Source of the DNA: Oceanospirillaceae bacterium
GTDB taxonomy: Bacteria; Pseudomonadota; Gammaproteobacteria; Pseudomonadales; Oceanobacteraceae
Reading direction: 5' to 3'
DNA: 64,000 nt
Assembly: GCA_002723385.1 (NCBI GenBank)
Contig: PBNY01000069.1
Location: forward strand, 24,331-88,330
Shown here: positions 1-64,000 of the stretch, in pieces
How positions within the stretch are numbered: position 1 is the first letter of the stretch
Layout: the number at the start of each line of letters is the position of its first letter
The notes under the pieces: generated by a model
What the model saw: only the letters and a program-made list of their open reading frames with translations
Database searches by the model: none
Told to the model about the DNA's origin: nothing
Program-made: the position numbers and the translations under genes

Positions 1-110
1 TTCACTTCAAGGTGCATCGCTTCGTTGAAGCTGTTCAGGGCTTTTGGACGGTTCAGGCTGAGGATGGCAACGCCATCTTCAACGGAATACAGAATATGCT
101 CGAAGTTCAT
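1..110 (-). CDS. paaG: Enoyl-CoA hydratase/isomerase, PaaG-like; 5' end only, gene runs off the left edge
   Basis: There is a minus-strand ATG at 108-110. My hand translation MNFEHILYSVEDGVAILSLNRPKALNSFNEAMHLEV carries the crotonase N-terminal LNRP..LN.F signature and parallels the E. coli PaaG N-terminus as I remember it. It lies 39 nt downstream of paaF, matching the paaF-paaG order. It is too short to appear in the ORF track. Confidence 0.65.
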   Translation of the reverse strand, partial: MNFEHILYSVEDGVAILSLNRPKALNSFNEAMHLEV

Positions 111-149
111 GGGCATATTGCTCCTCGATAACGGAATGGGCTGCCAGCA

Positions 150-935
150 CTACTGGCCGTTAAATTCGGGTTTGCGCTTTTCCTGGAAAGCCGCAATGCC
201 TTCGTTGCGGTCGGCGGTACCGGCCAGCACGGTAAAGGCATGACGTTCAAAGCGAAGGCCGGAGGCCAGATCGGTATCCATACCTTTCAGTACGGATTCT
301 TTGGCCAGACGGACGGCCAGAGGGGCTTTGCGAGCAATGCTGGCGGCAACGGCCAGAGCACGCTCAACGGTGAATTCAGGTTGGGTAATTTCACTCACCA
401 GACCCGACTGCTGGGCCTGACGGGCGCTAATAGCATCGCCGGTCAGTACCATCTGCATCGCCATGGACTTGCCCACGGCACGCAACAGACGCTGGGTGCC
501 ACCGGCACCGGGCATGATGCCCAGGTTGATTTCAGGCTGGCCAAAACGAGCGTCTTCACCGGCAATAATAATGTCGGCGTGCATCGCCAGCTCACAGCCA
601 CCGCCGAGGCAGAAACCGTTAACAGCGGCAATCACTGGCTTGGGGAAACGGGTAATACGCTGCCAGTGTTGCTGGCGCGGATCGTTCAGGATACCGACCA
701 GATCACGCTCGGCCATTTCCTTGATGTCAGCCCCAGCGGCGAAGGCGCGGCTGCTGCCAGTCAACACCACGGCACGAACATCATCAGAGGCTTCAGCGGC
801 ATCCAATACCGCAGAGAGTTCACCCAGCAACTGGGTATTGAGCGCATTCAGCGCTTCCGGACGATTAAGCGTAACAAGCTGAACGCCATTGCTGGGCGCG
901 CCAACAATCAGCGTTTGCATGGAAGTATCAGACAT
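150..935 (-). CDS. paaF: 2,3-dehydroadipyl-CoA hydratase / enoyl-CoA hydratase (crotonase fold)
   Basis: 261-aa ORF with crotonase motifs LNRPEALNAL, VLTGSSRAFAAGADIKEM and NGFCLGGGCELAMHADIIIAGEDARFGQPEINLGIMPGAGGTQRL. The paa gene context supports the call. Confidence 0.85.
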   Translation of the reverse strand: MSDTSMQTLIVGAPSNGVQLVTLNRPEALNALNTQLLGELSAVLDAAEASDDVRAVVLTGSSRAFAAGADIKEMAERDLVGILNDPRQQHWQRITRFPKPVIAAVNGFCLGGGCELAMHADIIIAGEDARFGQPEINLGIMPGAGGTQRLLRAVGKSMAMQMVLTGDAISARQAQQSGLVSEITQPEFTVERALAVAASIARKAPLAVRLAKESVLKGMDTDLASGLRFERHAFTVLAGTADRNEGIAAFQEKRKPEFNGQ

Positions 936-1126
936 GGTTGCACCCTGCTTCTCAGTTCATTATCAATGCTGACATACAGCTGAACAAACGCCCTCTTGGC
1001 GGGGCTATTGTGCATTCTGACGTTCGTTATCGGCCATCTGGCGGATGAATCGAATACCGCAGAACTGCGTACGAAGCTGTGATGCACATTGTTTTTTCTC
1101 AAGAGCGCCTAGATTAACGCCAAAAA

Positions 1127-1165
1127 GAGACACAAAACAACCTTGAAAAACTCAAAAAATGTATC
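1127..1165. promoter_or_regulatory. Imperfect PaaX-type operator candidate (GAGACA-N27-TGTATC) in the paaF/paaN divergent region
   Basis: GAGACA at 1127-1132 and TGTATC at 1160-1165 are separated by 27 nt. That is one mismatch and one extra spacer nucleotide relative to the better site at 1355-1392. Confidence 0.3.
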
Positions 1166-1354
1166 AAGTCGAGTCTGATCGATCACATTTCGTCCAGCAT
1201 CACTGCCCTCATAACCTTGACCCATACCCTGTTTCTGTTTGTTTTTCCTTGATTTTTTCGGTTACAAGCACACTTTTCCAACCTTACAGCCAAGGCATTA
1301 CGCACTATATTCCTGAACAGGAATTTTATTTTCAGCACCCCCTCTTTATGATTT

Positions 1355-1392
1355 GATACAGAAACAAAAACAAAATCTTAAAAAAGTGTATC
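1355..1392. promoter_or_regulatory. PaaX-type operator candidate, GATACA-N26-TGTATC
   Basis: A perfect 6-bp inverted repeat (GATACA 1355-1360, TGTATC 1387-1392) is separated by exactly 26 A/T-rich nt and ends 19 nt before the paaN ATG. As I recall the literature, this half-site and spacing architecture matches that reported for Pseudomonas PaaX operators; E. coli uses TGATTC-N27-GAATCA. paaX is encoded 2.5 kb downstream. Confidence 0.5.
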
Positions 1393-1410
1393 TTTGCAGA
1401 GGTCGCGAGA

Positions 1411-3096
1411 ATGAGTACAAATACGGATGCAGCCACGTTTTTCGAGCAGCACGAAGAACGTCTGAACCAGGCCCTGGAGGTGTTGGCCACACGCGGTTAC
1501 TGGGCACCTTACCCGGAACACACCAAAAGCTACCCGGAAGAGCAGATTCAGGGCGCTCAGGCCGCCTTTGAAGCACGTCTGAACCGCCATTATCCCCTCA
1601 AGGGTGTGACGGTTGTGGGTCAGGCGGGCAACGAACGCTCACCGTATGGCTTCGATCTCGGCATTACCTACGATCAGTACGACACCAACGAGCTGATGGA
1701 TCATCAACAAGCGGCTATGAAAAGCTGGCGCAACGCAGGCGTGAAAACCCGTGTTGGCATCTGTCTCGAAGCCATCCAGCGTCTCAATGCCATCAGCGGC
1801 GAAATGGCCCAGGCGGTTCAGCACACCAGTGGCCAGTCCAACATGATGGCGTTTCAGGCCGGTGGCCCACACGCTCAGGATCGCGCGGTTGAAGCCGTCG
1901 CAACGGCCTGGAAAGCCATGCGCGACGTGCCGGAAAGCGGTGAGTGGCACAAGCCGATGGGCCGTCGAGGCACCCAGTCGCTGTCCAAGCGCTGGCACAT
2001 TGTGCCGCGTGGCCTGTCTCTGGCCGTAGCCTGCTGCACCTTCCCGACCTGGAACACCTATCCGGGCCTGTTTGCCAGTCTGGTGACCGGCAACCCGGTG
2101 TTGGTCAAGCCGCATCCGGGTTCCATTCTGCCGCTGGCGATGTCCGTCGAAATCATTCAACAGGTACTCGAAGAAGCTGGTTTTGATCCACTGCTGGTTG
2201 CACTGGTGGTGGATACGCCGGAACAGCCACTGGCCAAGGTGCTGGCCGAAGACAAGCGCGTGCAACTGATCGACTTCACCGGTTCGAGCGAATTTGGCAA
2301 CTGGCTGGAACAAAACGCCACTCACGCCCAGGTCTTCACCGAGAAAGCCGGTCTGAACACCGTGATCATTGACAGCGTTGATGACATCAAGGCCGTCACT
2401 GGCAACCTCGGCTTCTCGCTGTCGTTGTACTCTGGCCAGATGTGTACCTCTCCCCAGGCGATTTATGTGCCGCGTACCGGCATCCAGGCCGGTGATGCGC
2501 ATATGAGCTTTGACGACGTTGCCAACGCCATTAAAGGTGCGGTTCAGCACTGGATGGCCGACAAGGACGTGGCCTGTGCGTTCCTGGGTGCGATCCAGTC
2601 CCAGCGCACCAATGCCCGTATTGATGCCTGCCGTGAGCAGGTTGAAGGACGCGGCACCGTGTTGCTCGACAGTGAACACCTGACTCACCCGGAATTCCCC
2701 GATGCGCTGGTGCGCACGCCTCTGCTGCTGAGTGTGGATGGCAAGGACGTCGATTTGTACGGCGACGAGCAGTTCGGCCCGATTGCCTACGTGATTGCCA
2801 CCGACAGCACCGAGCATTCGATGGCACTGGCGCGTCAGACCATCGGTGAAAAAGGTGCCATTGCGCTGGCACTGTATTCGACCGACGATGAGGTACTGGA
2901 TCAGGGCGAGGAACTGGCACAGGATGTGTGCGTTTCGCTGTCGGTGAATCTGGCCGGTGGCTTCTATATGAATCAGTCAGCGACCTTCAGTGATTTCCAC
3001 GCTACCGGCGGTAACGCGGCGGCCAACACCTCCTTTACCGACAGTGCGTTTGTATCGCGTCGTTTTGTGGTAGTGCAAAGCCGTCGTCCGATGTAA
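1411..3096 (+). CDS. paaN: Phenylacetate-pathway ring-opening aldehyde dehydrogenase family protein (PaaN-like)
   Basis: 561-aa ORF with ALDH-fold motifs [14 protein letters not shown] and catalytic-Cys context [14 protein letters not shown]. It lies immediately upstream of paaY-paaX and divergent from paaFG. Confidence 0.8.
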
Positions 3097-3188
3097 TCGG
3101 AACCCGAACCTTGAAAAACGAGCTTCTGCTGTCAATCCATGCCAGAGGCTCGACGCAACCGGATTATCTAACGAGGAATAACAACACC

Positions 3189-3779
3189 ATGCCTTGCTAC
3201 CGCATTGATAACATCACACCCGTGGTTCACCCGACGGCGTACGTTCACCCAACCGCCGTCCTGATTGGCGACGTCATCGTTGGCCCTGGCTGCTACGTCG
3301 GCCCGCTGGCCAGCATTCGTGGCGACTTTGGCCGCATCACATTGGAAGAAGGTGCCAACCTGCAGGACACCTGTGTGATCCACGGTTTCCCGCAAAGCCA
3401 CACCATCGTCAAGCGTCATGGTCACATTGGTCACGGTGCCGTGTTGCATGGCTGTGTCATTGGTGAAGACGCTCTGGTTGGCATGAACGCTGTGGTGATG
3501 GACGGCGCTGTCATTGGTGCTCGTTCGATCATTTCGGCCTCATCGTTCGTCAAAGCCAAATTCGAGTGCCCGGAGCAGTCCCTGGTGATGGGCACTCCCG
3601 CTGAGGTCAAACGCGAGTTGAGTGACAAGGAAGTGGCCTGGAAACAAGGTGGCACTCGCGAGTATCAGGAATTGACCCGCCGCTGCATGGCATCGATGGT
3701 TGAATGTTCACCATTGACGGAAATGGAAGCCAATCGCGCCAGTTTTGCGGACTCAGGTCATCGCCCGAAGCAGTCATAA
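3189..3779 (+). CDS. paaY: Hexapeptide-repeat (gamma-carbonic-anhydrase-like) thioesterase PaaY
   Basis: Taking the ATG at 3189 gives 196 aa. The sequence [50 protein letters not shown] shows left-handed beta-helix hexapeptide periodicity. The ORF-track start at 3111 is a TTG with a non-homologous leader. Confidence 0.8.
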
Positions 3780-3894
3780 CGTGCAGATTTTGCGCAGCAC
3801 TGGTAGGCTTTCCGCCTTTACCTTTGCTGCCGGGTTCGTTTTGACTGTATTCTGAACGAATGTACAGCGTAATCTTGCGATCCACCGACTGCCC

Positions 3895-4818
3895 ATGAGC
3901 TCACTTGAATCCCTCGATAATCTGATTGATCGTTTCCAGTCCCAGAAACCCATCCGCGCCAGTTCTCTGGTCATCACCGTGTACGGTGATGCGGTCGAAC
4001 CTCATGGCGGCACCGTGTGGCTGGGGAGTCTGATTCGGCTGCTGGAGCCGATGGGCATCAGCGAGCGTCTGATGCGTACCACCATTTTCCGCCTGACCCA
4101 GGATGGCTGGTTGATGAGTGAAAAAGTCGGTCGCCGCAGTTATTACAGCCTCACTGGACCTGGCCGTCGCAAGTTCGAGCAAGCTTTCAAGCGTGTTTAC
4201 AGCACCAATATGACAGCCTGGAACGGCAACTGGTGTCTGGTGTTGTTGTCGCAGCTCAGCGCCGAGAAACGCAAGGTCGTGCGCGATGAACTGGCCTGGC
4301 AAGGTTTTGGTCCGTTGTCGAATATTCTGTTGGGCAGTCCGCGGTGTCAGTACGCCGATGCCGTGGCCACCCTGGCCGGGCTGGGAGTGATTGACGATGT
4401 GATCGTGTTCCAGACTGTGCCGCAGGAAGAGTTGTCTTCCCGTCCGATTCGCCTGCAAGTGCGTGAAAGCTGGGGTATTGAAGAACTGGGCCAACACTAC
4501 GAAGACTTTATTCAGCTATTCCGGCCGGTGTGGCAGGAATTCCGCGAGGTTGGCTGGCTCGATCCTCAATCCTGCTTCCTGGCCCGAACCCTGCTGATTC
4601 ACGAATACCGCAAATTGATCCTGCGAGATCCTCTGTTACCTGACGAACTGCTGCCGGGAGACTGGGACGGACGTGCCGCGCGCCAGTTGTGCCGTAACGT
4701 CTACCGGCTGTTGACGCCCAAAGCCGAAGAGTGGCTGGCAGACGTTCTGGAGACGGCTGATGGCCCGCTGCCGGAAGCGTCCGATGCCTTTTTCCAGCGT
4801 TTTGGCGGCCTGCGCTAA
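3895..4818 (+). CDS. paaX: Phenylacetyl-CoA-responsive transcriptional repressor PaaX
   Basis: 307 aa. The N-terminal winged-helix region (SLVITVYGDAVEPHGGTVWLGSLIRLLEPMGISERLMRTTIFRLTQDGWL) is typical of the PaaX family. It follows paaY. Confidence 0.85.
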   Translation: MSSLESLDNLIDRFQSQKPIRASSLVITVYGDAVEPHGGTVWLGSLIRLLEPMGISERLMRTTIFRLTQDGWLMSEKVGRRSYYSLTGPGRRKFEQAFKRVYSTNMTAWNGNWCLVLLSQLSAEKRKVVRDELAWQGFGPLSNILLGSPRCQYADAVATLAGLGVIDDVIVFQTVPQEELSSRPIRLQVRESWGIEELGQHYEDFIQLFRPVWQEFREVGWLDPQSCFLARTLLIHEYRKLILRDPLLPDELLPGDWDGRAARQLCRNVYRLLTPKAEEWLADVLETADGPLPEASDAFFQRFGGLR

Positions 4819-7800
4819 CGCAATAACCTGTCCAGACTGTTTACCAGCTCGATGTGCGACTCATTGAGTTGCTCGCGCAGTTCCGGCTGTGGTTCTGACG
4901 ACTTGAGGATTTCCTGAGTCAGGAAGTGGATCTGATCGTGCACTTCCCGCAGGTGCATCTGCTGGTCATCCGGAATCCAATCGGTTTTATCGGCATCATT
5001 AAGCCATTCACCAAAGCGACATTGATGCGGGTTTAGCGGTGGTAATTCCGATGCCTGGTTACCCAGGAATTCATTGATGTTGCTGACCCAGATGTTGTGT
5101 TCCAGCAATGAATAGAGAACGGAGCGCCGCAGCGCATCAACCCGTTTGGCCTGAGTCCACGCCGGGGTTGGTGCATAGCTGTCTGCCCACTCTGTTACTT
5201 TCGATGCCGGTAGTGGCCGTGAAATGCAATAACCCTGGGCAAAATCGCAGCCGAGCATGATCAGCGTGGTGCCATGCTCAACTTCTTCAACGCCTTCAGC
5301 GACCACCTTGCAGCGGAAGGCTTCCGCCAATGCGATGGTCGCTTCGACGATGGATAAACTCCCGGATGTACTGAGCATATCCTGCACGAAAGACTTGTCG
5401 ATCTTGAGCGTGTTGACCGGCAGTTCTTTCAGGTAGGCGAGGGTGGAGTAGGCGGTGCCGAAGTCATCCAGTGCGATGCGAAAGCCCTGCGCCTGAAGCT
5501 CCTTGATGATGTCCTTGGCGTAGGAGATATTCTCCAGCGCTTCGGACTCCAGAATCTCCAGCTCGATATCCCTGGCCTGAACCTCGGGGTGAGCCTCCAG
5601 CAGGCCACTGAGAAATTCCGTAAATTGATGGCTGTGCAGCTCGTTGTTGCAGATATTCACGGACACCTGCCATGGGTAGCCCTGGCGTTTCCAGTCGGCC
5701 AGCTGCTGAAAGGCCTGCCGGAAAACCCAGCGGCCAATCCGGGTCATGACCTCGTTGTCCTGACGGGCGGTGGGTAAAAACGTGTCTGGCCCGCGCAGTC
5801 CCATCTCCGGGTCGTTCCAGCGAATCAGTGCTTCAAAGCCGATCAGCGTCCCGGTGCGCATGTCGATTTTGGGTTGGTAATAGAGGGTGAGTTCGTCGTT
5901 GGTAATGGCCATCTCAATGCGACGAATCTCGCGCTGATGCTGTTCCATTTGCTGATTGCTGGCCAGATCAAAGAAGGCGTACTGATCCTTGCCCTTTTGC
6001 TTGGAGCGATACATGGCCTGGTCGGCCTGACGCAGCAGTGCTTCACTGCCCACATCGGTTTCCTGAGGATAAAACGAAATACCAATACTGGCGGAGATGT
6101 GCACTTCTTCCCCGACATTCAGCAAGGTATCCGGGATCGGCTGTTTGATCACTGACAGCAAACGATTCACGATGCCGAGGATTTCCTGCTTGTCCTCCAG
6201 GTCAGACATGATCACGGCGAACTCGTCGCCCCCCAGTCGTGCCAGGGTGTCGACCTTTCGCACTACCTGATTCATGCGTTCAGCAATTTCCTTCAGCACC
6301 AGATCGCCGACATCGTGACCAAAGCGGTCATTGATGCCCTTGAATCCATCCAGATCGATGAACAAAACTGCCACCATTCGTTCCTGACGATCGCTGCGAT
6401 ACAGGGCATTTTGCAGCAGTTCGTTGAGCAAAAAACGGTTAGCCAAACCGGTCAGCGGGTCGTGCTTGGAGGCATGATCCAGCTCTTTCTGGTGGTTCAT
6501 CTCTCGGGTGACGTCGGTGTTGAAACCGACAAATCGCAGCGGGGTGCCATCGTCCGCGAAGGTGGCCTTGCCTCGCCCTGTGACCCAGCGCCAGCTGCCA
6601 TCTTTGGTGCGCATTCGGAAGGTATTTTCGTACGGTGCCTTGTCCGGGTTTTGCAGGTATTCCTGTACTTTGGTGTACGCCTTGTCCTTGTCATCGGGGT
6701 GGATCAAGGCGGCCCAGGCTTCTGCCGTATCGGGCAGTTCGTGGCCGCTGTAACCCAGCATGGTTTCAAACCGATGTGAGTGGTAGGCCTTGTCAGTGGT
6801 GATATCCCAGTCCCACAGGCCGTCCTGAGTGCCAGCAACGGCCAATTCAAAGCGTTCTGTTTCCTGCTTGAGGGCATCTTCCAGTCGGCGTTGCCCGGTG
6901 ATGTCCTGGCCGGAAGAAAGCAAACCGATGATCTCACCTGAATCGTCGCGTACCAGGCTATTGTGCCAGGTGATCAGTTTTTGCTGGTTCCGGGTGGTTT
7001 TGATCTGGTTTTCAGCGTAACGATAGTCTTCGACTTCACCACTCATCAGGTGATCGAACCAGCCGCGCACCATGTCGAGATCGTCGGTGACCAGAAAGTT
7101 TTCAAACCAGTTTTTACCAACGATGTTCGCTTCCGTGTCTTCGAGGATGTCGCAGCCTTCGCGATTGATCAGGGTAATGTATCCGTGAAGGTCCAAAGCA
7201 ATGATCATGGTGCCGGCAATATCCAGATAGTGCTGGGCCAGATTACGTTCCTTGATGATCCGTGCCTGGGCATTTTTCTGGGCGGTGATGTCGCGGGTGG
7301 AGCTGTAGATAAATCGATGGCCACCGGCCACAAACGTGTCAGCCACCACCAATGCGTCATAGGTTGAACCGTCTTTGCGGCGATGGGTGGTCTCGAATTG
7401 AACGCGTTTGTGCACGACTTGTTCGGCGAAGTCAGCGATAAAGCCCTGGGTTGGGTGTGCATCCCAGTCGACGTAGCTCATACCGAGCATGTCTTCCGGT
7501 TTGTAACCCAGCATGGAGGCCTGGGTGTTGTTGACCTCAAGTACCCTGCCATCCGGGCTGTAAATAATGATGCCGTTAAATGAGTTTTTTATCAGATTGC
7601 GATATCGCTCGGTTTCGTATTCGCTGCGATTTTTCAGTTCGATAATCGTATTGCGATCGGCAACTTTATTGTCAATATCATCAATAATGGATATGAAATA
7701 ATTGGGACTGCCATCCTCATTCCAGATCAGGGTAACGGACAGGTTAATCCAGATAATACTGCCGTCTTTGCGGAAGTAGCGTTTCTCCATGCTGTAGTGG

Positions 7801-8051
7801 TCAATCTTGCCATCCAGCATGTCCTGGACGTAGGCGAGATCGGCGTCGAGGTCGTCCGGGTGAGTGATGTCCTGAAACGTCCGGTCAAGCAGCTCTTCGC
7901 GTGAGTAATGCAACATGGAGCAGAGGCGATCATTGATTTCCAGCCAGCTCCCGTCGGGAGCGACACGCGCAATACCGAGGCTGGCGGCTTCAAAGATTTG
8001 TTTGTATTCCCGAGCAACCAGTTGCTGGCTTTTATCGGAAGAGAGAACCAT
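4815..8051 (-). CDS. Multi-PAS diguanylate cyclase/phosphodiesterase (GGDEF-EAL) with a C-terminal CZB-like zinc-binding module
   Basis: 1078 aa with four PAS-like blocks. It has an intact GGDEF (RLGGDEFAV) with an RxxD I-site five residues upstream (RKVDTLARLGGDEF). EAL motifs are present (FEALIRW, DDFGTAYSTLAYLK). The C-terminal ~130 aa contain HQCRFGEWL ... HLREVHDQIH, resembling the CZB His/Cys zinc motif. Its stop overlaps the paaX stop convergently. Confidence 0.9.
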   Translation of the reverse strand: MVLSSDKSQQLVAREYKQIFEAASLGIARVAPDGSWLEINDRLCSMLHYSREELLDRTFQDITHPDDLDADLAYVQDMLDGKIDHYSMEKRYFRKDGSIIWINLSVTLIWNEDGSPNYFISIIDDIDNKVADRNTIIELKNRSEYETERYRNLIKNSFNGIIIYSPDGRVLEVNNTQASMLGYKPEDMLGMSYVDWDAHPTQGFIADFAEQVVHKRVQFETTHRRKDGSTYDALVVADTFVAGGHRFIYSSTRDITAQKNAQARIIKERNLAQHYLDIAGTMIIALDLHGYITLINREGCDILEDTEANIVGKNWFENFLVTDDLDMVRGWFDHLMSGEVEDYRYAENQIKTTRNQQKLITWHNSLVRDDSGEIIGLLSSGQDITGQRRLEDALKQETERFELAVAGTQDGLWDWDITTDKAYHSHRFETMLGYSGHELPDTAEAWAALIHPDDKDKAYTKVQEYLQNPDKAPYENTFRMRTKDGSWRWVTGRGKATFADDGTPLRFVGFNTDVTREMNHQKELDHASKHDPLTGLANRFLLNELLQNALYRSDRQERMVAVLFIDLDGFKGINDRFGHDVGDLVLKEIAERMNQVVRKVDTLARLGGDEFAVIMSDLEDKQEILGIVNRLLSVIKQPIPDTLLNVGEEVHISASIGISFYPQETDVGSEALLRQADQAMYRSKQKGKDQYAFFDLASNQQMEQHQREIRRIEMAITNDELTLYYQPKIDMRTGTLIGFEALIRWNDPEMGLRGPDTFLPTARQDNEVMTRIGRWVFRQAFQQLADWKRQGYPWQVSVNICNNELHSHQFTEFLSGLLEAHPEVQARDIELEILESEALENISYAKDIIKELQAQGFRIALDDFGTAYSTLAYLKELPVNTLKIDKSFVQDMLSTSGSLSIVEATIALAEAFRCKVVAEGVEEVEHGTTLIMLGCDFAQGYCISRPLPASKVTEWADSYAPTPAWTQAKRVDALRRSVLYSLLEHNIWVSNINEFLGNQASELPPLNPHQCRFGEWLNDADKTDWIPDDQQMHLREVHDQIHFLTQEILKSSEPQPELREQLNESHIELVNSLDRLLR

Positions 8052-8279
8052 GAGATACCCGAATATTCGTGGTGAACGGTCTGAATGACTTCAGATTTTC
8101 ACCCTATTCTAGTCGTAATCCTGGCAGGTAGTAGATCATTTCCGGTCGAGTTGTAAAAAGCCGATGTTTTTCATTTGGCGAAATGAGCCGTATCAATTAT
8201 CCAGACTCCAATTGAAGTCCGGATAACGGGTTATCGATTATCGTGGTTTCCGGGAAAGACTGAGCAAACAGGACAATTT

Positions 8280-9767
8280 TCAGCGGTTAGCACTGATAAA
8301 CGTCGTCTCTTTCTGAACTTGATGGTCCCGGGTTGAAAAGTCGAACGCGATGTCAGAGCGATAGGGTAAGTCTTCAGGAGAACAGACCTTATAGCGCAGC
8401 CACTGATTACTCAGATCCTGGCTGTTGATGGCTGTTATGCCACTGAGTTGCCAGTTGCTGCCAGCATTGCTTTTAACCGCAATCCGAATAGGGTCCAGAG
8501 CATTCTGGCCACCATCGAAGCGTTCCACCTTGACGCGATAATGATTGCAGATGGCATCGTCTTGCCAGGTATAGAGCTGATCACGGTCGCGGCGTACCTC
8601 AACCAGTAAACGGGTGGTGTTCTGGAATCCAATCACTACAGCCAGAATAGCGCCGATACAAACGGCTCCGTAACCAATCAGGCGTGGACGCAGCAAAGGG
8701 GATTGGTAGTCTTTGCCGTTCTTCAACTCGGCTTCGGTGGCAAAGCGAATCAGGCCCAGTGGCCGTTTGATTTTAGCCATTACCCGATCACAGGCATCGA
8801 TGCAGGCTCCGCAGTCAATACAGGGAGCTTGCAGGCCGTCCCGAATGTCAATCCCGACCGGGCAGACGTGAACACACAGACCACAGTCAACGCAATCGCC
8901 ACCAGGATCATGATCACCGGCTTCATTGACAGACGTGGCGGTGGTGTCCGAGCGCGAGCGGCGTTGACGTGGTTCACCGCGCTGCTCGTCGTACGCAACC
9001 GTACGGGTGTGGGAATCGAACATCACACTCTGGAAACGCGAATACGGGCAGGCGTGGAGGCAGATTTTTTCGCGCACAAATCCGGCGTTTACGTAGGTTA
9101 GCAGGGTCATGACCGTCAGCCAGATCATGCTGCCGGTTCCCAGCTCAAGGGCGCCGAGCTGACCGGCCAGCTCGCGAGCCGGAACAAAGTAGCCAGTAAA
9201 GGTAAAGGCGGTCGCCAGCGCCAGCAGTATCCACAGCAGATGCTTGAGGAGGTTGCGCACCTGATGCTCTGCCGGTTGTTCCCGTTCGCGACGTTTGCGG
9301 GTGCCCGGCTGACCCAGAGTCAGGGTTTCGATACGCAGGAACATCCAGGTCCAGACGCTTTGCGGACAGGCAAATCCACACCAGACTCGCCCCCAGGCGA
9401 CCGCAGCGAAGAACAGCAGCATGGCCGCGGTAATCAGCATGCCTGCCAGCAGTGGCAAGTCATGCCACGACAGGCTGTGACCCCAGATGAGGATTCTCTG
9501 GGTATCGTAAGAAAACAGCACGGCGGGTTGCCCATCCACCTCCAGCCAGACGGTCAGGAAAAACACCGCCATGAGTGGTGCCGAAATCCAGCGTCGAATG
9601 GACTGAAAGCGTCCTTCAATCAGCCGCACAAAAAATGGCAGGCCAGAGTAGAGTGGTGCGGGATTGGCGTTGTTTTTCCGGTTTGGGGTGACGCCGTCGA
9701 CCTGGTAGGGGCTAACACGGGCAGGTGTTTCAGGTTCTTGAATCTGAACGACAGGGATCGGTTCCAT
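8280..9767 (-). CDS. ccoG: Cytochrome c oxidase accessory protein CcoG/FixG (membrane polyferredoxin)
   Basis: 495 aa with several TM segments plus Cys clusters: CPQSVWT, CPYSRFQ, CVDCGLCVHVCPVGIDIRDG and CIDCGACIDACD. Confidence 0.8.
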   Translation of the reverse strand: MEPIPVVQIQEPETPARVSPYQVDGVTPNRKNNANPAPLYSGLPFFVRLIEGRFQSIRRWISAPLMAVFFLTVWLEVDGQPAVLFSYDTQRILIWGHSLSWHDLPLLAGMLITAAMLLFFAAVAWGRVWCGFACPQSVWTWMFLRIETLTLGQPGTRKRREREQPAEHQVRNLLKHLLWILLALATAFTFTGYFVPARELAGQLGALELGTGSMIWLTVMTLLTYVNAGFVREKICLHACPYSRFQSVMFDSHTRTVAYDEQRGEPRQRRSRSDTTATSVNEAGDHDPGGDCVDCGLCVHVCPVGIDIRDGLQAPCIDCGACIDACDRVMAKIKRPLGLIRFATEAELKNGKDYQSPLLRPRLIGYGAVCIGAILAVVIGFQNTTRLLVEVRRDRDQLYTWQDDAICNHYRVKVERFDGGQNALDPIRIAVKSNAGSNWQLSGITAINSQDLSNQWLRYKVCSPEDLPYRSDIAFDFSTRDHQVQKETTFISANR

Positions 9768-9868
9768 TACAAAACCTCACGTAGTTATAAAATCACGGTA
9801 TGTCACGGACTCTAGCAAGCACTTCTGTCATTATTCAGATATAGATTTTGAAAAGTTGATAGGTACAG

Positions 9869-11338
9869 ATGGCGTCGCTTCGGTATCAACAAGTCGAACT
9901 CTGGATCCGCCAGGGCATACAAGAGCAGCGTTGGAAGGCGGGTGAACGGCTGCCTTCCATTCGTGATTTGTGTGAGCGGTTCGGAGTGTCCAAGATTACG
10001 GTGCAGCACGCTTTTCAGCGTCTTGAAGCCCAACGTCTGGTCGAGGCGCGCCCGCGTTCCGGTTACTTCGTACTTGAACCTGTTCAGTGTTCACCGGAAC
10101 GGCACAAAGACCGTTGTGATCCCCCCAAGCGCGTCTCTGAACCGGCTGATGTGACAGTACACAATCTTCTTCTGGATGTGATGGAGCGCGGTGCGGCATT
10201 CGACTTGTGTCCGCCGTCGAATCTGATTGCCGAGGGCGCTCCGCTCATCGCCACCGATGCACTCGAACGCCAGACGGGCCTGACGGCGTTGAACCGGAGT
10301 TTGGGGCGAGCGCTGCGACGACAGCAAAATCGTCATCACAGTTACTACGACCAGCCTGCCGGAGAGGCTTCTCTGCGCTTCCAGATCAGTGAGCGTTACC
10401 GTCGTCGATCGACGGTGCTGGGGGTGGACGACATCTGCATATCCAATGGCTGTCAGCACAGTCTGTTTCTGGCCTTGATGGCCGTCTGCAAAGCCGGTGA
10501 TGTGGTCGCCGTGGAAACGCCGGGTTTTTACGGCGTCTTGCAGTTGCTGGAGCAGTTGCAGATCAAGGTGGTCGAGGTTCCCGTGATTCCCACTCAGGGA
10601 ATGGATATACAGGCTCTGGAACAGGCGGTGAATCGCTGGCCTGTGCGAGCGGTGATTATCACGCCTGCATTCGCGACGCCCATCGGTGCACTGATGACAG
10701 ACACGGCACGTCGACGCTTGATGGCCCTGGCCAATGAACAGGATTTGGCCATCATTGAGGACGACATCTACGCTGAAACCGCGATGGGAACAATGAACTC
10801 AGCTGCAGATGTGGAGTTGCCCCTGCCGCTCAAGGCACTGGATTCCGAGCAGCGGGTGATCCTGTGTGGCTCCTATTCCAAGTGTCTCTCGAAGGATCTC
10901 CGGTTGGGCTGGGTCGCGGGTGGTCGCTGGCACGCCAGCATTGTGCGTCTCAAACTGGTCAGCCAGCTGGCCAGCAATCGCTCCCATCAACAAGGCCTGG
11001 CGGACTTTATCGAAGATGGCGGGCTGGTTCGGCATTTGAAGCGTTATCGTCAAGCTCTCAGAGAGCAGCGCGATCAGCTCCTCCAGCAGCTGACGCATTG
11101 GCCGATTGCCGATGTGCATGTGCCGGATGGCGGTCTGGCGATGTGGATAGCGCTACCGGAGTCAACGGATACCCTGAAACTGTACGGCGAAGCACTGATG
11201 TCCGGCATTGTCATTACGCCGGGTCCATTGTTTTCGGCCTCCGGTGCCTATCGGAATTGCTTGCGGCTGAGTTACGCCCATGCCTGGACCAGGCAGCGAT
11301 GTAGCCGTCTTGAACGGTTGAAAAATCTCGTTCGATAA
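9869..11338 (+). CDS. MocR/PdxR-type GntR-family regulator with a fused PLP aminotransferase-like domain
   Basis: 489 aa. The N-terminal GntR HTH is LPSIRDLCERFGVSKITVQHAFQRLEAQRLVEARPRSGYFV. The C-terminal fold-type-I aminotransferase domain carries a PLP-Lys context (GSYSKCLSKDLRLGW). Confidence 0.85.
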   Translation: MASLRYQQVELWIRQGIQEQRWKAGERLPSIRDLCERFGVSKITVQHAFQRLEAQRLVEARPRSGYFVLEPVQCSPERHKDRCDPPKRVSEPADVTVHNLLLDVMERGAAFDLCPPSNLIAEGAPLIATDALERQTGLTALNRSLGRALRRQQNRHHSYYDQPAGEASLRFQISERYRRRSTVLGVDDICISNGCQHSLFLALMAVCKAGDVVAVETPGFYGVLQLLEQLQIKVVEVPVIPTQGMDIQALEQAVNRWPVRAVIITPAFATPIGALMTDTARRRLMALANEQDLAIIEDDIYAETAMGTMNSAADVELPLPLKALDSEQRVILCGSYSKCLSKDLRLGWVAGGRWHASIVRLKLVSQLASNRSHQQGLADFIEDGGLVRHLKRYRQALREQRDQLLQQLTHWPIADVHVPDGGLAMWIALPESTDTLKLYGEALMSGIVITPGPLFSASGAYRNCLRLSYAHAWTRQRCSRLERLKNLVR

Positions 11339-11638
11339 CTGGTCATTTTTTTGATGCTGGCCAAAAATGCCCACAGTCATCCTGTGATTTGCAGCTATTG
11401 AAGTATTTATAGCCTTTAGTTGTTAAAAACTGGCTTTATATGCGCTAAATTAATTTTTCTGTCATATTTCAGTGGAATTGTCCCTAACAAAGCTAGGTTG
11501 ATTTTGAACATCTTGGGCCGCCCGATTTCCGATCAATCGATCACCCGTTTGATAGGTGGACAGTCCAGAAATAATTACCTAGAGTGATTTAACGTCTTGT
11601 CCTAAATCATTGTACGAGTGTCAGGTTGTAGGGAAGCC

Positions 11639-12139
11639 ATGAAAAAGAAAAATGTGGGTTCTGTCGCCCCTAAAGAACGCGTCAATATCTCCTATAAGCC
11701 GGCCGTCGGCGATGGGAAACAACAAATCGAACTGCCGTTCAAGGCCCTCATTCTTGGGGACTTTACACAACGGCCGGACGATCGGGTTATTGAAGAGCGA
11801 GAAGCGGTCAGTATTAACCGCAACAACTTCGACGAAGTACTCGCTTCCATGAATCTCGAAACTTCCTTTAGCGTCCCTAACCACCTCACCAGTGATGGGA
11901 AAAAAGAACTGGATATCCAGTTCAATCCCAAGTCCATGAAGGATTTTACGCCGGACAGCCTGGTCGAATCCGTTCCCGAATTGAAGAAAGTCATTGAATT
12001 GCGTAATGCCCTGAAAGCACTGAAAGGCCCATTGGGCAACGTGCCACAGATGCGTCGCAAGATTCAGAGTCTGGTTACCGATGAGTCGACTCGTCAGCGT
12101 CTGCTGGATGAACTCAATACTGATCCCAAAAAATCATAA
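11639..12139 (+). CDS. tssB: T6SS small sheath subunit TssB (VipA)
   Basis: KERVNISYKPAVGDGKQQIELPFKALILGDFTQRPDD is the TssB signature. I prefer the ATG at 11639 (GGGAAG 5 nt upstream) over the GTG at 11618. Confidence 0.9.
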   Translation: MKKKNVGSVAPKERVNISYKPAVGDGKQQIELPFKALILGDFTQRPDDRVIEEREAVSINRNNFDEVLASMNLETSFSVPNHLTSDGKKELDIQFNPKSMKDFTPDSLVESVPELKKVIELRNALKALKGPLGNVPQMRRKIQSLVTDESTRQRLLDELNTDPKKS

Positions 12140-12156
12140 GAACGTTAGGTGCTGAC

Positions 12157-13611
12157 ATGACAACCACAGCGGATTCTGTAAAAGAAGATTCCTTGATTGG
12201 TGAAGTGCTGAGCTTCACCCGTGTCCCTGTTCAGGACGAGAGCTACCCTGTTGTAAAACAGGGTGTTGAAATGCTGCTGCAAGAGCTGCTTGGCCGAGAT
12301 CAGGAAACCGTTCGAGTCGACAAGTCGTTCGTTGACCAGCTGATTGAAGAATTGGATGGCCGTTTGAGTGCCCAAATGGACGCCATTCTCCACAACGAAC
12401 AGTTCCAGGCTGTTGAACGCCCGTGGCGCAGCCTGAAGTTTCTGGTTGATCGCACGGATTTCTCTCAGAATATCAAGCTTGAGATACTCAATGCGAACAA
12501 GGAAGACCTGAGCGAAGACTTTGACGATGCCCCGGATATCACTCAAACCGGTCTGTATCGTCGCGTTTACACGGATGAATACGGTCAGTTTGGTGGCGAA
12601 CCCTATGGCGTGATTTTGGGTGACTATGAATTCAGTCATCATGCCAAGGACATCAGCCTGCTGCGCAACATGGGTTCTTTGTCTGCCATGACGCATGCGC
12701 CATTCATCGCGGCGGCCAGCTATCAGTTCTTCGGCATTGACGATATCTCTGAACTGCCTTCGTTGAAGGAAATGGAATCCATTTTCGAAGGTGCACAGTA
12801 CGCCAAGTGGCAATCTCTGCGTGAATCTGATGACTCCCGTAATATCGGACTGGTACTGCCAGAGTTCATGCTGCGTTCTACCTACGGTGATGATCTGTTG
12901 GTGCGTTCCTTCGAATATCAGGAAGCGGCATCATCCAAGCAGGATTATCTCTGGGGTAACGCTTCCTTTGCTTATGCCAGTCGTTTGGTCGACAGCTTTG
13001 CCCAGTTCCGCTGGTGTCCGAATATCATCGGACCTCAATCCGGTGGTGCGCTGGAAGATCTTCCCATTCACGTCGTGGATGTGGATGGTACCGAGCAGAT
13101 CAATGGCCCGGTTGAGATCGTTATTTCAGATCGCAAAGAATACGAACTGTCTGAACTTGGCTTTATTCCCCTGACCTTGCGCAAGGGGGGGGATCAGGCG
13201 GTGTTCTTCTCCTCCAACTCGGTTCAGAAAGCCATCAAGTTCGACAACACCGAAGAAGGCAAGATCGCAGAGATCAACTACAAGTTGGGCACCCAGCTGC
13301 CGTATCTGTTCATCGTCAGCCGCCTGGCTCACTACATCAAGGTTCTGCAACGAGAGAATCTTGGTAGCTGGAAAACCCGTGCAGATCTGGAAACCGAATT
13401 GAACAAATGGCTGCGTCGTTATGTCGCCGATCAGGAGAACCCGTCCCCGGCAACTCGCAGCTCTCGTCCTTTGAGAAAAGCCAATATCGTTGTGTCAGAG
13501 GTTGAGGGTGATGCTGGCTGGTACTCCGTATCCATGAGTGTGACGCCGCACTTCAAGTTTATGGGTGCCGATTTCACGCTTTCACTGAGCGGAATTCTTG
13601 AAAGGGGCTAA
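12157..13611 (+). CDS. tssC: T6SS large sheath subunit TssC (VipB)
   Basis: 484 aa. Motifs include HNEQFQAVERPWRSLKFLV and EYGQFGGEPYGVILGDYEF. The C-terminus QLPYLFIVSRLAHYIKVLQRENLGSW...VTPHFKFMGADFTLSL is typical of VipB. Confidence 0.95.
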   Translation: MTTTADSVKEDSLIGEVLSFTRVPVQDESYPVVKQGVEMLLQELLGRDQETVRVDKSFVDQLIEELDGRLSAQMDAILHNEQFQAVERPWRSLKFLVDRTDFSQNIKLEILNANKEDLSEDFDDAPDITQTGLYRRVYTDEYGQFGGEPYGVILGDYEFSHHAKDISLLRNMGSLSAMTHAPFIAAASYQFFGIDDISELPSLKEMESIFEGAQYAKWQSLRESDDSRNIGLVLPEFMLRSTYGDDLLVRSFEYQEAASSKQDYLWGNASFAYASRLVDSFAQFRWCPNIIGPQSGGALEDLPIHVVDVDGTEQINGPVEIVISDRKEYELSELGFIPLTLRKGGDQAVFFSSNSVQKAIKFDNTEEGKIAEINYKLGTQLPYLFIVSRLAHYIKVLQRENLGSWKTRADLETELNKWLRRYVADQENPSPATRSSRPLRKANIVVSEVEGDAGWYSVSMSVTPHFKFMGADFTLSLSGILERG

Positions 13612-13739
13612 TGTTAATTCTGACGTGATCGAGGTCGCGTTCTGAAGGCCATTTTTCAACGCTTGGGTGCCGCAAACTGTCTCAGGCACTTCAAGCACCG
13701 GGGATCCGGTTGACCTAATGCAGATAAGGAGTACCACAC

Positions 13740-14285
13740 ATGCCAAATGAAATTTTTGTCACCATTGAAGACTCTGAAGGCAACAATCTGAGTGAAGGCG
13801 CATCGTCAAAAGAAAGTATCGGTGCGTACTACAAGGAAGATCACGAAGACAAAATCTTTGTTCAGGCTCTGGAGCAGCGCAGTGTCCTTCCTACCGATCC
13901 TCGTAATGGTCAGGTAACAGGTGTTCGTCGCTACGAATATCTTGAGATTACCAAACTGATCGACAAGAGCAGCCCATTACTGGCGCAACTGTTGTCACAG
14001 CCAACCGATTTGACCATCCACGTTGAGTTCTACCGTTCACCGGATGAAACCAGCAGTGGTGAGCCGGTTCGCTACTACCAGATCAAAATGGCCGAAGCCA
14101 AGTTAATTACTCTGGAAACATTGTCTCCGGATGCAATGGATCCGTCTAACGACAATTTTATGGCATACGAGCGTTGTCGCTTCAGCTTCAACGCCGTGGC
14201 TTGGAAGCATGATGTCAGCGGCACTGAGGCGGTTGATACTGCTTCCAACGGTGAAAACGCCGAGAACGTCGCTTTCGAAGACTAG
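13740..14285 (+). CDS. hcp: T6SS tube protein Hcp (TssD), paralogue 1
   Basis: 181 aa with the Hcp core motif EITKLIDKSSPLLAQLL and the downstream YYQIKMAEAKLITLE. There is a strong RBS (AAGGAG) upstream. Confidence 0.85.
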   Translation: MPNEIFVTIEDSEGNNLSEGASSKESIGAYYKEDHEDKIFVQALEQRSVLPTDPRNGQVTGVRRYEYLEITKLIDKSSPLLAQLLSQPTDLTIHVEFYRSPDETSSGEPVRYYQIKMAEAKLITLETLSPDAMDPSNDNFMAYERCRFSFNAVAWKHDVSGTEAVDTASNGENAENVAFED

Positions 14286-14302
14286 GCAGTCGACAAGCTC
14301 TG

Positions 14303-14325
14303 TGGGCTGTAGTGACGGCAGCCCA
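14303..14325 (+). other. Hairpin 18 nt downstream of hcp1 (possible attenuator)
   Basis: A 7-bp stem pairs TGGGCTG (14303-14309) with CAGCCCA (14319-14325) around a 9-nt loop. It is followed only by a weak T-containing tract (TTCGCATCTCTT). Confidence 0.25.
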
Positions 14326-14422
14326 TTCGCATCTCTTGATGCATTTGCCATGGCGGAGCACGCGACACCCGATGTCAATGTGCGTCTCTGTAGGATATCT
14401 CACCATGTATGGTTCCTGATGT

Positions 14423-15121
14423 ATGAATAGATGGATTGCGAGTGCGGGACTGATTGCCAGCATTCTGCTGACCCAGGCTTGTGCTGTGAAACCACCGGTT
14501 TGGAACGGCAGTATCGAAGACGAGCCGCCGTTGTCTCTGGATGATGCCAATCAGGCCGGGAACAACTGGGTCTGGCTGGACCAAACGTCAGATTGGTTCT
14601 ACCGCGATGGCGAACCGGTCAAACCGGACTACATGAACTGGGATTTTGAAGGCAAGGGCATTGCGTTTCGTTTTCTGGCGCCACAACAGTTGAATCTGCA
14701 CTCAGGCAGACCTCATACACTTTACCTGCGAGTTTTCCAGCTCTCTGATTTGAAAGTGTTTAACGACATGAAGAAGAGTCAGGCCGGTATTCGTGAGTTA
14801 CTGACCGCCACTGATATCGATCCAACGTTCCTCGCTACCAACGAATTTGTGATTTCGCCAGATGAAATGCTCAAAACGACGGTCGAGCGCATGAAGGATA
14901 CGCGGTTTGTCGCCATTGTGGCTGGCTACTATCAACTGGATCCGTCGGAAGTGGTCAAGGTTTTCCCCATTCCGGCAGTTGCCAACCGAACCGGCCATAC
15001 CGAGTGGACCGCACGATTGAATCCATTTGCAGATGATCCCCCGCCCGAGGCGGCACGAATCAAGGCCTGGGTAGATCTGGGGGTCACCAAGTTGTCTCGA
15101 CTGCAAATGCTTGCCGAATAA
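14423..15121 (+). CDS. tssJ: T6SS outer-membrane lipoprotein TssJ
   Basis: The signal peptide carries a lipobox (SILLTQAC). The TssJ-like block is HTLYLRVFQLSDLKVFNDM. Its position before tssK-tssL-tssM supports the call. At 232 aa it is longer than typical TssJ. Confidence 0.7.
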   Translation: MNRWIASAGLIASILLTQACAVKPPVWNGSIEDEPPLSLDDANQAGNNWVWLDQTSDWFYRDGEPVKPDYMNWDFEGKGIAFRFLAPQQLNLHSGRPHTLYLRVFQLSDLKVFNDMKKSQAGIRELLTATDIDPTFLATNEFVISPDEMLKTTVERMKDTRFVAIVAGYYQLDPSEVVKVFPIPAVANRTGHTEWTARLNPFADDPPPEAARIKAWVDLGVTKLSRLQMLAE

Positions 15122-15199
15122 ACACAATAAATAACATCGCAGCTGCTGCACTCAGGTTCTGGGGGGTGGCCACTGCACTCAGAAACAAGGATTCAACCG

Positions 15200-16591
15200 G
15201 TGAATGTGAAGCAGCCGCTTTCCTGGTACCAGGGGTTATTTTTACAACCACAGCACTTTCAGTATTCCAGCCTCCACCAGGAGCAACTGGTGATCCAATA
15301 CATGCGAGAAGTGTGTCCATACCCTTGGGGTGTGGCACAGATGCAGTTGGATGATCAGGCTCTGGCTGGTGAAGTTGTCGAGCTGAGATACATCAAGGCT
15401 ATTTTTGAAGATGGTACGCTGGTTGAGTTTCCTGACAACGTCCACCTGACTGCCCGCAGCATTGAGGACAACTGGCACGATACGACTCAGCCTTTAAATG
15501 TGTATCTGGGGCTTGCCAAGCTTGACCCGGCTGCGTCGAACGTCACAGAAGTTCCTTCTCTGGCCAGTGCTGCTGCCATTCATTCCCGCTTCGTTGGTTT
15601 GAACGAAGGGGCTGAAATGAAAGATCTCAACGAAGGCAACACGACCAATCCGGTCAAGACCCTGCGCTACGCCCTGGGAATTTACTTTGAACCCGAGTTG
15701 GCTGATTTACACGATAAACAACTTTTGCCGTTGTTCGCTCTGGAAAAGCAGGGCGAGGACATTCAGGTCAGCCAGCAATTTATCCCACCGGTACTGACGT
15801 TGTCGGGCTCAAGCCTGCTGCTGTCAATCATCAAGAATATTCGTGATGAACTGGTGGGCAGAAGCAAACAGCTCGAAAACTACAAAAGCACGCCAACCTC
15901 TCGTGCGGCAGAATTTAACCCGGTTGCAGAACGTTACCGCGTTGCCTTGAGAATGCTGGCGCATTACACACCGTCACTGCAGCACTGGTATGAAAATCCT
16001 GCGGTTCATCCCGCTGATGTTTACAGCCACTTGCGAAGTCTGGTCGGTGAACTGAGTACTTTCTCTCATCGGGTTAACCTGCTTGGCGAAGCAACCGGTG
16101 ACGGCCCTTCTTTGCCTCGTTATCAACACAATGATCTGGCGATCAGTTTCAACACTGCGCGTGAGCTGATTGTGTCTTTGCTGGACGAGCTGACTGTTAG
16201 TCCTGAACTGCTGGTGCGCTTCAACCGCGACGACGCGAACCGATTCTCTGCAGAGTTGCCAGGTGAGTTCTTTGCCCGCCAGCACGACTTGTATCTGGTG
16301 TTGGAAACCGGTGCGACCTATGCCGATTGGGTTGAGTCATTCGAAGGTTTCGCCAAGCTGGGTGCCAGTGGTGAAATTGATATCTACAACCAGCGTGCAA
16401 TTCCGGGGATTCCTTTCCAGGCTTATCCGGATCAACCTTCCGGGTTGGAGCGCCGTCCAAAAGTCAGTTACTTCACATTAAATCGCGACAGCGACAAATG
16501 GAAAGTCGTTGAGAGTCAGGGGCAGATAACTCTGCTCTGGGACGATGCACCGGAAGATCTGGTTGTTGAAATGGTCATTGTGCGGGGATAG
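15200..16591 (+). CDS. tssK: T6SS baseplate subunit TssK
   Basis: 463 aa with a GTG start. The N-terminal PLSWYQGLFLQPQHFQ is the hallmark TssK motif. Confidence 0.85.
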   Translation: MNVKQPLSWYQGLFLQPQHFQYSSLHQEQLVIQYMREVCPYPWGVAQMQLDDQALAGEVVELRYIKAIFEDGTLVEFPDNVHLTARSIEDNWHDTTQPLNVYLGLAKLDPAASNVTEVPSLASAAAIHSRFVGLNEGAEMKDLNEGNTTNPVKTLRYALGIYFEPELADLHDKQLLPLFALEKQGEDIQVSQQFIPPVLTLSGSSLLLSIIKNIRDELVGRSKQLENYKSTPTSRAAEFNPVAERYRVALRMLAHYTPSLQHWYENPAVHPADVYSHLRSLVGELSTFSHRVNLLGEATGDGPSLPRYQHNDLAISFNTARELIVSLLDELTVSPELLVRFNRDDANRFSAELPGEFFARQHDLYLVLETGATYADWVESFEGFAKLGASGEIDIYNQRAIPGIPFQAYPDQPSGLERRPKVSYFTLNRDSDKWKVVESQGQITLLWDDAPEDLVVEMVIVRG

Positions 16592-16602
16592 GAGCAGAGG
16601 CG

Positions 16603-17259
16603 ATGAGACTGATCGATTGTTTTGTTGAAAGTCTGGCTTTGACCGTGTCTCTGACTCGTGGCGAAGCCGGTGTGAGCGGTCGGGACTTCAACGATGTTCG
16701 CCAACATCTGAATGGCCAACTGGCGAACGTGTCGGGGCAAGGGGCGCAGGGCGGATACAGTGAACCACAGATTCGCCACGCTCTGTTTGCGGTGGTCGCC
16801 TTTATTGATGAGCAGCTGGCGAGTACGTCCTGGTCTGGTCAGCAAGAGTGGTCACGCAATCTGTTGCAGCGAGAGTATTTCGACACAACCAATGCCGGGG
16901 TCGAATTCTATTCACGTCTGGATACCCTGAATCCGTTTAACCCGGCAGAACGCGATATTCGCGAAGTCTATTACTACTGTCTGTCGTTGGGATTCTCCGG
17001 CAAGTTTTACGGAGAAGGCGCCCAGTCTGCATTGAACAAGATACGTCGGGATAACTATGACTTGCTGGCTGGTGACGATGACAGTTCAGCGTTGTTCCCT
17101 GATGGCTTTGGCCAGCAGAAGACAGAGAGCGCACTGAAAGCCAGGAGAGACTTGAGTGCCCTGTATTACGGCTTGCCTGTGCTGCTGATCGTTGCAGCGT
17201 TTTTTTACTTCCGAAAGGAAATGCTGGATCTGGCCAACTTTCTGGTGATCTCCGTCTAA
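16603..17259 (+). CDS. tssL: T6SS membrane-complex subunit TssL (DotU family), no peptidoglycan-binding extension
   Basis: 218 aa with DotU-like blocks ALFAVVAFIDEQL and YYYCLSLGFSGKFY. There is a single C-terminal TM (LPVLLIVAAFFYF), and the protein ends shortly after it. Confidence 0.8.
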   Translation: MRLIDCFVESLALTVSLTRGEAGVSGRDFNDVRQHLNGQLANVSGQGAQGGYSEPQIRHALFAVVAFIDEQLASTSWSGQQEWSRNLLQREYFDTTNAGVEFYSRLDTLNPFNPAERDIREVYYYCLSLGFSGKFYGEGAQSALNKIRRDNYDLLAGDDDSSALFPDGFGQQKTESALKARRDLSALYYGLPVLLIVAAFFYFRKEMLDLANFLVISV

Positions 17260-17285
17260 CCAGTGGATAAAGAGAAGCTGCTGTC

Positions 17286-20200
17286 GTGAAAACATTTTTC
17301 AAAATTCTGTTATGGCTGCTGGTCTGGTCATTAATTGCTGCAGCCTGTGTGGGCGGAGCCCTGTTTACTGGCAATACGATTGAATTTGGTCTGAAAATTC
17401 TTGCCGGAATTTTCATTGCCTATATTTCCTTCCTGTTGATCCGCAAAGCCATTATTCATTACCGTGCCAAAAAGAAGGTTGAGTCACTGATCAATGTGGC
17501 TGAACCAGAGCAGAAAAAGCGCAAGCTGGAACTCTGGAAACAAAGCACCGGGCTGGACAAGAATTTCAAGGCGCTGGTGAAAATGCTCAACAGCAGCTAT
17601 CTCAAGGTGCATGGTGAGCCGTTGTATGTACTGCCCTGGTATCTCGTCATTGGCCACCAGCAGACTGGTAAAACCTTTGCACTTGATCAGGCTAACCTGC
17701 CCAAGCCAACCATCGAAAATGATGTACTGAGCCGGAAGGTAGGCAGCATCAATTGGCACTTATACAACCAGGCTATTGCGGTTGATACACCGGGAGAGTT
17801 CCTGGCCGATGTCGAAGGCTCACGTAACGAAGAGTGGCTGAAGCTGCTCTCCTTGCTCAAAAAGCACCGCAATAAGGAGCCGATCAATGGTGTCATCGTG
17901 ACATTACCCATGGATGTGTTGCTGGAAGGTAACAGCCAAAAGTTGATCGAAATGGGAACGCAGGCTCGCAAGAATCTGGAGCAGTTAATCCAGGTATTGC
18001 ATATTCAGGTGCCTATTTATCTGATGGTGACCAAACTGGATGCTCTGCCAGGGGTACCGGAATGGATAGGCACTCTGGATCAAGCCAGTTTCCGTGATCC
18101 AATGGGCAAGGTGAACCTGAAGGAGCAAGGCCCTGAAGAGTTCGTGCAGCAGACTGTAACGTCATTGGCCGAGCGCTTGAAGCAGTTGCAATTGACGGCC
18201 TTGCAGCAGGGGCAGGCTTCACCGGATTTGATCCGCCTGCCTACACGTTTCGAAGCACTTGAACGGCATCTGGTGACTTACGCCAACAGCATTTTCCAGC
18301 AGAATCCGTATCAAAAGACACCGTTATTCCGCGGCATGTACTTTGTCGGTGAAGCCGTAGGTGTTGAGCTTCAGACCGATTCCGAAGGACGTGGACTGTT
18401 TTCTCATCGTTTCCTCACCGACATTGTTCCAGCCGAGCGTGGGCTGATCTCTTCTCTGGCTCGATCCGAACGAGTCGAAAATACCCGTAAGCTCGGGCGC
18501 GTTGCGGCCTGGTATCTCGTATCTGCCGGGGTCTTCGCGGCTCTGTACAGCAGCTATCGGGGCAATCAGGGCATTCTCGAACAGATGACCGACCAAAACG
18601 CTGGCAATTTCGAAGAGTCCGTCGCGTTGGAGCAGAATATCAACACGCTGTACGACTATCGCTCGATGGTGAATCAGTTATCGGATAGCAGCTGGAGTCC
18701 GTGGTTTGGCGTGTCAGCTGACGAGCCAGCCTTTATCGGACAGTTGCAAGGGATCTTTGCAGAACGGGTTCAGTCGCGACTGGTGAGCAAGGCTGATCAG
18801 GTTTTCAGCTCTGCCATGACCAGTGCGTTGTACGCAGATAGTGATGTTTCTGAAGAGGAAATCGTTGCCTTCATTAGTACCCTGGTGCGCCGGATAAACA
18901 TTCTGGACGCCTACATGGATGGAGCCAGCGAAAGCAGCTTGAGTGATATGCCGCTGCCTTACAGTGAGAGCGATGCTGATTTGTTTGGTGTCCGTGATGT
19001 TGCCACCGTCGACAAACTCAATAATCTCTATCTGCAGTCCCTGTTCTGGACCGCTGATCAAGGTCTGCTGAAACAGGAACTGAAGCTTATGGAAGATCAG
19101 CTTCGAACCATCCTGATCAAAAGTAAGGCACTGGCCAACTGGTTGATTCCCTGGGCCAACGGGGTGGCGGAATCTGAAGAGCAGCGAGTATCCGATTTCT
19201 GGATTGCTGGCTCGGGGTCGATGAAAAAAGACGCTTTGATTTCCGGTGCCTTTACCCGCGAAGGCAAGCAAGCCATTGACAGCTTTATTGAGCAGATTCG
19301 TGAAACCCGCCGCTATGACGATATTCTGAATGAAATTCTGCCGGGTTTTCAGGCTTCGTATCAGAAGCAGTACCTGAAACAGTGGGAGAACTTCGCGCTT
19401 AACTTCTTCAGCGGCAGTCAGAAACTGCGTGGCCGGAATGAATGGCTGACTGTCGTCAATAACCTCTCCACCGGCCGCAATATCTTCTTTAACGCGCTGG
19501 ATCTGATTGATGAACAGATTGAGCCGTACAAGGATGCAGAGAACCTGCCTGATTGGGCCCAGATGGTCGCCTACTACCAGGATATGCGTGCCTTTGGCCC
19601 GGATGAAAAGACCGACAATGGCAAGCAGGACAAGGTACTGGCCAAAATGGCGATTCAGGTTGTGGGCAAAGCTGGCCCGGTGGGCAAGGCGCTCGCGGGT
19701 GGTGCCAAATCCGGTATGAAGAGCAAGAAGAAACTGGATAAGGCCGCAGGTAAGTCCGGTCCTTCTGCTGATGAACGCCAGATGCAGCTGGAACAGGCTG
19801 GCAAGTTGCTGGGTGAATACCGTCAGGCCCTCTCAAGTTTCGTCTACTCCGCCGAAACCCGCTCCGTATCCTACAGTGCGATTTCTGCCTTGTACTCCAA
19901 GCCAGACCAGCCGGATAGCGGTGAGAGCAGTTTGGCGTTGGGCTACAAATCCCTGAAGCAATTGCAGGCACTGGTTGGTAAAGAGAATCGTGAAAACCGG
20001 GCCTTCTGGTCGCTCTATAAAGGCGCTCTGAATCTGATGCGCGAATACATGATGGCCGAATCGGCTTGTGAAGTTCAGGAAAACTGGGAAAACAACTTCC
20101 TCGCCAATCTGGAAGGTGTGCCGGACTACAAACTGCCGGAGTTGGCGTTTGGAGACAGTGGTTTGCTGTGGACGACCTTGTCGACTGATATGGCGCCCTT

Positions 20201-20774
20201 CGTGAAAGAAAGAAGAGGTGCTGGTTATGTACCTCAGCGGGCTCTGGGGGAAACCTATCCTCTGTCTCGCCGCTTCCTTGAATTTGCGGCTCGTGCCAAG
20301 GATGCCAAACAAGCCAAGCAGGAAACCTACAAGGTTGATGTGCGTGGCATGCCGACCAGCACCAACCTGGACGCCAAGTACCATGTACGCCAAACCAAAC
20401 TGGAGTTGAGATGCGCTGAGCAGGTGGTCGAGCTGACCAACCTCAACTTCCCGGTTACGCGTAATTTTGCCTGGAATACCGCGTGTAGCGACGTGACTTT
20501 GAGCATTGAAGTGGGTCGCTTCACACTGGAAAAACGCTACGAAGGGCCGCTGGGCTTCCCATATTTCCTGAAAGAATTTGCGACTGGACAAAAACGCTTC
20601 ACACCATCGGACTTCCCTTCCAGAGCCGAGCAATTGAGAGAGTCGGGGGTCAGCTATATGGAAGTGGAATATCGTATTTCGGGTCAGGAAGCCTTGCTGT
20701 CTTCGCTGGACAATCGGGACTTGATTGTTCCCGACAAGGTGACGTCCTGCTGGCCTGCGGGCCGAGGCATCTGA
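17286..20774 (+). CDS. tssM: T6SS membrane-complex subunit TssM (IcmF family)
   Basis: 1162 aa with a GTG start, N-terminal TM helices and a Walker A (VIGHQQTGKTFAL). The long periplasmic C-terminal region and the position after tssL fit TssM. Confidence 0.9.
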   Translation: MKTFFKILLWLLVWSLIAAACVGGALFTGNTIEFGLKILAGIFIAYISFLLIRKAIIHYRAKKKVESLINVAEPEQKKRKLELWKQSTGLDKNFKALVKMLNSSYLKVHGEPLYVLPWYLVIGHQQTGKTFALDQANLPKPTIENDVLSRKVGSINWHLYNQAIAVDTPGEFLADVEGSRNEEWLKLLSLLKKHRNKEPINGVIVTLPMDVLLEGNSQKLIEMGTQARKNLEQLIQVLHIQVPIYLMVTKLDALPGVPEWIGTLDQASFRDPMGKVNLKEQGPEEFVQQTVTSLAERLKQLQLTALQQGQASPDLIRLPTRFEALERHLVTYANSIFQQNPYQKTPLFRGMYFVGEAVGVELQTDSEGRGLFSHRFLTDIVPAERGLISSLARSERVENTRKLGRVAAWYLVSAGVFAALYSSYRGNQGILEQMTDQNAGNFEESVALEQNINTLYDYRSMVNQLSDSSWSPWFGVSADEPAFIGQLQGIFAERVQSRLVSKADQVFSSAMTSALYADSDVSEEEIVAFISTLVRRINILDAYMDGASESSLSDMPLPYSESDADLFGVRDVATVDKLNNLYLQSLFWTADQGLLKQELKLMEDQLRTILIKSKALANWLIPWANGVAESEEQRVSDFWIAGSGSMKKDALISGAFTREGKQAIDSFIEQIRETRRYDDILNEILPGFQASYQKQYLKQWENFALNFFSGSQKLRGRNEWLTVVNNLSTGRNIFFNALDLIDEQIEPYKDAENLPDWAQMVAYYQDMRAFGPDEKTDNGKQDKVLAKMAIQVVGKAGPVGKALAGGAKSGMKSKKKLDKAAGKSGPSADERQMQLEQAGKLLGEYRQALSSFVYSAETRSVSYSAISALYSKPDQPDSGESSLALGYKSLKQLQALVGKENRENRAFWSLYKGALNLMREYMMAESACEVQENWENNFLANLEGVPDYKLPELAFGDSGLLWTTLSTDMAPFVKERRGAGYVPQRALGETYPLSRRFLEFAARAKDAKQAKQETYKVDVRGMPTSTNLDAKYHVRQTKLELRCAEQVVELTNLNFPVTRNFAWNTACSDVTLSIEVGRFTLEKRYEGPLGFPYFLKEFATGQKRFTPSDFPSRAEQLRESGVSYMEVEYRISGQEALLSSLDNRDLIVPDKVTSCWPAGRGI

Positions 20775-20784
20775 AGATGACGCT

Positions 20785-22509
20785 ATGATGCAAAATAACG
20801 GTGCTCATTTTTGGGATAAGTTCGACTTCAGTTATCAGGCGCAAGGCTCTGATACGGAGTTGCATTTACCGCTGAAACTACTGTTGCTTGGCGATTTTTC
20901 AGGCAGCAACGATTTTGAGCTTTCAACGTCGCCCATACCGGTTTCCATTGATGCAAGCAGTTTTGATCGTGTGCTGGCATCGCACGCTATTTCTCTGTCT
21001 TTGGAAGTTGCCCAGCCAGCAGACAATTCCGGTCTCAGCTTTGAGCTGATGGAAATCCCGCTGAATGGTCTGTCTGACTTCGAGCCAGCACAGCTGGTTC
21101 AGAATGTCCCTTATCTGAATTTGCATTTGTCGCTGATTCGAGAGCTACAGGCAGCAGATGATGCCGTGGAGTGCAGTGCGTTGTCCGATGCCGCTCGGCA
21201 GTTGCTGCAGCGATGCGGCGTTGATGTCGAGACCATCAGCCTGGTTGAACGCGATTTTATTTGTATGGACATCAATGAGCATTTGCATCAGATGCTGGAT
21301 GGCGTTTTGCAAGATGACCAGTTCCAGCACCTGGAGGCACTCTGGCGCAGCGTTTGGCAAGTGTGTCAGGTGGCCGATGCCTATGACGATTGTCATGTCG
21401 ATTTGCTGGATGTCAGCAAGGCGGCATTGAACGATGACTTTGTCGCCAACCGGGATGTGAGAGAAAGTCTGCTGTTTGACGTCGTCTATTTCAGCGAATT
21501 TGCCCAGTATGGTGGGCAGCCCTACGGCGCCATCGTAGCGGACTATGAATTTGGTCATGGCACGGAAGATGTGCAGCTCTTGCGTTCCATCGCCCAGGTT
21601 GGTTATGCCGCACACGTCCCCTTTATCTCGGGGGCCAGCCCACAGTTCTTTGGCCGTGAAGACTTCAGCGACATGGGTACCGGGTTGGATCTTCAGGAAC
21701 AGTTATCCGGGCCAAGGTATATCAAGTGGCGAAATCTGCTACAGGAGTCCTGGGCCAATTATCTGGCACTGGCTCTTCCGCGGATACTGGTTCGCCAACG
21801 TTATGACTACCCGGCGGGTCATATTGGACTATTGCCTTATCGCGAAGGTTCGTCACTGTCGTCTGGCAAAAGTCTGTTGGGCAATGCCGCATTTGGTTTC
21901 GCCCAATGCTTGTTGAACAGTTTTGGCGAGTTGGGGATTTGCACACGCATTGCCGGTGAGACGGGCGGTCAAACCGATACCCCTTTTTCCGAAGCGCCAT
22001 CTTACGGACGTTACCCGGTAGAGACGCGTTTCAGTGAACGCAAGATATCAGAGCTTGTACTGCAAGGTTTTTTACCTCTGACGGTGAACGCGGCTTCTGG
22101 CCAGTTGTACTTTCCGGTGGCCTATTCCCTCCGATGGGGTGGTCTGCATCAGCCTGGTTGGCAAATAAATGATTCCTTTTTTGATTCACAAGTCGAAGCC
22201 CAGCTGCCCTATTTGTTTGTAGTGGCGCGCATTGCTCACTATCTGAAAGTGGTTCAACGCGAATCACTCGGTAGTCTGCAAAGCACCAGCGAGCTGGAAA
22301 CCGAATTGAATCGCTGGCTGCGCCGTTACATCTCGGATGTGGATAACCCGGCCCCCGGAATTCGTATGCGCAAGCCTCTGCGTCAGGCGGAGCTGCGCGT
22401 GCTTGAAGATAGTGAGCGTGGTGGGCTGCACATGCAGCTGTCGGTGACCCCTCATATGAAGTTTCAGGGACAGGATTTCACCCTGGCACTCAATTTACTG
22501 GCTGAATAG
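20785..22509 (+). CDS. Natural TssB-TssC fusion (single-chain sheath-like paralogue)
   Basis: 574 aa. Residues ~11-125 align by eye with the cluster's own TssB: DKFDFSYQ..HLPLKLLLLGDFSG..VSIDASSFDRVLAS..DFEPAQLVQNVPYL against ERVNISYK..ELPFKALILGDFTQ..VSINRNNFDEVLAS..DFTPDSLVESVPEL. Residues ~155-574 align with TssC ~62-484: QDDQFQHLEALWRSV, EFAQYGGQPYGAIVADYEF, QLPYLFVVARIAHYLKVVQRESLGS, VTPHMKFQGQDFTLAL. Confidence 0.85.
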   Translation: MMQNNGAHFWDKFDFSYQAQGSDTELHLPLKLLLLGDFSGSNDFELSTSPIPVSIDASSFDRVLASHAISLSLEVAQPADNSGLSFELMEIPLNGLSDFEPAQLVQNVPYLNLHLSLIRELQAADDAVECSALSDAARQLLQRCGVDVETISLVERDFICMDINEHLHQMLDGVLQDDQFQHLEALWRSVWQVCQVADAYDDCHVDLLDVSKAALNDDFVANRDVRESLLFDVVYFSEFAQYGGQPYGAIVADYEFGHGTEDVQLLRSIAQVGYAAHVPFISGASPQFFGREDFSDMGTGLDLQEQLSGPRYIKWRNLLQESWANYLALALPRILVRQRYDYPAGHIGLLPYREGSSLSSGKSLLGNAAFGFAQCLLNSFGELGICTRIAGETGGQTDTPFSEAPSYGRYPVETRFSERKISELVLQGFLPLTVNAASGQLYFPVAYSLRWGGLHQPGWQINDSFFDSQVEAQLPYLFVVARIAHYLKVVQRESLGSLQSTSELETELNRWLRRYISDVDNPAPGIRMRKPLRQAELRVLEDSERGGLHMQLSVTPHMKFQGQDFTLALNLLAE

Positions 22510-22528
22510 CCGGTAGGAGAAGAATGAT

Positions 22529-23020
22529 ATGGCACTCGTGGGTTTCATGACGGTAACAGGCCGTGATCAGGGCAACATCGAGGGGAATGCGACTCAGGTC
22601 GACCACGAAGGTGAAATCGAGCTGTTGAAATTCGAGCATCTGTTAGAAGTGCCGGGAGTTGACGGTCAGGCCAGCCCGGGAGCACCGGTGCACGGGGCGA
22701 TTCAGATTAACAAGCTGATCGACAAGAGCAGTCCGAAGCTGATCCAGGCACTTGAGAAGCGGGAAGTACTGTCGGATGTCGTCATGACATGGTACCGCCC
22801 AGCGAGCGCAGGAATGGCCGAGCGTTGTTATCAGATTCAGCTTCAGAATGCCTTGATCACACGAATTCGGGGCTGGATGCCGCATATGTTGGACAGCACT
22901 CAGGATGAATATCGTCTGATGGAAGACATTTCGATCAGTTACGAAAAAATCCTCTGGAGCTGGGGAGAAGACGGCGAAGTGGAGTTTGAAGCCGAAGCTC
23001 GTGGCGCGGAGTCTGTCTGA
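22529..23020 (+). CDS. hcp: T6SS tube protein Hcp (TssD), paralogue 2
   Basis: 163 aa. The Hcp motif QINKLIDKSSPKLIQAL and CYQIQLQNALITRI are present. It is only distantly similar to Hcp1 outside these blocks. Confidence 0.85.
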   Translation: MALVGFMTVTGRDQGNIEGNATQVDHEGEIELLKFEHLLEVPGVDGQASPGAPVHGAIQINKLIDKSSPKLIQALEKREVLSDVVMTWYRPASAGMAERCYQIQLQNALITRIRGWMPHMLDSTQDEYRLMEDISISYEKILWSWGEDGEVEFEAEARGAESV

Positions 23021-23448
23021 TGACGTCTCGAATGCTGGAGCGACTCGCCACTCTCGATCTGTCGGATGATCAGATACGGGTCTGGCATCAACAGGATCAG
23101 GCGCTGATGTCGATCAGAAATCACCTGAGTTCGTTACTGAACACTCGAGCGGGTAGCGTACCAATTGATCCCGAATATGGCGTGCCGGATATGTCGGTTG
23201 GTCCAGGTAGCAGTGAGTTTCCGAATGCAGATGTGATGGCTCAGGCGCTGTTGGCTGTGGTGGCCAGATACGAGCAGCGTTTGAACAAGCCGCGGCTACA
23301 GATAGTGTTGAGCCATGCCGATAACATTTCGACCCGGTTAATTCTGGATGGTGAGATTGAAGATGGTGGTGCCATGCGAGCAATCAGCTTGCAGGCCACC
23401 ATTGGGGGCGATGGTGTGGTTGAATTTGATCCGATTGAGCAGGGCTGA
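23020..23448 (+). CDS. tssE: T6SS baseplate subunit TssE (gp25-like)
   Basis: 142 aa. SIRNHLSSLLNTRAGSVPIDPEYGVPDMS matches the TssE/GPW_gp25 signature. Its ATG overlaps the hcp2 TGA by 1 nt. Confidence 0.8.
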   Translation: MTSRMLERLATLDLSDDQIRVWHQQDQALMSIRNHLSSLLNTRAGSVPIDPEYGVPDMSVGPGSSEFPNADVMAQALLAVVARYEQRLNKPRLQIVLSHADNISTRLILDGEIEDGGAMRAISLQATIGGDGVVEFDPIEQG

Positions 23449-23450
23449 CC

Positions 23451-25175
23451 GTGTTAACTGATTACTACAAACAAGAACTGCGCCGGCTGAAAGAAATAGC
23501 GGCTGACTTTTCTCGCGGTAATCCGGGATTGAGTCGGGCTTTGTCCGGAGAAAGCGCCGACCCCGATGTGGCCCGAGTATTGGAAGGGGTTGCATTTCTG
23601 TCTGCCAACATCCGTCAGGAGCTGGATCAGCAATTCCCCCGTTTGCTGCACAGTCTGGCCCAGATCGTGTGTCCCCAGTACATTCGACCGTTGCCATCCA
23701 CGACTATCATGGCTTTCGAACCGAAAGGTAGCCTTAATCAGTCCTTGACTGTCGAGGCTGGTACCTACATCGATTCCAGACCCGATAAATACGGCAGTTG
23801 CCGTTTCCGAACGACGGAAGAGCTGACCATCCTGCCGATGCAATTAAGTCGGGTGGTGACACTGGAAGAAACCCTGGTTCCCGAACTGGCATTTGAGTTG
23901 CGGTTTGAGCTGGTGGGACAAACCCTTGACCAGTTACCGTTTGACAAGTTGCGCCTGTATATCGGTGGTGAGTTTTCGGATGCCTGCGATCTTTACTATC
24001 TGATTCGTCATCAGCTCAAGGCTTTGATGCTGGTCGCGAACGGAGAAATTTCTTTACCCGTCGGCTCTGTACAGGGAACCGGTTTTGCCCCGGATCAAAG
24101 TCTGTTTGGCCAGCCTCTGGGGCTGATGCCCGCCTTCGATTTGTTGCAACAGTATTTTCTCAGTCCGCAGAAGTTCTTGTTTATTGATATTGACCTGACT
24201 TCCTGGCGCCACCGCGGAGCCGGGAATCAGTTCGCATTGAGATTCCAGTGCAACAAGCCCAATTTCAGTGTACCAACCCTGACACAAGAGCATTTTATTT
24301 TGCACGCAGTGCCCGCCATCAATCTGTTTGAGCACAAGGCACAGTCGGTGTTGCTTGATCCCTTACAGGAGAGTTTTCAGCTCTTGCCTGCTGTCAGTGC
24401 CTACGCACAGAACTCGGTCATTTACTCCGTTGAGGGCGTCGAAAGTGTTGCGCGTGGCATGGATACCCCGAGGGAATATCAGTCATTCGGTGGATTTGGG
24501 GAATCGGATGACCGTGCGGTCTATGAAACGCTTTACCTGAATGGACAAGATCCCAATAACCCGGATCTGTATTTGAAGTTGGCGTTCCCGGCTTCACAGA
24601 CCCTGGAAGACAAGGAAATTCTCAAGGCCGAGCTGCTCTGTACCAATGGTGATAAAGCAGAAACCCTGCTTCCGGGAGACATTTGTATAGCAACCAGCTC
24701 AACGCCGGAATTGGCAACGTTCCAGAATATTACCAAGCCCACCTCTGCACGCCGCGTACCTCTGGATGGTGATCAACTTTGGCAGCTGGTATCGCATTTG
24801 TCGCTCAACTATCTGTCCATTACGAACGCAGAAACCCTCAAGGGAATGCTCGGGCTGTACGTTGCGCCAGACAACAAGGAGAAAAGTGAGCGCCTTGCCA
24901 ATACCAAGAAAATTGATTCCATTACCGATGTCAGTGTTAGTCAGAGTGAAGCTTTGTTTGGCAACGCTTTTGTGCACGGCCAACACGTTCAGGTTCAGCT
25001 GAAGTCCGAATACTTCTCCAGTGCTGGTGACAAGTATCTGTTTGGCTGCGTGCTGGAGCAGTTCTTTGCCGGAACGGCCGCCATCAATGTGTATTCGGAA
25101 CTGACCTTTGAAGACCATAACAGTGGAGAGCGCCTGCAATGGCCAGCGCGGATAGGCAACCGACCACTGCAGTAG
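23451..25175 (+). CDS. tssF: T6SS baseplate subunit TssF
   Basis: 574 aa with a GTG start. The N-terminal YYKQELRRLKEIAADFSRGNPGLSRAL is typical of TssF. Confidence 0.9.
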   Translation: MLTDYYKQELRRLKEIAADFSRGNPGLSRALSGESADPDVARVLEGVAFLSANIRQELDQQFPRLLHSLAQIVCPQYIRPLPSTTIMAFEPKGSLNQSLTVEAGTYIDSRPDKYGSCRFRTTEELTILPMQLSRVVTLEETLVPELAFELRFELVGQTLDQLPFDKLRLYIGGEFSDACDLYYLIRHQLKALMLVANGEISLPVGSVQGTGFAPDQSLFGQPLGLMPAFDLLQQYFLSPQKFLFIDIDLTSWRHRGAGNQFALRFQCNKPNFSVPTLTQEHFILHAVPAINLFEHKAQSVLLDPLQESFQLLPAVSAYAQNSVIYSVEGVESVARGMDTPREYQSFGGFGESDDRAVYETLYLNGQDPNNPDLYLKLAFPASQTLEDKEILKAELLCTNGDKAETLLPGDICIATSSTPELATFQNITKPTSARRVPLDGDQLWQLVSHLSLNYLSITNAETLKGMLGLYVAPDNKEKSERLANTKKIDSITDVSVSQSEALFGNAFVHGQHVQVQLKSEYFSSAGDKYLFGCVLEQFFAGTAAINVYSELTFEDHNSGERLQWPARIGNRPLQ

Positions 25176-26131
25176 AACGACAGCTGCTGGATGATGCGTC
25201 CTTATGGCCGTTCAGTCGGGTATTGGGTGCACTGACCGCTATTGTAAAAGCCCGGGGTGGTGATCCCGAGCAGTTGATTCGTATTCGACCGAAACTGTCG
25301 TTGCATCAGCACCGTTCGGAAGTGGTGAGCGTTCGGCATCGAGACGGCGAATACTATGAGATCGAGGTGAATTTCCTCGGCTTGTACGGCAGTTCTTCAC
25401 CATTACCGACCTTCTACACCGAAGAACTGTTGCAACTGGAACAAGAAGATCAGGTTTCGGCCCGGCTGTTTCTGGATGTGATTCATCAGCGTCTCTATCA
25501 GCTGTTCGCTTCCAGTCAGCAGAAATACGACAATCTTCGTGCTGCCGTTGAATGGCACCAGAACCAGTTCAGCCAACTGCTGCACAGTTTGATCGGAACG
25601 CGAGACAGGGAACTGCAGCAACAATTGCCAGATGAATCCCTGCTGCTGAAATACTTTGGTTTGCTGGCACTGCCTCAACGTTCTGCTCAAGGGCTGGAAT
25701 CACTGCTGGCTGATCTTCTATCGGGCGTTCAGGTAGAGGTTGAGCAATGCGTTGCTCGCAAGGTCAAAGTGCCTGCTCGACATTTGAGCAGCCTGGGTAT
25801 GGCTTCCTGTACTCTGGGTAACAACGCGCTGGTGGGTGATCAGCTTACTGATCGGAAAAGCAAGATTCGAATACACATTGGGCCGATTGAAGCCGACACT
25901 TTTCATCAGATGGTAGCGGATGAGACGCGTTGGCGACAACTTACCGGCTTCATTCGCTTTTATCTGAACACGCCTATGGAAGTTGAGCTGCGTGTCATCC
26001 TGAATCCGCAAGGAGCACAAAAAATGGAGTTGGGACGAGCTCGAGGTTCTCAGCTCGGCGTTGATACCTGGTTGAACAAACCGGTATCAGATGGCAACGA
26101 TGTATTGGTTAGCACATTACATGTTGGCTAG
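25139..26131 (+). CDS. tssG: T6SS baseplate subunit TssG
   Basis: 330 aa following tssF with a 37-nt overlap, so the start is uncertain. Length, position and the conserved FYTEELL/LxxYF-type blocks fit TssG. Confidence 0.8.
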   Translation: MASADRQPTTAVERQLLDDASLWPFSRVLGALTAIVKARGGDPEQLIRIRPKLSLHQHRSEVVSVRHRDGEYYEIEVNFLGLYGSSSPLPTFYTEELLQLEQEDQVSARLFLDVIHQRLYQLFASSQQKYDNLRAAVEWHQNQFSQLLHSLIGTRDRELQQQLPDESLLLKYFGLLALPQRSAQGLESLLADLLSGVQVEVEQCVARKVKVPARHLSSLGMASCTLGNNALVGDQLTDRKSKIRIHIGPIEADTFHQMVADETRWRQLTGFIRFYLNTPMEVELRVILNPQGAQKMELGRARGSQLGVDTWLNKPVSDGNDVLVSTLHVG

Positions 26132-26236
26132 GGGCGTTTTCAATTGGTGAATCGCCCCTGGAAAAACACGAGGGGTTGCTGAGGTATTAATCATCAGCAG
26201 CCAACGTATGGCGAAGTGGCATAAGGGTAAAGACAC

Positions 26237-29227
26237 ATGAGCGAACAGATAGCATTTACCTTCGCTTTGGCGGGTGCCCAAAAAGACGAAGTGTTTCAGG
26301 TTTTGACGTTCACGGGTGATGAAGGTATCTCACGCCTGTACGAATTCAATATTGAGTTGTTGTCAGATAACCCGGATGCCGATATTGATGCCATTCTGCA
26401 GCAACCAGCCACACTGACCCTGACTCAGGGAGACGATGTTCGTGTGATCCAGGGCATCGTTTCGCATTTTGACGCTGTGCGTCAAATCAACAATCAGGTG
26501 CTTTACAAGGCTCGCCTGGTACCCCGTTTGTGGGAGCTGTCGCTCTACCATACCAATGAAGTCTACCTGGAGATGACGGTTCCGGAGATCATCGAGGCGG
26601 TACTGACGGAGGGCGGTTTTGAAAGCGTCGATTACGACCTTTCCGATCTTCAGAGTGACTACAAAAAATGGGCGTACAAATGCCAGTACGGTGAAACGCA
26701 CCTGGACTTTATCTCGCGTTTGATGGAACGCGATGGCATCTACTACTACTTCACTCGTGGCGAAGTGGGCGAAAAAGTTGTCTTCTGTGATCAGCTCACC
26801 ATGCAGGAATCATTACCCAATGCAGTGGTGCAATACAGTGCGGCATCGTCGCTGGAAATTAACGCCCTGCCAAACACCGTTCATAGCTTTGTCAGTCAGC
26901 AAAAGCGCCTGCCCTACCGCGTGATGCTGAAGGACTACAACGATGACAAACCATCGGTTGACGTCAAGGGTGAAGCCATCATCGACGACAGCGCCAACAA
27001 GAGCAGTGAGATTTACGTTTGGGGCCAGAATATTGAAACCCCGGAAGAAGGCGAACAACTGGCGCTAATCCGGGCAGAACAGATTCGCGCTGGCAAGAAA
27101 CTGTTCCATGGCGAAAGCTCGGTTAACCGACTGATCCCCGGTTACTTCTTTACTCTTCAAGGGCATTTCCGCGGTGCCTGCAATCAGGATTACTGTCTGC
27201 TTGGATTGCATCATGAAGGCACCGACCGGCGTCTGATTGACGGCGGTAACAGCAGCCAGGCGCTGGCCTACCGAAATGAACTCAGTGCCCAGCCAGCTGA
27301 CGTGCAATATCGCCCAGCCCTTGAGACCCCGCGCCCGGAAATTCACGGTGTATTGAATGCCTACGTCGATTCCGAAGGTGACGGCCACTATGCAGAAATC
27401 GATGAAGAAGGGCGCTACCGAATCCTGCTGCCATTTGACCGTGTTGATCGCGACGGCGGCAAGGCATCACATTGGATTCGGATGAGCCAGCCATTCGCGG
27501 GAGAAAATCAGGGGATGCATTTTCCCTTGCGTAAGGGCACAGAAGTGTTACTTACCTTTGTGGGAGGAGATCCAGATCGTCCGGTGATCGCCGGTTCCAT
27601 GCCAAACGCCGGAGCACCGAGCGTTATCAATGCCGAAAACCATACCAACAGTTTGATTCAGACCAAGGCCGGTAACCGCATTGAGTTGGAAGACAAGGAC
27701 GGTAAGAACCGGATCAAGTTTGAGACTCCTCAAAACGGCACTTATATGCACTTGGGGGCGCCTAACCATGCGGGTGATGGTTGGGTGGTCGTCACCGACG
27801 GTATCGAGCGTAAAGCGATTTCTGGCGGGCAGCAATATACCGTCGTAACCAACAATACAACGGATAAGGATAATAGCCGGGTTGATTTTGGAATTAGTGG
27901 CAAGACAGGAATGGAATCGACAAATACCAAGGCATCTCCTACTGGAACGGTCAATGATGATCCGGTCAACCTTTTTCCCTTCACTACTCGTATTGACGAC
28001 CTGCCCAATATGGGTGCTCTTTCTGCAACCGATATTAGTAAACTGAACGAGTTGGGTAAGCTGAAAACCATATCTTCCTCATCAGGGGCTGGTAATTCTG
28101 GTACAACAACACAAAATGGAGAAACCACAACCTGGGCTACCGGCCCAAGCTTGAGTGCAAGGACCTTATTATCCTACGAAGATGAAATCAGTGGAGATTA
28201 TATAGTCAGTCGTAAAAAGGGGGTGCGTTATGTTTGGGAAGATGGTATTGAATTTAATTATGGACAAGGCTTTGTTTATACGTTTGGCAACTCTCATGAG
28301 GTGACAGTCTGGAATCGGCAAGATACGGGTGCCGGTGCAAAACTTGTTCAGGATATGTTTTCTCGTAACGTTCAGGGGTTAAAGGCGTTTGGAGGAAATC
28401 CGGCGACAACGAACTGGAAAGAAATGATATCAAAAGGAGAATTTGTTGTTAAACAAACCGATACCTTTACGGCTCAGAATGGCAATATTTATGACTTTGG
28501 CGGCTATTGGAACTATAATCTGGGAAACTCTTACGAAGAAAATCATATCGAACAGAATACATCTATAAATCGATCTGATCTTAAAGAAGACAAAGCTTCT
28601 CCAGGTGGACCTGATTGGACATCTTTGACAGGAAAAGATATTGGAAGTATGACGGCTGGAAAAACGTGGGTGACCAAATCTATTGGAAATACCTACGAAT
28701 ATCAGTTGGGAGATACCCTGGAAGTGGTCGTTGGGGACATCGAAATTCAGCACTATGGAAAAAGTTATGGATACTTTGAATCGTACTTTAAAGAGGAGTT
28801 TAGGGGGCGATCGGAATCTTATTTCTATGGAGCTGCTAGTGAAATATTCATTGGTGCATCGAATGATTTGCGTGTTGGCGCAGCTAGTGAAATGAAGCTT
28901 ATAGGTGGTAATAACGTGAATCTCGGAGTTTGGACCGATATAAATATAGGGCTTGCCTTGAATATTAGTAAGGGGTGGACAATCACTTTTGATACTGCAG
29001 GGGAACTAAGGAAAAGCGTTATGACTATGGATAAAGTTGAGACGAAACTCAAGAAAATTAGTGCCGAGTTAGCTAATTCAGACATGAAGATACGTTCGGC
29101 GAAGGCCAAAATCGACGACTTTAAGTCTCAAATAGAGAATGGCAAGGCGTTAGTTGGAAAGTACAAGTTTAAGGTCGAGAAAGACGGAATTGTAGCCATT
29201 AACGCAAAACTCATGAATGTTTCTTGA
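26237..29227 (+). CDS. vgrG: T6SS spike protein VgrG (TssI) with a ~450-500-aa C-terminal extension
   Basis: 996 aa. gp27/gp5 motifs are ISRLYEFNIELLSD, DFISRLMERDGIYYYF and HWIRMSQPFAGENQGMHFPLRKGTEVLLTFVGGDPDRPVIAGSMPN. An extension follows that ends in a Lys-rich coiled coil (KVETKLKKISAELANSDMKIRSAKAKIDDFKSQIENGK). Confidence 0.9.
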   Translation: MSEQIAFTFALAGAQKDEVFQVLTFTGDEGISRLYEFNIELLSDNPDADIDAILQQPATLTLTQGDDVRVIQGIVSHFDAVRQINNQVLYKARLVPRLWELSLYHTNEVYLEMTVPEIIEAVLTEGGFESVDYDLSDLQSDYKKWAYKCQYGETHLDFISRLMERDGIYYYFTRGEVGEKVVFCDQLTMQESLPNAVVQYSAASSLEINALPNTVHSFVSQQKRLPYRVMLKDYNDDKPSVDVKGEAIIDDSANKSSEIYVWGQNIETPEEGEQLALIRAEQIRAGKKLFHGESSVNRLIPGYFFTLQGHFRGACNQDYCLLGLHHEGTDRRLIDGGNSSQALAYRNELSAQPADVQYRPALETPRPEIHGVLNAYVDSEGDGHYAEIDEEGRYRILLPFDRVDRDGGKASHWIRMSQPFAGENQGMHFPLRKGTEVLLTFVGGDPDRPVIAGSMPNAGAPSVINAENHTNSLIQTKAGNRIELEDKDGKNRIKFETPQNGTYMHLGAPNHAGDGWVVVTDGIERKAISGGQQYTVVTNNTTDKDNSRVDFGISGKTGMESTNTKASPTGTVNDDPVNLFPFTTRIDDLPNMGALSATDISKLNELGKLKTISSSSGAGNSGTTTQNGETTTWATGPSLSARTLLSYEDEISGDYIVSRKKGVRYVWEDGIEFNYGQGFVYTFGNSHEVTVWNRQDTGAGAKLVQDMFSRNVQGLKAFGGNPATTNWKEMISKGEFVVKQTDTFTAQNGNIYDFGGYWNYNLGNSYEENHIEQNTSINRSDLKEDKASPGGPDWTSLTGKDIGSMTAGKTWVTKSIGNTYEYQLGDTLEVVVGDIEIQHYGKSYGYFESYFKEEFRGRSESYFYGAASEIFIGASNDLRVGAASEMKLIGGNNVNLGVWTDINIGLALNISKGWTITFDTAGELRKSVMTMDKVETKLKKISAELANSDMKIRSAKAKIDDFKSQIENGKALVGKYKFKVEKDGIVAINAKLMNVS

Positions 29228-29234
29228 GTGAGCA

Positions 29235-32186
29235 ATGAAAGTCATCAAAAGCTCTGTCCTATCAATTCAAACGCGCAGGTTCACCTATCTAAACAGGTTT
29301 GTTCAGTCGATGGCGGTATACGTTCCTTTTCAGTTAGGTGAACGAAGCATTCCAAGGCTAGAACAAGATTTGTTTGATGCCCTTGAGCCTACACTTGAAT
29401 TGGGCATCGACTCTTGCGTTAAAAAGCAACATCCAGAGTTTTTGGTTAATGGTGTTTTTTACAGCCATCATGGACAAGGAGTCACTGGAGGAGAAGTTGG
29501 CGTTACTATTGGAAGTGTCAGCAAGGAACTCTACGTTTTCGGTGATCGGTATTGGCAGATGAATGGTTTGCCTAGCAATCCGGGTGAAATTTCTGAAATG
29601 CCACTTTTGTTGGCTAACGCATTCGGTGGTTCCCAATATACCCATAACCCGTTAGGGAAAGGCATTGAAAAGGACGGTGACGGTATTCAGTGGTTACCTA
29701 ATGTCGAAGATCCCAAAAGTCTGTTGACCTCTCCTGGAGCGATTTCTCGCCCCGCGACTTTGGGGCCTTTGAGAGTTCTTGATTCTCCGAGGATGGAAAT
29801 GCTCGGTCCTGTTGGAGAGGATGATGATCCCTTTAACCTTCCAACCCAAATTGACTGGCGTTACTTCAATGACGCGCCATCTGATCAGTGGTTCAAGAAG
29901 CCTTTGACGGGTCGTGAGCGTTACCGCTTTAGCAATTTACATCCTGAGTTGTCTGTTATTGAAGGCGTGATTCCCCAGTGGCGCGCCCGGGCCTTTATCA
30001 AGCGTAAGTTGGAAAATACAGATGATACGGTTGAGGAAGTTCCTTTGGTGTTGGACACCTTGTGGTTTGCTCCTCATAAAGAGCTGGGAGCGTTGGTTTT
30101 TCATGGTTCAACCGAAGTCTGTGATCGTTACGGCTCAGATGTGACTCATCTTCTTGCTGCCTTTGAGGATTCTGATGATACCGGTAGAGACCTTTGCTGG
30201 TACCAGGCTGCTATAGAAAATAGAGAGGATGAAAACCAAGCATTGAAATATATGCTGTATCAGCGGGATATTGTGCCCGCAAGTATCGATCTTGATGATC
30301 AGGATGCTCTCAATGATGTTGATGATATTCAGGGGTTTACTGGAAACAATCTGGACGAGCGTTTTGAACAGATGGATGAGGAAATAAATGGACATGTTTC
30401 TGAGCAGTTACAAAAGTCGATAGATCAACTTTCGACACAGATAAAGCAGCTTTCCGAAAATAATGCAGGCTCTGCTGTTATTAAACCGTTGATGGAAAAG
30501 AAACGAGAATTAGAAGACTTCAGAGACAGGCCTGAAGGCTCTGATGGACAAGATCCAGAGTTAGTTGCACTTCTGACTTTAATTGATGAAGCCTTGCCAA
30601 AGTCAAAGAAAGATCCAGAGCAGATAGATTTACTTGCTGTAGATTTAAATAAACTGGATGTTTTTGGAAACAAAATTGATGAGTATATAAGTGGTAAGAT
30701 CAAGGAAGCTGTGCCTGAGTTAAAAGATTCAGTTTTAGGTGCGAAAGATAACGTTAATACTCACATTGATGGAAAGGGAAATTTATTATCGCAAGATGCT
30801 GCACCCCCTCACCTGGAAGGGATGGATGTTGACGCGCAACTTGAGGAATTAACGGCGCGTATCGAATTAATTGGTGACGATGACAAGGAAATTGATCCTC
30901 TGGTCAGGCCGCCCGATGGACATGAGTTGGATCAGACCGAAAAGTCGATCAAAGATAACTTTGAAACAGCGATTAGTGAATTAAAATCTCTGCTGGGCAG
31001 CGAACATGGTAATACAGTTAATAACTCTGAACTGACAGAGTTGCCGTCCTATCACGAATTACAGCAGCAGTATGCTGCCTTAATTGAGGATATCCGGGCC
31101 GAGAAAAAAGAGCTCGCTGAGACTGGCCTGGAAATGAAAGGTCTGTATTTAATGGGGGCTCATTTGATGGATGAAGGTCTTTCTCCCCATAATATGCCAT
31201 TGGATGATCTGAAACGAAAATTCAGGAAAGCCTGTCAAGATAATGAGCTTCATGGTCAAGATTGGGCTTGCCTGGAATTTGATAATGACCGCTGGGATGA
31301 TATTGATCTTGGTGATTGTTATCTGGAACAAACCCGATTTGATCATTGCCTGTTCAATGATGTCGTATTCGATAAGTCAATTTTTGCGAGGGCGACATTT
31401 ACGTCCTGTAAATTTGAGCGATGCTCTTTTGTTGACACCAATCTGGGAGCGGTCGTATCTGAATGTAATGAATTCATCGACTGTGACTTCCCGAGTGCCA
31501 TCCTTTCCAACAGTAGCTTCAGCAAAACCCGATTCTCGAAATGCCGTATTGAAGACTGTCAAACAATGGACCTGGTTCTTAATTCCACCGTATTTCACGA
31601 ATGCACAGTCTCTGACCTGAATTTCCTTGAATCTGAATTGACGGATTGCAGGTTTGTTCACTGCCATCTGGCAGACATGAATTTTTTGGAAGTTCAGGCG
31701 TCTCGCTTTGTGATGGCCGACTGTGATATCGAGGCTCTGAGCTTTATCGATTGCAAAATGCCAGCGTCAGATTTCTCTGAGTCGCGAGTTAAGGGTTTGA
31801 ATTTCTCTGGTGACAATACGCTGGATAAAAGTAATTTCTCAGACATCAAGGGATCTGGTTTTTGTGTAGGAAATGCCAGTTTGATGGATTCCAACTTCAA
31901 CAACGTCCAGTTGGAAAATGCGTATTTTGGTGGGGCAAGCCTTGGCAACATTCAGATGAAAAGCTCTGGATTAACGAGAGCCAATTTTATGGATGCAAGG
32001 ATGGATGGAGCCGATTTCAGAGGCAGTAATCTGTTTGAGGCCAATCTGGGTAATACCAGTCTGGTGAGCGCGGATTTTCGCAATACCAATTGTTTCAGTG
32101 TCAATTTTCTGGACGCTACTTTGGGAGATACACGCTTTGCCGGAGCCGACTTGTCCAACACTCTGATTGAGGATTGGCGTCCATGA
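29235..32186 (+). CDS. DUF2169-family T6SS adaptor-like domain fused to an acidic helical linker and a C-terminal pentapeptide-repeat domain
   Basis: 983 aa. The N-terminal ~320 aa carry DUF2169-like blocks: ELYVFGDRYW, ANAFGGSQYTHNPLGKG, LPNVEDP, IDWRYFNDAPSDQW and VLDTLWFAPH. A D/E-rich region of ~350 aa follows. The C-terminal ~290 aa have clear 5-residue periodicity, for example ANFMDARMDGADFRGSNLFEANLGNTSLVSADFRNTN. Confidence 0.75.
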   Translation: MKVIKSSVLSIQTRRFTYLNRFVQSMAVYVPFQLGERSIPRLEQDLFDALEPTLELGIDSCVKKQHPEFLVNGVFYSHHGQGVTGGEVGVTIGSVSKELYVFGDRYWQMNGLPSNPGEISEMPLLLANAFGGSQYTHNPLGKGIEKDGDGIQWLPNVEDPKSLLTSPGAISRPATLGPLRVLDSPRMEMLGPVGEDDDPFNLPTQIDWRYFNDAPSDQWFKKPLTGRERYRFSNLHPELSVIEGVIPQWRARAFIKRKLENTDDTVEEVPLVLDTLWFAPHKELGALVFHGSTEVCDRYGSDVTHLLAAFEDSDDTGRDLCWYQAAIENREDENQALKYMLYQRDIVPASIDLDDQDALNDVDDIQGFTGNNLDERFEQMDEEINGHVSEQLQKSIDQLSTQIKQLSENNAGSAVIKPLMEKKRELEDFRDRPEGSDGQDPELVALLTLIDEALPKSKKDPEQIDLLAVDLNKLDVFGNKIDEYISGKIKEAVPELKDSVLGAKDNVNTHIDGKGNLLSQDAAPPHLEGMDVDAQLEELTARIELIGDDDKEIDPLVRPPDGHELDQTEKSIKDNFETAISELKSLLGSEHGNTVNNSELTELPSYHELQQQYAALIEDIRAEKKELAETGLEMKGLYLMGAHLMDEGLSPHNMPLDDLKRKFRKACQDNELHGQDWACLEFDNDRWDDIDLGDCYLEQTRFDHCLFNDVVFDKSIFARATFTSCKFERCSFVDTNLGAVVSECNEFIDCDFPSAILSNSSFSKTRFSKCRIEDCQTMDLVLNSTVFHECTVSDLNFLESELTDCRFVHCHLADMNFLEVQASRFVMADCDIEALSFIDCKMPASDFSESRVKGLNFSGDNTLDKSNFSDIKGSGFCVGNASLMDSNFNNVQLENAYFGGASLGNIQMKSSGLTRANFMDARMDGADFRGSNLFEANLGNTSLVSADFRNTNCFSVNFLDATLGDTRFAGADLSNTLIEDWRP

Positions 32187-33250
32187 GCCTGACGCGTGAC
32201 CAACTCATTGCTCAGGTGAAGGGTGAGACGGTTCTGCTGGAAGAACTTGATTTGTCGGGTATGGACTTGTCAGGTATCGACCTGACAGGTGGCGTTTTTT
32301 CTGAGGTTGTATTCGACAACGTCAATTTCTCTGGAGCCGATTTACGTGAATGCAAGTTCCTGAATTGCCGTTTTGACAACACCAATTTGTCCGAGTCGGA
32401 TCTTCGTAACAGTGAATGGATTGAGTCAGCTGGATCCTGCATTGTGTTTACCGGTGCTGTGATTCGTGGAGCCAGTTTCATAGAGCCTGATATGCCCAAT
32501 GCAACGCTGGCCCATTCAGATTTGTGTGACTCAAACTGGATTGAACCCAGATTAACCGGCGCCAATTTCACGGGTTCAAAAATGGAAGCGGTTTCGTTTA
32601 TTGAACCGGACTTGCAAGGAGCTGTTTTCGATCAGGCCTGGATGCATCGTTGTTCACTGATTGAAGCGGATTTGAGCGGCGCCTCTTTTAACGAAACGGT
32701 GCTGGAAACCATCTTGTTCAATGAAAGCCAGTGCGCTGGGCTGAATTTTAGCCTTTCCAATACAGATAATGCATTGCTTCAGTTTCAGGCATCTGATTTG
32801 ACGGATGCGGAGTTCTCCGGGTGCCGCCTCATCATGTGCGGATTTATGGGGTGTACATTGCATCGGGTGAATTTTTCGGATGCGGATCTGAGTCAGGCGT
32901 TGTTGGCGAATGCCGAGCTGGTTGGTGTTTCAGGTAACAATGCCACTCTTGAGCAGACCGTGCTGGACTCTGCTCAACTCACGGGATGTGAATTCCGGCA
33001 TATCAAGGCGAAAGAATCCATTTTCAGTAATACAAAGATAGATGGCTGCTTTTTCAATGGCGCTGACTTCACTTACGCTGACTTTTCCCACAGCGGTATC
33101 TTTCAGAGTGACTTCAGTAAAACCGGTTTATTTCGAACCAATTTTCACTGTATGGATGACGGTATGGTGTTGTGGGCGGGTTCGAACAAGAACGAGGCCT
33201 TGGGAACAGACCCCAAGAGAAAGAAGGCAGAATCCTTCGAGGTGAAATGA
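32174..33250 (+). CDS. Pentapeptide-repeat protein
   Basis: 358 aa, almost entirely A(D/N)LxX-type repeats (DLSGMDLSGIDLTGGVFSEVVFDNVNFSGADLRECKFLNCRFDNTNLSESDL...). Its start overlaps the upstream gene by 13 nt. Confidence 0.85.
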   Translation: MASMSLTRDQLIAQVKGETVLLEELDLSGMDLSGIDLTGGVFSEVVFDNVNFSGADLRECKFLNCRFDNTNLSESDLRNSEWIESAGSCIVFTGAVIRGASFIEPDMPNATLAHSDLCDSNWIEPRLTGANFTGSKMEAVSFIEPDLQGAVFDQAWMHRCSLIEADLSGASFNETVLETILFNESQCAGLNFSLSNTDNALLQFQASDLTDAEFSGCRLIMCGFMGCTLHRVNFSDADLSQALLANAELVGVSGNNATLEQTVLDSAQLTGCEFRHIKAKESIFSNTKIDGCFFNGADFTYADFSHSGIFQSDFSKTGLFRTNFHCMDDGMVLWAGSNKNEALGTDPKRKKAESFEVK

Positions 33251-33903
33251 TTATGAATGCTGAAGTAAAAGAGTTCAGTCGGTCTGGTCGTGTGCCAAGC
33301 CATGAAGCCGCAGAGGTACTGTCTGTCGAAGCCCGATGGTTCACCGTGCGTACCCAAAGTGGTATGCATCGTGCGCGTCGTTCATTCGATTGCCTCGTTG
33401 TCCCTCGTCTGGGCGACACTGTACTAATCGCTCACCTGGATGCCGGAAACTGGATTCTGAATGTACTGGAACGTCATGCAGAAGATGACATGTCATTGGA
33501 AGTTGAAGGTAATCTGACGCTTGTTTCCAAACAGGGAGCGGTGCGTCTGGTTGGACAGCATGTCCAGCATCATGCCGAACAGCGATTGGATTTGAGCGCT
33601 GCCAGCTACCAGCTTCATGCAGAATCCAGCAGGCAGGTTTCTAAAACAGTATCTGTTGTGAGCAACAAGGCGCAGCTGAGCACCAGGCAGGTTGATGTCT
33701 CTGCGGAAAATGCGCTGGTTCGACTGGGGAACCTGATGCAGCGGGTCAAGAACAGCGTGCGACAGGTTCAGGAAACAGAGAGTGTGACGTGTGGACAGCT
33801 GTTACAGACAGTGAGACGGTGTTTCAAGAGTCATGCAAAGCAGAGTCTGATTACGTCTGAAACCGATATTAAAATAGACGCCAAGCGCATTCATATGGGG
33901 TAG
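33247..33903 (+). CDS. DUF3540-like protein
   Basis: I prefer the ATG at 33247, which overlaps the upstream TGA as ATGA, giving 218 aa. The block RSFDCLVVPRLGDTVLIAHLDAGNWILNVLERH resembles the conserved DUF3540 N-terminal motif. It occupies the canonical position between pentapeptide and DUF4150 genes. Confidence 0.6.
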   Translation: MIMNAEVKEFSRSGRVPSHEAAEVLSVEARWFTVRTQSGMHRARRSFDCLVVPRLGDTVLIAHLDAGNWILNVLERHAEDDMSLEVEGNLTLVSKQGAVRLVGQHVQHHAEQRLDLSAASYQLHAESSRQVSKTVSVVSNKAQLSTRQVDVSAENALVRLGNLMQRVKNSVRQVQETESVTCGQLLQTVRRCFKSHAKQSLITSETDIKIDAKRIHMG

Positions 33904-33909
33904 CGAGTT

Positions 33910-34320
33910 ATGTTTGCCAATACTCAAGGCGGTGCGATGAGCATGGCCATGCCGGACATCTGCAAGTTTCCAACACCTTCACCGGCCGGACCGATTCCAA
34001 CCCCCATGCCATACCCGAATATGGCAATGTCGACCATGGCGGTCCCGAATTTCACAAAATGGATGATTCTGGGGATGCCTGTGCATAATCTGGGAACCAC
34101 AATCACCATGACCAGCGGTGATGAACCCGGCGTTTTGGGCGGGGTTGTTTCCAACATGATCAAGGGCCCTTGCAAGCATTTGAAAGGCAGTACCAAGGTA
34201 CTGGCCGGGGGAATGCCTGTGACCAGAATGCTTGACCAGACAGGCCAGAACGGTGCGGCTCCCAACGCCATGGGGACGACCATGAAACCGGCGCAAACCA
34301 AAGTCATGATCATGTCCTGA
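33910..34320 (+). CDS. PAAR-like spike-tip protein (DUF4150 family) without toxin extension
   Basis: 136 aa. MPDICKFPTPSPAGPIPTPMPYPNMA is the DUF4150 signature. The protein ends right after the PAAR-like fold. Confidence 0.8.
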   Translation: MFANTQGGAMSMAMPDICKFPTPSPAGPIPTPMPYPNMAMSTMAVPNFTKWMILGMPVHNLGTTITMTSGDEPGVLGGVVSNMIKGPCKHLKGSTKVLAGGMPVTRMLDQTGQNGAAPNAMGTTMKPAQTKVMIMS

Positions 34321-34367
34321 TGGACCTTAATAACAACAATGAATATCAGCAGGGGAAGTAAGTTCCA

Positions 34368-35693
34368 ATGAATCGTTACAGTCTGCGTCCCTGGATTAGC
34401 TGGGGCTTTATGCTGGCCGCTATTGCGGGTGTGACCTACCTCGGTTACCAGGAGAACAACCAGAGCAGTATTTTGCGGCTGGCGTCTGGAGAGCGCGGCA
34501 GTTACGCCTATCAGGTTGGTACTGATCTGAAAAAGCGCATTGAGCAGCATTCAGATTACAAGGTTGAACTGGTGGTCAGTGAAGGATCGTCATTTAATCG
34601 CAGCCTGCTGAAAAGTAATCAGGCTGATGTGGCGATACTGACCCCGGCCAATACCGAGATGACCAGCCTGACGGCTATTGCGCCTATTTCGCGTCAGCAC
34701 CTGCAAGTAATCGTGAACGCTGATAGTCGCATCAACAGTATTAATGATCTGCCGGGGCACCGGATCGCTTTGGGTGATATGGAATCGGATCACCGCAAGC
34801 AGGCACTGCGTTTGCTGGCACACTATCAGATTGACGACCGTACGTTGCGTAACAACGAATTGGCTTTGCCCGAGTTGCTGGCGGGTCGTCAGCTGGATGG
34901 CGCGATTGTTTCTGAAAGTCTTCAGGATTCTTTCCTGAGGGAAATGATGGAAACCGGCCGTTTCAAACTGTTGCCGATCACAGCCAACGAGGCATTGGCG
35001 TCCATGACTCCGCATGTTCAGGCCGACATGCTGCCACGTGGCAGTTATCCAACGGTTCAGGGGCCAATGCCGACCGATTGGGTACCAACCATGTACAGCG
35101 AGGCTGTTTTGGCCACGCGTCACGATGCGGCTGACCCTATGGTCGAAGCGGTATTGGCAACGCTGATGAGCCACAGAACCAAGGCTGAATATCCTCTACT
35201 GACTGACTGGGTTGAGAACCGTGATGGCAAGCTGGTCAACGTCGATATGCACGATTCCGTGCGTCGTTACTTTGATCCGTATGGTGAATTAAAGGCGGTA
35301 TCCTACGGCATTCTGCTGCAAGCATGGCATTTCAAGTTCTGGATCTTGTGTGTTGTGGTGCTGTTAGTCACTGGTTATGCCCGTTGGAAGCACTTTGTGC
35401 AGAGTCGGATTGAGTTGGACAAGCTGCAGCGTTTCAAGCGTATCGAAAAGTTGCTTGAAGACATCAGCGAGCTGGAACAGGCCCAATCCAACAGCAAGGA
35501 TTACCGTGTACTGACCACTCGTCTGAATGAAGTCCGCCAGATCAAGCAAGACGGCCTGAAAGTCGCCATTGAACTGGAAATGACCGACAGCCAGATATTC
35601 CAGGCGTTTTATCAGCAATGTGATCAGGTGATTCGTGATATCCAGTGGAAGCTGTCCATTGGCATGAACAGTCACAGCATGATGGCGTCGTGA
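34368..35693 (+). CDS. TAXI/NMT1-like periplasmic binding domain flanked by two TM helices, with a C-terminal cytoplasmic coiled coil
   Basis: 441 aa with an N-terminal TM (WISWGFMLAAIAGVTYLGY). The TAXI-like block is LRLASGERGSYAYQVGTDLKKRIEQHSDYKVELVVSEGSSFNRSLLKSNQADVAIL. A second TM (FWILCVVVLLVTGYARW) is followed by a heptad-like tail (LDKLQRFKRIEKLLEDISELEQAQ). Confidence 0.6.
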   Translation: MNRYSLRPWISWGFMLAAIAGVTYLGYQENNQSSILRLASGERGSYAYQVGTDLKKRIEQHSDYKVELVVSEGSSFNRSLLKSNQADVAILTPANTEMTSLTAIAPISRQHLQVIVNADSRINSINDLPGHRIALGDMESDHRKQALRLLAHYQIDDRTLRNNELALPELLAGRQLDGAIVSESLQDSFLREMMETGRFKLLPITANEALASMTPHVQADMLPRGSYPTVQGPMPTDWVPTMYSEAVLATRHDAADPMVEAVLATLMSHRTKAEYPLLTDWVENRDGKLVNVDMHDSVRRYFDPYGELKAVSYGILLQAWHFKFWILCVVVLLVTGYARWKHFVQSRIELDKLQRFKRIEKLLEDISELEQAQSNSKDYRVLTTRLNEVRQIKQDGLKVAIELEMTDSQIFQAFYQQCDQVIRDIQWKLSIGMNSHSMMAS

Positions 35694-35762
35694 TCAGAAC
35701 CTGCGACTGTTATGGCGGAACCTGATACGGGCAATGAGCGGCATTACTGCACGGAATCTGAC

Positions 35763-37217
35763 ATGGTGAATTTGAACAAGACAATACCTGGTAACTCCTG
35801 GCTGCTGTGTGCTTTGGCTTCAATGCTGATCACGGGTTGCGCATCGAACCAGACGAGCACAGAGGCAGCCCAACCCGGAGTGGACGGTGCGGATGAGACG
35901 GCGTCCTCGAGCCTGGGTTCATCGTCCACAACTGGCCAGTCATTTGTGGACGTCATGCCTAATTTTGAGGTACTGGACCCTCTGTACGGACTGGGTTCCA
36001 TGGGCGATTTCGAGCTTGGCCTGGAGCACTTTGGGGAGCAGCAATACAGCCAGGCCCTGATGCAGTGGTACCCGTTGGCCAAAGATAAAGACCCGCGTGC
36101 TGAGTACTATCTTGGCTTCATGTACATCAACGGTCTGGGGCTGCCAAGGGATGCCGAAGAAGGTCGAATCTGGTTGTTGAGAGCGGCTCAACGTGGCAAC
36201 GCGGATGCTCAATATGAGTTGGGTCAACTCTATGTGACCGGTTTGGGTGTTGAGCAAAACATGGATCAGGCCATGCGTTGGCTGATGTCAGCATCACGTG
36301 CAGGTCATCCTGCAGCCCAGTTCAATGTCGGACTGCTGTATCAACAAGACAAGGTGCCTCTGTCGTCCAACCTGCTGGCGGCCTATCACGGCACCAAGTC
36401 GCGGGAGTATAGTTTCCAGCAGGCTGCAAAGTGGTATCGGGTGGCAGCGGAACAAGGTCACGCAGCGGCACAAAACAATTTGGCCTGGCTGTATCAGCAC
36501 GGACACGGTGTGGAGCAAAGTGAAAGCTCTGCCTTCCGCTGGTATCAGGCGGCGGCTGAACAGGGAATTATTGATGCCTGTTACAACCTCGGATTGTTGT
36601 ATGAACAAGGTGTCGGCGTAGAAATGGATCTGGAGAAAGCCCTGTTCTGGCAGACCAAAGCGGCTGACTACGGTTATGTCGCATCCCAGAATCGGCTGCC
36701 GGAATTGCGCCGTCAGCTCGAGTTCTACCGTCATTCTCTGGTGTTGTTTGGCACCCCATTGGCGTTGACCACCCGTGAGGTGATGCGTGAAAAACTGACC
36801 CAGAGTCAGGCACTGCCAATCCGGGAAGCCAATAACTACTGGTTTGATGTCTACGAATCCTCTCGCACCTTGCAAGGTACCGATCGCTTGTTCGCCGGCT
36901 ACAGTCTTCGCACTGGCAAGCTGGCATCCATTGAATACCGTTTTCCATCGTTCAACGACCCAAATCTGGTGCTGAAAATCATTGATATGATCAGCGACAA
37001 GTACGGACGCCCTATCCAGTCTCGAGGTGAAATCAGCCGTGGCGAAGTGGATTATCGCTGGGAAGTGAAAGACACGCGTATCCGAATCAAGCGTTACTGG
37101 CCAGATACCACTGTGTATCTTTCCTATCAGGTCGGTGATACCTACACCGCCATGGTGAGCGAGATGCCGCCGAACAGTGACGACCTGAAACACAACCTCA
37201 AGGTTGATACCTACTGA
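35763..37217 (+). CDS. Sel1-repeat (SLR) lipoprotein with an uncharacterised C-terminal domain
   Basis: I prefer the ATG at 35763, giving the signal MVNLNKTIPGNSWLLCALASMLITGC with a lipobox. There are at least six Sel1 repeats (AEYYLGFMYINGLGLPRDAEEGRIWLLRAAQRGNADAQYELGQLYVTGLGVEQN...). The last ~170 aa are not repeat-like. Confidence 0.85.
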   Translation: MVNLNKTIPGNSWLLCALASMLITGCASNQTSTEAAQPGVDGADETASSSLGSSSTTGQSFVDVMPNFEVLDPLYGLGSMGDFELGLEHFGEQQYSQALMQWYPLAKDKDPRAEYYLGFMYINGLGLPRDAEEGRIWLLRAAQRGNADAQYELGQLYVTGLGVEQNMDQAMRWLMSASRAGHPAAQFNVGLLYQQDKVPLSSNLLAAYHGTKSREYSFQQAAKWYRVAAEQGHAAAQNNLAWLYQHGHGVEQSESSAFRWYQAAAEQGIIDACYNLGLLYEQGVGVEMDLEKALFWQTKAADYGYVASQNRLPELRRQLEFYRHSLVLFGTPLALTTREVMREKLTQSQALPIREANNYWFDVYESSRTLQGTDRLFAGYSLRTGKLASIEYRFPSFNDPNLVLKIIDMISDKYGRPIQSRGEISRGEVDYRWEVKDTRIRIKRYWPDTTVYLSYQVGDTYTAMVSEMPPNSDDLKHNLKVDTY

Positions 37218-37258
37218 CCGGGAACGGGCAATCACCGCGGATCAAGAATAAGAACAGT

Positions 37259-40200
37259 ATGAAACATATCCTGAGAAAAGATCTGGCTGGCTTGATTCCC
37301 AGTTCGGTAATGCTGAGGCAAGGGCGAGCTTTATTGCTGCTGTTCTGCGCCTTGATTCTGACGGCCTGTGGTGGCGGGGGCAGCGGTTCCAATACCGAAA
37401 GTGGAGCCAACGGTTACGAAATCCAGATTACCCAGCACGACCAGGATAACGACAACCTGGGTGGCGATCTGCGCAAGGCCGAGTCCATTACGGTCGCTGT
37501 GTTCGAAGAAAACACCGACATTCGTGATAACTGTACCTACCTGTCGGATGACCGGCAGTCGTTCGAGTCCGACCCCTTCACCTGGACGCTCGTACCCGAG
37601 GATATGGCGACGCTGAGTGCAACGACCGCCTGTAATGTCAGCTTGGTGGCGGACAAGGCCGGGGAATTTACCCTCACGGCCAGTAATCGGGCACGCACTG
37701 TTGTTCGAACCATTCGTGTTGACCCGGCGTTACTGACCTCCATTACCGTAACGCCAGATACTGGATCGGTGTACAAGGGCCTGACCCAGGATTTCCAGGC
37801 GGTTGGCAATTACAGCGACAATACTCAGGTGGATCTTACCGATCAGGTTGCCTGGACATCGGCATCGCTCAGCCCTGCGGATCAGACTCTGGTTGAATTT
37901 GATGATCAAAATGCCGGTCATCTGACGGGGCTGGAAGAAGGAACCCTGAACGTGTCAGCCAGTTTGGCCAATGACCTGGGGACCACTGTCACGGGCGCGG
38001 TTCCGTTTGAAGTGACTCCGGCAGCGGTTGTCAGCATTGCACTGGAATCGACGCTGGTGGTCCCGCTTGGCAGAGAGCTGGCCATGAACGCCAGCGTGAC
38101 CTTCACGGATCAAAGCGTCCAAAATCTGGCTGGCGATGTCGTCTGGAATATTGCCGATGAAACCATCGCCAGTATTGACGCCGATGGACAATTCAAGGCC
38201 CTGAAAGAGGGGACAACGGAATTATTCGCCACCCGTGATAACAATTACGGCGTACTGATTACCTCCAACACCGTCGCAGTGACGGTTGAACCCCGTTTGC
38301 TCGATAGCCTGAAGCTGGCACCACTGAACGACGAAGTGGACCAAACCGCCCCGGTCATTGCGATCGACAAGACGGAAGCGTTCTCTGTGGTGGGCACCTA
38401 CTCCACGGGCGAAACGGAAGATTTTACGGCTGACAGCTCCGTCACACTGGCCTCCAGCGATACCGCAGTGGCTACTTTTACGGTCAGTGGTACACAAAAT
38501 CTGGTGGGGACTCTGATTGTCGGGAATACCGAGCTGACCGCAACGCGTTTGAATCGCCGTAATGAAGCGGTCGTTGGCCGACTGAACCTGGAAGTGAACC
38601 GCCCAACTCTGGTTCGCATAGATCTCACCAGCCCGCTACAAGCTGGCGACAGCTTTGCCAAGGGTGACAGCATTACCTTGCAAGCCATCGGTCATTACTC
38701 GGACGAATCCACTCGTGATGTCAGCTCTCATACCCAGATCGAATGGCAAAGCCAAACCTCTGGTGTGGTCGACTTTCTTAATGGTGTGACTTCTCCGATT
38801 TTGACGGCGGTACAGATAGGTGCCGGTCAGGTTACGGCCAGCATGGTGAACGAGGAAAGCCAGAGGATCACCAGTAACACACTGGATTTCAGCATCGTTC
38901 CACCGGTGGTTCGCAGTGTACGAATTGATTCAGTTAACGATGGGCAGCTCACCAACAATGCCTTGCGTCTGCCTCAGGGGCTGAGTCATAACCTGCAGCT
39001 GACTGGCATCTTCAGTGATAACAGAGAGGCGGCTCTTCCCGGAGTGAACTGGACTGGCAATAACGATGCATTGGCAACAGTTAACAGCGGTGGCGTTGTG
39101 ACGGCCACCAAAACGGCCGGACAGCTTGGTGATCTGACCATTGCTGCTGCTGTCGAAGCCGATGGAGCCCAGTTCAATGACCAGATCACGACCACTGTCA
39201 CCGAGCCGATTCTGACAAGTCTGGTGGTCGAGCTGGATGGTGACAGCGGTTTCTGGAAAGGACGGCAACAGGATTTCAAGGCAACCGGACGTTTTTCCAA
39301 TGACGAGGAGCGTGTCCTGACGGATCAGGTGAATTGGACGCTGCGCGCTGATGACGCCAACCGGGTGACTCAGTTGAGCAACCCTGAACAGCTCAGTCTG
39401 GACAACGAAGGTGAGGTGCAATTCAGTGCCACCTATACCGATCCTGCTAACGACAATGAAACGACCACCACCCGATATACCTTTACGGTCAAGCCAGCCT
39501 TGCTGGACTCAATTACCGTAGAAGCCAAAAACGAGTTTGGTCTAACTGTGTCGGATGTACCGAGTGGCAAGCAGCAGCAATTTACCGCAACCGGTACCTA
39601 CAGCGATGGCACGACCCAGGTGCTGACAACTCAAACCTCCTGGGCATCCAGTCTTCCGGCATTTCTGAGTATTGTGGCCAGTGGCAACCAGGCTGGACTG
39701 GCGACCGGTGACACACCGACTTCGGACAGCGATGTTCTGAACGTATCTGCCACTCTGACCAACGCCGCTGGTGTCAGTGTTGTTGGGACCTTGCCCTTTG
39801 CCGTGGCTCCCGCAGAGCTGATCAGTACTTATCTTCAGCTGCCTGCTGTCAATCAATACGGTGGAGACATTCCGTTGGGTGCCAGTGAAGGTCTGGATCT
39901 GATCGGCACCTATTCTGACGGTCTGGATCGCCCGATTGACGCATCGCTGGCGGTTTGGTCGAGCAGTCATACGGATATCGCCACTGTGGGTGAATTTACC
40001 GGCCTCGTGACGGCCGTAGCGGGCCAATCTGTACCGACGTCGTTCACTATTACGGCAACGGAGCAGCGTTCAGGCAAACTGCTGCAAGCCAGCTTTACGC
40101 TGCAAACGGCCAAGCCCATATTTGAGTCCATCCGGATCGATCCTGATACAAGCAATGCCGCCTGGCTGGTTGCGGAAGGTGGACAGCGTCAGTTCCGTGC

Positions 40201-43200
40201 CTATGCGGTCTTTACGGATGCCAGCGAACAGGAAATTACTGCCGATATCGCATCAGGCAGCGTGACGGAAACCCTTTGGTCAATACCGGATTCGAGCCAG
40301 ACCAATGTGGTGATGGTGGATAATCGCGCCGGTTTCAAGGGGTTGGTGACCGGTATTCTGTCGGCACCGACGCAGGAAAATACGCTGACGGTATCCAAAG
40401 TGAATAGCCGGGGCTGGAATATTGCTGCCAACGCCCGAATTGTGGTCGGCGATGCCATCCTGACCGCAATCGAAATCAAACCCAATGCAGTGGATCTGGT
40501 GTCTGGTGATGATCAGGCTCTGACTGCCAATGGCATTTTGACCAATAACACCCAGATTGATTTGACCACCCAGGTGCTTTGGAGCAGTCGACGTCTGGAC
40601 GTGGTGAGATTTAATTCGGTACAGCCGAGTCTGGCGGAAGCGACGGGGGCGGGGACATCTCTGATCAGTGCAACCTATCCGGCGCAAAATGGACAGGATG
40701 AAGTGGTTGGTTATCGACAAATCAACGTTGAAGCCAAAGCACTGCGTACATTGACAATCACACCAGCGGTTTCGCGCACCAGTACCTCGCCAGATACTCG
40801 TGCACTGTTCCTGTTGGGTCTGGGTGACCAGCTCACCGCGACCGGTATCTTCTCGGATAGCACTACAGAAAATCTCAGCAGCAACGTCACCTGGAGCAGT
40901 GACCGCACGGATATTGTCACCGTCAGCAGTACTGGCTTATTGGTGCCGGTTGCTGTGGGAGATGCATTGATCACCGCAGAGCAGGACATCGTTGAGTTGG
41001 GTGTTTCCAAAACCATCCGGGTTGAATATCCGGTTCGGGTTGGAACGCCGCTGCTGCAGTCTATCGAACTGGAGCCGCAATCGCCGACCATTCCAGACAG
41101 TACGCGCAAGGCGTTCACCGCATACGGTCGTTACTCCGATGGTACTCGGGTGGACATTACCCAGCAGGTGGATTGGAAGACCGGCTTCCTGGTGGGAGAA
41201 GACCCGGCACAAAAAGTAGGCGTGGTCAGCGATACCGTTGCGGGTAGCGGCGGCGGTATTTTCACTGCCCAGCGCGAAGGGCAAATCTCGGTTTCGGCTG
41301 AACTGGTGAATCAGGACAGCGATACCATTTCATCTTCCACCATTATCACGGTGGTGGGGCTGACCGGACTGGAACTGGAGCTGGATCAAACCACACTCTA
41401 TAAAGGACAGTCAGCAACGCTGCGAGCTTACGGCCTGCTGAGCGACGGCACCCGAGCGCTGTTTGATGATGGCGTCAGCTGGACGCTGCAAACACCGACC
41501 ACACTGACCATCGATACGCTTTCGGATACCTCGGAGCTGACCGTGAATGCCATCGCCAGTGGCAATGCACAGATCGATGCCAGTCGCACCCTGATTGACG
41601 GCACGGTGTTGAACGCCAGTTGGACGCACACGGTTCAGGGGCCGTTGCTGGATCGTATTACCACCGGCATTGATGTGAATGCGGTTCCCAAGGGCATGAC
41701 GCGACAGTTGTCTGCTACCGGACATTACTCGGATAACTCCACGGCTGATCTGACCAGCTCAGTGAACTGGAGCAGTTCCAATACAGCGCTGGCAACGGTC
41801 GATGCAGCTGGTGTTGTAACCGGGCACACGGAAGGTCAGCTGCGTTTGACGGCGACGCAAACCAATGCCGAAAGCCAGACCATTACCAGTGACGCGTTGG
41901 CTTTCACCGTGGAGCCGAAAACCCTCAAGGCACTGGCGATAACCCCCACCGATCCGAGTGTGGCTTTGGGACGCCAGCAGCCATTCTTGGTGAGCGGCAC
42001 CTACAGCGACGATACCGTGGCGGCCAGTGTAACGTCAGGGCTGGTATGGCAAAGCAGCGATACCAGTGTCGCCATCGTCGATGCCAACGGCCTTGTCACG
42101 ACTCTGACGCAGGGGCAAAGCACCATTGAGGCGCGTATTCCTGCAGCCTTGACCACGGGTTCTGGGCCGCTGGACATCTCATCGAGCACAACGTTGACGG
42201 TCAGTGCTCCGGTTCTGAATCAGATCAGTCTGGCCAATATGCCAACCAGTCTGGCGGATGGTCAATCCCGTCAATTGCAAGTCAATGGCACGCTGTCAGA
42301 CGGTTCATCAGCAGGCGCTCTGGCCGCCACCCGTGTTAGCTGGTTCAGCAGCAACAGTGCGGTTGCCAGCGTCAGTGCTCAGGGTTTGCTGTTGGCCAAA
42401 GCACCGGGGCAGGCCAGAATCCAGATCAGTACCATTCTCGATAATGGGGTGGAAGTGGTCGACGAGGCCGTTGTGGTTGTGACCGATAAAGTGCTGGAGC
42501 AAATCCATTTCTCACCCGCAACCTTGTCATTGGCTGGTGGGCGACAGGCTCAACTTACTGCCATTGGTACTTACAGCGACGGTTCGATCATTGATCCGCT
42601 TGAGCAAGGATTTATCTGGTCATCGGCTAACAGCTCGGTATTGCAGGTTTCCCCAACCGGCAAGGTGACGGCGAAATCGGTCAGCACCAATACCGATGTG
42701 GCGATTACTGCGACGAATACTGCCAGCGGTATTACCGTCACACCAGCCACCGTGACGGTTGAACCGGCGGTGCTGGATCAGTTGTTTATTGCCGGTAATG
42801 GCAGCAGCGTGGCAGTTGGCCAGACGCACACCTTCAGCGTGACTGGTCTGGATACGCTGGGTAACGCCATGACGGCGGCGGAAGTGGGTGCGGTGCAGTG
42901 GAGCAGCTCGGATACAACACTGGCGACCATGGATGCCAGTACAGGCGTACTGACGGCTCACAACACCGGGCGTGTCACCATCATGGTGTCGCAGCGAGTG
43001 GGCGCTGTGACGGTATTTGCCGAAGCCGACGTGCTGCTCGGTGATGCGGTGCTAACCGATATCGAAATTACCGCAGAAGACGGCACCGCGGCAGCGTCGG
43101 TGGCGTTGGGCATGCAACATACCTTCAGTGCCACCGGGGTGTACTCCGATGGCTCGCGCATCAGCAATCTGGATACCGGCTTCAGTTGGAGCCTGACCGG

Positions 43201-46200
43201 AGCGACCGGCAGCGCAGCGGGCGTGATCGATACCAACGGTCAGCTGACTCTGAATGCAGGTGCGGTAGGCGATACCCTTCAGGTGACTGCACTGCCATCC
43301 TCGTCTGGTACGTCTGTGACACAAGCCGCGACGGTTACTGTGGCTGCTGCCGAATTGATCAGTTTGACGATTCAGCAGAATGGCGCGGTGATTCCGGTAT
43401 GCCAGCTGGAATTGTCGAACTGTTCATCTCAGAGTCTGAGTCAAACACTGACTGTCACTGGCCAGGATTCGTCGGGCCAGACCGTTGCCAGCCCAACCGG
43501 TGTTAACTGGAGTGTGTCGGATACTCGTATTGCCACCATTAATGCCTCTTCTGGCGAGATCATTGGACTGACAGCCGGTGCTGTAGAAGTCACGGCTGAA
43601 GTACTGGTGGGCACACGTCAGGTGGTCGCTACCGCCACCTTGCTGGTGGGTGACTCCGAGCTGGTGGCGATTGAAGTACTCTCCGCCGCCGGAGAAAGCA
43701 CCATTGAAGTGGGACTGGGTTTACAGCATCCACTGACGGTACGAGGTCAGTACTCGAATCAGGCCGAAGTGACCGGCATTAGTGGCATCCAGTGGCAGGT
43801 AACGTCTACCGAAGCCAGCAATCAGGCAAGTGTGAACGCCGAAGGTCTGCTGACCGTTCATGCCGGGGTGGCTGGCACCACTCTGACTGTTACTGCAACG
43901 CACACCGCGAGCAGTCTGACGGACAGCCAGACCGTGACGTTGACCAGTGCCGATACGGTTGCCCTGAGACTGGTTGAAACGACCAGCAGTCTGCCGCTGA
44001 ACACCAACAATACGTTGACATTGGTACTGCAGGATTCACTTGGACAACTGTGTCGGGCAACCAATGTCGGCACCGCAACCGCCTGTACCGCATCACAGAC
44101 TTCCGGTTTGAGCTGGAGTGTGTCGGATGCGCGCATTGCGACGGTGGATCAAACCGGTGAACTGCTGGGCCTGAATCGGGGCAGTGTTCAGGTTCAGGTT
44201 CAGTTGCTTGCTGGCCCGGCCTATGATCAGCGCTTGCGGACAGCCACCGCGCTGGTGAATGTGGAAGGCCCGGCGCTGAGATCCATCAGTGTCGCTCCGT
44301 CAACGCTGAATCTGCCTGCGGGCATGCATTATCAAATGACGGCAACTGGCACTTACAGCGACGGCTCAACTGATAGCAATCTGGATAGCGGCTATACCTG
44401 GACGTCGGCTGACAGCGCAGTGGCCTTTGTATCGCCGACAGGTCTGGTCAGCGCCAACAGCGTCAGCAGTGACACTGACGTGGCAATCAGCGTTGTACCG
44501 ACTGACAGCTCGGTATCGGTGTCGGCAGCGACGGTGACCGTTCAACCAGCGGTGCTGGATCAGCTGTTTGTTTCCGATAACGGCAGCAGTGTTGCCGTTG
44601 GCCAGACGCATACCTTCAGCGTGACTGGTCTGGATACGCTGGGCAACGCCATGACGGCGGCTGAAGTGGGTGCGGTGCAGTGGAGCAGCTCGGATACAAC
44701 TCTGGCGACCATGGATGCCAGCACAGGCGTACTGACAGCTCACAACACCGGGCGTGTCACCATTATGGCGTCGCAGCAAGTGGGCACTGTGACGGTATTT
44801 GCCGAAGCCGACGTGCTGCTCGGTGATGCGGTGCTGGCAGGAATTGAAATTATCGCCGAAGACGGTACCGCAGCAGCGTCGGTGGCGTTGGGCATGCAGC
44901 ATACTTTCAGTGCAACCGGGGTGTATTCCGATGGCTCGCGCATCAGCAATCTGGATACTGGCTTCAGCTGGAGTCTGACCGGAGCGACCGGCAGCGCAGC
45001 GGGCGTGATCGATACCAATGGTCAGCTGACTCTGAATACCGGTGCAGTAGGCGATACCCTTCAGGTGACGGCACTGCCATCCTCGTCTGGTACTTCTGTG
45101 ACACAAGCCGTGACGGTCACCGTGGCTGCTGCCGAATTGATCAGTTTGACGATTCAGGAAGCCGGTGTGGTCGTACCTGTCTGTCAGCTGACGGACAGTG
45201 AATGCATCAATGCCAGCCTGAGTCGCACATTCACCGTCAGTGGTCAGAATTCCGATGGCCAGACTGCCAGCAGTGTGACGGGAGTGAGCTGGAGCGTGTC
45301 GGATACCCAGATTGCCAATATCAACTCGCAGACCGGTGAGCTGATTGGCCGGGCCAGTGGCAGTGTTGAAGTGACCGCCGAGGTCAGCGTCAGCGGGCGT
45401 TTGGTATCGGATACTGTTGCAATTCTGGTTGGTGAAGCCGGGTTGACCGGGATTGATATCCAGTCAGCCGTGCAGCAATCGACACTGGAAGTCGCAATTG
45501 GCTTGCAGCATCCGCTACAAGTGATGGGTACCTACTCCAATCAGGCGCAAGTCAGCGCACTCATCGGCATCGAATGGCAGGTGACATCGACTAATGCCAG
45601 CAATCTGGCCTTTGTGAACAGCAACGGTGTCTTGACTCTGTTTGCCGGAGTGTCTGGCAGCACACTGACGGTGACCGCAACACACTCGGAAAGCGGTTTG
45701 AGCGACTCTGTGTCGGTGTCGGTCACTGATGAAGAAATTTTGTCGCTGGCCATCAAGGAATCCAGCACCGTGATGGCGTTGGGCACCACACAAACCCTGA
45801 CGCTGAGCCTGCAGGATTCACTCGGACAAAACTGTCTGGTGACCAATGTGGGTAGCGGTACTGCCTGCTCCTCGGCGCAAACGTCGGGTCTGAGCTGGAG
45901 TGTGTCCGATAGCAACATCGCCTCAATTGATCAGAACGGCCAGATTCAGGCTCTTAACGAAGGCACCGTGCAGATTCAGGCACAGTTGGTGGGTGGCGTT
46001 GCCTACGACCAGCGTGTGTTGAATGCCACCGCGACCGTGGTGGTTGGGGATGCGGAACTGAGTGCCATCAGTCTGTCGCCATCGCTGACCAGTCTGGCTG
46101 CAGGGACCCAGCAGTCCATGACGGTGACGGGGACCTTCACCAACGGTGTGTCAATGACGCTGGTGAATACCGACTTCAACTGGAGCGTCAGCCAATTACC

Positions 46201-47524
46201 AACCGGGGCGGCTGTTACCGTGACACCAACCGGTTTGATTCAGGTGACCAATGGCCCGAATGCCGGTGTAACTGATCCTGTGGAAGTAACGGCAGCCTAT
46301 CGGGATGACTCCTCAATCACTGCCAGCCAGACCTTTACGGTTGGCGATGCTCAACTGGCCAATATGACCATTGGTCAGGCGGGATCGAGTGTTGCTGTGG
46401 CAGGTACCTTGTCACTCACCGTTTCCGGTACGGATACCCAGGGCCAAACGGCAAGCGCTGCCATGCTATCGGGTGTTAGCTGGACGGTATCGGATACCGC
46501 GATTGCCCGCATTGATCCCAGCTCCGGTGTTTTGACGGGTGTGGCCGAAGGTCAGGTGACGGTCTTTGTGGAACAGGACCTGGGCACGGCTGGCATCGTC
46601 ACCACGCAGGCGCAATTGCTGGTGGGCGCAGCTGATGTGGCCAGCATTCGCATTGATACTCCATCGCAAACCTCGGTTGCAGAAGGGTTGCAGTTACAGC
46701 TGAGTGCAACGCTTGTTTACGATAATGGCGTTGAATTGCCCGTCTCTGAAGGCTTGAACTGGGCTATTGCCTCGGAACCGGCCAGCAGCGATATCGTGAT
46801 CAGCAGCAGCGGTTTGCTGACCATCAACAGCTCGGCCTGTGCCGGGCAAGCCGGATGTGAGTTAACGGTGGAAGTGACTCATACCGACTCCGGTGAAACC
46901 TCAACGGCCCAGACCATCACCATTGCAGACACTGAAATCGTATCGCTGGCAATCCAGGAACACGGCCAGATCGTTGCGGTCGGTTCGGATCTTGATCTGA
47001 CCGTTCTGGGGCAAAATGCGGATGGCACCAGCGCTACACTGACCAGTGCCAATGTGGTGTGGTCGGTTTCCGATGCCTCGCTGGCATCCATCGATCAGAC
47101 CGGCAAACTGAGCAGCCTGGCAACCGGCAGCGTGACCGTACAAATCAGCAAGGTGGTTGGCCTGAACACCAGTCCGCGTACTGTGGTTGCCGAGGCGACG
47201 GTGATTCTGGGCAGCGCCACACTGACGGATTACAAGGTCAGCACGTCCGGCGGTGCCGATTTTGTCAGCCTGAAAGTCGGTGATGAGCAGGACTTCTCGG
47301 TTGAGGCTACCTACAGTGATGGCCAGACCGTGGCGGATGTGACCTCCGGTTACAGCTGGAGCACCGATGCTATTACCGGAGAAACAGAACCGACACTAAC
47401 CATCACTGCCGACGGTACGGTTACGGTACAAAGTGGTAATGTCGGTGACAAAACCCGTATTACGATATTGCCGAGCAGTGGCTCTGCAACGGTACAGCCA
47501 GCAACGCTGGAGGTCTCGAACTGA
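37259..47524 (+). CDS. Giant surface-adhesin-like lipoprotein built from Big_2 (bacterial Ig-like group 2) modules
   Basis: 3421 aa. The N-terminus is ...RALLLLFCALILTAC followed by GGGGSGSNTESG, that is a lipobox plus a Gly/Ser tether; an alternative start M18 lies at 37310. The rest consists of ~90-100-aa modules with the Big_2 hallmark, for example ITVTPDTGSVYKGLTQDFQAVGNYSDNTQVDLTDQVAWTSAS. From the length there are on the order of 35 modules, which I did not count individually. There are no RTX nonapeptides and no autotransporter or intimin barrel. Confidence 0.9.
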   Translation: MKHILRKDLAGLIPSSVMLRQGRALLLLFCALILTACGGGGSGSNTESGANGYEIQITQHDQDNDNLGGDLRKAESITVAVFEENTDIRDNCTYLSDDRQSFESDPFTWTLVPEDMATLSATTACNVSLVADKAGEFTLTASNRARTVVRTIRVDPALLTSITVTPDTGSVYKGLTQDFQAVGNYSDNTQVDLTDQVAWTSASLSPADQTLVEFDDQNAGHLTGLEEGTLNVSASLANDLGTTVTGAVPFEVTPAAVVSIALESTLVVPLGRELAMNASVTFTDQSVQNLAGDVVWNIADETIASIDADGQFKALKEGTTELFATRDNNYGVLITSNTVAVTVEPRLLDSLKLAPLNDEVDQTAPVIAIDKTEAFSVVGTYSTGETEDFTADSSVTLASSDTAVATFTVSGTQNLVGTLIVGNTELTATRLNRRNEAVVGRLNLEVNRPTLVRIDLTSPLQAGDSFAKGDSITLQAIGHYSDESTRDVSSHTQIEWQSQTSGVVDFLNGVTSPILTAVQIGAGQVTASMVNEESQRITSNTLDFSIVPPVVRSVRIDSVNDGQLTNNALRLPQGLSHNLQLTGIFSDNREAALPGVNWTGNNDALATVNSGGVVTATKTAGQLGDLTIAAAVEADGAQFNDQITTTVTEPILTSLVVELDGDSGFWKGRQQDFKATGRFSNDEERVLTDQVNWTLRADDANRVTQLSNPEQLSLDNEGEVQFSATYTDPANDNETTTTRYTFTVKPALLDSITVEAKNEFGLTVSDVPSGKQQQFTATGTYSDGTTQVLTTQTSWASSLPAFLSIVASGNQAGLATGDTPTSDSDVLNVSATLTNAAGVSVVGTLPFAVAPAELISTYLQLPAVNQYGGDIPLGASEGLDLIGTYSDGLDRPIDASLAVWSSSHTDIATVGEFTGLVTAVAGQSVPTSFTITATEQRSGKLLQASFTLQTAKPIFESIRIDPDTSNAAWLVAEGGQRQFRAYAVFTDASEQEITADIASGSVTETLWSIPDSSQTNVVMVDNRAGFKGLVTGILSAPTQENTLTVSKVNSRGWNIAANARIVVGDAILTAIEIKPNAVDLVSGDDQALTANGILTNNTQIDLTTQVLWSSRRLDVVRFNSVQPSLAEATGAGTSLISATYPAQNGQDEVVGYRQINVEAKALRTLTITPAVSRTSTSPDTRALFLLGLGDQLTATGIFSDSTTENLSSNVTWSSDRTDIVTVSSTGLLVPVAVGDALITAEQDIVELGVSKTIRVEYPVRVGTPLLQSIELEPQSPTIPDSTRKAFTAYGRYSDGTRVDITQQVDWKTGFLVGEDPAQKVGVVSDTVAGSGGGIFTAQREGQISVSAELVNQDSDTISSSTIITVVGLTGLELELDQTTLYKGQSATLRAYGLLSDGTRALFDDGVSWTLQTPTTLTIDTLSDTSELTVNAIASGNAQIDASRTLIDGTVLNASWTHTVQGPLLDRITTGIDVNAVPKGMTRQLSATGHYSDNSTADLTSSVNWSSSNTALATVDAAGVVTGHTEGQLRLTATQTNAESQTITSDALAFTVEPKTLKALAITPTDPSVALGRQQPFLVSGTYSDDTVAASVTSGLVWQSSDTSVAIVDANGLVTTLTQGQSTIEARIPAALTTGSGPLDISSSTTLTVSAPVLNQISLANMPTSLADGQSRQLQVNGTLSDGSSAGALAATRVSWFSSNSAVASVSAQGLLLAKAPGQARIQISTILDNGVEVVDEAVVVVTDKVLEQIHFSPATLSLAGGRQAQLTAIGTYSDGSIIDPLEQGFIWSSANSSVLQVSPTGKVTAKSVSTNTDVAITATNTASGITVTPATVTVEPAVLDQLFIAGNGSSVAVGQTHTFSVTGLDTLGNAMTAAEVGAVQWSSSDTTLATMDASTGVLTAHNTGRVTIMVSQRVGAVTVFAEADVLLGDAVLTDIEITAEDGTAAASVALGMQHTFSATGVYSDGSRISNLDTGFSWSLTGATGSAAGVIDTNGQLTLNAGAVGDTLQVTALPSSSGTSVTQAATVTVAAAELISLTIQQNGAVIPVCQLELSNCSSQSLSQTLTVTGQDSSGQTVASPTGVNWSVSDTRIATINASSGEIIGLTAGAVEVTAEVLVGTRQVVATATLLVGDSELVAIEVLSAAGESTIEVGLGLQHPLTVRGQYSNQAEVTGISGIQWQVTSTEASNQASVNAEGLLTVHAGVAGTTLTVTATHTASSLTDSQTVTLTSADTVALRLVETTSSLPLNTNNTLTLVLQDSLGQLCRATNVGTATACTASQTSGLSWSVSDARIATVDQTGELLGLNRGSVQVQVQLLAGPAYDQRLRTATALVNVEGPALRSISVAPSTLNLPAGMHYQMTATGTYSDGSTDSNLDSGYTWTSADSAVAFVSPTGLVSANSVSSDTDVAISVVPTDSSVSVSAATVTVQPAVLDQLFVSDNGSSVAVGQTHTFSVTGLDTLGNAMTAAEVGAVQWSSSDTTLATMDASTGVLTAHNTGRVTIMASQQVGTVTVFAEADVLLGDAVLAGIEIIAEDGTAAASVALGMQHTFSATGVYSDGSRISNLDTGFSWSLTGATGSAAGVIDTNGQLTLNTGAVGDTLQVTALPSSSGTSVTQAVTVTVAAAELISLTIQEAGVVVPVCQLTDSECINASLSRTFTVSGQNSDGQTASSVTGVSWSVSDTQIANINSQTGELIGRASGSVEVTAEVSVSGRLVSDTVAILVGEAGLTGIDIQSAVQQSTLEVAIGLQHPLQVMGTYSNQAQVSALIGIEWQVTSTNASNLAFVNSNGVLTLFAGVSGSTLTVTATHSESGLSDSVSVSVTDEEILSLAIKESSTVMALGTTQTLTLSLQDSLGQNCLVTNVGSGTACSSAQTSGLSWSVSDSNIASIDQNGQIQALNEGTVQIQAQLVGGVAYDQRVLNATATVVVGDAELSAISLSPSLTSLAAGTQQSMTVTGTFTNGVSMTLVNTDFNWSVSQLPTGAAVTVTPTGLIQVTNGPNAGVTDPVEVTAAYRDDSSITASQTFTVGDAQLANMTIGQAGSSVAVAGTLSLTVSGTDTQGQTASAAMLSGVSWTVSDTAIARIDPSSGVLTGVAEGQVTVFVEQDLGTAGIVTTQAQLLVGAADVASIRIDTPSQTSVAEGLQLQLSATLVYDNGVELPVSEGLNWAIASEPASSDIVISSSGLLTINSSACAGQAGCELTVEVTHTDSGETSTAQTITIADTEIVSLAIQEHGQIVAVGSDLDLTVLGQNADGTSATLTSANVVWSVSDASLASIDQTGKLSSLATGSVTVQISKVVGLNTSPRTVVAEATVILGSATLTDYKVSTSGGADFVSLKVGDEQDFSVEATYSDGQTVADVTSGYSWSTDAITGETEPTLTITADGTVTVQSGNVGDKTRITILPSSGSATVQPATLEVSN
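42749..43375 (+). repeat. Near-identical repeat copy 1 (two Ig-like modules)
   Basis: It aligns base-for-base with 44531-45157 at an offset of 1782 nt, with only scattered substitutions. At protein level I count about 12 differences in ~209 residues. Confidence 0.9.
44531..45157 (+). repeat. Near-identical repeat copy 2
   Basis: Partner of 42749-43375, for example GQTHTFSVTGLDTLGNAMTAAEVGAVQWSSSDTTLATMDASTGVLTAHNTGRVTIM in both copies. The flanking modules of the same super-repeat are far more diverged. Confidence 0.9.
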
Positions 47525-48480
47525 TGAAATATCGGGTGTTTGAGTGGAATTTGTGGAGTAGCCCAATGCGGTCTTTACCGAGAGTGCTGGCCCTCGTGGC
47601 TGTGTATATTGCACCGCAGCTGCACGCTGTGGAGGAACCGAACGTCAATCTCGATTTGCCTGTGACGTTTAACATGGTGCTCAATGCCTTGCCAGACGCC
47701 GCCGATGCCTATGTGCGTCTGGAGCGTGACATCGGACAGCTAGAAAATCTGATGCGCAATGCCGAACGCACGCACAGTGCAGCGGTGAGCGAATATACCC
47801 GGTACAAAGAGCGTTCGGATAATGCTTACAACCAGAACGATAGCTTCCGGCTGTTTCGTCAGCTGGATCAAAAGCAGGTTCAGCAGAACATTCGCACCAC
47901 GGTGTATGACCTCAACCGCTTGCAGCGCAAACTGAATCAGTCCATGAGCCAGTACGAAGCCCTGAAACAGCAGGTGTTGTTCGCCTATATCGAAAAAAAT
48001 CAGGTACCGGTGGCGCAACTGCATCAGCATTTGCTGGACGGTGAACCGGTCGCCTTGCTGCCGAGCCAGTATTCGGAAGTGTTGGAATATCTGCGCAGTC
48101 TTGAAAAGAAACCGGCTCATCTTGCCAGAGCGCTCGACAATGCCAGTGTGATGGCGATCCTGCCGGACCACATCAAGGAGCAGTTACTGCTGCTGAAAGA
48201 GTCGGGCGTCTCCATGTCCCAGGCTCTGTCGCGCCCCGATATCCTTCAGGTTGTGGTGGCTAATCTGGATATGGGCGATGCACGCGTCAGTGATGAGGAG
48301 GACCTCAGTGTGCTGAGTGTTTACCGAACCGAAACGGCGTTTCAGGAGGTGGATGTCCAGGCCACACCGTTGCAGCTGAGCAGCTACCTGGATGCGTACA
48401 TGGTCGAGATGAACGATCTGGTTGAACTCTACGATCTACCGGTGCCTTCCGAGGCGGTGATCGATGCCGCTCAGCCCTGA
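47524..48480 (+). CDS. Secreted coiled-coil protein of unknown function
   Basis: 318 aa. The ATG overlaps the TGA of the giant gene by 1 nt; an alternative start M15 at 47566 gives a cleaner signal peptide (MRSLPRVLALVAVYIAPQLHA/VEEP). The central part is Gln/Arg/Leu-rich and heptad-like. I recognise no family. Confidence 0.6.
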   Translation: MKYRVFEWNLWSSPMRSLPRVLALVAVYIAPQLHAVEEPNVNLDLPVTFNMVLNALPDAADAYVRLERDIGQLENLMRNAERTHSAAVSEYTRYKERSDNAYNQNDSFRLFRQLDQKQVQQNIRTTVYDLNRLQRKLNQSMSQYEALKQQVLFAYIEKNQVPVAQLHQHLLDGEPVALLPSQYSEVLEYLRSLEKKPAHLARALDNASVMAILPDHIKEQLLLLKESGVSMSQALSRPDILQVVVANLDMGDARVSDEEDLSVLSVYRTETAFQEVDVQATPLQLSSYLDAYMVEMNDLVELYDLPVPSEAVIDAAQP

Positions 48481-48524
48481 ATGACACGACCGATAACAAT
48501 AACGATCAGGAATCCGATCCTCTC

Positions 48525-49907
48525 ATGCGTTCACATACCAGCCCTCTTGCTGCATCCCTGTTAGTTGGTCTGTTGTTATCAGGAGCCGCACAGGCTGAGC
48601 AGGAAACCGAAAGTGAAGCCACACCAGCCTGGCAGATGTTGTCTGTTAGCCAGCTGAATGACCGTATCCTCAAGGCCACCAAAGAAGTTAATGCCAAGGA
48701 GTACGCCATCGCCTGCAGTGAGCTGCTACTCCTGCCTCAGGAAGTGCACGAGTTGCAACCACAGCTGACCTACAACACCTGGTTCTTGTTGGGGCAGTGT
48801 CACGCTGGACTGGGTCTCTACCCGGAAGCACGAAGCTATTTTCGCAAAGTTGTTGAAGCTGATCCAACGGCGGCCAGACCTCGTCTGGATCTGGCACTGG
48901 TGGAGCAATATCTGGGTAACTTCAGCGCTGCCAACGAGCAGTTTGATTATCTCCGCGATGACGAGGAATTGCCGGAAGAGATTCAGGATAAAGTCGATGC
49001 CATCTATGGTCAGCGGCCCGACCGCCTACGCTACTTTATTGAAGGCTATTTCGGCACATTGACCGATTCCAACATCAACTATGGCCCGGAATCAGACGTC
49101 ATTCGTATTTACGACAAGGACTTTGTCTTTAATCGGGAATCCCGCCCAATCTCCGGTAACGGCACCAATCTTGGTGCCCGTCTGTCGCTGGAAAAACTGC
49201 TGGACAGGGATACACGGCTCAGTGGTCGTTTGAGTCTCGATACGGTGACCTACACCGATAACGAAGATTTCGACAGCAGTATTCTGGATCTGAACTTCGC
49301 CTGTCGGCAGAAGTTATGGAGCGGCGAATACATGATCCAGCCGCGCTATGCCTCGGTCAAGCTGGGAGAAAGTACGCTCTTCACCGTGATGGGACTGGAC
49401 GGCGGATACGCCTGGCTACAGGGCGACAACCTGAGGCTGACCGGGCTGCTGGGCTATAAAAATTACACCTACAGCACCGATGACCGCCGGAATACCGGCG
49501 AGATCAAACCGCAGTTTCTGGCCAATTATCGCTATTCCGGCAAGCTTATTTTTAACGGGCGTCTGGGCTATGCACTGGGCAGTGCATCGGAAGAATCCTA
49601 CAGCTATACCGATCTCGAACTGGGCGCTGGACTAGACTACGCCTTCAGCTCAACGCTGATGTTGAGCCTGAACTATGAAATGAGCAGCACCAGCTACAGC
49701 GCGGAGCTTGAAGGCTTCGATACCGTGCGCCAGGACGACCGCACCAAGCTGAGTGCGGAACTGAGTTACAACCTGAAGCAGCTGGGCGAGTTTTTCAAAC
49801 GCTTCAACATTGATGCAGGCATGCGCGAATACACGAACAGCTCCAACGTAGCGTTGTTCGAAAACAGCCGCACCCAAACCTACATCACCCTGCGCGCGAC
49901 ACTGTGA
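48525..49907 (+). CDS. Outer-membrane protein with N-terminal TPR-like region and C-terminal beta-barrel; Slam/DUF560-like
   Basis: 460 aa with signal peptide ...LLLSGAAQA/EQE. A TPR-like stretch is YNTWFLLGQCHAGLGLYPEARSYFRKVVEADPTAARPRLDLALVEQYLGNFSAANEQF. It is followed by ~12-14 amphipathic beta-strand candidates (RLSGRLSLDTVTY, LRLTGLLGYKNYTY, LIFNGRLGYALGS, LMLSLNYEMSS, TQTYITLRATL). The size and TPR+barrel layout match Slam proteins. The family assignment is not verified; I give about 0.45 for Slam specifically. Confidence 0.7.
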   Translation: MRSHTSPLAASLLVGLLLSGAAQAEQETESEATPAWQMLSVSQLNDRILKATKEVNAKEYAIACSELLLLPQEVHELQPQLTYNTWFLLGQCHAGLGLYPEARSYFRKVVEADPTAARPRLDLALVEQYLGNFSAANEQFDYLRDDEELPEEIQDKVDAIYGQRPDRLRYFIEGYFGTLTDSNINYGPESDVIRIYDKDFVFNRESRPISGNGTNLGARLSLEKLLDRDTRLSGRLSLDTVTYTDNEDFDSSILDLNFACRQKLWSGEYMIQPRYASVKLGESTLFTVMGLDGGYAWLQGDNLRLTGLLGYKNYTYSTDDRRNTGEIKPQFLANYRYSGKLIFNGRLGYALGSASEESYSYTDLELGAGLDYAFSSTLMLSLNYEMSSTSYSAELEGFDTVRQDDRTKLSAELSYNLKQLGEFFKRFNIDAGMREYTNSSNVALFENSRTQTYITLRATL

Positions 49908-50170
49908 TCGTCATCGCGTGCTCGCTACCGAATCACTTCCTCACACCCAACTCCCTGTTTTTCGGGTAATCACAGGCTTCTGAGATGTCCTCTTTGCTGA
50001 CCTTGAAGAAGTACCGAAACGCTTTCGGTGTCTCTGCCGAGGCCAATGCCAGCCAGATATTCGTCTACAAGGCCTGAGTTTTGCTCCAAACGGGTTATTT
50101 GATGACAGTCTATCGGAGCAGAAAGTCTCAAGTGTCCGATGTGTGTCAGAAGTTGAACTGGAGGAGGAGC

Positions 50171-51070
50171 TCACTCCCCGGATGTCGGCATATCCAGTGT
50201 GATCAGCCGCAGTTCACCCATAAACTCACGGGCAGCCGGGCCAATGTGATCCTTGTCCTTGTAGTTCATATAGAAGCTGGCGGAGCGGGTAGCGCCTTCT
50301 TTCAGTGACAGTCGTTTGAGCTGACCACTGGCAAGCGCATCGCTGATGGCCGGGAACGGCAGCCATGCGTAGCCCATGCCGGATTGCACCAGTTCGATCG
50401 AAGCGCGCATGTTGCTGACGGTCCAGCGTTGCTCTGCGCCCAGCCATCCGGCGCTGGTTTTGTTTTGTGTGGCAGAGTCGCGCACGATTATCTGGCGGTA
50501 GGATTTCAGATCTTCATACGTCAAGGTTTTGCCGAGCTGATGTAACGCATGGTGTGGATGAGCCACGGCGACGAACTCCAGCAGGCAGAGCTCTTCGTTC
50601 AGGTTGGTGTCCATCGGGAATGGCGACAGGGCAATATCGGCATCGCCGTCCTGAATCAGCTCATTGCTGCCCGACAGCACGGTGTCGATGATGTCGAAAT
50701 GCACCTGCGGGTAGAGCGCCGAGACTTTCTCCAGGGTCTGAAACACGATCTTCTGTGGAAAAGCCCCATCCACGGCAATGCGCAATTCCGGTTCAACGCC
50801 ACTGCTCAGCGATTGGGCAACCGCTTCGATGCGATCCGCTTCTTCGAGCAGGTATTCCCCCCGCCGCAATAACAGCTCACCCGCTTCCGTCAGTACCGCC
50901 TTGCGGCCCGAGACTTCGAACAGCTTCACTCCCAGCGACTCTTCCAGCTTGCCCACGGCGTGATGAACGCTGGATTGGCTCTTGTGAACCTGAAGTGCAG
51001 CCTGATTAAAACCGCCTGCAGTAACGACGGCTCTGAACATACGCCATTGTTCCAGGGTGGTTCTTTGCAT
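50171..51070 (-). CDS. LysR-family transcriptional regulator
   Basis: I prefer the ATG at 51070 (299 aa). The HTH region is MQRTTLEQWRMFRAVVTAGGFNQAALQVHKSQSSVHHAVGKLEESLGVKLFEV, and a LysR substrate-binding domain follows. Confidence 0.85.
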   Translation of the reverse strand: MQRTTLEQWRMFRAVVTAGGFNQAALQVHKSQSSVHHAVGKLEESLGVKLFEVSGRKAVLTEAGELLLRRGEYLLEEADRIEAVAQSLSSGVEPELRIAVDGAFPQKIVFQTLEKVSALYPQVHFDIIDTVLSGSNELIQDGDADIALSPFPMDTNLNEELCLLEFVAVAHPHHALHQLGKTLTYEDLKSYRQIIVRDSATQNKTSAGWLGAEQRWTVSNMRASIELVQSGMGYAWLPFPAISDALASGQLKRLSLKEGATRSASFYMNYKDKDHIGPAAREFMGELRLITLDMPTSGE

Positions 51071-51216
51071 AGCGGGGTCTGCTCTGTGGATGGGTGATGG
51101 GAGAGTGTAGCACTCTGATGTTTCCGGGCGGGATCGGGTGAGACTTCGGTCAGACATCAATGCGGTTCCCTTGGCCTATTCAGCGGACAGGGGAATTTCC
51201 AGAGTTAAGGGAGGGG

Positions 51217-52149
51217 CTATTGAATCGCGCTCAGGATTTTCTGGAAAGTCGCCATTTCGTCATCACTGAATGACTCAAACACGGCTTGCTGGCGGTCGAT
51301 GGAAATCTTCCACAGGGCTTCTGCCTGAGCATTTCCGGCGCTGGTCAGCGACAGGGAATCGTCAGACTGGGCAACCCATTCCTTGCGCTTCAGAGTTTCC
51401 AGTGCAGCGTACAGGTCCTGATCCGGCATACCGATCAGTTGCTCCAGAGACTGTGCGCTCATGGAACCGACGTCATTGAGCGTCATCAGCATTCTGGCTT
51501 CAATGGTTCGCAAGCCGGTAGCCAGTTGCAGTGGCTGGTAGGAGGCCTGATAGCGTCGCACCGCCTGAATCATCTGAAAATACAGATTGTTCTCAAGCAG
51601 TTTTTCCGTGATGCCGCTGGCGTCGGTCTCTGCCACCTGGGGCTTGGCTCCAGAGTGTGGAATCACAGCGGAATAGGCGCCACCATGATAGAGCAGAGGC
51701 GAACGGCCAACGTCGTCAAAGGCAACCACCTTGCCGATCAGAATCCAGTGGTCACCGCCGTCGATGCGTTCATGGTTTTCACATTGGAATCGCGCAGAAC
51801 AGTCAGGCAGCAGTGGCGCGTTACCCACGCCGTTTTCGTAATCGACGCTGGCGAACTTGTCATCTGACGGCCTTGCGAAGTGGTTCGACAGGTTGATCTG
51901 ATCTGCGGCCAGAACGTTCACCGCAAAGTGACTGGCCTGATCGAAAATTTTCACACTGGCTGAGCTTTTCATGATGCTCCACAGCACCAGTGGCGGATCC
52001 AGTGAGACTGAATTAAAGCTATTGGCGGTGACACCGGCCTTGTCGCCGTCCGGGGTACAGGCGGTGATCACGGTCACACCGGTGGCGAAGTTACCCAGTG
52101 CGGCGCGCAGTGCCTTTGGATCAACCGCTTCTGAAATTTGAGAGGACAT
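51217..52149 (-). CDS. Flavin reductase (HpaC/C1-like) fused to a C-terminal MarR-like winged-helix domain
   Basis: I prefer the ATG at 52149 (310 aa). The N-terminal flavin-reductase fold includes LGNFATGVTVITACTPDGDKAGVTANSFNSVSLDPPLVLWSI and DGGDHWILIGKVVAF. The C-terminal ~130 aa look MarR-like (GLRTIEARMLMTLNDVGSMSAQSLEQLIGMPDQDLYAALETLKRKEWVAQSDDSLSLTSAG). Confidence 0.8.
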   Translation of the reverse strand: MSSQISEAVDPKALRAALGNFATGVTVITACTPDGDKAGVTANSFNSVSLDPPLVLWSIMKSSASVKIFDQASHFAVNVLAADQINLSNHFARPSDDKFASVDYENGVGNAPLLPDCSARFQCENHERIDGGDHWILIGKVVAFDDVGRSPLLYHGGAYSAVIPHSGAKPQVAETDASGITEKLLENNLYFQMIQAVRRYQASYQPLQLATGLRTIEARMLMTLNDVGSMSAQSLEQLIGMPDQDLYAALETLKRKEWVAQSDDSLSLTSAGNAQAEALWKISIDRQQAVFESFSDDEMATFQKILSAIQ

Positions 52150-52229
52150 GGCAATTCTCCGAAAGAGTGGCAACCCATCTAACGCAAATTAGATGGGCAT
52201 TGAAATACAGCCCGGTTAGAACCTGGCGA

Positions 52230-53753
52230 TCAGCTCAGTACCGGGGTTTTCCAGCCGTCGACGTCGTACTCGCTCATGCACTTCTCAGACAGCTCACGCA
52301 TTTGCTTCATGGTGCCCATACCGCGAGCGGCACCCAGACATTGCAGGCGCACAGCGTCAGCGGTGCCGGAGTAGTTCAGCTCGTACAGGTGATGACGACC
52401 ACCGAATTCGGAACCAATGGCGTCCCACAGCAGCTTCATGACCTTGATGCGCTGGGTGTGTGGAATGTCGCCGGAGCTACGGCAGTAGCGTGACAGCAGC
52501 GTATCCAGATTTTCGTTTTTAAGGTCGAGGTTGCTGCCTGGCAGGTAAATAAGGCCACTGGCTGCGGTGGTTTTGATGATGTGGTAAATCTTGTCGTAGG
52601 CCACCGGAGCGAACGCCCGATAGTTGAAGGCGGATTCTACTGGCGGCAGGTAGGCTCCGGACTTCCATTCCTGAGACGCCAGACACATGTGGTCTGTGAT
52701 CGACCAGAACAGGTTACGCCAGGCCACCACGTCTCCGAGTTCGGCGGAGACGTTACGGAAGTCGATGGCGCCGGTGCATTCCAGCGCCTGCTCCAGCAAA
52801 CCGGCGAGGAAGTCCAGTTTCACGGCAAAACGGGTACAGGCTTGCAGCGGGTACAAACGACCGAATCCGGCGGCGTTGATCCACTGGGTCAGCTTGGCCT
52901 TGTCCTTGTAAATCAGCACGTCTTCCCACGGAATAAACACGTCTTCCAGGATCAGGATAGCGTCGTTTTCGTCAAAACGGGAAGACAGCGGGTAGTCGAA
53001 CGGCGATGAGGTATCGGTGGCGTTTTTCTCGTAGGACACACGCGAGATCAGCTTCAGACCCTTGGCGTTCATCGGTGTGATAGCCAACAGCGCCATGTCC
53101 GGGTCATCACCAATTTCCTGAACCGCCGCCTGACCGATGAAGTTGTAGTGGGTCAGTACCAAGTTAGTAGCGACCACCTTGGCACCGGTGACGTAGATGC
53201 CCGCGTCTGTTTCCTTGGTGATGTGAATGTACACATCTTTCACTTCGTCGCTGGACTTGTTGCGGTCAATTGGCGGGTTAACAATGGCGTGGTTCAAGTA
53301 CAGGCAGTTTTCCTGAATGCGCTTGTACCAGCTGCGGGCGTTATCGGCGAAGTCGCCATAGTATTCGGCATTGGCACCCAGAACGTCACCAAAGGCTGCC
53401 TTGTAGTCGGCGGTACGTCCCATCCAGCCATAACTCATACGAGCCCATTCTGCGACGGCGTCACGTTGCTCCAGCAACTCTTGCGGCGAACGGGCGTAAC
53501 GGAAGAACTTGTGGGTGTAACCACCGCTGCCGGTATCGGTTTCCCAGCACAGCTTGTCCTTGGTTTCGGGGTTATGCAGGGCATCGTACATGGAGGCAAT
53601 GGTCAAAGCCGCATTGCGGAAGGCCGGGTGTTCGGTGACGTTCTCGACGTGTTCACCGGCGTAATACACTTCACGACCATCGTTCATACTGGCAAGGAAT
53701 TCCTTGCCGGTGAATGGACGTCCGGATTGCTGGATATGGCTTTCAGGCTTCAT
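52230..53753 (-). CDS. hpaB: 4-hydroxyphenylacetate 3-monooxygenase-family oxygenase component (HpaB-type, FADH2/FMNH2-dependent)
   Basis: I prefer the ATG at 53753 (507 aa). The N-terminus FTGKEFLASMNDGREVYYAGEHVENVTEHPAFRNAALTIASMYDALH and the overall length are typical of HpaB. It sits 80 nt upstream of the reductase gene. Confidence 0.8.
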   Translation of the reverse strand: MKPESHIQQSGRPFTGKEFLASMNDGREVYYAGEHVENVTEHPAFRNAALTIASMYDALHNPETKDKLCWETDTGSGGYTHKFFRYARSPQELLEQRDAVAEWARMSYGWMGRTADYKAAFGDVLGANAEYYGDFADNARSWYKRIQENCLYLNHAIVNPPIDRNKSSDEVKDVYIHITKETDAGIYVTGAKVVATNLVLTHYNFIGQAAVQEIGDDPDMALLAITPMNAKGLKLISRVSYEKNATDTSSPFDYPLSSRFDENDAILILEDVFIPWEDVLIYKDKAKLTQWINAAGFGRLYPLQACTRFAVKLDFLAGLLEQALECTGAIDFRNVSAELGDVVAWRNLFWSITDHMCLASQEWKSGAYLPPVESAFNYRAFAPVAYDKIYHIIKTTAASGLIYLPGSNLDLKNENLDTLLSRYCRSSGDIPHTQRIKVMKLLWDAIGSEFGGRHHLYELNYSGTADAVRLQCLGAARGMGTMKQMRELSEKCMSEYDVDGWKTPVLS

Positions 53754-53940
53754 CTGAGTACTCCGTTCAATTCTGGGTTTTATTCTTGTTGGCGTGATAA
53801 CGAAGATCAGGTTACGCAATCAGAACGGAGGAGCCTGTCCTCCAAAAATGAGGACAAGCCTTGGGCTGGCGTAAATTGGAACAGGCTTTGAACCTGAGCG
53901 GAAACAAGCTTGTGAGCATGAGCTGAAACAGAAAAAGAAC

Positions 53941-54699
53941 TCAGCGACAAAGATCAAACAGCTGGGCGCGGGAACAGATGCCCAGTTTGTCGTAGGCGCG
54001 TTTGCGATACGTGACGATGCTACTGGCGGCAATGCCGAGGTCATAACCAATGGCTTCGGCTTTTTTACCCGCCAGCATGGCTTCACAGACCTGTCGTTCG
54101 CGCTCGGACAAGGGCGCCAGCGGCCCCTGATTCAGTAACTGATGATTGAGCAGATAGTGCTTGGTGATCAGAGTGGCGATCAGCCGGGCGGTGTCCAGCT
54201 CCAGCCGATTTGGCTTGCAAGCATCCAGAGGGGGGCCACCGAACAAATCGGCATAAGGCGTGCGACGGCTGTAGAGATTGATGTAGAAATTGCCGTCACT
54301 GGAGCTGCAAACAATCGACCACTTGTCCACAAATCCCGGCCCGGTGATAAAACGCTCGCGGTACAGGCGTCCCATTTTTTGACACACACTGGACAACGGC
54401 AAGGTGATCAACTGTCCAGGCTGACACTGCTGCACCGTTTTGAAAATGGGATCCTGACGATAATGCTCTTCCGCAATGTACGACAACGCCAGCTGACGCG
54501 CCCGTTGATCACGGCTGAAATCTTTGGAAATCAGCGTGGTCAGGCGGTCACCATCGGGACAGAAAAACACCATACACTGATCCGTGCTCAGCTCCTGATG
54601 CAGCCAGTCGAGAAACAACCCGTAAAAGCCGGGAGTGCCCAGCGACTCCAGCAACTGCAGATGGTGTTCGGTATTGAGGGCAAGTATCTGCTCATCCAT
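53941..54699 (-). CDS. LuxR-family transcriptional regulator
   Basis: 252 aa with a C-terminal LuxR HTH (LSERERQVCEAMLAGKKAEAIGYDLGIAASSIVTYRKRAYDKLGI). I could not assign the N-terminal sensory domain. Confidence 0.8.
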   Translation of the reverse strand: MDEQILALNTEHHLQLLESLGTPGFYGLFLDWLHQELSTDQCMVFFCPDGDRLTTLISKDFSRDQRARQLALSYIAEEHYRQDPIFKTVQQCQPGQLITLPLSSVCQKMGRLYRERFITGPGFVDKWSIVCSSSDGNFYINLYSRRTPYADLFGGPPLDACKPNRLELDTARLIATLITKHYLLNHQLLNQGPLAPLSERERQVCEAMLAGKKAEAIGYDLGIAASSIVTYRKRAYDKLGICSRAQLFDLCR

Positions 54700-54770
54700 G
54701 GGGATGGACGCTCGTTGTTATTGTTATTTCAGAAATCCGGATTAGTTGGACAGTATAACAAATAATGAGC

Positions 54771-54800
54771 AAAAACCTGTCCCCATCGACAGGGGACAGG
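54771..54800 (-). terminator. Rho-independent terminator downstream of the DUF3422-like gene
   Basis: A perfect 9-bp stem pairs CCTGTCCCC (54776-54784) with GGGGACAGG (54792-54800) around a 7-nt loop. Read on the minus strand, it is followed by TTTTTG (54771-54775 are A on the plus strand). Confidence 0.7.
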
Positions 54801-54816
54801 GCGAGCAGGAAAGGCG

Positions 54817-56082
54817 TTAATCCTCATGAAAAGGTTTCATGATGCGCCTGACGTAGAGGTAAATCCCGATGGTGATTACTGGCAGTGCGGCAGTGAGCAG
54901 AGTCAGGAAGAACGCCAGCTGCTCGCCTTCCGGGAACAGGTTTTTCAGCACCAGATCAGAGAGGTCATAGAGGTAGTAAGCGACCACAACCACAGAAAGG
55001 CCTTCGAGTTTGGCTTGCAGTCGCAGGCGGTGATGATCGCGTTTGTTGAGTGCTTCGAGCAGTTCCTGGTTCTGGTTTTCAATCGCCAGGTTCACCTGTG
55101 ACTGAATCAGCTCGGTAGCGCGCGCGATGCGTTTGGACAACAGTTCGGTGCGCATGGCGGCACTGCGGCAGGTGCGTCTGGCCGGGTCGAGGTGGCGTTC
55201 GACAAACCCGCGCATGGTGAGTTTGCCTTCCAGCTGTTTTTCTCCCAGTTCTTTCATACCGCGTTCCACCAGGGTGAAGTAGGCATCGCTGGCTCCAAAG
55301 CGGTTGGCGGTTTCGGCGGAGATGGCTTCCACTTCGGCTGCCAGTGCCATCAGTCGTGCCAGCATGTCCGACAGGTCTTCATCCAGCGAGCGCTGAGACA
55401 GCTCGGCCAGTTTCACGTCCAGCTGGGTCAGTTTGGGCATCAGTGAGCGCGCCAGTGGCAGCGACAGCAGCGCCATATTGCGGTAGCTCTCGATTTCACA
55501 CAAACGCTGTACCAGACGCCCGGCTTCGCTGGCCGAGAGAGCATGGTCCTCAATCAAGAAGCGGGTAAAGCCGGTATCGGTTTGACGGTCGTAGTCCGAC
55601 ATCAGTACGGCAGCGCCATTCAGTACCCGAGAGCCAATGGTTTGAGCCATTCCCTGTTCCGTCTGCTGCCAGGGAATGATGGGGGAGTCCGATCGCCCCA
55701 GTCGCAGTGGTCGTGATTTCTTGCACAGCAGAATTTCTACCCCGGAGAGCAGCGCACCGGGCAACGAAGTCAGCCAGCTGTCGGCCAGTGGGAGCGGTTC
55801 CTGATGATCGAAACGGTAGCAGGTCAGGCTGTAAAACTCGTTATGAGGTTCGTATCGAATGGCGTGTTTGCCCTGACGACAGAATAGAAAACCCTGATGC
55901 TCCAGCGGTACATCGAACAGCTGGTTGCGAACGGTATCCAGTACGCTTTGTTCGATATCCGCGGGATTTTTGCCGTCGTACAGCACCACTATGTGCAGCA
56001 CGGACAGTGGCGCTTCCAGTGTCTGGAATGGCCGTGCGTGTACTTCGGCTGCAATCTGTTCTCTCTGGTGATGCGTATACAT
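54817..56082 (-). CDS. DUF3422-like membrane-anchored protein
   Basis: 421 aa. The N-terminal REQIAAEVHARPFQTLEAPLSVLHI resembles the DUF3422 start motif (..ElHaRPf..l..P). There are two C-terminal TM helices. Confidence 0.55.
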   Translation of the reverse strand: MYTHHQREQIAAEVHARPFQTLEAPLSVLHIVVLYDGKNPADIEQSVLDTVRNQLFDVPLEHQGFLFCRQGKHAIRYEPHNEFYSLTCYRFDHQEPLPLADSWLTSLPGALLSGVEILLCKKSRPLRLGRSDSPIIPWQQTEQGMAQTIGSRVLNGAAVLMSDYDRQTDTGFTRFLIEDHALSASEAGRLVQRLCEIESYRNMALLSLPLARSLMPKLTQLDVKLAELSQRSLDEDLSDMLARLMALAAEVEAISAETANRFGASDAYFTLVERGMKELGEKQLEGKLTMRGFVERHLDPARRTCRSAAMRTELLSKRIARATELIQSQVNLAIENQNQELLEALNKRDHHRLRLQAKLEGLSVVVVAYYLYDLSDLVLKNLFPEGEQLAFFLTLLTAALPVITIGIYLYVRRIMKPFHED

Positions 56083-56388
56083 AGGTTCGCCTGTTGTCTT
56101 ATTCCGGTTGATCCATCAAAAGTTCGGACTTTACTAAAGTCGGATTGCAAATAAGAGTAGGCTGTTGGTCTGTTTGGGCCGTATTCCCAATCAGGAAGGC
56201 TGATCGGGAATATGGCGGCGACAGTACTGCCGATTTTCGGGTATCAGAAATACGAGCTCATGGGCACTGAACACCAGCTTCGGCCCGAGCAAATGGCACT
56301 GACCCAGAGTTTGTGCTTCATGCGAGCGGTTTTTTTCGGCATTGGCATCAGAGCTTCGAGTTGGCTCAGGCGAGCTTGTGAAGGATAG

Positions 56389-56874
56389 ATGGCCTGGTTG
56401 TCGATGATGGCGGAGTCGATCAGAGGCTCGGCGCTGGCCACTTCGGCCACCATGGCCAAGGTCGCGATGCCACCGATGCGCAAGTTCGGGTATTCCGACT
56501 CCCGCGCCACCGCGTCGATCGCGGCGGGCGGCACTCTGGGGATTCTGATTCCACCGAGCGTGATTCTGGTGATTTACGGCTTGCTGACCGAGTCCAGCAT
56601 CCGGGAACTGTTTGCCGCCGGATTTATTCCGGGCTTCCTCGGCATTCTGCTGTATCTGGCGGCGGTGCGTTACGTGGTCTGGCGTGATCCCAAGCAAGGC
56701 CCTCCGGGCGAGAAACTCAGCTGGTCCGAGCGTTGGCAGGCATTGCGTGGTGTCTGGGGCGTACTGGTGCTGTTTACCGTCGTGATGGGCGGTATCTACG
56801 TTGGCATCTTTACACCGACCGAAGCCGCTGGCCTTGCTGACCTTTATCGCGCCGTTGTCGCTGTTCCTGCCTGA
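56389..56874 (+). pseudogene. dctM: Remnant of a TRAP-transporter large permease (DctM) gene, central ~160 codons only
   Basis: GSALATSATMAKVAMPPMRKFGYSDSRATASIAAGGTLGILIPPSVILVIYGLLTESSIRELFAAGFIPG and GGIYVGIFTPTEAAG are classic mid-DctM blocks. Intact DctM is ~430 aa. A TAG lies immediately upstream in frame, and the ORF stops just after the TEAAG block. Confidence 0.65.
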
Positions 56875-56889
56875 ACTCTTGTATCGCTG

Positions 56890-57378
56890 ATGGAGGACAA
56901 AACCATGCTGCCAGACGTTACTCGTATTCTGTACGCATCCGATCTGCAAAAGGGCGCCCGACCGGCATTTCGCCGCGCCGTGAGTCTGTGTGGTCGCTAT
57001 GAGTCAGCGATCACTTTTCTGCACGTGGCCGAGCCGGTGGGGGACTACGCCGAGAAACTGGTGAAGTCGTTTCTGGATAGTGACGACTCACTGAAAGCAC
57101 TGCACGAAGAAGGACTGGAAAACCTGCGTCAGTCACTGCGTGACCGTGTCACCCGTTTCTGCGCCGACGAACTGGAGGCTGACAACTTGCTGGAAGACGG
57201 CACGCTGGAAGTCCGGGTGGAAGAGGGAAACCCCTGGAAAACCATTCTGGAAGTGGCTGATGACATCGACGCCAGTGTGATTGTGGTGGGAGCGCGGCAT
57301 CAGTCGTCGCTGCTGGGGCACACGTCACACAAAGTTGTGCATAACAGTCGTCGGCCTGTACTGGTTGTACCAATCTAG
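56890..57378 (+). CDS. Universal stress protein (UspA family)
   Basis: 162 aa (alternative start at 56905). Motifs are ILYASDL...AITFLHVAEP and VIVVGARHQSSLLGHTSHKVVHNSRRPVLVVP. Confidence 0.8.
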   Translation: MEDKTMLPDVTRILYASDLQKGARPAFRRAVSLCGRYESAITFLHVAEPVGDYAEKLVKSFLDSDDSLKALHEEGLENLRQSLRDRVTRFCADELEADNLLEDGTLEVRVEEGNPWKTILEVADDIDASVIVVGARHQSSLLGHTSHKVVHNSRRPVLVVPI

Positions 57379-57635
57379 ATCGTTATTTAAGTCAGATATT
57401 TCAGTTGGGCTGTATTGCTGGAAAGCGATTTATAAAAAAACAAATCAGGAGGGAGTAATCCGGGAGAGCCACAAATCGATGAAGTACCAGGAAATGTGTA
57501 AAACAGGACGTCAGGCTATTCCGTCTATATCCGTGGAATAGCTCGCCACACAACAGTACACAGCCTTGAACATATCTTTTAGTCGGAGATGTGCGGGGTT
57601 GTGTTTATAAAAAAATAAATAAAGAGAGATGATTA

Positions 57636-58727
57636 ATGACTAACAAATTCACTATGTTGGCTGCTGCTTGCTGCCTATCCACAGCCAATGGTGCTTATGC
57701 GGTTCAAATCGCTGATATTGATGGCACCAAAGTCAGCCTGGGTGGCTACGTGAAAGCCGAAGGCGTATTCAACCGTCCGGATGGCAACGCCGCTGCCGGT
57801 TCAGAAAACAGTTTTCTGGCCGGTATGCGCCAGTCGCGTCTGAATCTGAAAATTGCCAAAGACGTGGATGGCCACAAGGTGTCCGGCTTCTTTGAAGGGG
57901 ATTTCTACGGTAATTCCAAAGCCGATGCCGGTACCGCGATTTACTGGCGTATGCGTCACGCTGCGATTCAGGTGGACAACGTCATGGTAGGCCAGTTCTG
58001 GAATGGCCAGATGCTGGCAACGGCTCCGCTGGATCCGGGCATGATCAACTTCTGGGGTGCGGGCGTCGGCACCATTGGCGGTAACGGCGCAACGGTACGT
58101 CCGCAACTGTTGATGCACTACAAAACCGATGGTTTGCGCCTGAGTGTGCAAGACCCGGTGTACACCGATGCGGGTTACCCGGATCTGGTCGCCAGTTACC
58201 TGATCAAGACTGAAAGCGGTGTGGCCGTCAGCCTGGCTGCCACCGGTCGTGATACCGACACAACGCCAGACGTCGACGACAGCGAATCCAAATTTGGTGC
58301 CGGATTCTCGGTATCGGGCAAGGTGCCAGTGGGCAAGAGCTCTCTGCACCTGAGCGGCTACAGCGGCAAGGGCATGGGCGCCTACTCCGGTGTTGGTGTG
58401 GGTGGCGCCTACCGTGGTGCTGACCGCATTGACGCTGAAAACGGTGATCTGGTTTCCCAGACCGGTTTTGTTGCCGGTGTGAAACACAGCTTCTCAGACA
58501 ATCTCAAGGGTACCGTGCGTTACGCCAAAATCACGGTGGATGACGAAGCCGAAACCGAGCTGGTGATGAACAACGTCAATCTGGTTTACACCTATCTGAA
58601 GGGTCTGGATATCGGTATGGAATGGCGTCGTCAGACACTGGGCACGGTTTCTCAAGCCGACTCCGACTGGCAGCGCACCCGCCCGAAAGGCCAGCAGCTG
58701 GAGTTCATGGCGATGTTCAAATTCTGA
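57636..58727 (+). CDS. Outer-membrane porin
   Basis: 363 aa with signal peptide ...STANGAYA/VQ. It has alternating beta-strand patterning throughout and a C-terminal aromatic signature (EFMAMFKF). The upstream region is A/T-rich. Confidence 0.75.
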   Translation: MTNKFTMLAAACCLSTANGAYAVQIADIDGTKVSLGGYVKAEGVFNRPDGNAAAGSENSFLAGMRQSRLNLKIAKDVDGHKVSGFFEGDFYGNSKADAGTAIYWRMRHAAIQVDNVMVGQFWNGQMLATAPLDPGMINFWGAGVGTIGGNGATVRPQLLMHYKTDGLRLSVQDPVYTDAGYPDLVASYLIKTESGVAVSLAATGRDTDTTPDVDDSESKFGAGFSVSGKVPVGKSSLHLSGYSGKGMGAYSGVGVGGAYRGADRIDAENGDLVSQTGFVAGVKHSFSDNLKGTVRYAKITVDDEAETELVMNNVNLVYTYLKGLDIGMEWRRQTLGTVSQADSDWQRTRPKGQQLEFMAMFKF

Positions 58728-58921
58728 TGAAGAGAGCGCCGAAAGGGCTCTGAACCCGTTTGGGGTCAATGGATGCAGCGGTGTGATGGCCTCCGCTTCC
58801 AGACCCTTTTTATGGCAGATGGCATGAATAAGGACACAGTTCGTGCGTATCCGGAAAGACGTGTGCTCGCTCTCCGGTTTTTATACAGGTCATTCAGCCT
58901 GGACCCTGTATTTTCTGCCAC

Positions 58922-58946
58922 CCCGGCCTATGGCCGGGTTTTTTTT
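58922..58946 (+). terminator. Rho-independent terminator
   Basis: The stem pairs CCCGGCC (58922-58928) with GGCCGGG (58932-58938) around loop TAT and is followed by eight T (58939-58946). It lies 195 nt after the porin stop and 50 nt before the MFS start. Confidence 0.75.
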
Positions 58947-58995
58947 GTTTATGGTATGTCAGTTTTACAGGCCAATCGCATGAGGAAAGCGACGT

Positions 58996-60180
58996 ATGTA
59001 CAGCAAAGACACCAGGTTACCGCTTGGCGGTATTCTGATGCTGGCGGGACTGGTGGCACTGGCTCCGCTGGGAACCGATATCTACCTGTCAGCGGTTCCT
59101 TCCATGGCTGCATCCTATGCGGCGTCGACGGAAAAGATTGAGCTGTCGATTTCCTTCTTCCTCGTCGGTATCGCCTTCGGACACCTGCTTGGCGGGCCGT
59201 TGTCGGATCGTTATGGCCGCCGCAAACTCGTGACACTGGGCATACTGCTGTTTGGTTCGGCGTCGCTGGCGATAGTCTTCCTGGAACAACTGAGCATGCT
59301 CTATGGCCTGCGGGTCATACAGGCACTGGGCGCGGGGCTGGCCTCGGTAAGCGCCATGGCCGTGGTGCGCGATATCAGCGCCGGACGCGAAGGCGCCAGC
59401 AACATGATGCGTGTGGTACAGGTGATGATGGCCGCGCCGTTACTGGCGCCGATGCTTGGGATGGTGATTTAACGCTACTTCGGTTGGCATGCGATCTTCC
59501 TGTTTCTGGTGGGCTACTGCATCGTCCTGCTGATGCCGTTCCTGAAAAATGCCCCGGAAACCAGCCCCATGGAAGGCCGCAGCAACTTCCTCGCATCCTA
59601 CTGGCAGCTGGCCAGAGACCGCCGGGTCTGGCCGGGCATGATCAGCATCATTGGCACCTACGGCGTGATGTTCTCGTTTATCACCGCCTCGCCCACCGTC
59701 TACATGGGCTACTTCGGGGTATCGCCAGAACTGTTTCCACTGGCATTCGGCTCCAACGTCATCGGCATGCTGATCATGGGACAACTGAACATCCGGCTGC
59801 TGAAACGCTACTCCGCAGCGGCACTGATCGTCCGCGGACAACTGGTGCAACTGGTCGCAGGTAGCCTGCTGGTCGGCTACCTGCTTCTGTCCGATCAGCC
59901 CCAATTCGTGGTTGTACTGCTGATGACCGTCTCATTCATCAGCTGCCACTCACTGGTGGTTTCCAACAGCATCTCCTCCACCACCGAATACTTCCCCGAC
60001 CGTGCCGGAACCACCACCGCACTGCTCAGCGCCTCCGGCTTTATGGCCGGAGCCAGTATCGGCTCCCTGACCGGCCTCTTCGCCGACGGCACACCACTGC
60101 CAATGGCCGTGATCATGCTACTGGCGTGCCTGGGAGGCGTGGTGATGAGAGGGGCGTTGGCCAAAGCAGAATTCAGCTGA
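58996..60180 (+). pseudogene. Bcr/CflA-type MFS efflux transporter interrupted by a single in-frame TAA
   Basis: ORFs 58996-59472 and 59509-60180 are in the same frame. Reading through the TAA at 59470-59472 gives the continuous MFS sequence ...LAPMLGMVI*RYFGWHAIFLFLVGY.... The MFS motif GPLSDRYGRRK lies in the first half. Confidence 0.7.
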
Positions 60181-60228
60181 TTGTTGATGGGGCTTTAAAC
60201 GGCTTCCTGCTCGTTACTGGAATGAATT

Positions 60229-61188
60229 ATGGTGACAGCAGGAACTTTCATGGATGTCAGCAACATGCCCGTGCATAACCCGATCTGCGAACGTCTGCAG
60301 ACACTCAATACCGCCACCGTCAGTGGCAAGCGTGCGCCACACAAGCCGCTGTTGATACTGGTGGCTTTGGGAGAATGGCAACGAGGCCATCGTGTGATTC
60401 GCTTTGCTGACATTGAAAAGCGGTTGATCCGTTTATTGAAGGCCTGGGCACCACCGATCAAAAGTGCTCCCAATGCCACCAAACCCTGGTGGCACCTGAA
60501 GTCTGATGGGTTATGGCACATCCATGATCTGGAGCGACTGGCACTATCACAGAACATCCGTTCCTATCGCCAATCAACCGCCAGCTTTAGCAATGACGTA
60601 CTGGCATGGCTGGACACAGACACCAGCGCTATCCACACCATCGCCGGTTTGATTCTGCAGCAGCACTTCCTGCCCACCACCTACCAGAGCGTTCTGGATC
60701 AATGCGGGCTGGATATACCGGCTCCGTTTGAGCTGGAATCTCCCAACCAGATCAAAGACAGCGCCAACGCCCAGCAGCGTTATCGTGCTGCCAGCTTTCG
60801 CCACGATGTACTCAAAGCCTACGACTACCGCTGCGCCGTCAGTGGATTTCAAATTACGTTGGGCGGCAGTGCCATCGCCTGCGAAGCCGCCCATATCCAG
60901 GCCCATGCTTTTAACGGCCCGGATACCGTCGATAATGGGCTGGCACTGGAACCGACTCTTCACACCCTGTTCGACCGGGGCATCTGGTCACTCAGTGATG
61001 ACCACCGCATTCTCATATCACAGGAATTTTCCGGCTCCGATATTGGCCTTGAACGCATTCGATCACTCAGCGGCCAGCGCATCCGCGAGCCTTTAGCAGG
61101 GCAGCCGAAACTGAACGTTGACTACATACGTTGGCACCGTGAAGCAGAACGCGGCGGGATATTCCGGGCACCGGCATTGCCGTGGTGA
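60229..61188 (+). CDS. HNH_2-family endonuclease with an N-terminal domain resembling the phosphorothioate (sulfur)-binding domain of type IV restriction enzymes
   Basis: 319 aa; the start is uncertain (ATGs at 60229, 60250, 60265). The C-terminal HNH_2 motif is CEAAHIQAHAFNGPDTVDNGLALEPTLHTLFDRGIW. The N-terminal blocks RAPHKPLLILVALGEW and KPWWHLKSDGLWHI resemble the HKPxLLL / YPFWHLxxDGxW blocks I associate with ScoMcrA-like SBD-HNH proteins. Confidence 0.6.
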   Translation: MVTAGTFMDVSNMPVHNPICERLQTLNTATVSGKRAPHKPLLILVALGEWQRGHRVIRFADIEKRLIRLLKAWAPPIKSAPNATKPWWHLKSDGLWHIHDLERLALSQNIRSYRQSTASFSNDVLAWLDTDTSAIHTIAGLILQQHFLPTTYQSVLDQCGLDIPAPFELESPNQIKDSANAQQRYRAASFRHDVLKAYDYRCAVSGFQITLGGSAIACEAAHIQAHAFNGPDTVDNGLALEPTLHTLFDRGIWSLSDDHRILISQEFSGSDIGLERIRSLSGQRIREPLAGQPKLNVDYIRWHREAERGGIFRAPALPW

Positions 61189-61292
61189 TGTGGAAAGTTA
61201 AAGAAACTTCGTGACTTTTGTCGTTATGGTGCGTGCGTTAGACTGAGGCAGTTTCGCTCATCAGCAATAACTGGCAGGAGCTGTATCGTTCT

Positions 61293-63821
61293 ATGGATAA
61301 GAAAACTCTGAAAGAAACTGAAATCCGAACGCGTTTTATTACTCCGGCTATTGTTGAAGCAGGTTGGGATATTCACTCCCAGGTGCGTGAAGAGTACAGC
61401 GTCAGTGCCGGACGTATTCAGGTACGCGGGCGAATGCACAGCCGTGGTAAACCTCGTCAGGCTGACTACGTTCTGTGTTTTCAGAAGAATCAGCCCATCG
61501 CCGTACTCGAAGCCAAGGACAACAAACACAGCCTTGGCGATGGAATGCAGCAAGCTCTGGACTACGCCGAAAAGCTCGACGTGCCCTTTGCCATCAGCAG
61601 CAATGGCGACGGTTTTCTGTTTCACGACCGCTCGGGGCTGGTGTTCCCTCAGGTTGAAACCACCCTGGCACTGCACGAACTGCCCGGCCCGGATCAGCTC
61701 TGGCAAGCCTACTGTCAGTGGAAAGGCATCCCGCAGGCTAACCACTCACTGATCGAACATCCCTACTACGACGACGGCTCTGGCCGCAGCCCGCGTTATT
61801 ACCAGATGGTGGCGGTGAACCGTACGGTTGAAGCGGTCGCCAAAGGTCAGGACCGCATTCTGCTGGTGATGGCCACCGGCACAGGCAAAACCTACACCGC
61901 CTTTCAGATTATCTGGCGGCTGTGGAAGTCAAAGCAGAAGAAACGCATCCTGTTTCTGGCCGACCGCAATATTCTGGTCGACCAAACTATGAACAACGAC
62001 TTCAAACCCTTTTCGGGAGCCATGGCAAAGCTGTCGCCCAAATCCGGCGGCCTTGAGCGTAACGGCAAAAAAATAGAACAGACCCTGGCAGTAAAAAAAG
62101 GCCACGACCGGGTAAACAAGGTCGATACCTCCTACGAGATCTACCTTGGTTTGTATCAAGCCCTAAGCGGTGCGGAAGAAGCCCGTAACATCTACAAACA
62201 GTTCAGCCGCGACTTCTTCGATCTGATTATCATCGACGAATGCCACCGTGGCAGCGCCGCCGAAGACTCCGCCTGGCGCGACATTCTGAATTACTTCAGC
62301 GCCGCGACCCACGTTGGTCTCACCGCCACACCGAAAGAAACCGACGAAGTCTCCAACATCCATTACTTTGGCGAGCCGATTTACACCTACTCGCTCAAGC
62401 AAGGCATCGAAGACGGCTACCTGGCCCCCTACAAAGTGGTGCGGGTCGACTTCGACCATGACCTTAAAGGCTGGCGGCCCAGCAAAGGCCAAACCGATAA
62501 AACCGGTCAGCTGATCGACGACCGCATCTACAACCAGCGCGACTTCGACAAGAAAATCGTGATGGAAAAGCGCACCGAACTGGTCGCCGCCACCATCACC
62601 GAATTCCTGCAGAAAACTGATCCGATGCAGAAGACCATCGTGTTCTGCGACAACATCGACCACGCCGAGCGTATGCGTCAAGCACTGGTGAACCTCAACC
62701 CCGAACAGGTACGCAAGAACCGCAAATACGTCATGCGTATCACTGGCGACGAGCAGGAAGGCAAAGCCGAGCTGGATAACTTTATCGACCCCGAATCCCC
62801 CTACCCGGTGATTGCCTGCACCAGCAAACTGATGACCACCGGCGTCGATGCCAAAACCTGCAAACTGGTGGTGCTCGACCAGCGCATCCAGTCGATGACC
62901 GAATTCAAACAGATCATTGGTCGCGGCACCCGCATCGACGAAGAATACGGCAAGTTCTGGTTCACCATTCTCGACTTCAAAAAAGCCACCGAACTGTTTG
63001 CTGATGAAAAATTCGACGGCCTGCCAGAACAGGTTTACGTCCCACCAGAAGGCGGCACCATCGTCCCGCCGGAAAACCCGGGTGATGACGAGGACGGTGA
63101 CGAAACCGAAAACCCCGACCAACCCGGCATAGGTGAAGACAACGGCGGTTATACAACCGGTGGCTCAGACACAGGTCATGGCGGAACAGGAGGAAATTGG
63201 GGTGACGGTGAAGAAAACGGTGGTGATGGCGAACCACCGGTCAAATTCTTCGTCAACGACGTCGAATTCAAAAAAATCGACCAGCGCGTCCAGTACCTCG
63301 ACGCCAACGGCAAACTGATTACCGAAAACCTCACCGACTTCACCCGCAAATCGGTACAGGGCCAGTACGCCACCCTCAACGACTTTATCAACCGCTGGCA
63401 CAACGCCGACCGCAAACAGGCGGTACTCGACGAACTCGCCGCCCAGGGCATCTTCTGGCAAGACCTCGCCGACCAACTCAAAGACAGCCTCGGTGACGAA
63501 CCAGACCCGTTCGACGTGATTCTGCACATCGTCTACGGCCAACCGGCGCTGACCCGCAAACAACGCGCCAGCAACGCCCGCAAGCGCAAGGACGTGTTCA
63601 GCCGTTATCAGGACTCCGCCCAGGCCGTACTCGATGCCCTGCTCGACAAATACGCCGACAACGGCATCGCCTCCATCGAAGACATCAAAATCCTGCGCCT
63701 GCCACCGTTCGACCAGCTCGGCACTGCGCCGGAACTGGTCAAAGCCTTTGGCGGCAAACCCGGCTACCAACAAGCCCTGAAAGAACTCGAAGATCAGCTT
63801 TATCAGGATGACGTCAGCTAA
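61293..63821 (+). CDS. hsdR: Type I restriction enzyme R subunit (HsdR), EcoEI/EcoAI-like
   Basis: 842 aa. The N-terminal nuclease-like region is [13 protein letters not shown]...QADYVL...AVLEAKD. Helicase motifs are [26 protein letters not shown] and QIIGRGTR. The C-terminal EcoEI_R_C-like tail is [18 protein letters not shown]...[18 protein letters not shown]. Confidence 0.85.
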
Positions 63822-64000
63822 TCAAAGCCGGATAATCTCCTGCTTTTCTTTCAGGGCCTTCTGTCAGGTGTCCTGAATTGCATCCGATCAGACACGATAT
63901 CTGGCGCCACATACTCGCCCTGCCCAATAAAACCAACATCGTAGGGTGTAATAGCATTGCACCGGAACAACAGCACAAGAGACCCCCATGAGCATCAGCA

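What the first reader, a model, noticed from the sequence alone, without database searches (positions are those of the whole stretch)
11639..34320. Otherwise complete T6SS core string lacking tssA and clpV, with a bare DotU and no known regulators
Seen in the sequence:
- tssB, tssC, hcp, tssJ, tssK, tssL, tssM, hcp2, tssE, tssF, tssG, vgrG and a PAAR-like gene are contiguous and co-directional. Gaps are at most 137 nt and several start/stop codons overlap.
- None of the other ORFs between 11.6 and 49.9 kb has a double AAA+ Clp architecture or an ImpA_N-like N-terminus.
- The only P-loops I see are in TssM (GHQQTGKT) and in HsdR, which lies outside the cluster.
- TssL is 218 aa with no peptidoglycan-binding domain.
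- No Fha, PpkA/PppA or TagF-type genes occur.

Established knowledge: ClpV-less systems exist. Francisella uses ClpB, and Campylobacter-type loci also lack it. TssA-family proteins are considered core for sheath priming in proteobacterial T6SS-i.

Inference: either the functions are supplied in trans, or this is a distinct T6SS architecture.
Basis: partly seen in the sequence, partly recalled or inferred. Interest (0 to 1): 0.7.

Follow-up and report, generated by a model that had tools for sequence, protein, structure and literature searches.

The report
TssA-less T6SS with second, fused sheath
This is an intact type VI secretion gene cluster from a marine bacterium that has no tssA or clpV but carries an overlooked second sheath gene (TssB and TssC fused into one chain) and a second tube gene, a layout conserved in many marine bacteria and apparently not yet described.

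Summary
The string 11639-34320 is an intact, co-directional T6SS. Pfam, NCBIfam and six-frame tblastn with real TssA and ClpV queries find neither gene anywhere in the window.

It encodes a single-chain TssB-TssC fusion that lacks the TssB C-terminus and the first ~55 residues of TssC, including the ClpV-recruiting helix.

The order tssB-tssC-hcp1-tssJKLM-tssBC'-hcp2-tssEFG recurs in Oceanobacter, Psychrosphaera, Oceanospirillum, gamma proteobacterium HdN1, a contig whose TssC is identical to that of Pseudoalteromonas tunicata, and several MAGs, each in a different genomic context. None has tssA upstream of tssB or clpV in the locus.

Deeper relatives that also carry the fusion keep clpV between tssC and hcp1, and one keeps a VasJ-type tssA. 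The losses are therefore stepwise and lineage-wide, not an assembly gap.

A 2009 whole-genome Pfam survey reported that P. tunicata D2 lacks ImpA. That argues against supply of TssA in trans, at least there.

I read this as a new variant of the V. cholerae-like T6SS-i. I infer, without direct evidence, that the fused sheath and Hcp2 form a baseplate-proximal primer that makes TssA dispensable. Sheath recycling by ClpB or a trans ClpV remains open.

The parts
11339..11638 (+). Intergenic region upstream of tssB (300 nt), presumed promoter region. The gene upstream is an unrelated GntR-aminotransferase regulator.
   Evidence: There is one weak sigma-70-like match at 11557-11585, no better than shuffled sequence. 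No tssA remnant.
11639..12139 (+). tssB, canonical small sheath subunit (166 aa)
   Evidence: PF05591, 175 bits. Gene call in L001. 80% identical to Oceanobacter.
12157..13611 (+). tssC, canonical large sheath subunit (484 aa), V. cholerae VipB-like. It keeps an N-terminal helix, SLIGEVLSFTRV.
   Evidence: PF05943 + PF18945. Best PDB match is 5mxn VipB, 615 bits. N-terminal alignments.
13740..14285 (+). hcp1, presumed bulk tube protein (181 aa)
   Evidence: TIGR03344, 129 bits. 94% identical to Oceanobacter, the most conserved gene of the locus.
14423..15121 (+). tssJ lipoprotein (divergent)
   Evidence: PF12790, 55 bits; TIGR03352, 33 bits. Lipobox LTQAC.
15200..16591 (+). tssK
   Evidence: PF05936, 310 bits.
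16603..17259 (+). tssL, DotU domain only, no peptidoglycan-binding domain
   Evidence: PF09850 over residues 3-203 of 218; TIGR03349.
17286..20774 (+). tssM with Walker A motif GHQQTGKT. The periplasmic C-terminal ~700 aa match no model.
   Evidence: Only IcmF-related_N hits. TIGR03348 covers residues 7-447 at 214 bits, below its cutoff of 388. The C-terminal 695 aa give no Pfam hit at E<=1.
20785..22509 (+). tssBC', a single-chain second sheath protein (574 aa). It comprises TssB residues ~1-125, a ~30-aa linker, and TssC from residue ~55 to the end. It lacks the TssB C-terminus and the ClpV-recruiting N-terminal helix of TssC.
   Evidence: PF05591 + PF05943 + PF18945 in one ORF. Alignment to VipB residues 48-469 and TssB residues 24-125. 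Junction alignment. AF2 pLDDT 82, pTM 0.85. Foldseek TssC chains TMt 0.75-0.85, TssB chains 0.52-0.66. Conserved family.
22529..23020 (+). hcp2, second tube paralogue, always paired with tssBC'
   Evidence: PF05638, 91 bits. Synteny in all related loci. 71% identical to Oceanobacter.
23020..23448 (+). tssE (gp25-like)
   Evidence: PF04965.
23451..25175 (+). tssF
   Evidence: PF05947, 430 bits.
25139..26131 (+). tssG
   Evidence: PF06996, 262 bits.
26237..29227 (+). vgrG (996 aa) with a ~520-aa C-terminal extension of unknown fold
   Evidence: Phage_GPD + Phage_base_V. The C-terminal 516 aa have no Pfam hit. GC falls to 0.43 from 28 kb.
29235..32186 (+). DUF2169 + pentapeptide-repeat protein (TagAB-like spike/PAAR chaperone)
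   Evidence: PF09937, 191 bits, plus pentapeptide families. Review PMC13584744.
32174..33250 (+). Pentapeptide-repeat protein (TagB-like)
   Evidence: PF00805 / PF13599.
33172..33903 (+). DUF3540 protein (TagC-like)
   Evidence: PF12059, 154 bits.
33910..34320 (+). PAAR-like (Tox-PAAR-like) spike tip (TagD-like)
   Evidence: PF13665, 116 bits.
34368..35693 (+). Membrane-anchored TAXI/NMT1-like solute-binding protein with two TM segments and a cytoplasmic coiled-coil tail. Recurrent neighbour of this T6SS type; probable sensor or accessory.
   Evidence: PF16868, TIGR02122. Sequence features. Homologues in L005 and HdN1 L089.
35712..37217 (+). Sel1-repeat lipoprotein (lipobox LITGC), periplasmic. 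It recurs next to the PAAR-like gene in HdN1.
   Evidence: PF08238. Sequence. L089 homologue, 34% identity.

Best explanation
**What it is.** The locus is an intact member of a conserved, V. cholerae-like (T6SS-i1-derived) lineage of type VI secretion systems in marine and other Gammaproteobacteria.

The lineage is defined by a duplicated tail module inserted between tssM and tssE. That module is a single-chain TssB-TssC fusion (tssBC') plus a second Hcp. In the sub-lineage that includes this window (group A), tssA has been lost, and in most members clpV as well. The absence is therefore a property of the architecture, not a gap.

**How it probably works (inferred, not shown).**
- TssJLM and TssEFGK-VgrG-PAAR-like assemble as usual.
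- A ring of TssBC' around an Hcp2 ring sits on the baseplate as a built-in sheath/tube initiator. It would template polymerisation of the highly conserved bulk TssB/TssC sheath and Hcp1 tube in the extended state.
- This would replace the priming and chaperoning role of a class-A (VasJ) TssA, much as tube-initiator and first-layer sheath paralogues do in phage tails and eCIS.
- TssBC' lacks the ClpV-recruiting helix, so it would not be stripped after firing.
- The contracted bulk sheath would be recycled by the housekeeping ClpB (as in Francisella), by an unlinked ClpV, or slowly without an unfoldase.

**Rough probabilities.**
- Distinct, self-contained TssA-less architecture: ~0.8.
- TssBC'/Hcp2 as baseplate-proximal primer specifically: ~0.35.
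For: **Shown by tool results.**
- All 12 structural genes plus vgrG and the PAAR-like gene are intact, with no TssA or ClpV in any frame.
- The gene order including tssBC'-hcp2 is identical in Oceanobacter mangrovi, Psychrosphaera, two uncultured lineages, gamma proteobacterium HdN1, Oceanospirillum multiglobuliferum and L092, a contig whose TssC is identical to that of P. tunicata. In each, unrelated genes lie upstream of tssB (CRISPR I-F, SPOR, HAMP-SpoIIE, a divergent vgrG set, LuxR) and there is no clpV.
- Relatives keep an 860-890-aa ClpV between tssC and hcp1 (L005/L093, L094, L009, L031, L068). L006 keeps a VasJ-domain ORF abutting tssB.
- NJ trees separate a TssA/ClpV-bearing group B from group A.
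- The fusion removes TssB residues ~126-166 and TssC residues ~1-55. It keeps the N-terminal TssB strand and the C-terminal TssC strand. The AF2 model matches TssC and TssB chains.
- Conservation between the window and Oceanobacter: TssC 86%, Hcp1 94%, TssB 80%. By contrast TssBC' is 65% and Hcp2 71%, close to TssE at 63% and TssL at 66%. The extra pair therefore evolves like low-copy baseplate parts, not like bulk polymer.
- TssBC' evolves much faster in group A (25-39% identity to canonical TssC) than in group B (44-52%).
- All ClpV-bearing TssCs share LL[DE][QE]IM.[HQ]T. All ClpV-less ones have shifted to L[ILV][DG][EG][IVL]L..[TS].
- The family is large. At least 37 of the best 150 representatives of 50%-identity clusters are full-length single-chain fusions.

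**From the literature.**
- P. tunicata D2: one T6SS, 'lacks ImcF and ImpA', in a whole-genome Pfam scan (PMC2702493).
- A V. cholerae tssA deletion mutant still kills, at a reduced rate, and its sheath grows at 3 instead of 23 nm/s (PMC6745524).
- ClpV is recruited by the N-terminal TssC helix and is specific to its cognate TssC (PMC5048182).
- Francisella uses ClpB (PMC5481754).
- In eCIS, tube paralogues form a tube initiator on the spike (PMC8894135).
Against: - No whole genome of a member could be searched here, so an unlinked tssA or clpV is not excluded for this MAG. The MAG is also incomplete.
- Group B loci have both a TssA (L006) and the fusion. TssBC' did not originate as a TssA replacement, so its role may be unrelated to TssA.
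- Canonical TssC of ClpV-less loci still keeps an N-terminal helix. This could mean an unfoldase still binds.
- The motif shift is shared by related lineages and may reflect a single ancestral event.
- Placing TssBC'/Hcp2 at the baseplate rests only on gene adjacency, evolutionary rate and analogy.
- There are no expression or functional data for any member.
Confidence: 0.6

Rival explanations
1. TssA and/or ClpV are supplied in trans, from a second T6SS cluster or orphan genes elsewhere in the genome. On this reading the locus is a canonical machine with two relocated genes.
For: - The canonical TssC keeps an N-terminal helix homologous to the ClpV-binding helix.
- Close relatives (L005/L093, L094) still use a ClpV encoded in the locus.
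- The source is an incomplete MAG.
- Many bacteria carry several T6SSs (established knowledge).
Against: - At least eight lineages in unrelated genomic contexts all lack both genes in the locus.
- The P. tunicata D2 genome has no ImpA_N at all (PMC2702493).
- No ClpV among the 120 closest relatives of the family's ClpV is named from any ClpV-less member taxon.
- ClpVs of different T6SSs are not interchangeable in EAEC (PMC5048182).
- The ClpV-contact motif has shifted in every ClpV-less TssC.
Confidence: 0.2
2. TssBC' and Hcp2 act at the distal end as a terminating cap. They would mimic the sheath handshake and functionally replace TssA/TagA there, rather than acting at the baseplate.
For: - Class-A TssA sits at the distal end (PMC6745524).
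- eCIS caps and cap adaptors mimic the handshake to terminate the sheath (PMC8894135).
- TssBC' keeps both handshake strands.
Against: - The genes sit directly upstream of tssE-F-G, not with the bulk tail genes.
- A cap that must be added last has no obvious length sensor.
- Group B has both TssA and the fusion.
Confidence: 0.12
3. The locus builds two alternative tails on one baseplate and membrane complex: TssB/TssC/Hcp1 or TssBC'/Hcp2. These could carry different cargo, with the second tail being ClpV-independent by design.
For: - A complete second sheath-plus-tube pair exists and is always co-inherited.
- The fusion lacks the ClpV-recruiting helix.
Against: - TssBC' and Hcp2 evolve far faster than the bulk polymer genes, which is unexpected for a self-polymerising tail.
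- Only one vgrG/PAAR set is present in the window.
Confidence: 0.1
4. The cluster is a decaying, non-functional remnant that has begun to lose core genes.
For: - Two genes usually counted as core are missing.
- The Psychrosphaera algicola copy (L004) is broken into many ORFs.
Against: - All remaining genes are intact here and in seven other lineages.
- Conservation is strong across genera (TssC 86%, Hcp1 94%).
- Start and stop codons overlap in operon fashion.
- Other Psychrosphaera copies are intact.
Confidence: 0.04

Closest known systems
Vibrio cholerae-type T6SS-i (VipA/VipB sheath, VasJ-class TssA, ClpV). The nearest canonical example fetched here is Amphritea sp. (L095).
   Same: - The canonical TssC is closest to VipB among solved structures (615 bits).
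- The ClpV of ClpV-bearing family members is 52-57% identical to the Amphritea ClpV.
- The TssA fragment in L006 is of the VasJ class and abuts tssB, as in Amphritea.
- All baseplate and membrane-complex families are present.
   Different: - No TssA, ClpV, VasH or Fha.
- Different gene order.
- An extra fused sheath gene plus a second hcp between tssM and tssE.
- The TssM periplasmic part matches no ImcF or IcmF_C model.
- The spike module is of the DUF2169 / DUF3540 / PAAR-like type.
Francisella T6SS-ii
   Same: It lacks ClpV and a recognisable TssA, and recycles its sheath with the housekeeping ClpB (PMC5481754; PMC13584744).
   Different: - The sheath here is far closer to VipB (615 bits) than to IglB (266 bits).
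- Standard TssE/F/G/K/J/L/M families are all recognisable here.
- To my knowledge (not checked here) Francisella has no second sheath paralogue.
Burkholderia T6SS-5 accessory set TagAB / TagB / TagC / TagD
   Same: vgrG is followed by a DUF2169+pentapeptide gene, a pentapeptide gene, a DUF3540 gene and a DUF4150-type PAAR-like gene. In Burkholderia these are reported as required for sheath assembly and Hcp secretion (PMC13584744).
   Different: - The review lists these genes only for Burkholderia T6SS-3, -4 and -5.
- T6SS-5 has its own TssA and ClpV (my recollection, not tested here).
- The core here is V. cholerae-like.
Phage tails and extracellular contractile injection systems with initiator paralogues (e.g. 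AlgoCIS Alg5/Alg7; AFP/PVC multiple sheath and tube proteins)
   Same: - They use paralogues of the tube protein, and in AFP/PVC of the sheath protein (recalled, not checked), as special first layers on the baseplate.
- They need no TssA (PMC8894135).
- Foldseek also reaches AFP and PVC baseplate sheath chains weakly.
   Different: - Those systems have tape-measure and terminator proteins and no TssJLM. Here none of those was found.
- The paralogue here is a recent duplicate of T6SS TssB/TssC, not an eCIS sheath.

Membership tests
T6SS-i (proteobacterial, 13 'core' genes) | TssB/TssC contractile sheath | tested here: met
   PF05591, 175 bits; PF05943, 397 bits; PF18945, 144 bits.
T6SS-i (proteobacterial, 13 'core' genes) | Hcp tube, VgrG spike, PAAR or PAAR-like tip | tested here: met
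   Two Hcps (TIGR03344, 129 and 132 bits), VgrG with Phage_GPD at 253 bits, Tox-PAAR-like at 116 bits.
T6SS-i (proteobacterial, 13 'core' genes) | Baseplate TssE, TssF, TssG, TssK | tested here: met
   PF04965, PF05947, PF06996, PF05936.
T6SS-i (proteobacterial, 13 'core' genes) | Membrane complex TssJ, TssL, TssM with ImcF-related and IcmF_C periplasmic domains | tested here: inconclusive
   TssJ, DotU and IcmF-related_N are present. The C-terminal 695 aa of TssM match no Pfam model at E<=1, and TIGR03348 scores below its cutoff.
T6SS-i (proteobacterial, 13 'core' genes) | TssA (ImpA_N, PF06812) | tested here: not met
   No ImpA_N or VasJ hit in any ORF. tblastn with the Amphritea TssA gives no hit at E<=0.01. 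Positive control: 92 bits for ImpA_N and 169 bits for VasJ.
T6SS-i (proteobacterial, 13 'core' genes) | ClpV/TssH (Clp_N + two AAA+ modules) | tested here: not met
   No AAA_2, AAA_lid_9 or ClpB_D2-small hit in the window. tblastn with three ClpVs found nothing in the window, while they hit L005, L009, L031, L068, L093 and L094.
V. cholerae-like subtype (i1) | Sheath sequence closest to VipA/VipB | tested here: met
   5mxn/5ojq VipB at 615 bits, against P. aeruginosa TssC1 at 327 and IglB at 266. This is a ranking against solved structures only, not a full subtype phylogeny.
V. cholerae-like subtype (i1) | Formal placement of TssC, TssF and TssM in published subtype trees | not testable with these tools
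   No reference set of subtype-labelled sequences was available.
Fused-sheath T6SS lineage (defined here) | Single-chain VipA+VipB+VipB_2 gene followed by a second hcp, between tssM and tssE, in addition to canonical tssB and tssC | tested here: met
   Window, plus L004-L006, L009, L031 and L084-L092.
Burkholderia-type TagAB/TagB/TagC/TagD spike accessory set | DUF2169+pentapeptide, pentapeptide, DUF3540 and DUF4150-type PAAR-like genes downstream of vgrG | tested here: met
   PF09937, PF00805/PF13599, PF12059, PF13665. Feature definitions from PMC13584744.
Francisella-type ClpB-dependent recycling | Sheath disassembly depends on housekeeping ClpB | not testable with these tools
   Needs genetics or imaging. 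clpB is not in the window.

The most novel reading that the evidence does not exclude
A duplicated, single-chain, ClpV-blind sheath protomer together with a dedicated Hcp paralogue forms a permanent initiator (or cap) ring. This ring took over the priming and chaperoning job of TssA. A T6SS-i would thus have reverted to a phage/eCIS-like, TssA-independent and ClpV-independent assembly cycle. It would be the first natural T6SS-i shown to run without TssA, and a direct handle on what TssA actually does.
Probability: 0.3. Interest if true: 0.85.

Novelty: new variant of a known kind. Interest (0 to 1): 0.68.

Why it matters
TssA is the least understood 'core' component of proteobacterial T6SSs. 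It is thought to prime the baseplate and chaperone sheath-tube co-polymerisation.

A widespread natural lineage of V. cholerae-like systems that has dropped TssA, and usually ClpV, while keeping an extra truncated single-chain sheath and a second Hcp is a ready-made evolutionary experiment. It shows which functions can be replaced and suggests by what. It also offers cultured organisms (P. tunicata, Oceanobacter, Oceanospirillum, Psychrosphaera, HdN1) in which sheath initiation and recycling can be tested.

There is a practical consequence for annotation. Pipelines that require TssA, ClpV or the ImcF domain will score these loci as incomplete, and gene callers label the fusion simply as 'sheath large subunit'.

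Tried and rejected
- **Cryptic TssA.** I looked for one among the unassigned ORFs. The TAXI-like protein has two TM segments, the Sel1 protein and the giant Big_2 protein have lipoboxes, and the 318-aa ORF has a signal peptide. None is a cytoplasmic candidate and none hits ImpA_N or VasJ.
- **Remnants of tssA or clpV.** None in the tssB upstream region or the 128-nt tssC-hcp1 gap (tblastn).
- **Relocated same-subtype ClpV.** I queried with the L005 ClpV. None of the top 120 hits is named from a ClpV-less member taxon, but most hits are unnamed, so this is only a weak negative.
- **Literature.** Searches for a natural TssB-TssC fusion, and for T6SSs described as lacking or missing tssA, found nothing relevant beyond the 2009 footnote.
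- **Promoter and terminator scan of 11250-14500.** No better than shuffled sequence.
- **Whole-genome search.** Not possible.
- **Second structure prediction.** Not run. Alignments built from fetched loci are not accepted, and single-sequence models would be poor.
- **Midpoint-rooted NJ trees.** Used only for grouping, not for dating the losses. The position of the L005/L093 branch differs between markers.

Full report
**1. What is in the window**

ORF listing and Pfam/NCBIfam scans show one co-directional string on the + strand:
- tssB 11639-12139
- tssC 12157-13611
- hcp1 13740-14285
- tssJ 14423-15121
- tssK 15200-16591
- tssL 16603-17259
- tssM 17286-20774
- a 574-aa ORF 20785-22509
- hcp2 22529-23020
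- tssE 23020-23448
- tssF 23451-25175
- tssG 25139-26131
- vgrG 26237-29227
- a DUF2169+pentapeptide gene 29235-32186
- a pentapeptide gene 32174-33250
- a DUF3540 gene 33172-33903
- a PAAR-like gene 33910-34320

Gaps between genes run from -79 to 137 nt. TssL is a bare DotU domain. TssM carries GHQQTGKT at residue 123. The same sequence is present in an ENA 144-kb contig, the NCBI MAG GCA_002296235.1 (Oceanospirillaceae bacterium) and a Logan assembly.

**2. The absence of tssA and clpV is real in this window**

No ORF between 0 and 64 kb hits ImpA_N, T6SS_VasJ, Clp_N or the ClpB/ClpV AAA modules.

Six-frame tblastn gives nothing at E<=0.01 in the window. The queries were a full-length canonical TssA (Amphritea, fetched) and ClpVs from Amphritea, L005 and L009. 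The same queries light up the relatives that do have these genes. The Pfam models score the Amphritea TssA at 92 bits (ImpA_N) and 169 bits (VasJ), so the method works.

The gene upstream of tssB is an unrelated GntR-aminotransferase regulator. The tssC-hcp1 gap is only 128 nt. No FHA, kinase, phosphatase or TagF gene is present.

**3.

tssM and hcp2 are separated by a 1,725-nt gene whose product carries T6SS_VipA, VipB and VipB_2 in one chain.
- Against solved structures, residues 22-123 align to TssB/VipA residues ~24-125, and residues 153-569 align to VipB 48-469.
- An alignment of concatenated canonical TssB+TssC with twelve fused proteins shows what the fusion deletes. It removes the last ~40 residues of TssB and the first ~55 residues of TssC, and replaces them with a ~30-residue linker.
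- The N-terminal TssB strand (…DKFDFSYQ…LPLKLLLLGDF) and the C-terminal TssC strand (…LSVTPHMKFQGQDFTLAL) are kept. From established sheath structures, these are the inter-protomer 'handshake' elements.
- The deleted TssC segment contains the N-terminal helix that recruits ClpV (PMC5048182).
- An AlphaFold model built on 18 family members is confident (pLDDT 82, pTM 0.85). It superposes on TssC chains (TM 0.75-0.85) and TssB chains (0.52-0.66) of V. cholerae, M. xanthus and P. aeruginosa sheaths.

The locus therefore encodes two sheaths and two tubes.

**4. It is a conserved lineage, not a one-off**

The fused protein has homologues with the same three-domain make-up in Oceanobacter mangrovi, Psychrosphaera and many metagenomes. 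At least 37 of the best 150 representatives of 50%-identity clusters are full-length single-chain fusions.

Fetching loci around the fusion and around canonical TssC homologues shows the same order, tssB-tssC-hcp1-tssJ-K-L-M-tssBC'-hcp2-tssE-F-G, in:
- O. mangrovi (L084)
- Psychrosphaera (L085/L086, and a fragmented copy L004)
- an uncultured lineage (L087/L088)
- gamma proteobacterium HdN1, complete genome (L089)
- Oceanospirillum multiglobuliferum (L090)
- a further MAG (L091)
- a contig whose TssC is identical to that of Pseudoalteromonas tunicata (L092)

In each, tssB is the first T6SS gene and its upstream neighbours are unrelated: CRISPR-Cas I-F, a SPOR protein, a HAMP-SpoIIE phosphatase, a divergent vgrG set, or a LuxR regulator. 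None has a clpV or a tssA.

**5. Relatives that still have the genes**

Five more distant loci with the fusion form a separate group B in NJ trees of TssK, Hcp1 and TssL (L006, L009, L031, L068, L018).
- L009, L031 and L068 carry an 860-890-aa ClpV between tssC and hcp1 (AAA_2, AAA_lid_9, ClpB_D2-small, Clp_N).
- L006 has an ORF with the C-terminal VasJ domain of TssA that ends exactly where tssB starts. That is the position tssA occupies in the canonical Amphritea cluster.

Within group A, the L005/L093 lineage and L094 keep clpV at the same place.
- L093 has an HNH gene, not tssA, upstream of tssB.
- L094 has a divergent vgrG set upstream of tssB.
- L005 shows no tssA downstream of tssG.

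The simplest history, which is an inference, has three steps:
1. A V. cholerae-like system duplicated and fused its sheath genes and duplicated hcp.
2. It then lost tssA.
3. Most descendants then lost clpV.

Two correlates support real functional change:
- The fused paralogue is 44-52% identical to canonical TssC in group B but only 25-39% in group A.
- Every ClpV-bearing TssC has the helix motif LL[DE][QE]IM.[HQ]T, whereas every ClpV-less TssC has L[ILV][DG][EG][IVL]L..[TS]. Examples are SLIGEVLSFT in the window and LIDGLLALS in L092.

These lineages are related, so the shared changes may be a single event.

**6. In trans or not**

I could not search a chosen genome. Indirect evidence is as follows.
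- A 2009 survey scanned whole marine genomes with seven T6SS Pfam models. It lists P. tunicata D2 as having one T6SS that 'lacks ImcF and ImpA' (PMC2702493). This matches both the missing TssA and the unrecognisable periplasmic part of TssM found here.
- A homologue search with the family's own ClpV returned 120 hits at 53% identity or more. None is named from Oceanobacter, Psychrosphaera, Pseudoalteromonas, HdN1 or Oceanospirillum. This is weak, because most hits are unnamed.
- ClpVs are specific for their cognate TssC in EAEC.

On the other side, the canonical TssC keeps an N-terminal helix, and the MAG is incomplete.

ClpB-driven recycling has a precedent in Francisella (PMC5481754). V. cholerae without TssA still assembles some sheaths, about eightfold more slowly, and still kills (PMC6745524). 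A recent review notes that TssA is absent from T6SS-ii and T6SS-iii (PMC13584744). It does not mention a TssA-less T6SS-i.

**7. Mechanism proposed**

What is shown is gene content, domain deletions, synteny and evolutionary rates. The rest is inferred.

tssBC' and hcp2 sit immediately upstream of tssE-F-G. Between the window and Oceanobacter they are 65% and 71% identical. That is close to TssE (63%) and TssL (66%), and far below TssC (86%) and Hcp1 (94%). This fits low-copy adaptor parts rather than the bulk polymer.

I therefore propose that a TssBC' ring around an Hcp2 ring forms a built-in first layer on the baseplate and VgrG. This layer would template co-polymerisation of the bulk sheath and tube, doing what class-A TssA otherwise chaperones. 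It would be blind to ClpV. Tube-initiator paralogues in eCIS are the closest analogy (PMC8894135).

Alternatives are a distal cap, a second alternative tail, or a role unrelated to TssA. Group B having both TssA and the fusion shows that the fusion predates the loss.

**8. Other accessory content**
- The genes after vgrG match the Burkholderia TagAB/TagB/TagC/TagD set, reported as required for sheath assembly and Hcp secretion there. The DUF2169 / PAAR-like pairing is a known spike-chaperone arrangement.
- A membrane-anchored TAXI-like protein and a Sel1-repeat lipoprotein follow. They recur beside this T6SS type in HdN1, and the TAXI-like protein also in L005. Both are envelope proteins, so neither is a hidden TssA.

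**9. Verdict**

The finding is real and more interesting than stated. It is a new variant of a known kind: a V. cholerae-like T6SS-i lineage with a second, fused, ClpV-blind sheath and a second Hcp, no TssA and usually no ClpV. I found no description of it in the searchable literature beyond a 2009 table footnote.

Noticed in passing
window 37259-49907: A 3,421-aa protein with a lipoprotein signal (…LILTAC) and at least 14 Big_2 domains. It is followed by a 318-aa secreted coiled-coil ORF with no family match, and then by a TPR + SlipAM/DUF560 beta-barrel outer-membrane protein. This looks like a Slam-dependent giant surface lipoprotein module, co-directional with the T6SS string.
   Followed up: partly
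window 28000-32000: GC drops to 0.43, against 0.51-0.55 on either side. The dip covers the C-terminal half of vgrG and the DUF2169-pentapeptide gene, which suggests an exchanged spike/adaptor cassette. The 516-aa VgrG C-terminal extension matches no Pfam family.
   Followed up: partly
window 17286-20774 and all related loci: The periplasmic C-terminal ~700 aa of TssM match no ImcF-related or IcmF_C model in the whole family. TssJ is also weak. The membrane complex may be structurally divergent. This agrees with 'lacks ImcF' for P. tunicata D2 in PMC2702493.
   Followed up: partly
L087 6921-9151; L089 6994-9246; L092 4934-8194: Several relatives carry two recurring gene groups that are absent from the window. 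L087 and L089 have a HAMP-SpoIIE (PP2C) phosphatase plus a 114-120-aa weakly STAS/SiaC-like ORF directly upstream of tssB. L087, L089 and L092 have an Orn/DAP decarboxylase, an MFS transporter and a ~260-aa weakly Cache-like ORF nearby. This may be a partner-switching regulatory module for this T6SS type.
   Followed up: partly
L004 (Psychrosphaera algicola G1-22): In this copy tssC, tssL, tssM, the fusion, tssF and tssG are each split into several ORFs, while the copies in L085 and L086 are intact. This could be sequencing error or pseudogenisation.
   Followed up: no
proteins P0067-P0094; P0355, P0358, P0370, P0378 and similar: Other single-chain VipA+VipB proteins exist. Proteins of mostly ~440-630 aa with no VipB_2 hit occur in Rhodothermales, Planctomycetes and Aliidongia, and a 700-aa one carries a guanylate-cyclase domain. 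Separately, 600-710-aa proteins look like full-length TssB+TssC fusions. Natural sheath fusions may have arisen more than once.
   Followed up: no
window 4815-8051 (-) and 60229-63821 (+): Flanking genes: a PAS-GGDEF-EAL protein with a C-terminal chemoreceptor zinc-binding domain lies upstream of the cluster, and an HNH endonuclease plus a type I restriction HsdR lie at the right end.
   Followed up: no

Follow-up and report, generated by a model that had tools for sequence, protein, structure and literature searches.

[quoted passage not shown] To our knowledge, no T6SS has been shown to possess initiator rings, and we know of dedicated rings of this kind only in extracellular injection systems (eCIS) and phages. 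In the eCIS PVC, Pvc4 contacts both Pvc9 and Pvc5, the latter forming the second tube layer (PMC12546770). [quoted passage not shown] Searches of the literature for an earlier description of a compact TssBC fusion returned only the roseobacter protein TssCL (Suria et al. 2022, Front Microbiol), which is the closest described case: its 1,684 aa contain two VipA domains and a single VipB domain, and it occurs in H1-like clusters of Alphaproteobacteria and is reported to be absent outside that class (PMC9515649). The initial annotation of the locus described here knew of no characterised natural fusion of the two subunits, which is nearly right: TssCL is a different natural fusion, for which a description but no functional characterisation has been published (PMC9515649).

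The DNA analysed here is a 64-kb stretch (the window) that carries the T6SS genes collected in Table 1. Two sets of sheath and tube genes are present, as the initial annotation had proposed: separate tssB and tssC genes with hcp1, and a gene for both subunits on one chain with hcp2. We refer to this fusion ORF as TssBC*. Its stop codon is separated by 19 nt from the start of hcp2, and the hcp2 stop codon overlaps the start of tssE by 1 nt, in agreement with the order of hcp2 and tssEFG first given. Hcp1 and Hcp2 of the window are 29% identical by BLASTP. The canonical TssC scores 615 bits against V. cholerae VipB (PDB) and keeps an N-terminal helix resembling the ClpV-binding one, while TssM reaches 213 bits against the NCBIfam model VI_IcmF, which is under the cut-off. 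For tssB, the true start may be a few codons downstream of the listed GTG. Downstream of vgrG is a block of spike accessory genes, which we take to be equivalent to the Burkholderia TagAB/TagB/TagC set. A review (PMC13584744) counts DUF3540, without which the sheath does not assemble, and the PAAR-like TagD among the T6SS accessory factors.

Table 1. T6SS genes of the window and parts of the fusion protein, with the matches that identify them.
Feature	Position	Strand	Basis
tssB, canonical small sheath subunit	11618..12139	+	Pfam T6SS_VipA E 1.3e-51, full profile; NCBIfam TssB 170.8 bits, above cut-off
tssC, canonical large sheath subunit	12157..13611	+	VipB E 8e-119; VipB_2 E 2e-42
hcp1, tube protein beside canonical sheath genes	13740..14285	+	Pfam T6SS_HCP; NCBIfam TssD 129 bits
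tssJ	14423..15121	+	Pfam T6SS-SciN
tssK	15200..16591	+	Pfam T6SS_VasE E 3.7e-92
tssL	16603..17259	+	Pfam DotU
tssM	17286..20774	+	Pfam IcmF-related_N; N-terminal domain alone recognised
TssBC*, fusion ORF, 574 aa	20785..22509	+	ATG start, one uninterrupted 574-codon frame
TssBC* residues 1-125, TssB-like	20785..21159	+	Pfam VipA 15-125; BLASTP own TssB 30%
TssBC* residues ~126-152, linker	21160..21240	+	Family alignments; AF2 short helix at 135-143
TssBC* residues ~153-574, TssC core + stop codon	21241..22509	+	Pfam VipB, VipB_2
hcp2, divergent second tube protein	22529..23020	+	Pfam T6SS_HCP E 9e-26; NCBIfam 131.8 bits
tssE, gp25-like sheath adaptor	23020..23448	+	Pfam GPW_gp25
tssF	23451..25175	+	Pfam T6SS_TssF E 1.8e-128
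tssG	25139..26131	+	Pfam T6SS_TssG
vgrG	26237..29227	+	Pfam Phage_GPD, Phage_base_V
Spike accessory genes, block	29235..34320	+	Pfam
DUF2169 + pentapeptide gene	29235..32186	+	Pfam
Pentapeptide gene	32174..33250	+	Pfam
DUF3540 gene	33172..33903	+	Pfam
PAAR-like gene	33910..34320	+	Pfam

Three Pfam domains were found on the TssBC* chain, all above their gathering cut-offs: T6SS_VipA (PF05591; residues 15-125, E 5.6e-14, 52.7 bits against a cut-off of 24, covering profile positions 13-124 of 155), VipB (PF05943; residues 161-448, E 7e-74, 249 bits against 27) and VipB_2 (PF18945; residues 467-569, E 4e-30, 104.7 bits against 27). The protein passes the NCBIfam TssC equivalog (323.7 bits, cut-off 271.5) and does not reach the TssB equivalog (49.4 bits against 97.25, profile positions 16-127 of 160). 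When compared by BLASTP with the subunits of its own cluster, residues 11-123 align with TssB 20-134 (30% identity, E 1e-12) and residues 140-574 with TssC 40-482 (37% identity, E 4e-91). TssB/VipA chains in the PDB match residues 18-123, and the alignment with PDB VipB spans residues 153-569. The domains of both subunits on one polypeptide bear out the proposal that the ORF encodes a single-chain TssB-TssC paralogue. Its TssB-like part consists of the N-terminal handshake strand, the core and the first C-terminal helix and is without the last ~40 residues of TssB, and its TssC core consists of domains 1 and 2 and the gp25-like C-terminal handshake domain. The linker, which varies across the family, stands in for the TssB tail and for TssC residues ~1-40/60. 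This replacement had been recognised in the initial annotation, but the description of the linker as unrelated sequence holds for part of it only: the second half, LLQRCGVDVETISLVERDF, pairs with residues 40-58 of the cluster's own TssC when the window proteins are aligned by BLASTP. The same stretch varies in length and sequence in an alignment of the wider fusion family.

An AlphaFold2 model of TssBC* (pLDDT 82, pTM 0.86) matched TssC chains in Foldseek with target-normalised TM-scores of 0.77-0.85 and TssB chains more weakly, with TM-scores of 0.5-0.6. On this modelling, TssBC* is predicted to fold as a VipA/VipB protomer with both handshake strands retained. An alignment of 24 TssBC* orthologues contains 36 invariant columns and shows conservation of the N-terminal strand (WDKFxFSYQ...LPFKLLVLGDFS) as well as of the C-terminal one (DFxLxL). 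The TssC N-terminal helix recognised by ClpV had been noted as absent from the fusion and is missing from every fusion that we aligned. The partner TssC retains this helix whether or not the locus has clpV; in the window's canonical TssC, the N-terminal motif aligned with its relatives is SLIGEVLSFTRV. Because the TssB tail and the TssC N-terminus are swapped for a variable linker, surface domain 3 is reduced in TssBC*. A shorter N-terminal linker was also considered as a ring-locking trait of the family and was dropped, as the linker of basal fusions is as long as the canonical one.

A single chain of this kind could be produced by mis-assembly or by a frameshift that joins tssB and tssC, or the gene could be a non-functional leftover of merged clusters. 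A merger could have produced the two-block layout of the locus, and the end-to-end "long" fusions in databases (620-690 aa), which are mostly singletons, may include such artefacts. Against this, the identical TssBC* protein was found on five contigs from several independent sources, and its orthologues (29-85% identity) have the same single open reading frame, so that neither an assembly error nor a frameshift accounts for it. The compact architecture and its deletion boundaries are common to well over 100 sequence clusters, down to ~30% identity, with ~95 clusters at the 90% identity level beyond the 24 aligned orthologues, and the position of the gene is invariant across the loci inspected. 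A contig scan with a profile of the fusion alignment also matched ordinary adjacent tssB and tssC pairs; among the matches listed, four loci (L007, L008, L023 and L055) carry true compact fusions. For the gene as it now stands, the reading as artefact or decaying relic is thus refuted, and we regard its probability as negligible. The suggestion of a relic of two merged modules may still describe how the locus originated; it does not describe a gene that is intact and conserved. We conclude that TssBC* is a true compact fusion kept by selection, in which TssB residues ~1-125 are joined to TssC from residues ~55-60 to its end. In a neighbour-joining tree of TssC cores that included 73 compact fusions, the clade of the window's protein has 48 members, nearly all of them compact fusions, and fusions of the type of L023 group apart in a clade with 11 members. 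The deep nodes of the tree have bootstrap values of 7-46%, so that for the compact fusions as a whole a single origin is likely from these sequences rather than shown.

In 11 of 11 distinct loci besides the window, wherever the flanks are visible, the fusion gene lies between tssM and a second hcp, and hcp2 adjoins tssE-F-G in the inspected loci wherever the downstream flank can be seen. The junctions around the fusion are tight or overlapping, in the window as in the other loci tabulated. Three loci (L090, L091 and L092) have the order tssA-tssB-tssC-clpV-hcp1-tssJKLM-fusion(-hcp2-tssE). The same slot is occupied in two loci with tssA and no clpV (L089 and L008) and in three with clpV, where the position of tssA is outside the visible region (L023, L055 and L088). 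TssBC* and Hcp2 make up a fixed accessory module of one T6SS-i subtype, which occurs mainly in marine Gammaproteobacteria and whose full gene order is tssA-tssB-tssC-clpV-hcp1-tssJ-K-L-M-tssBC*-hcp2-tssE-F-G-vgrG. The relatives that keep tssA have it upstream of tssB and not between tssM and hcp, and the fusion does not sit where tssA normally sits, contrary to what had been supposed.

The initial annotation reported that TssA and ClpV are missing, and we found neither in the 64-kb window. No TssA (ImpA_N) or ClpV/TssH was detected by Pfam scans of its long ORFs, which took in all of these but a few short ones at its 3' end, and tblastn of the whole window with the TssA and ClpV of relatives found none at E<=1. 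Four related loci (L001, L002, L004 and L007) share this state with the window; no remnants of either gene were found in these loci by tblastn at E<=1, and every other core gene is intact. Since both genes are missing together in the window's clade only, they were lost secondarily in this lineage, and since the same fusion slot occurs beside tssA, clpV or both elsewhere, the fusion predates the losses. The idea that the fusion exists to replace TssA and ClpV could draw on the five loci that lack both and keep all other core genes, and on the greater divergence from partners in this clade, which could point to a function acquired once the two genes were gone: TssBC* is 36-37% identical to its partner TssC there, against 45-54% in loci with tssA and clpV, and Hcp2 is 24-31% identical to Hcp1, against 44-45%. 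These searches covered the loci alone, and tssA and clpV could lie elsewhere in the genomes. Yet co-occurrence with both genes, which had been set beforehand as the finding that would speak against compensation, was observed in three loci, and the fusion is older than the losses. Replacement of TssA and ClpV is thus contradicted as the origin of the fusion, and as the reason for its existence we consider it very improbable.

Evolutionary rates set the fused sheath protein apart from the canonical one. Mean pairwise distances across eight loci were 0.53 for TssC, 0.68 for TssB and 1.19 for TssBC*, compared with 1.13 for TssK, 1.16 for TssL and 1.21 for TssM, so that TssBC* evolves ~2.2 times faster than canonical TssC and at a pace like that of baseplate proteins. 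Hcp2 and Hcp1 are equally slow family-wide (0.91 and 0.95), and the rate argument is therefore valid for the sheath only. Partial correlations of pairwise distances for TssBC*-Hcp2 and TssBC*-Hcp1 were 0.61 and 0.64 over 11 loci and 0.49 and 0.14 over 8 loci, and with a permutation test the two pairings were not separable in these 8-11 loci. Codon bias tends to be stronger in tssC and hcp1 than in tssBC* and hcp2 across four loci, a weak signal in which hcp1 exceeds tssBC* in three of the four. Shine-Dalgarno energies and a scan for promoters and terminators gave no expression contrast.

Our preferred reading, which we hold tentatively, is that TssBC* forms a low-copy, ClpV-insensitive first sheath ring around a ring of Hcp2, in the manner of Pvc4 and Pvc5. 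One or a few Hcp2 rings would be seated on VgrG, and a TssBC* ring would surround them and dock to TssE through its retained handshake strands. This assembly would serve as the seed from which the abundant canonical TssB/TssC-Hcp1 polymer grows. As TssBC* is without the TssC N-terminal helix, ClpV would not recognise it, and the ring would outlast recycling of the sheath. From the initial proposal of a specialised subunit, the priming or initiator role thus stays the most plausible, and the part about compensation for TssA and ClpV falls away. Characterised T6SSs known to us assemble with no such ring, VgrG serving as the immediate base of the Hcp stack and TssE as that of the sheath, which counts against the proposal. 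TssBC* also keeps all elements of a polymerising subunit and could form long sheaths as well. It is further conceivable, if rather doubtful, that a baseplate-retained TssBC*/Hcp2 seed makes TssA priming and ClpV recycling dispensable and so permitted their loss in the Oceanospirillaceae/Psychrosphaera clade.

The completeness of the subunit is also what would be expected if TssBC* polymerised at full length on an Hcp2 tube, as a second tail that uses the same baseplate and membrane complex and might carry different cargo or serve as a non-recyclable single shot. Both handshake strands are kept, Hcp2 is a regular Hcp by profile and as slow-evolving as Hcp1, and the classical order tssB-tssC-hcp-tssE-F-G, seen in another locus (L093), has its counterpart in the block tssBC*-hcp2-tssE-F-G-vgrG. 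However, evolution at ~2.2 times the rate of TssC is unexpected for a subunit bound by two polymer states, a full sheath without the ClpV handle would not be recyclable in loci that have clpV, and codon bias is weaker than in tssC and hcp1. We therefore judge a second complete tail to be unlikely.

A different role would be that of a minor co-polymer, distal cap or stabiliser, placed sparsely in the canonical sheath or at its growing or distal end, where TssBC* would regulate length, stability or ClpV-driven disassembly and Hcp2 would terminate or mark the tube. The C-terminal handshake strands of the window's TssBC* (DFTLALNLLAE) and partner TssC (DFTLSLSGILE) are nearly identical, and the C-terminal 30 residues share 50% identity against 37% overall, which is compatible with contacts between mixed subunits. 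The missing ClpV helix and the coexistence of the module with TssA, a distal-end factor, would fit as well. Yet a subunit that has both donor strands and the acceptor sheet is not confined to an end by itself, the gene is coupled to tssE-F-G and not to tssA or tail-end genes, and no terminator-like feature was found. A co-polymer or cap is accordingly an improbable role, and the first ring at the baseplate stays our tentative choice.

A fused sheath subunit with its own Hcp in the baseplate operon of a marine T6SS subtype that is widespread amounts to a natural experiment. Some versions of the locus have both tssA and clpV, others have tssA alone or neither gene, and comparison of these versions could show the minimum needed to start, stabilise and recycle the tail. 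If the proposal of an initiator ring is true, T6SS assembly would be tied more closely to that of eCIS and phage tails, and structural and engineering work may profit from a natural single-chain protomer that has no domain 3.

Among known systems, canonical TssB/TssC (VipA/VipB of V. cholerae; PDB 3J9G and 5MXN) has the fold predicted for TssBC* and shares its Pfam domains and conserved handshake strands. The canonical sheath is made of two polypeptides and TssBC* of one, which is without the TssB tail (~40 aa) and the TssC N-terminus with its ClpV-binding helix (~40-60 aa), is encoded alongside a normal TssB/TssC pair and evolves about twice as fast. Distant VipA+VipB fusions (P0067-P0093) are likewise single chains encoded by an extra gene in T6SS loci with tssB and tssC. 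Unlike TssBC*, these are without VipB_2, the C-terminal gp25-like handshake domain, and their genes come last in canonical clusters, behind clpV or PAAR; at 23-29% identity to TssBC*, they are a separate family. The roseobacter TssCL is also a natural protein with TssB and TssC domains in clusters that have separate tssB and tssC genes. TssBC* differs from it in size (574 aa), in its domains (one VipA with VipB and VipB_2), in its occurrence in Gammaproteobacteria, and in its fixed slot between tssM and hcp2-tssE with a second Hcp as partner. There is no close sequence relationship between TssBC* and eCIS sheath proteins, the AFP baseplate sheath (6rao_D) being matched by Foldseek at E 4e-4 with TM-scores of 0.32-0.49. 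The likeness to Pvc4/Afp4 and Pvc5/Afp5 is one of arrangement: these too are sheath-fold and tube-fold paralogues distinct from the bulk subunits, and the PVC pair forms the layers that touch the gp25-like adaptor Pvc9/Afp9, while the genes for TssBC* and Hcp2 directly precede tssE, an adjacency that, with the evolutionary rates, suggests a corresponding role here.

The single-chain TssB-TssC paralogue matched three Pfam sheath domains, in agreement with the initial annotation, which had placed TssB-like and TssC-like parts on one polypeptide. The fusion scored above the cut-off of the NCBIfam TssC equivalog and below that of the TssB equivalog, because the match to the latter stops three quarters of the way along the profile. 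Residues 11-123 align with residues 20-134 of its own TssB at 30% identity, and residues 140-574 with residues 40-482 of its own TssC at 37%. Hcp2, the tube protein encoded directly after the fusion, is indeed divergent, being 29% identical to Hcp1, which is encoded beside the canonical tssB and tssC. An AlphaFold2 model built from 24 orthologues (pLDDT 82, pTM 0.86) confirmed the protomer fold: it superposes on the TssC/VipB chains of known sheath structures (target-normalised TM-scores 0.77-0.85) and, less closely, on TssB/VipA chains.

The fusion lacks the C-terminal end of TssB (~40 residues) and the N-terminal 40-60 residues of TssC. Together, these termini build the T6SS-specific surface domain 3 (PMC4632598) and include the ClpV-docking helix (PMC5048182). 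As the initial annotation had proposed, alignments with the partner TssC of the split canonical pair showed this loss; the partner keeps the helix (SLIGEVLSFTRV; compare EAEC TssC2, ATDDCLEEIINNTRA), which occurs in none of the fusions aligned. The linker, initially called unrelated, varies in length and sequence across the family, but its second half aligns with TssC residues 40-58 in the window. The fusion has the sheath fold, keeps both donor strands as well as the acceptor domain, and is without the ClpV handle.

Positions of the fusion, its domains and other features in the window and in related loci
Feature	Position	Strand	Description
Window T6SS locus		+	tssB, tssC, hcp1, tssJ, tssK, tssL, tssM, fusion, hcp2, tssE, tssF, tssG, vgrG, DUF2169-pentapeptide, pentapeptide, DUF3540, PAAR-like
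tssM	17286-20774		1162 aa
Fusion ORF	20785-22509	+	574 aa, one chain with three Pfam domains
T6SS_VipA domain	residues 15-125		E 5.6e-14, profile positions 13-124 of 155
VipB domain	residues 161-448		E 7e-74
VipB_2 domain	residues 467-569		E 4e-30
hcp2	22529-23020
G+C drop	28000-32000		~52% to 43%, over VgrG C-terminus and DUF2169/pentapeptide gene (29235-32186)
Accessory set	29235-34320		DUF2169-pentapeptide, pentapeptide, DUF3540, PAAR-like
Region downstream of T6SS locus	37259-49907		3421-aa protein with at least 12 Big_2 repeats, 318-aa ORF, TPR/SlipAM-like outer-membrane protein
L007, Psychrosphaera algicola	5768-15341		tssL, tssM, fusion, tssF, tssG each broken over several frames
L093, classical T6SS	8040-9383		two tandem hcp directly before tssE
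L005, VipB_2-less protein P0078	10001-11587
L006, VipB_2-less protein P0085	10001-11812

The identical protein was present on five contigs (NCBI, ENA, Logan) labelled Oceanospirillaceae MAG, and three-domain single-chain orthologues span 85% to ~30% identity, including those of Oceanobacter mangrovi and Psychrosphaera. A second search seeded with a distant family member added ~95 clusters at 90% identity, and when 1.84 billion representatives were searched with a profile, dozens of 540-610 aa proteins matched its full length in one stretch. The fusion alignment contains 36 invariant columns, and the N- and C-terminal handshake strands are conserved. Recurrence, wide orthology and this conservation therefore exclude mis-assembly, a frameshift or a pseudogene, and it is hardly conceivable that the fusion is an artefact or relic.

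The initial annotation had also proposed that the fusion compensates for missing TssA and ClpV. Neither is encoded in the 64 kb window, and tblastn found no remnants there; L001, L002/L003, L007 and L004 likewise lack both genes. Among 11 distinct loci compared besides the window, some with flanks partly out of view, the fusion lay between tssM and a second hcp adjoining tssE in every case, as far as those flanks were visible; in the window, the tssE start codon overlaps the hcp2 stop codon. L090 (same place as L087), L091 and L092 carry both genes in the order tssA-tssB-tssC-clpV-hcp1-tssJKLM-fusion-hcp2-tssE. Saccharospirillum (L089) and an Ectothiorhodospiraceae MAG (L008) have tssA and no clpV, while L023, L055 and L088 have clpV with the tssA position out of view; where present, tssA is upstream of tssB. 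The fusion therefore marks a T6SS subtype that, when complete, comprises all 13 core genes, and the window has lost tssA and clpV secondarily. By the initial annotation's own criterion of co-occurrence, compensation is unsupported as the fusion's reason for existing and is very improbable. In the clade without both genes, fusion and partner share 36-37% identity and Hcp2 and its partner 24-31%, compared to 45-54% and 44-45% in fully equipped loci; given this greater divergence, the fusion and Hcp2 may have acquired a role that made the loss easier or arose after it.

Pfam recognises the N-terminal IcmF-related_N domain alone in the window TssM (NCBIfam 213 bits, cut-off 388), and the C-terminal ~700 aa matched no profile in the window or any related locus; in this subtype, the membrane complex is divergent in its periplasmic portion. 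The broken frames of L007 mean either that the locus is decaying or that the assembly is of low quality and rich in indels; its sister Psychrosphaera locus, L002, is intact. The G+C drop suggests that a spike-tip or adaptor module was recently exchanged. The accessory set, kept in L001, L002, L087 and L088, resembles the Burkholderia TagAB/TagB/TagC/TagD set. Parts of such a set are listed as required for sheath assembly (review PMC13584744). The downstream region resembles an export unit for a giant adhesin; in L090, L091 and L092, a ShlB/POTRA two-partner secretion pair lies upstream of tssA instead.

In every locus with visible flanks, the fusion is tightly coupled to Hcp2 and baseplate genes. 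A specialised subunit, as initially suggested, is still plausible, and the reading we tentatively favour is a low-copy first sheath ring. An Hcp2 ring would sit on VgrG, encircled by a fusion ring on TssE that would act as the seed from which the abundant TssB/TssC-Hcp1 tail grows, and would evade ClpV. The PVC particle offers a precedent: its sheath initiator Pvc4 touches Pvc9, the gp25-like adaptor, as well as Pvc5, the tube ring, with bulk Pvc2/3 and Pvc1 following the initiator layers (PMC12546770). The fusion evolves ~2.2 times faster than canonical TssC, at a pace like TssK, TssL and TssM (mean distances 1.19, 0.53 and 1.13-1.21, respectively). Its codon bias is slightly weaker than that of tssC in the four loci tested and than that of hcp1 in three of them. 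Family-wide, however, Hcp2 is no less conserved than Hcp1, which weighs against a low-copy initiator, and a co-evolution test did not distinguish Hcp2 from Hcp1 as the partner of the fusion. A complete second tail formed by the fusion and Hcp2 is unlikely, and we likewise doubt that the fusion is a sparse co-polymer, cap or stabiliser.

In a neighbour-joining tree of TssC cores whose deep nodes are unsupported, the window protein fell in a clade of 48, almost all compact fusions, L023-type fusions formed a second clade of 11, and partner TssCs formed their own clade within canonical TssCs. The fusion is therefore an old paralogue rather than a recent copy of the neighbouring TssC, and a single origin of the compact fusions is likely. 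The fusion-hcp2-tssE-F-G-vgrG block mirrors the classical tssB-tssC-hcp(-hcp)-tssE-F-G-clpV-vgrG order of L093, and it is plausible that two clusters merged, or that an ancient duplication took place, before the genes were fused. The L093 TssC ranks with the fusion's closest unfused relatives; given the tandem hcp genes there, a second Hcp beside tssE is not restricted to fusion loci.

Other sheath fusions were also found. A third family (P0067-P0093; ~490-630 aa) has VipA and VipB on a single chain without the C-terminal gp25-like VipB_2. Its gene closes canonical loci that contain tssA, tssB, tssC and clpV as well; the protein may be a further specialised accessory of sheath type, perhaps a cap given that the C-terminal handshake is absent. 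Metagenomes also contain numerous TssB-TssC fusions joined end to end (620-690 aa), along with giant proteins (800-2151 aa) that carry one or two TssB/TssC sets (among P0119-P0240). Most are singletons, and some may be products of frameshifts or gene-calling errors; P0119 and P0120 (Nannocystaceae MAG, 3 contigs) recur. Public annotation labels all these kinds "contractile sheath large subunit". Full-text literature searches found no description of a compact TssB-TssC fusion of this kind, an accessory single-chain sheath paralogue that, with Hcp2, defines a T6SS subtype. The closest published case is roseobacter TssCL, a 1,684-aa protein with two VipA and one VipB, described bioinformatically from H1-like alphaproteobacterial clusters in which separate tssB and tssC persist, and reportedly missing outside Alphaproteobacteria (PMC9515649). 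The window fusion differs from TssCL in size, architecture, host class, fixed slot and Hcp partner.

What the first reader, a model, noticed from the sequence alone, without database searches (positions are those of the whole stretch)
47524..49907. Slam-like (DUF560/type XI-like) outer-membrane protein coupled to a giant Gly-tethered lipoprotein
Seen in the sequence:
- The 3421-aa Ig-repeat protein begins with a lipobox and then CGGGGSGS.
- Its stop overlaps the start of a secreted coiled-coil protein.
- 45 nt after that gene comes a 460-aa OMP with an N-terminal TPR-like region and a C-terminal barrel of roughly 12-14 strands.

Established knowledge: Slam proteins are ~450-500-aa TPR + 14-strand barrel OMPs. 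They deliver lipoproteins encoded by neighbouring genes (TbpB, LbpB, fHbp, HpuA) to the cell surface. Those substrates characteristically start with Cys followed by a Gly-rich tether.

Inference: this may be a Slam-type export module for a lipoprotein adhesin far larger than any described Slam substrate, with the 318-aa coiled-coil protein as a possible periplasmic chaperone or adaptor.
Basis: partly seen in the sequence, partly recalled or inferred. Interest (0 to 1): 0.7.

Follow-up and report, generated by a model that had tools for sequence, protein, structure and literature searches.

The report
Slam-type porin with giant Ig lipoprotein
A rare marine-bacterial three-gene module pairs a genuine Slam/type-11-secretion outer-membrane barrel with a 3,421-residue Ig-repeat lipoprotein and a small helical protein; relatives of that small protein carry the canonical secretion-targeting barrel, but this copy has lost it, so the system appears to work without the feature thought to define all cargo of this secretion system.

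Summary
The three ORFs exist as described. The 460-aa OMP belongs to the Slam/T11SS family: Pfam SlipAM (DUF560) scores 33.5 bits against a cut-off of 22, the N-terminus is TPR, and a confident AlphaFold model shows 14 strands.

The giant is a lipobox protein (Cys37) made of 34 tandem Big_2 domains that reach 7 residues from its C-terminus. It therefore lacks the C-terminal 8-strand barrel that defines all known T11SS cargo.

The 318-aa "chaperone" probably starts at Met15 (304 aa). It belongs to a tiny family: 9 clusters among 1.84 billion proteins. Four deep-branching clusters carry a C-terminal TbpB/hemophilin-type cargo barrel. The middle protein is therefore a cargo-derived protein that lost its barrel.

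Giant, middle and OMP genes are syntenic in 7 lineages, with and without the barrel, in unrelated genomic contexts.

Best reading: a non-canonical T11SS surface-display module for a fibrillar Ig adhesin, with a cargo-derived accessory protein. Which partner the OMP translocates is unresolved.

This is a new variant of a known kind. No such module was found in the T11SS literature available here.

The parts
35712..37217 (+). Sel1-repeat predicted lipoprotein (501-aa ORF; lipobox ...SMLITGC, Cys43). Possible accessory gene of the module.
   Evidence: Pfam Sel1 at 129.8 bits, with weak AlgK/MotX/ExoR-like NCBIfam hits. Lipobox rule met. A Sel1 protein of 492 aa sits in the same position, 42 nt upstream of the giant, in L009. 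Whether it belongs to the module in more distant lineages is not known.
37259..47524 (+). Giant lipoprotein, 3421 aa: signal peptide plus lipobox (Cys37), a Gly/Ser tether, then 34 tandem Big_2 Ig-like domains, with no other domain.
   Evidence: Pfam Big_2 at 324.7 bits. A self-derived repeat HMM finds 34 domains covering residues 76-3414, leaving a tail of 7 aa. Lipobox rule met. Colinear ortholog in O. mangrovi at 58% identity.
37259..37369 (+). Signal peptide and lipobox of the giant (LLFCALILTAC, lipidated Cys37), followed by GGGGSGS.
   Evidence: Conserved in the L009 ortholog as LMLTAC-GGGSSDSG.
42494..46015 (+). Internal 6-domain block duplication in the giant: domains 18-23 against domains 24-29.
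   Evidence: Domain-pair identities are 50, 93, 96, 60, 61 and 57% at an offset of 6 domains. A DNA self-match of 632 nt at 92% has an offset of 1782 nt, equal to 594 aa. The L009 ortholog is shorter by exactly 594 aa.
47566..48480 (+). Middle protein (304 aa from Met15; the longest ORF starts at 47524). It is Sec-secreted and not lipidated. It has a long helical hairpin, a small helical bundle and a conserved C-terminal segment ending in the motif DLVELYDLPVPS. It lacks the TbpB-type barrel that relatives carry.
   Evidence: Alignment of homologs. AlphaFold2 model with pLDDT 70.5: helices 43-84 and 92-145, bundle 149-232, and residues 237-296 conserved but low-confidence. No significant fold match, all E >= 1. 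No Pfam family.
48525..49907 (+). T11SS/Slam-family outer-membrane protein, 460 aa: Sec signal (residues 1-24), TPR-like helical domain (about 41-162) and a 14-strand beta-barrel (169-459).
   Evidence: PF04575 SlipAM, E 4.1e-8, 33.5 bits against a cut-off of 22, and TPR_2 at 29.0 against 27. AlphaFold2 model with 14 long strands and barrel pLDDT above 90. Best barrel superpositions are with the 14-strand OmpG, TM 0.67-0.73. The remote homolog P0009 scores SlipAM 72 bits, also hits TPR_Slam, and lies next to a TbpB_B_D cargo.

Best explanation
This is a conserved, vertically co-diverging three-gene surface-display module built around a type 11 secretion (Slam/DUF560) outer-membrane protein.

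Shown:
- The OMP is a TPR plus 14-strand-barrel member of the T11SS family.
- The giant is a Sec/SPII lipoprotein made only of 34 Big_2 Ig domains.
- The middle protein is a Sec-secreted helical protein. Its family ancestrally carries the C-terminal 8-strand TbpB/hemophilin-type barrel that targets cargo to T11SS, and this lineage has lost that barrel.
- The three genes stay together in every lineage seen, with or without the barrel.

Inferred mechanism:
- The giant is lipidated at Cys37 and carried by Lol to the outer membrane. An array of 34 Ig domains should span well over 100 nm, which is too long for the periplasm, so it must be threaded to the surface.
- The only outer-membrane barrel encoded in the module is the T11SS OMP, so that OMP is the likely translocon.
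- The middle protein acts as a cargo-derived accessory or adaptor. In barrel-bearing lineages it can dock to the OMP by the canonical route. In this lineage it would work through its conserved C-terminal segment (residues ~237-296), which is modelled as unstructured and probably binds the OMP's TPR domain or an Ig domain of the giant.
- The result would be a lipid-anchored fibrillar adhesin on the cell surface.
For: OMP family membership:
- SlipAM scores above the Pfam cut-off in the window and in four of the five other module OMPs scanned (window 33.5; L004 34.7; L006 42.6; L010 32.0; L011 24.0 bits against a cut-off of 22; the L001 OMP scores 20.6, just below).
- The model has 14 strands.
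- The remote homolog P0009 lies next to a canonical 788-aa TbpB_B_D cargo.

Synteny:
- The giant-Big_2 / middle / OMP order is found in 7 lineages: the window, L008/L009, L006, L010 (Oceanobacter mangrovi), L001-L003, L004 and L005/L011 (Psychrosphaera aquimarina).
- Their flanking genes are unrelated: CRISPR-Cas, DsbD/thioredoxins, Dyp peroxidase, SMC-like ATPase, and LysR/HpaBC.

Co-divergence against the window:
- OMP 88/70/60/56% identity.
- Middle protein 77/60/52/50%.
- Giant 67/-/58/56%.

The giant:
- Lipobox at Cys37, conserved in L009.
- No other export signal. It ends in a Big_2 domain, as do all orthologs.

The middle family:
- Only 9 clusters at 50% identity among 1.84e9 proteins, 4 of them with a 475-516-aa architecture.
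- TbpB_B_D scores are 26.6 bits (at or above the cut-off of 26), 25.6, 24.3 and 21.9.
- A profile of the extension finds hemophilin (E 0.0098), TbpB, HpuA and LbpB as 9 of its 10 PDB hits.
- Barrel forms lie on the deep branches, barrel-less forms fall in two derived groups, and P0040 keeps a remnant of the linker.

The OMP is retained intact across the whole barrel-less clade, down to 54% identity. It therefore has a function that does not need the middle protein's barrel.
Against: - No experiment. Translocation of the giant by this OMP is inferred from linkage and from the absence of any other export device in the module.
- Its last domain is not specially conserved: 49% identity against about 58% on average.
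- The canonical cargo-type protein in sister modules is the middle protein, not the giant.
- Lipobox conservation could be checked only in one fairly close ortholog, L009. The N-termini of the other giants lie outside the DNA I could fetch.
- A 3,421-aa cargo would be several times larger than any verified T11SS cargo.
- No interaction between the middle protein and either partner was tested.
Confidence: 0.45

Rival explanations
1. The OMP's only client is the middle protein, a hemophilin-style soluble T11SS cargo. The giant Ig lipoprotein reaches the surface by another route, or needs none from this module. It is linked only functionally: the secreted helical protein might cap, regulate, cross-link or bind the same target as the adhesin. 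In the window's lineage the barrel-less middle protein would still be recognised through its remaining conserved C-terminal ('pedestal'-like) segment.
For: - Long-form family members have exactly the canonical soluble-cargo layout: a Sec signal, an alpha-helical N-domain, a linker and a TbpB_B_D-type barrel, and they lie immediately upstream of the OMP.
- Published chimera experiments show that the barrel directs T11SS specificity, and that the mid-protein beta-sheet may also contribute (10.1101/2023.03.15.532718).
- The giant has no barrel.
Against: - The OMP is conserved in five barrel-less lineages, so barrel-dependent recognition of the middle protein cannot be its retained function there.
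- The giant is present in every module seen, and no other outer-membrane export device is encoded with it.
- A 34-domain Ig rod cannot be accommodated in the periplasm (inference).
Confidence: 0.3
2. In the window's lineage the module is partly degenerate. Loss of the middle protein's barrel inactivated canonical secretion, and the OMP and middle genes persist without their original function or have drifted to an unrelated one.
For: - The barrel-coding segment has been cleanly deleted: only 44 nt separate the middle and OMP genes.
- No TbpB-type barrel is detectable anywhere in the 64-kb window with a family-specific HMM.
- In Psychrosphaera the giant is split into three ORFs.
Against: - All three genes are intact and co-diverge at similar rates over five barrel-less lineages, down to about 50-56% identity, with many invariant residues. 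That is the signature of purifying selection.
- Barrel loss happened at least twice independently, which suggests a viable alternative mode rather than decay.
Confidence: 0.1
3. The OMP is not a protein translocon. It is instead a TPR-barrel exporter of exopolysaccharide (PgaA/BcsC/PelB-like) or a plain porin, and it sits beside an adhesin as part of a biofilm locus.
For: - PF04575 also captures some PgaA/HmsH homologs (PMC8406197).
- The top Foldseek hit by E-value is BcsC, which has TPR plus a barrel.
- There are weak EpsL and DUF2860 hits.
Against: - The model has 14 strands, not 16.
- The TPR region is short, about 120 aa.
- No glycosyltransferase or polysaccharide synthase genes lie in the module.
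- Orthologous OMPs lie directly downstream of TbpB_B_D-bearing proteins.
- TM-scores to BcsC are low (0.40), and the best barrel matches are 14-strand barrels.
Confidence: 0.07

Closest known systems
Slam1/Slam2 and other T11SS OMPs (NilB, HrpB, HsmA, TepS; Pfam PF04575 SlipAM/DUF560)
   Same: - A Sec-dependent OMP of about 450-500 aa with an N-terminal periplasmic TPR domain and a 14-strand C-terminal barrel.
- Encoded next to its presumed client or clients.
- One client is a lipoprotein with a Cys followed by a flexible Gly/Ser tether.
- Sister modules encode a protein with a TbpB_B_D-type barrel immediately upstream.
   Different: - In this module neither neighbour has the C-terminal 8-strand barrel that defines all verified and predicted cargo.
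- The lipoprotein is 3,421 aa of Ig repeats, whereas verified cargo are a few hundred residues.
- No TonB, TonB-dependent receptor or metal/haem context.
- Sequence identity to canonical Slam-like OMPs is low, about 23% to P0009.
- The Slam-specific TPR model PF24575 is not matched by the window protein.
Hemophilin-type soluble T11SS cargo (Hpl, HphA, HrpC)
   Same: Long-form members of the middle-protein family (P0018, P0038, P0042, P0043, P0044) are Sec-secreted and non-lipidated. [quoted passage not shown] They are encoded just upstream of the OMP.
   Different: - The N-domain is an all-alpha helical hairpin plus bundle with no detectable relative, not a beta 'handle' haem-binding domain.
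- The window's copy has lost the barrel altogether.
Marine cluster 3 T11SS loci (Rhodobacteraceae/Roseobacteraceae) that co-occur with DUF1194/vWA proteins (PMC12282271)
   Same: T11SS OMPs from marine bacteria whose neighbourhoods rarely encode a barrel-bearing cargo. This raised the published question of whether such OMPs use non-canonical cargo, possibly adhesins.
   Different: - Different taxa: Gammaproteobacteria (Oceanospirillaceae, Oceanobacter, Psychrosphaera).
- Different partners: a Big_2 giant and a helical protein, not DUF1194.
- Here the transition from barrel to no barrel is visible within one small family.
Leptospira LigA/LigB, lipoproteins made of tandem Big_2 domains (PMC7821625; otherwise from my own knowledge)
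   Same: An N-terminal lipobox followed by a tandem array of Big_2 Ig-like domains, forming a surface-exposed adhesin.
   Different: - About 12-13 domains in Lig proteins against 34 here.
- Spirochaete envelope, with no linked T11SS OMP.
- The export route of the Lig proteins to the surface is itself unclear.
Inverse autotransporters (intimin/invasin, type Ve secretion) and giant RTX/Bap-type fibrillar adhesins (type 1 secretion)
   Same: Long rods of bacterial Ig-like domains displayed on Gram-negative surfaces for adhesion.
   Different: - Intimin and invasin carry their own N-terminal 12-strand barrel in the same polypeptide.
- RTX adhesins lack a Sec signal and use a C-terminal T1SS signal.
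- The giant here has a Sec/SPII lipobox, no barrel and no RTX or T1SS C-terminus. The barrel is a separate T11SS-family protein.

Membership tests
T11SS OMP (Slam / DUF560 / PF04575) - the 460-aa protein | Match to Pfam PF04575 SlipAM at or above the gathering threshold | tested here: met
   E 4.1e-8, 33.5 bits against a cut-off of 22, residues 173-416. Orthologs score 24.0-42.6 bits; L001 scores 20.6, just below.
T11SS OMP (Slam / DUF560 / PF04575) - the 460-aa protein | N-terminal periplasmic TPR domain | tested here: met
   TPR_2 scores 29.0 against 27 at residues 85-115, with other TPR models just below their cut-offs. The AlphaFold2 model has helices at 41-162. The Slam-specific TPR model PF24575 is not matched by the window protein; only weak hits occur in L001 and P0008.
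T11SS OMP (Slam / DUF560 / PF04575) - the 460-aa protein | 14-stranded C-terminal beta-barrel, as opposed to the 16 strands of the PgaA-like proteins that also hit PF04575 | tested here: met
   The AlphaFold2 model has 14 long strands at 169-459 with barrel pLDDT above 90. The best barrel superpositions are with OmpG, which has 14 strands. This is a prediction, not a solved structure, and no solved T11SS OMP was found in the PDB.
T11SS OMP (Slam / DUF560 / PF04575) - the 460-aa protein | Encoded next to a cargo bearing a C-terminal 8-strand (TbpBBD / lipoprotein C) barrel | tested here: not met
   In the window neither neighbour has such a barrel, and none is found in the 64 kb with a family HMM. 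The feature is met in the orthologous modules L004, L005 and L011 and for the remote homolog P0009.
T11SS OMP (Slam / DUF560 / PF04575) - the 460-aa protein | OMP-dependent secretion or surface exposure of cargo | not testable with these tools
   Needs co-expression or knock-out experiments.
T11SS cargo - the giant lipoprotein | Sec signal peptide (SPI or SPII) | tested here: met
   Lipobox LLFCALILTAC with Cys37, found by a rule-based scan, and conserved in L009. SignalP and LipoP were not available.
T11SS cargo - the giant lipoprotein | C-terminal 8-strand beta-barrel targeting domain | tested here: not met
   34 Big_2 domains cover residues 76-3414 and only 7 residues follow. Pfam finds Big_2 only. 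Every ortholog also ends in a Big_2 domain.
T11SS cargo - the middle (318/304-aa) protein | C-terminal 8-strand beta-barrel targeting domain | tested here: not met
   The window protein ends 10 residues after the conserved LYDLPVPS motif. Homologs P0018, P0038, P0042 and P0043 carry TbpB_B_D at 26.6, 24.3, 25.6 and 21.9 bits. A profile of the extension hits hemophilin, TbpB, HpuA and LbpB in the PDB.
T11SS cargo - the middle (318/304-aa) protein | Homology of the N-terminal (effector) domain to proteins of canonical cargo architecture | tested here: met
   A profile of the shared domain finds the long forms at E 5e-64 to 2e-34. Identity is 30-35% over about 280 residues.
PgaA / BcsC / PelB-type exopolysaccharide porins | 16-strand barrel with a long multi-TPR periplasmic domain, and synthase genes nearby | tested here: not met
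   The model has 14 strands and a TPR region of about 120 aa. TM-score to BcsC is 0.40. No polysaccharide synthesis genes lie nearby.
Inverse autotransporter (intimin/invasin) | N-terminal 12-strand barrel in the same polypeptide as the Ig passenger | tested here: not met
   The giant has no domain other than Big_2. The barrel is a separate gene product.

The most novel reading that the evidence does not exclude
A 'split-cargo' type 11 secretion system. The OMP would translocate a barrel-less lipoprotein of more than 3,000 residues. The targeting function normally built into the cargo's C-terminus would be supplied in trans by a small companion protein, ancestrally through its own TbpB-type barrel. 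In this lineage that function would have been replaced by a barrel-independent contact made by the companion's conserved C-terminal segment. If so, the C-terminal barrel is not obligatory for T11SS transport, and T11SS can thread cargo several times longer than any known substrate.
Probability: 0.25. Interest if true: 0.8.

Novelty: new variant of a known kind. Interest (0 to 1): 0.6.

Why it matters
Every verified or predicted T11SS/Slam cargo has a C-terminal 8-strand barrel, which is regarded as the targeting and specificity determinant. Most T11SS OMPs outside the animal-associated cluster have no known cargo (PMC12282271).

This small family offers a natural experiment. The same three-gene module exists with the barrel (Psychrosphaera and two metagenomic lineages) and without it (the Oceanobacter / Oceanospirillaceae clade), and the OMP is conserved in both.

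It therefore makes two open questions directly testable in culturable marine isolates:
- Can T11SS work without the cargo barrel?
- How large a cargo can it handle?

It would also add T11SS to the routes by which Gram-negative bacteria display fibrillar Ig-repeat adhesins. For biotechnology, it bears on whether Slam-type display can be used for very large passengers.

Tried and rejected
1. A homolog search with the giant's N-terminal 350 aa, meant to test lipobox conservation, returned only generic Big_2 proteins of 225-609 aa and not even the query's own protein. Giant proteins seem absent from that index.
2. An exact-DNA anchor at the 5' end of L001 found nothing in metagenome contigs. I had hoped to walk upstream to the N-terminus of that 4,011-aa ortholog.
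3. The second metagenome scan, with the middle-protein profile, gave only a 2.1-kb fragment.
4. The genome scan gave two isolates, but in both the giant gene runs beyond the 10-kb flank.
5. A PDB sequence search with the OMP found only designed TPR proteins and no solved Slam.
6. Foldseek of the middle-protein model found nothing significant, including no Skp- or prefoldin-like chaperone and no membrane-fusion-protein hairpin. A 'dedicated Skp-like chaperone' reading has no support.
7. A six-frame search of the window with an HMM of the family's barrel domain found no hidden barrel. The best hit, E 0.012, lies in an unrelated DcaP-like porin ORF.
8. I tested whether the giant's last Ig domain is a conserved non-canonical signal. 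It is not: 49% identity, below the average.
9. tblastn of the middle protein against plasmids found no match.
10. Promoter and terminator scans were uninformative, at or below the shuffle expectation.
11. The PgaA/BcsC-like reading was rejected on strand count and genomic context.

Full report
**Observation**

The window carries three same-strand ORFs at the stated positions:
- a 3421-aa ORF at 37259..47524;
- a 318-aa ORF at 47524..48480;
- a 460-aa ORF at 48525..49907.

The giant begins MKHILRK...LLLLFCALILTAC-GGGGSGS. A PROSITE-style lipobox rule is met, with the lipidated Cys at position 37. The middle protein and the OMP have ordinary Sec signals and no lipobox.

The 1-nt stop/start overlap (TGATG) applies only to the longest ORF. 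In an alignment of 11 homologs, most begin at the position of Met15 (47566). That start has a GGAG 7 nt upstream and yields the signal peptide MRSLPRVLALVAVYIAPQLHA|VEE. The protein is therefore probably 304 aa, and it starts 41 nt after the giant's stop.

The source is a marine Oceanospirillaceae MAG. An identical OMP is in NCBI as CMI09_10855.

**The OMP**

- It matches Pfam PF04575 SlipAM (formerly DUF560; the Slam/T11SS family) with E 4.1e-8 and 33.5 bits against a curated cut-off of 22. It also matches TPR models at residues 84-140.
- PF04575 also captures some 16-strand PgaA-like porins (PMC8406197), so I modelled the protein. AlphaFold2 with 9 aligned sequences gave mean pLDDT 84 and more than 90 across the barrel. 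The model has a helical TPR-like domain at residues 41-162 and exactly 14 long strands at 169-459.
- Foldseek found no solved T11SS OMP. The best barrel superpositions are with the 14-strand OmpG, at TM 0.67-0.73. BcsC ranks first by E-value only because it shares a TPR-plus-barrel layout, and its TM-score is 0.40.
- NCBI names the 60%-identical Oceanobacter mangrovi ortholog 'surface lipoprotein assembly modifier'.
- The most remote homolog recovered is P0009, at 23% identity. It scores 72 bits on SlipAM, also hits TPR_Slam, and sits next to a canonical 788-aa TbpB_B_D protein.

**The giant**

- Pfam finds only Big_2, at 324.7 bits.
- A repeat HMM derived from the protein itself resolves 34 tandem domains covering residues 76-3414, with a 7-residue tail.
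The T11SS literature describes that barrel as the unique, defining and specificity-determining feature of cargo (PMC12282271; 10.1101/2023.03.15.532718).
- All orthologous giants also end in a Big_2 domain. Between the window and O. mangrovi the two proteins are colinear at 58% identity overall. The last domain is 49% identical, which is below the average, so it does not look like a cryptic signal.
- Domains 18-23 and 24-29 form an old 6-domain block duplication. Two of the domain pairs have been homogenised to 93-96% identity.
- A close relative, L009, has a giant shorter by exactly 594 aa, which equals 6 domains. It has the same lipobox (LMLTAC-GGGSSDSG).

**The middle protein - the unexpected part**

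- It has no Pfam or NCBIfam family.
- It models as a long antiparallel helical hairpin (43-84 and 92-145) plus a small helical bundle (149-232). About 60 residues follow that are highly conserved but modelled with low confidence, ending in DLVELYDLPVPS.
- It has no significant structural neighbour.
- Its family is tiny. An exhaustive HMMER search of 1.84 billion representative proteins found 9 clusters and nothing weaker.
- Four of those clusters are 475-516 aa long. After the shared LY[DE]xPxPS motif they continue with a linker and a domain of about 130 aa ending ...GSFFGxxAxExGGVW...GRFKAK.
- This extension matches Pfam PF01298 TbpB_B_D over the whole profile. The scores are 26.6 bits (P0018, at or above the cut-off of 26), 25.6, 24.3 and 21.9, with weaker FHBP_C hits.
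- A five-lineage profile of the extension, searched against all PDB sequences, returned 10 hits, 9 of which are established Slam/T11SS cargo: hemophilin (E 0.0098 and 0.032), TbpB, HpuA and LbpB (a narrower profile gave TbpB, LbpB and NHBA). Each hit is weak on its own, but together they are specific.
- The long forms therefore have the canonical soluble (hemophilin-style) T11SS cargo architecture. The window's protein is the same protein without the barrel.
- In a neighbour-joining tree of the shared domain, barrel forms occupy the deep branches. Barrel-less forms fall into two derived groups, and one short form (P0040) keeps a remnant of the linker.
- The barrel is therefore most simply ancestral, and it was lost at least twice. 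The tree is rough, so this step is an inference.
- No barrel is hidden elsewhere in the 64-kb window.

**Conservation of the module**

Wherever the DNA upstream of a middle/OMP pair could be read, a Big_2 giant precedes it:
- L008/L009: Tara metagenomes; giants of 3421 and 2827 aa.
- L006.
- L010: Oceanobacter mangrovi SM2-42; giant longer than 3291 aa.
- L001-L003: giant of 4011 aa.
- L004: barrel form.
- L005/L011: Psychrosphaera aquimarina KCTC 52743; barrel form; the giant is split into three ORFs.

The flanking genes differ in every case: CRISPR-Cas, DsbD/thioredoxins, Dyp peroxidase, SMC-like ATPase, and LysR/HpaBC here. The three genes therefore travel as a unit.

Their divergence tracks together. 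Against the window, OMP identity is 88/70/60/56%, middle-protein identity is 77/60/52/50%, and giant identity is 67/-/58/56%.

All module OMPs tested reach the SlipAM threshold except L001, which scores 20.6 bits.

**Mechanism**

What is shown:
- a bona fide T11SS-family OMP;
- a lipoprotein made only of Ig domains;
- a cargo-derived secreted helical protein;
- strict linkage of all three genes;
- retention of an intact, conserved OMP throughout the clade that lost the barrel.

What is inferred:
- A 34-domain Ig rod would be well over 100 nm long if it is extended like other Big_2 arrays (my own knowledge). It cannot stay in the periplasm and needs an outer-membrane translocon.
- The only translocon in the module is the T11SS OMP.
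- Because the OMP is kept where the middle protein's barrel is gone, its conserved function cannot be barrel-dependent secretion of the middle protein.
- I therefore favour, at about 0.45, display of the giant lipoprotein by the OMP, with the middle protein as a cargo-derived adaptor or co-factor.

The main rival, at about 0.3, is that the middle protein is the only client and the giant is merely a functional partner. Module decay (about 0.1) and a non-protein porin role (about 0.07) are less likely, for the reasons listed under the rival explanations.

**Comparison with the known, and novelty**

- The OMP is a member of a known family.
- The pairing with a giant Big_2 lipoprotein is not described in the T11SS papers I could read, nor in their held supplementary tables. 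The same holds for the helical companion family and for the within-family transition from barrel to no barrel.
- Searches for Big_2, PF02368, Ig-like, Oceanobacter and Psychrosphaera in that literature found nothing.
- The nearest published parallel is the marine cluster 3 T11SS. Its neighbourhoods rarely encode barrel cargo, and DUF1194/vWA proteins were proposed there as alternative cargo (PMC12282271).
- I classify this as a new variant of a known kind.

**Limits**

- There are no experiments.
- Lipobox conservation was verified only in one ortholog with a 67%-identical giant.
- The barrel assignment rests on near-threshold but mutually consistent sequence matches.

Noticed in passing
window 23451-34320 (+): A type VI secretion gene block lies immediately upstream, on the same strand as the module: TssF, TssG, VgrG, a DUF2169-pentapeptide protein, a pentapeptide protein, DUF3540 and a PAAR-like toxin-domain protein. 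Gaps to the following genes are short, including 47 nt to the next ORF. The stretch 28-32 kb (the VgrG 3' end and the DUF2169 gene) has a markedly lower GC of 0.43 against about 0.53, which suggests an acquired effector/adaptor cassette.
   Followed up: partly
window 35712-37217 (+); L009 1-1462: A Sel1-repeat protein with its own lipobox (SMLITGC, Cys43) lies 41 nt upstream of the giant. A 492-aa Sel1 protein occupies the same position in L009. It has AlgK/MotX/ExoR-like weak hits. It may be a fourth, periplasmic scaffold component of the module, but its presence in distant lineages could not be checked.
   Followed up: partly
window 34368-35693 (+): A 441-aa TAXI-TRAP-type solute-binding domain protein has an N-terminal membrane anchor, a second hydrophobic segment and a C-terminal coiled-coil tail. 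This is an unusual architecture for a solute-binding protein. It sits between the T6SS block and the Sel1 gene.
   Followed up: no
window 42494-46015 (+); L008 and L009: The giant shows a copy-number difference of a 6-domain (594-aa) block. The window and L008 giants are 3421 aa, while L009, which has the identical 314-aa middle protein as L008, has 2827 aa. This could be real repeat expansion or contraction, or it could be collapse of repeats in metagenome assembly.
   Followed up: partly
L011 43-9872 (Psychrosphaera aquimarina KCTC 52743): The giant Big_2 gene is broken into at least three consecutive ORFs of 695, 1847 and 699 aa. This is either pseudogenisation or frameshift errors in a repetitive draft assembly.
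   Followed up: no
L001 14985-21446: In the JGI contig the module is followed by a CRISPR-Cas locus: two Cas1/Cas2 pairs, Cas6 and an NE0113-family protein. This shows that the module sits in a quite different context there.
   Followed up: no
window 50171-53819 (-): Downstream, on the convergent strand, lie a LysR regulator and a two-component 4-hydroxyphenylacetate 3-monooxygenase: an HpaB-2 oxygenase scoring 820 bits, and a reductase with a C-terminal HTH-like extension. They are unrelated to the module and mark its 3' boundary.
   Followed up: no
window 60229-63821 (+): An HNH endonuclease gene is followed by a type I restriction HsdR (ResIII/EcoEI_R_C). The last 2 kb show a strong AT skew of 0.26 and a GC skew of -0.14.
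   Followed up: no
window 48274-48453 (+), middle protein residues 237-296: The most conserved stretch of the middle protein (VLSVYRxETAF ... LDAxMVEMNDLVELYDLPVPS) is the part AlphaFold models with the lowest confidence, pLDDT 35-48. In the long forms it immediately precedes the linker and barrel, so it may correspond to the beta 'pedestal' of T11SS cargo, or it may be a segment that folds on binding a partner.
   Followed up: partly
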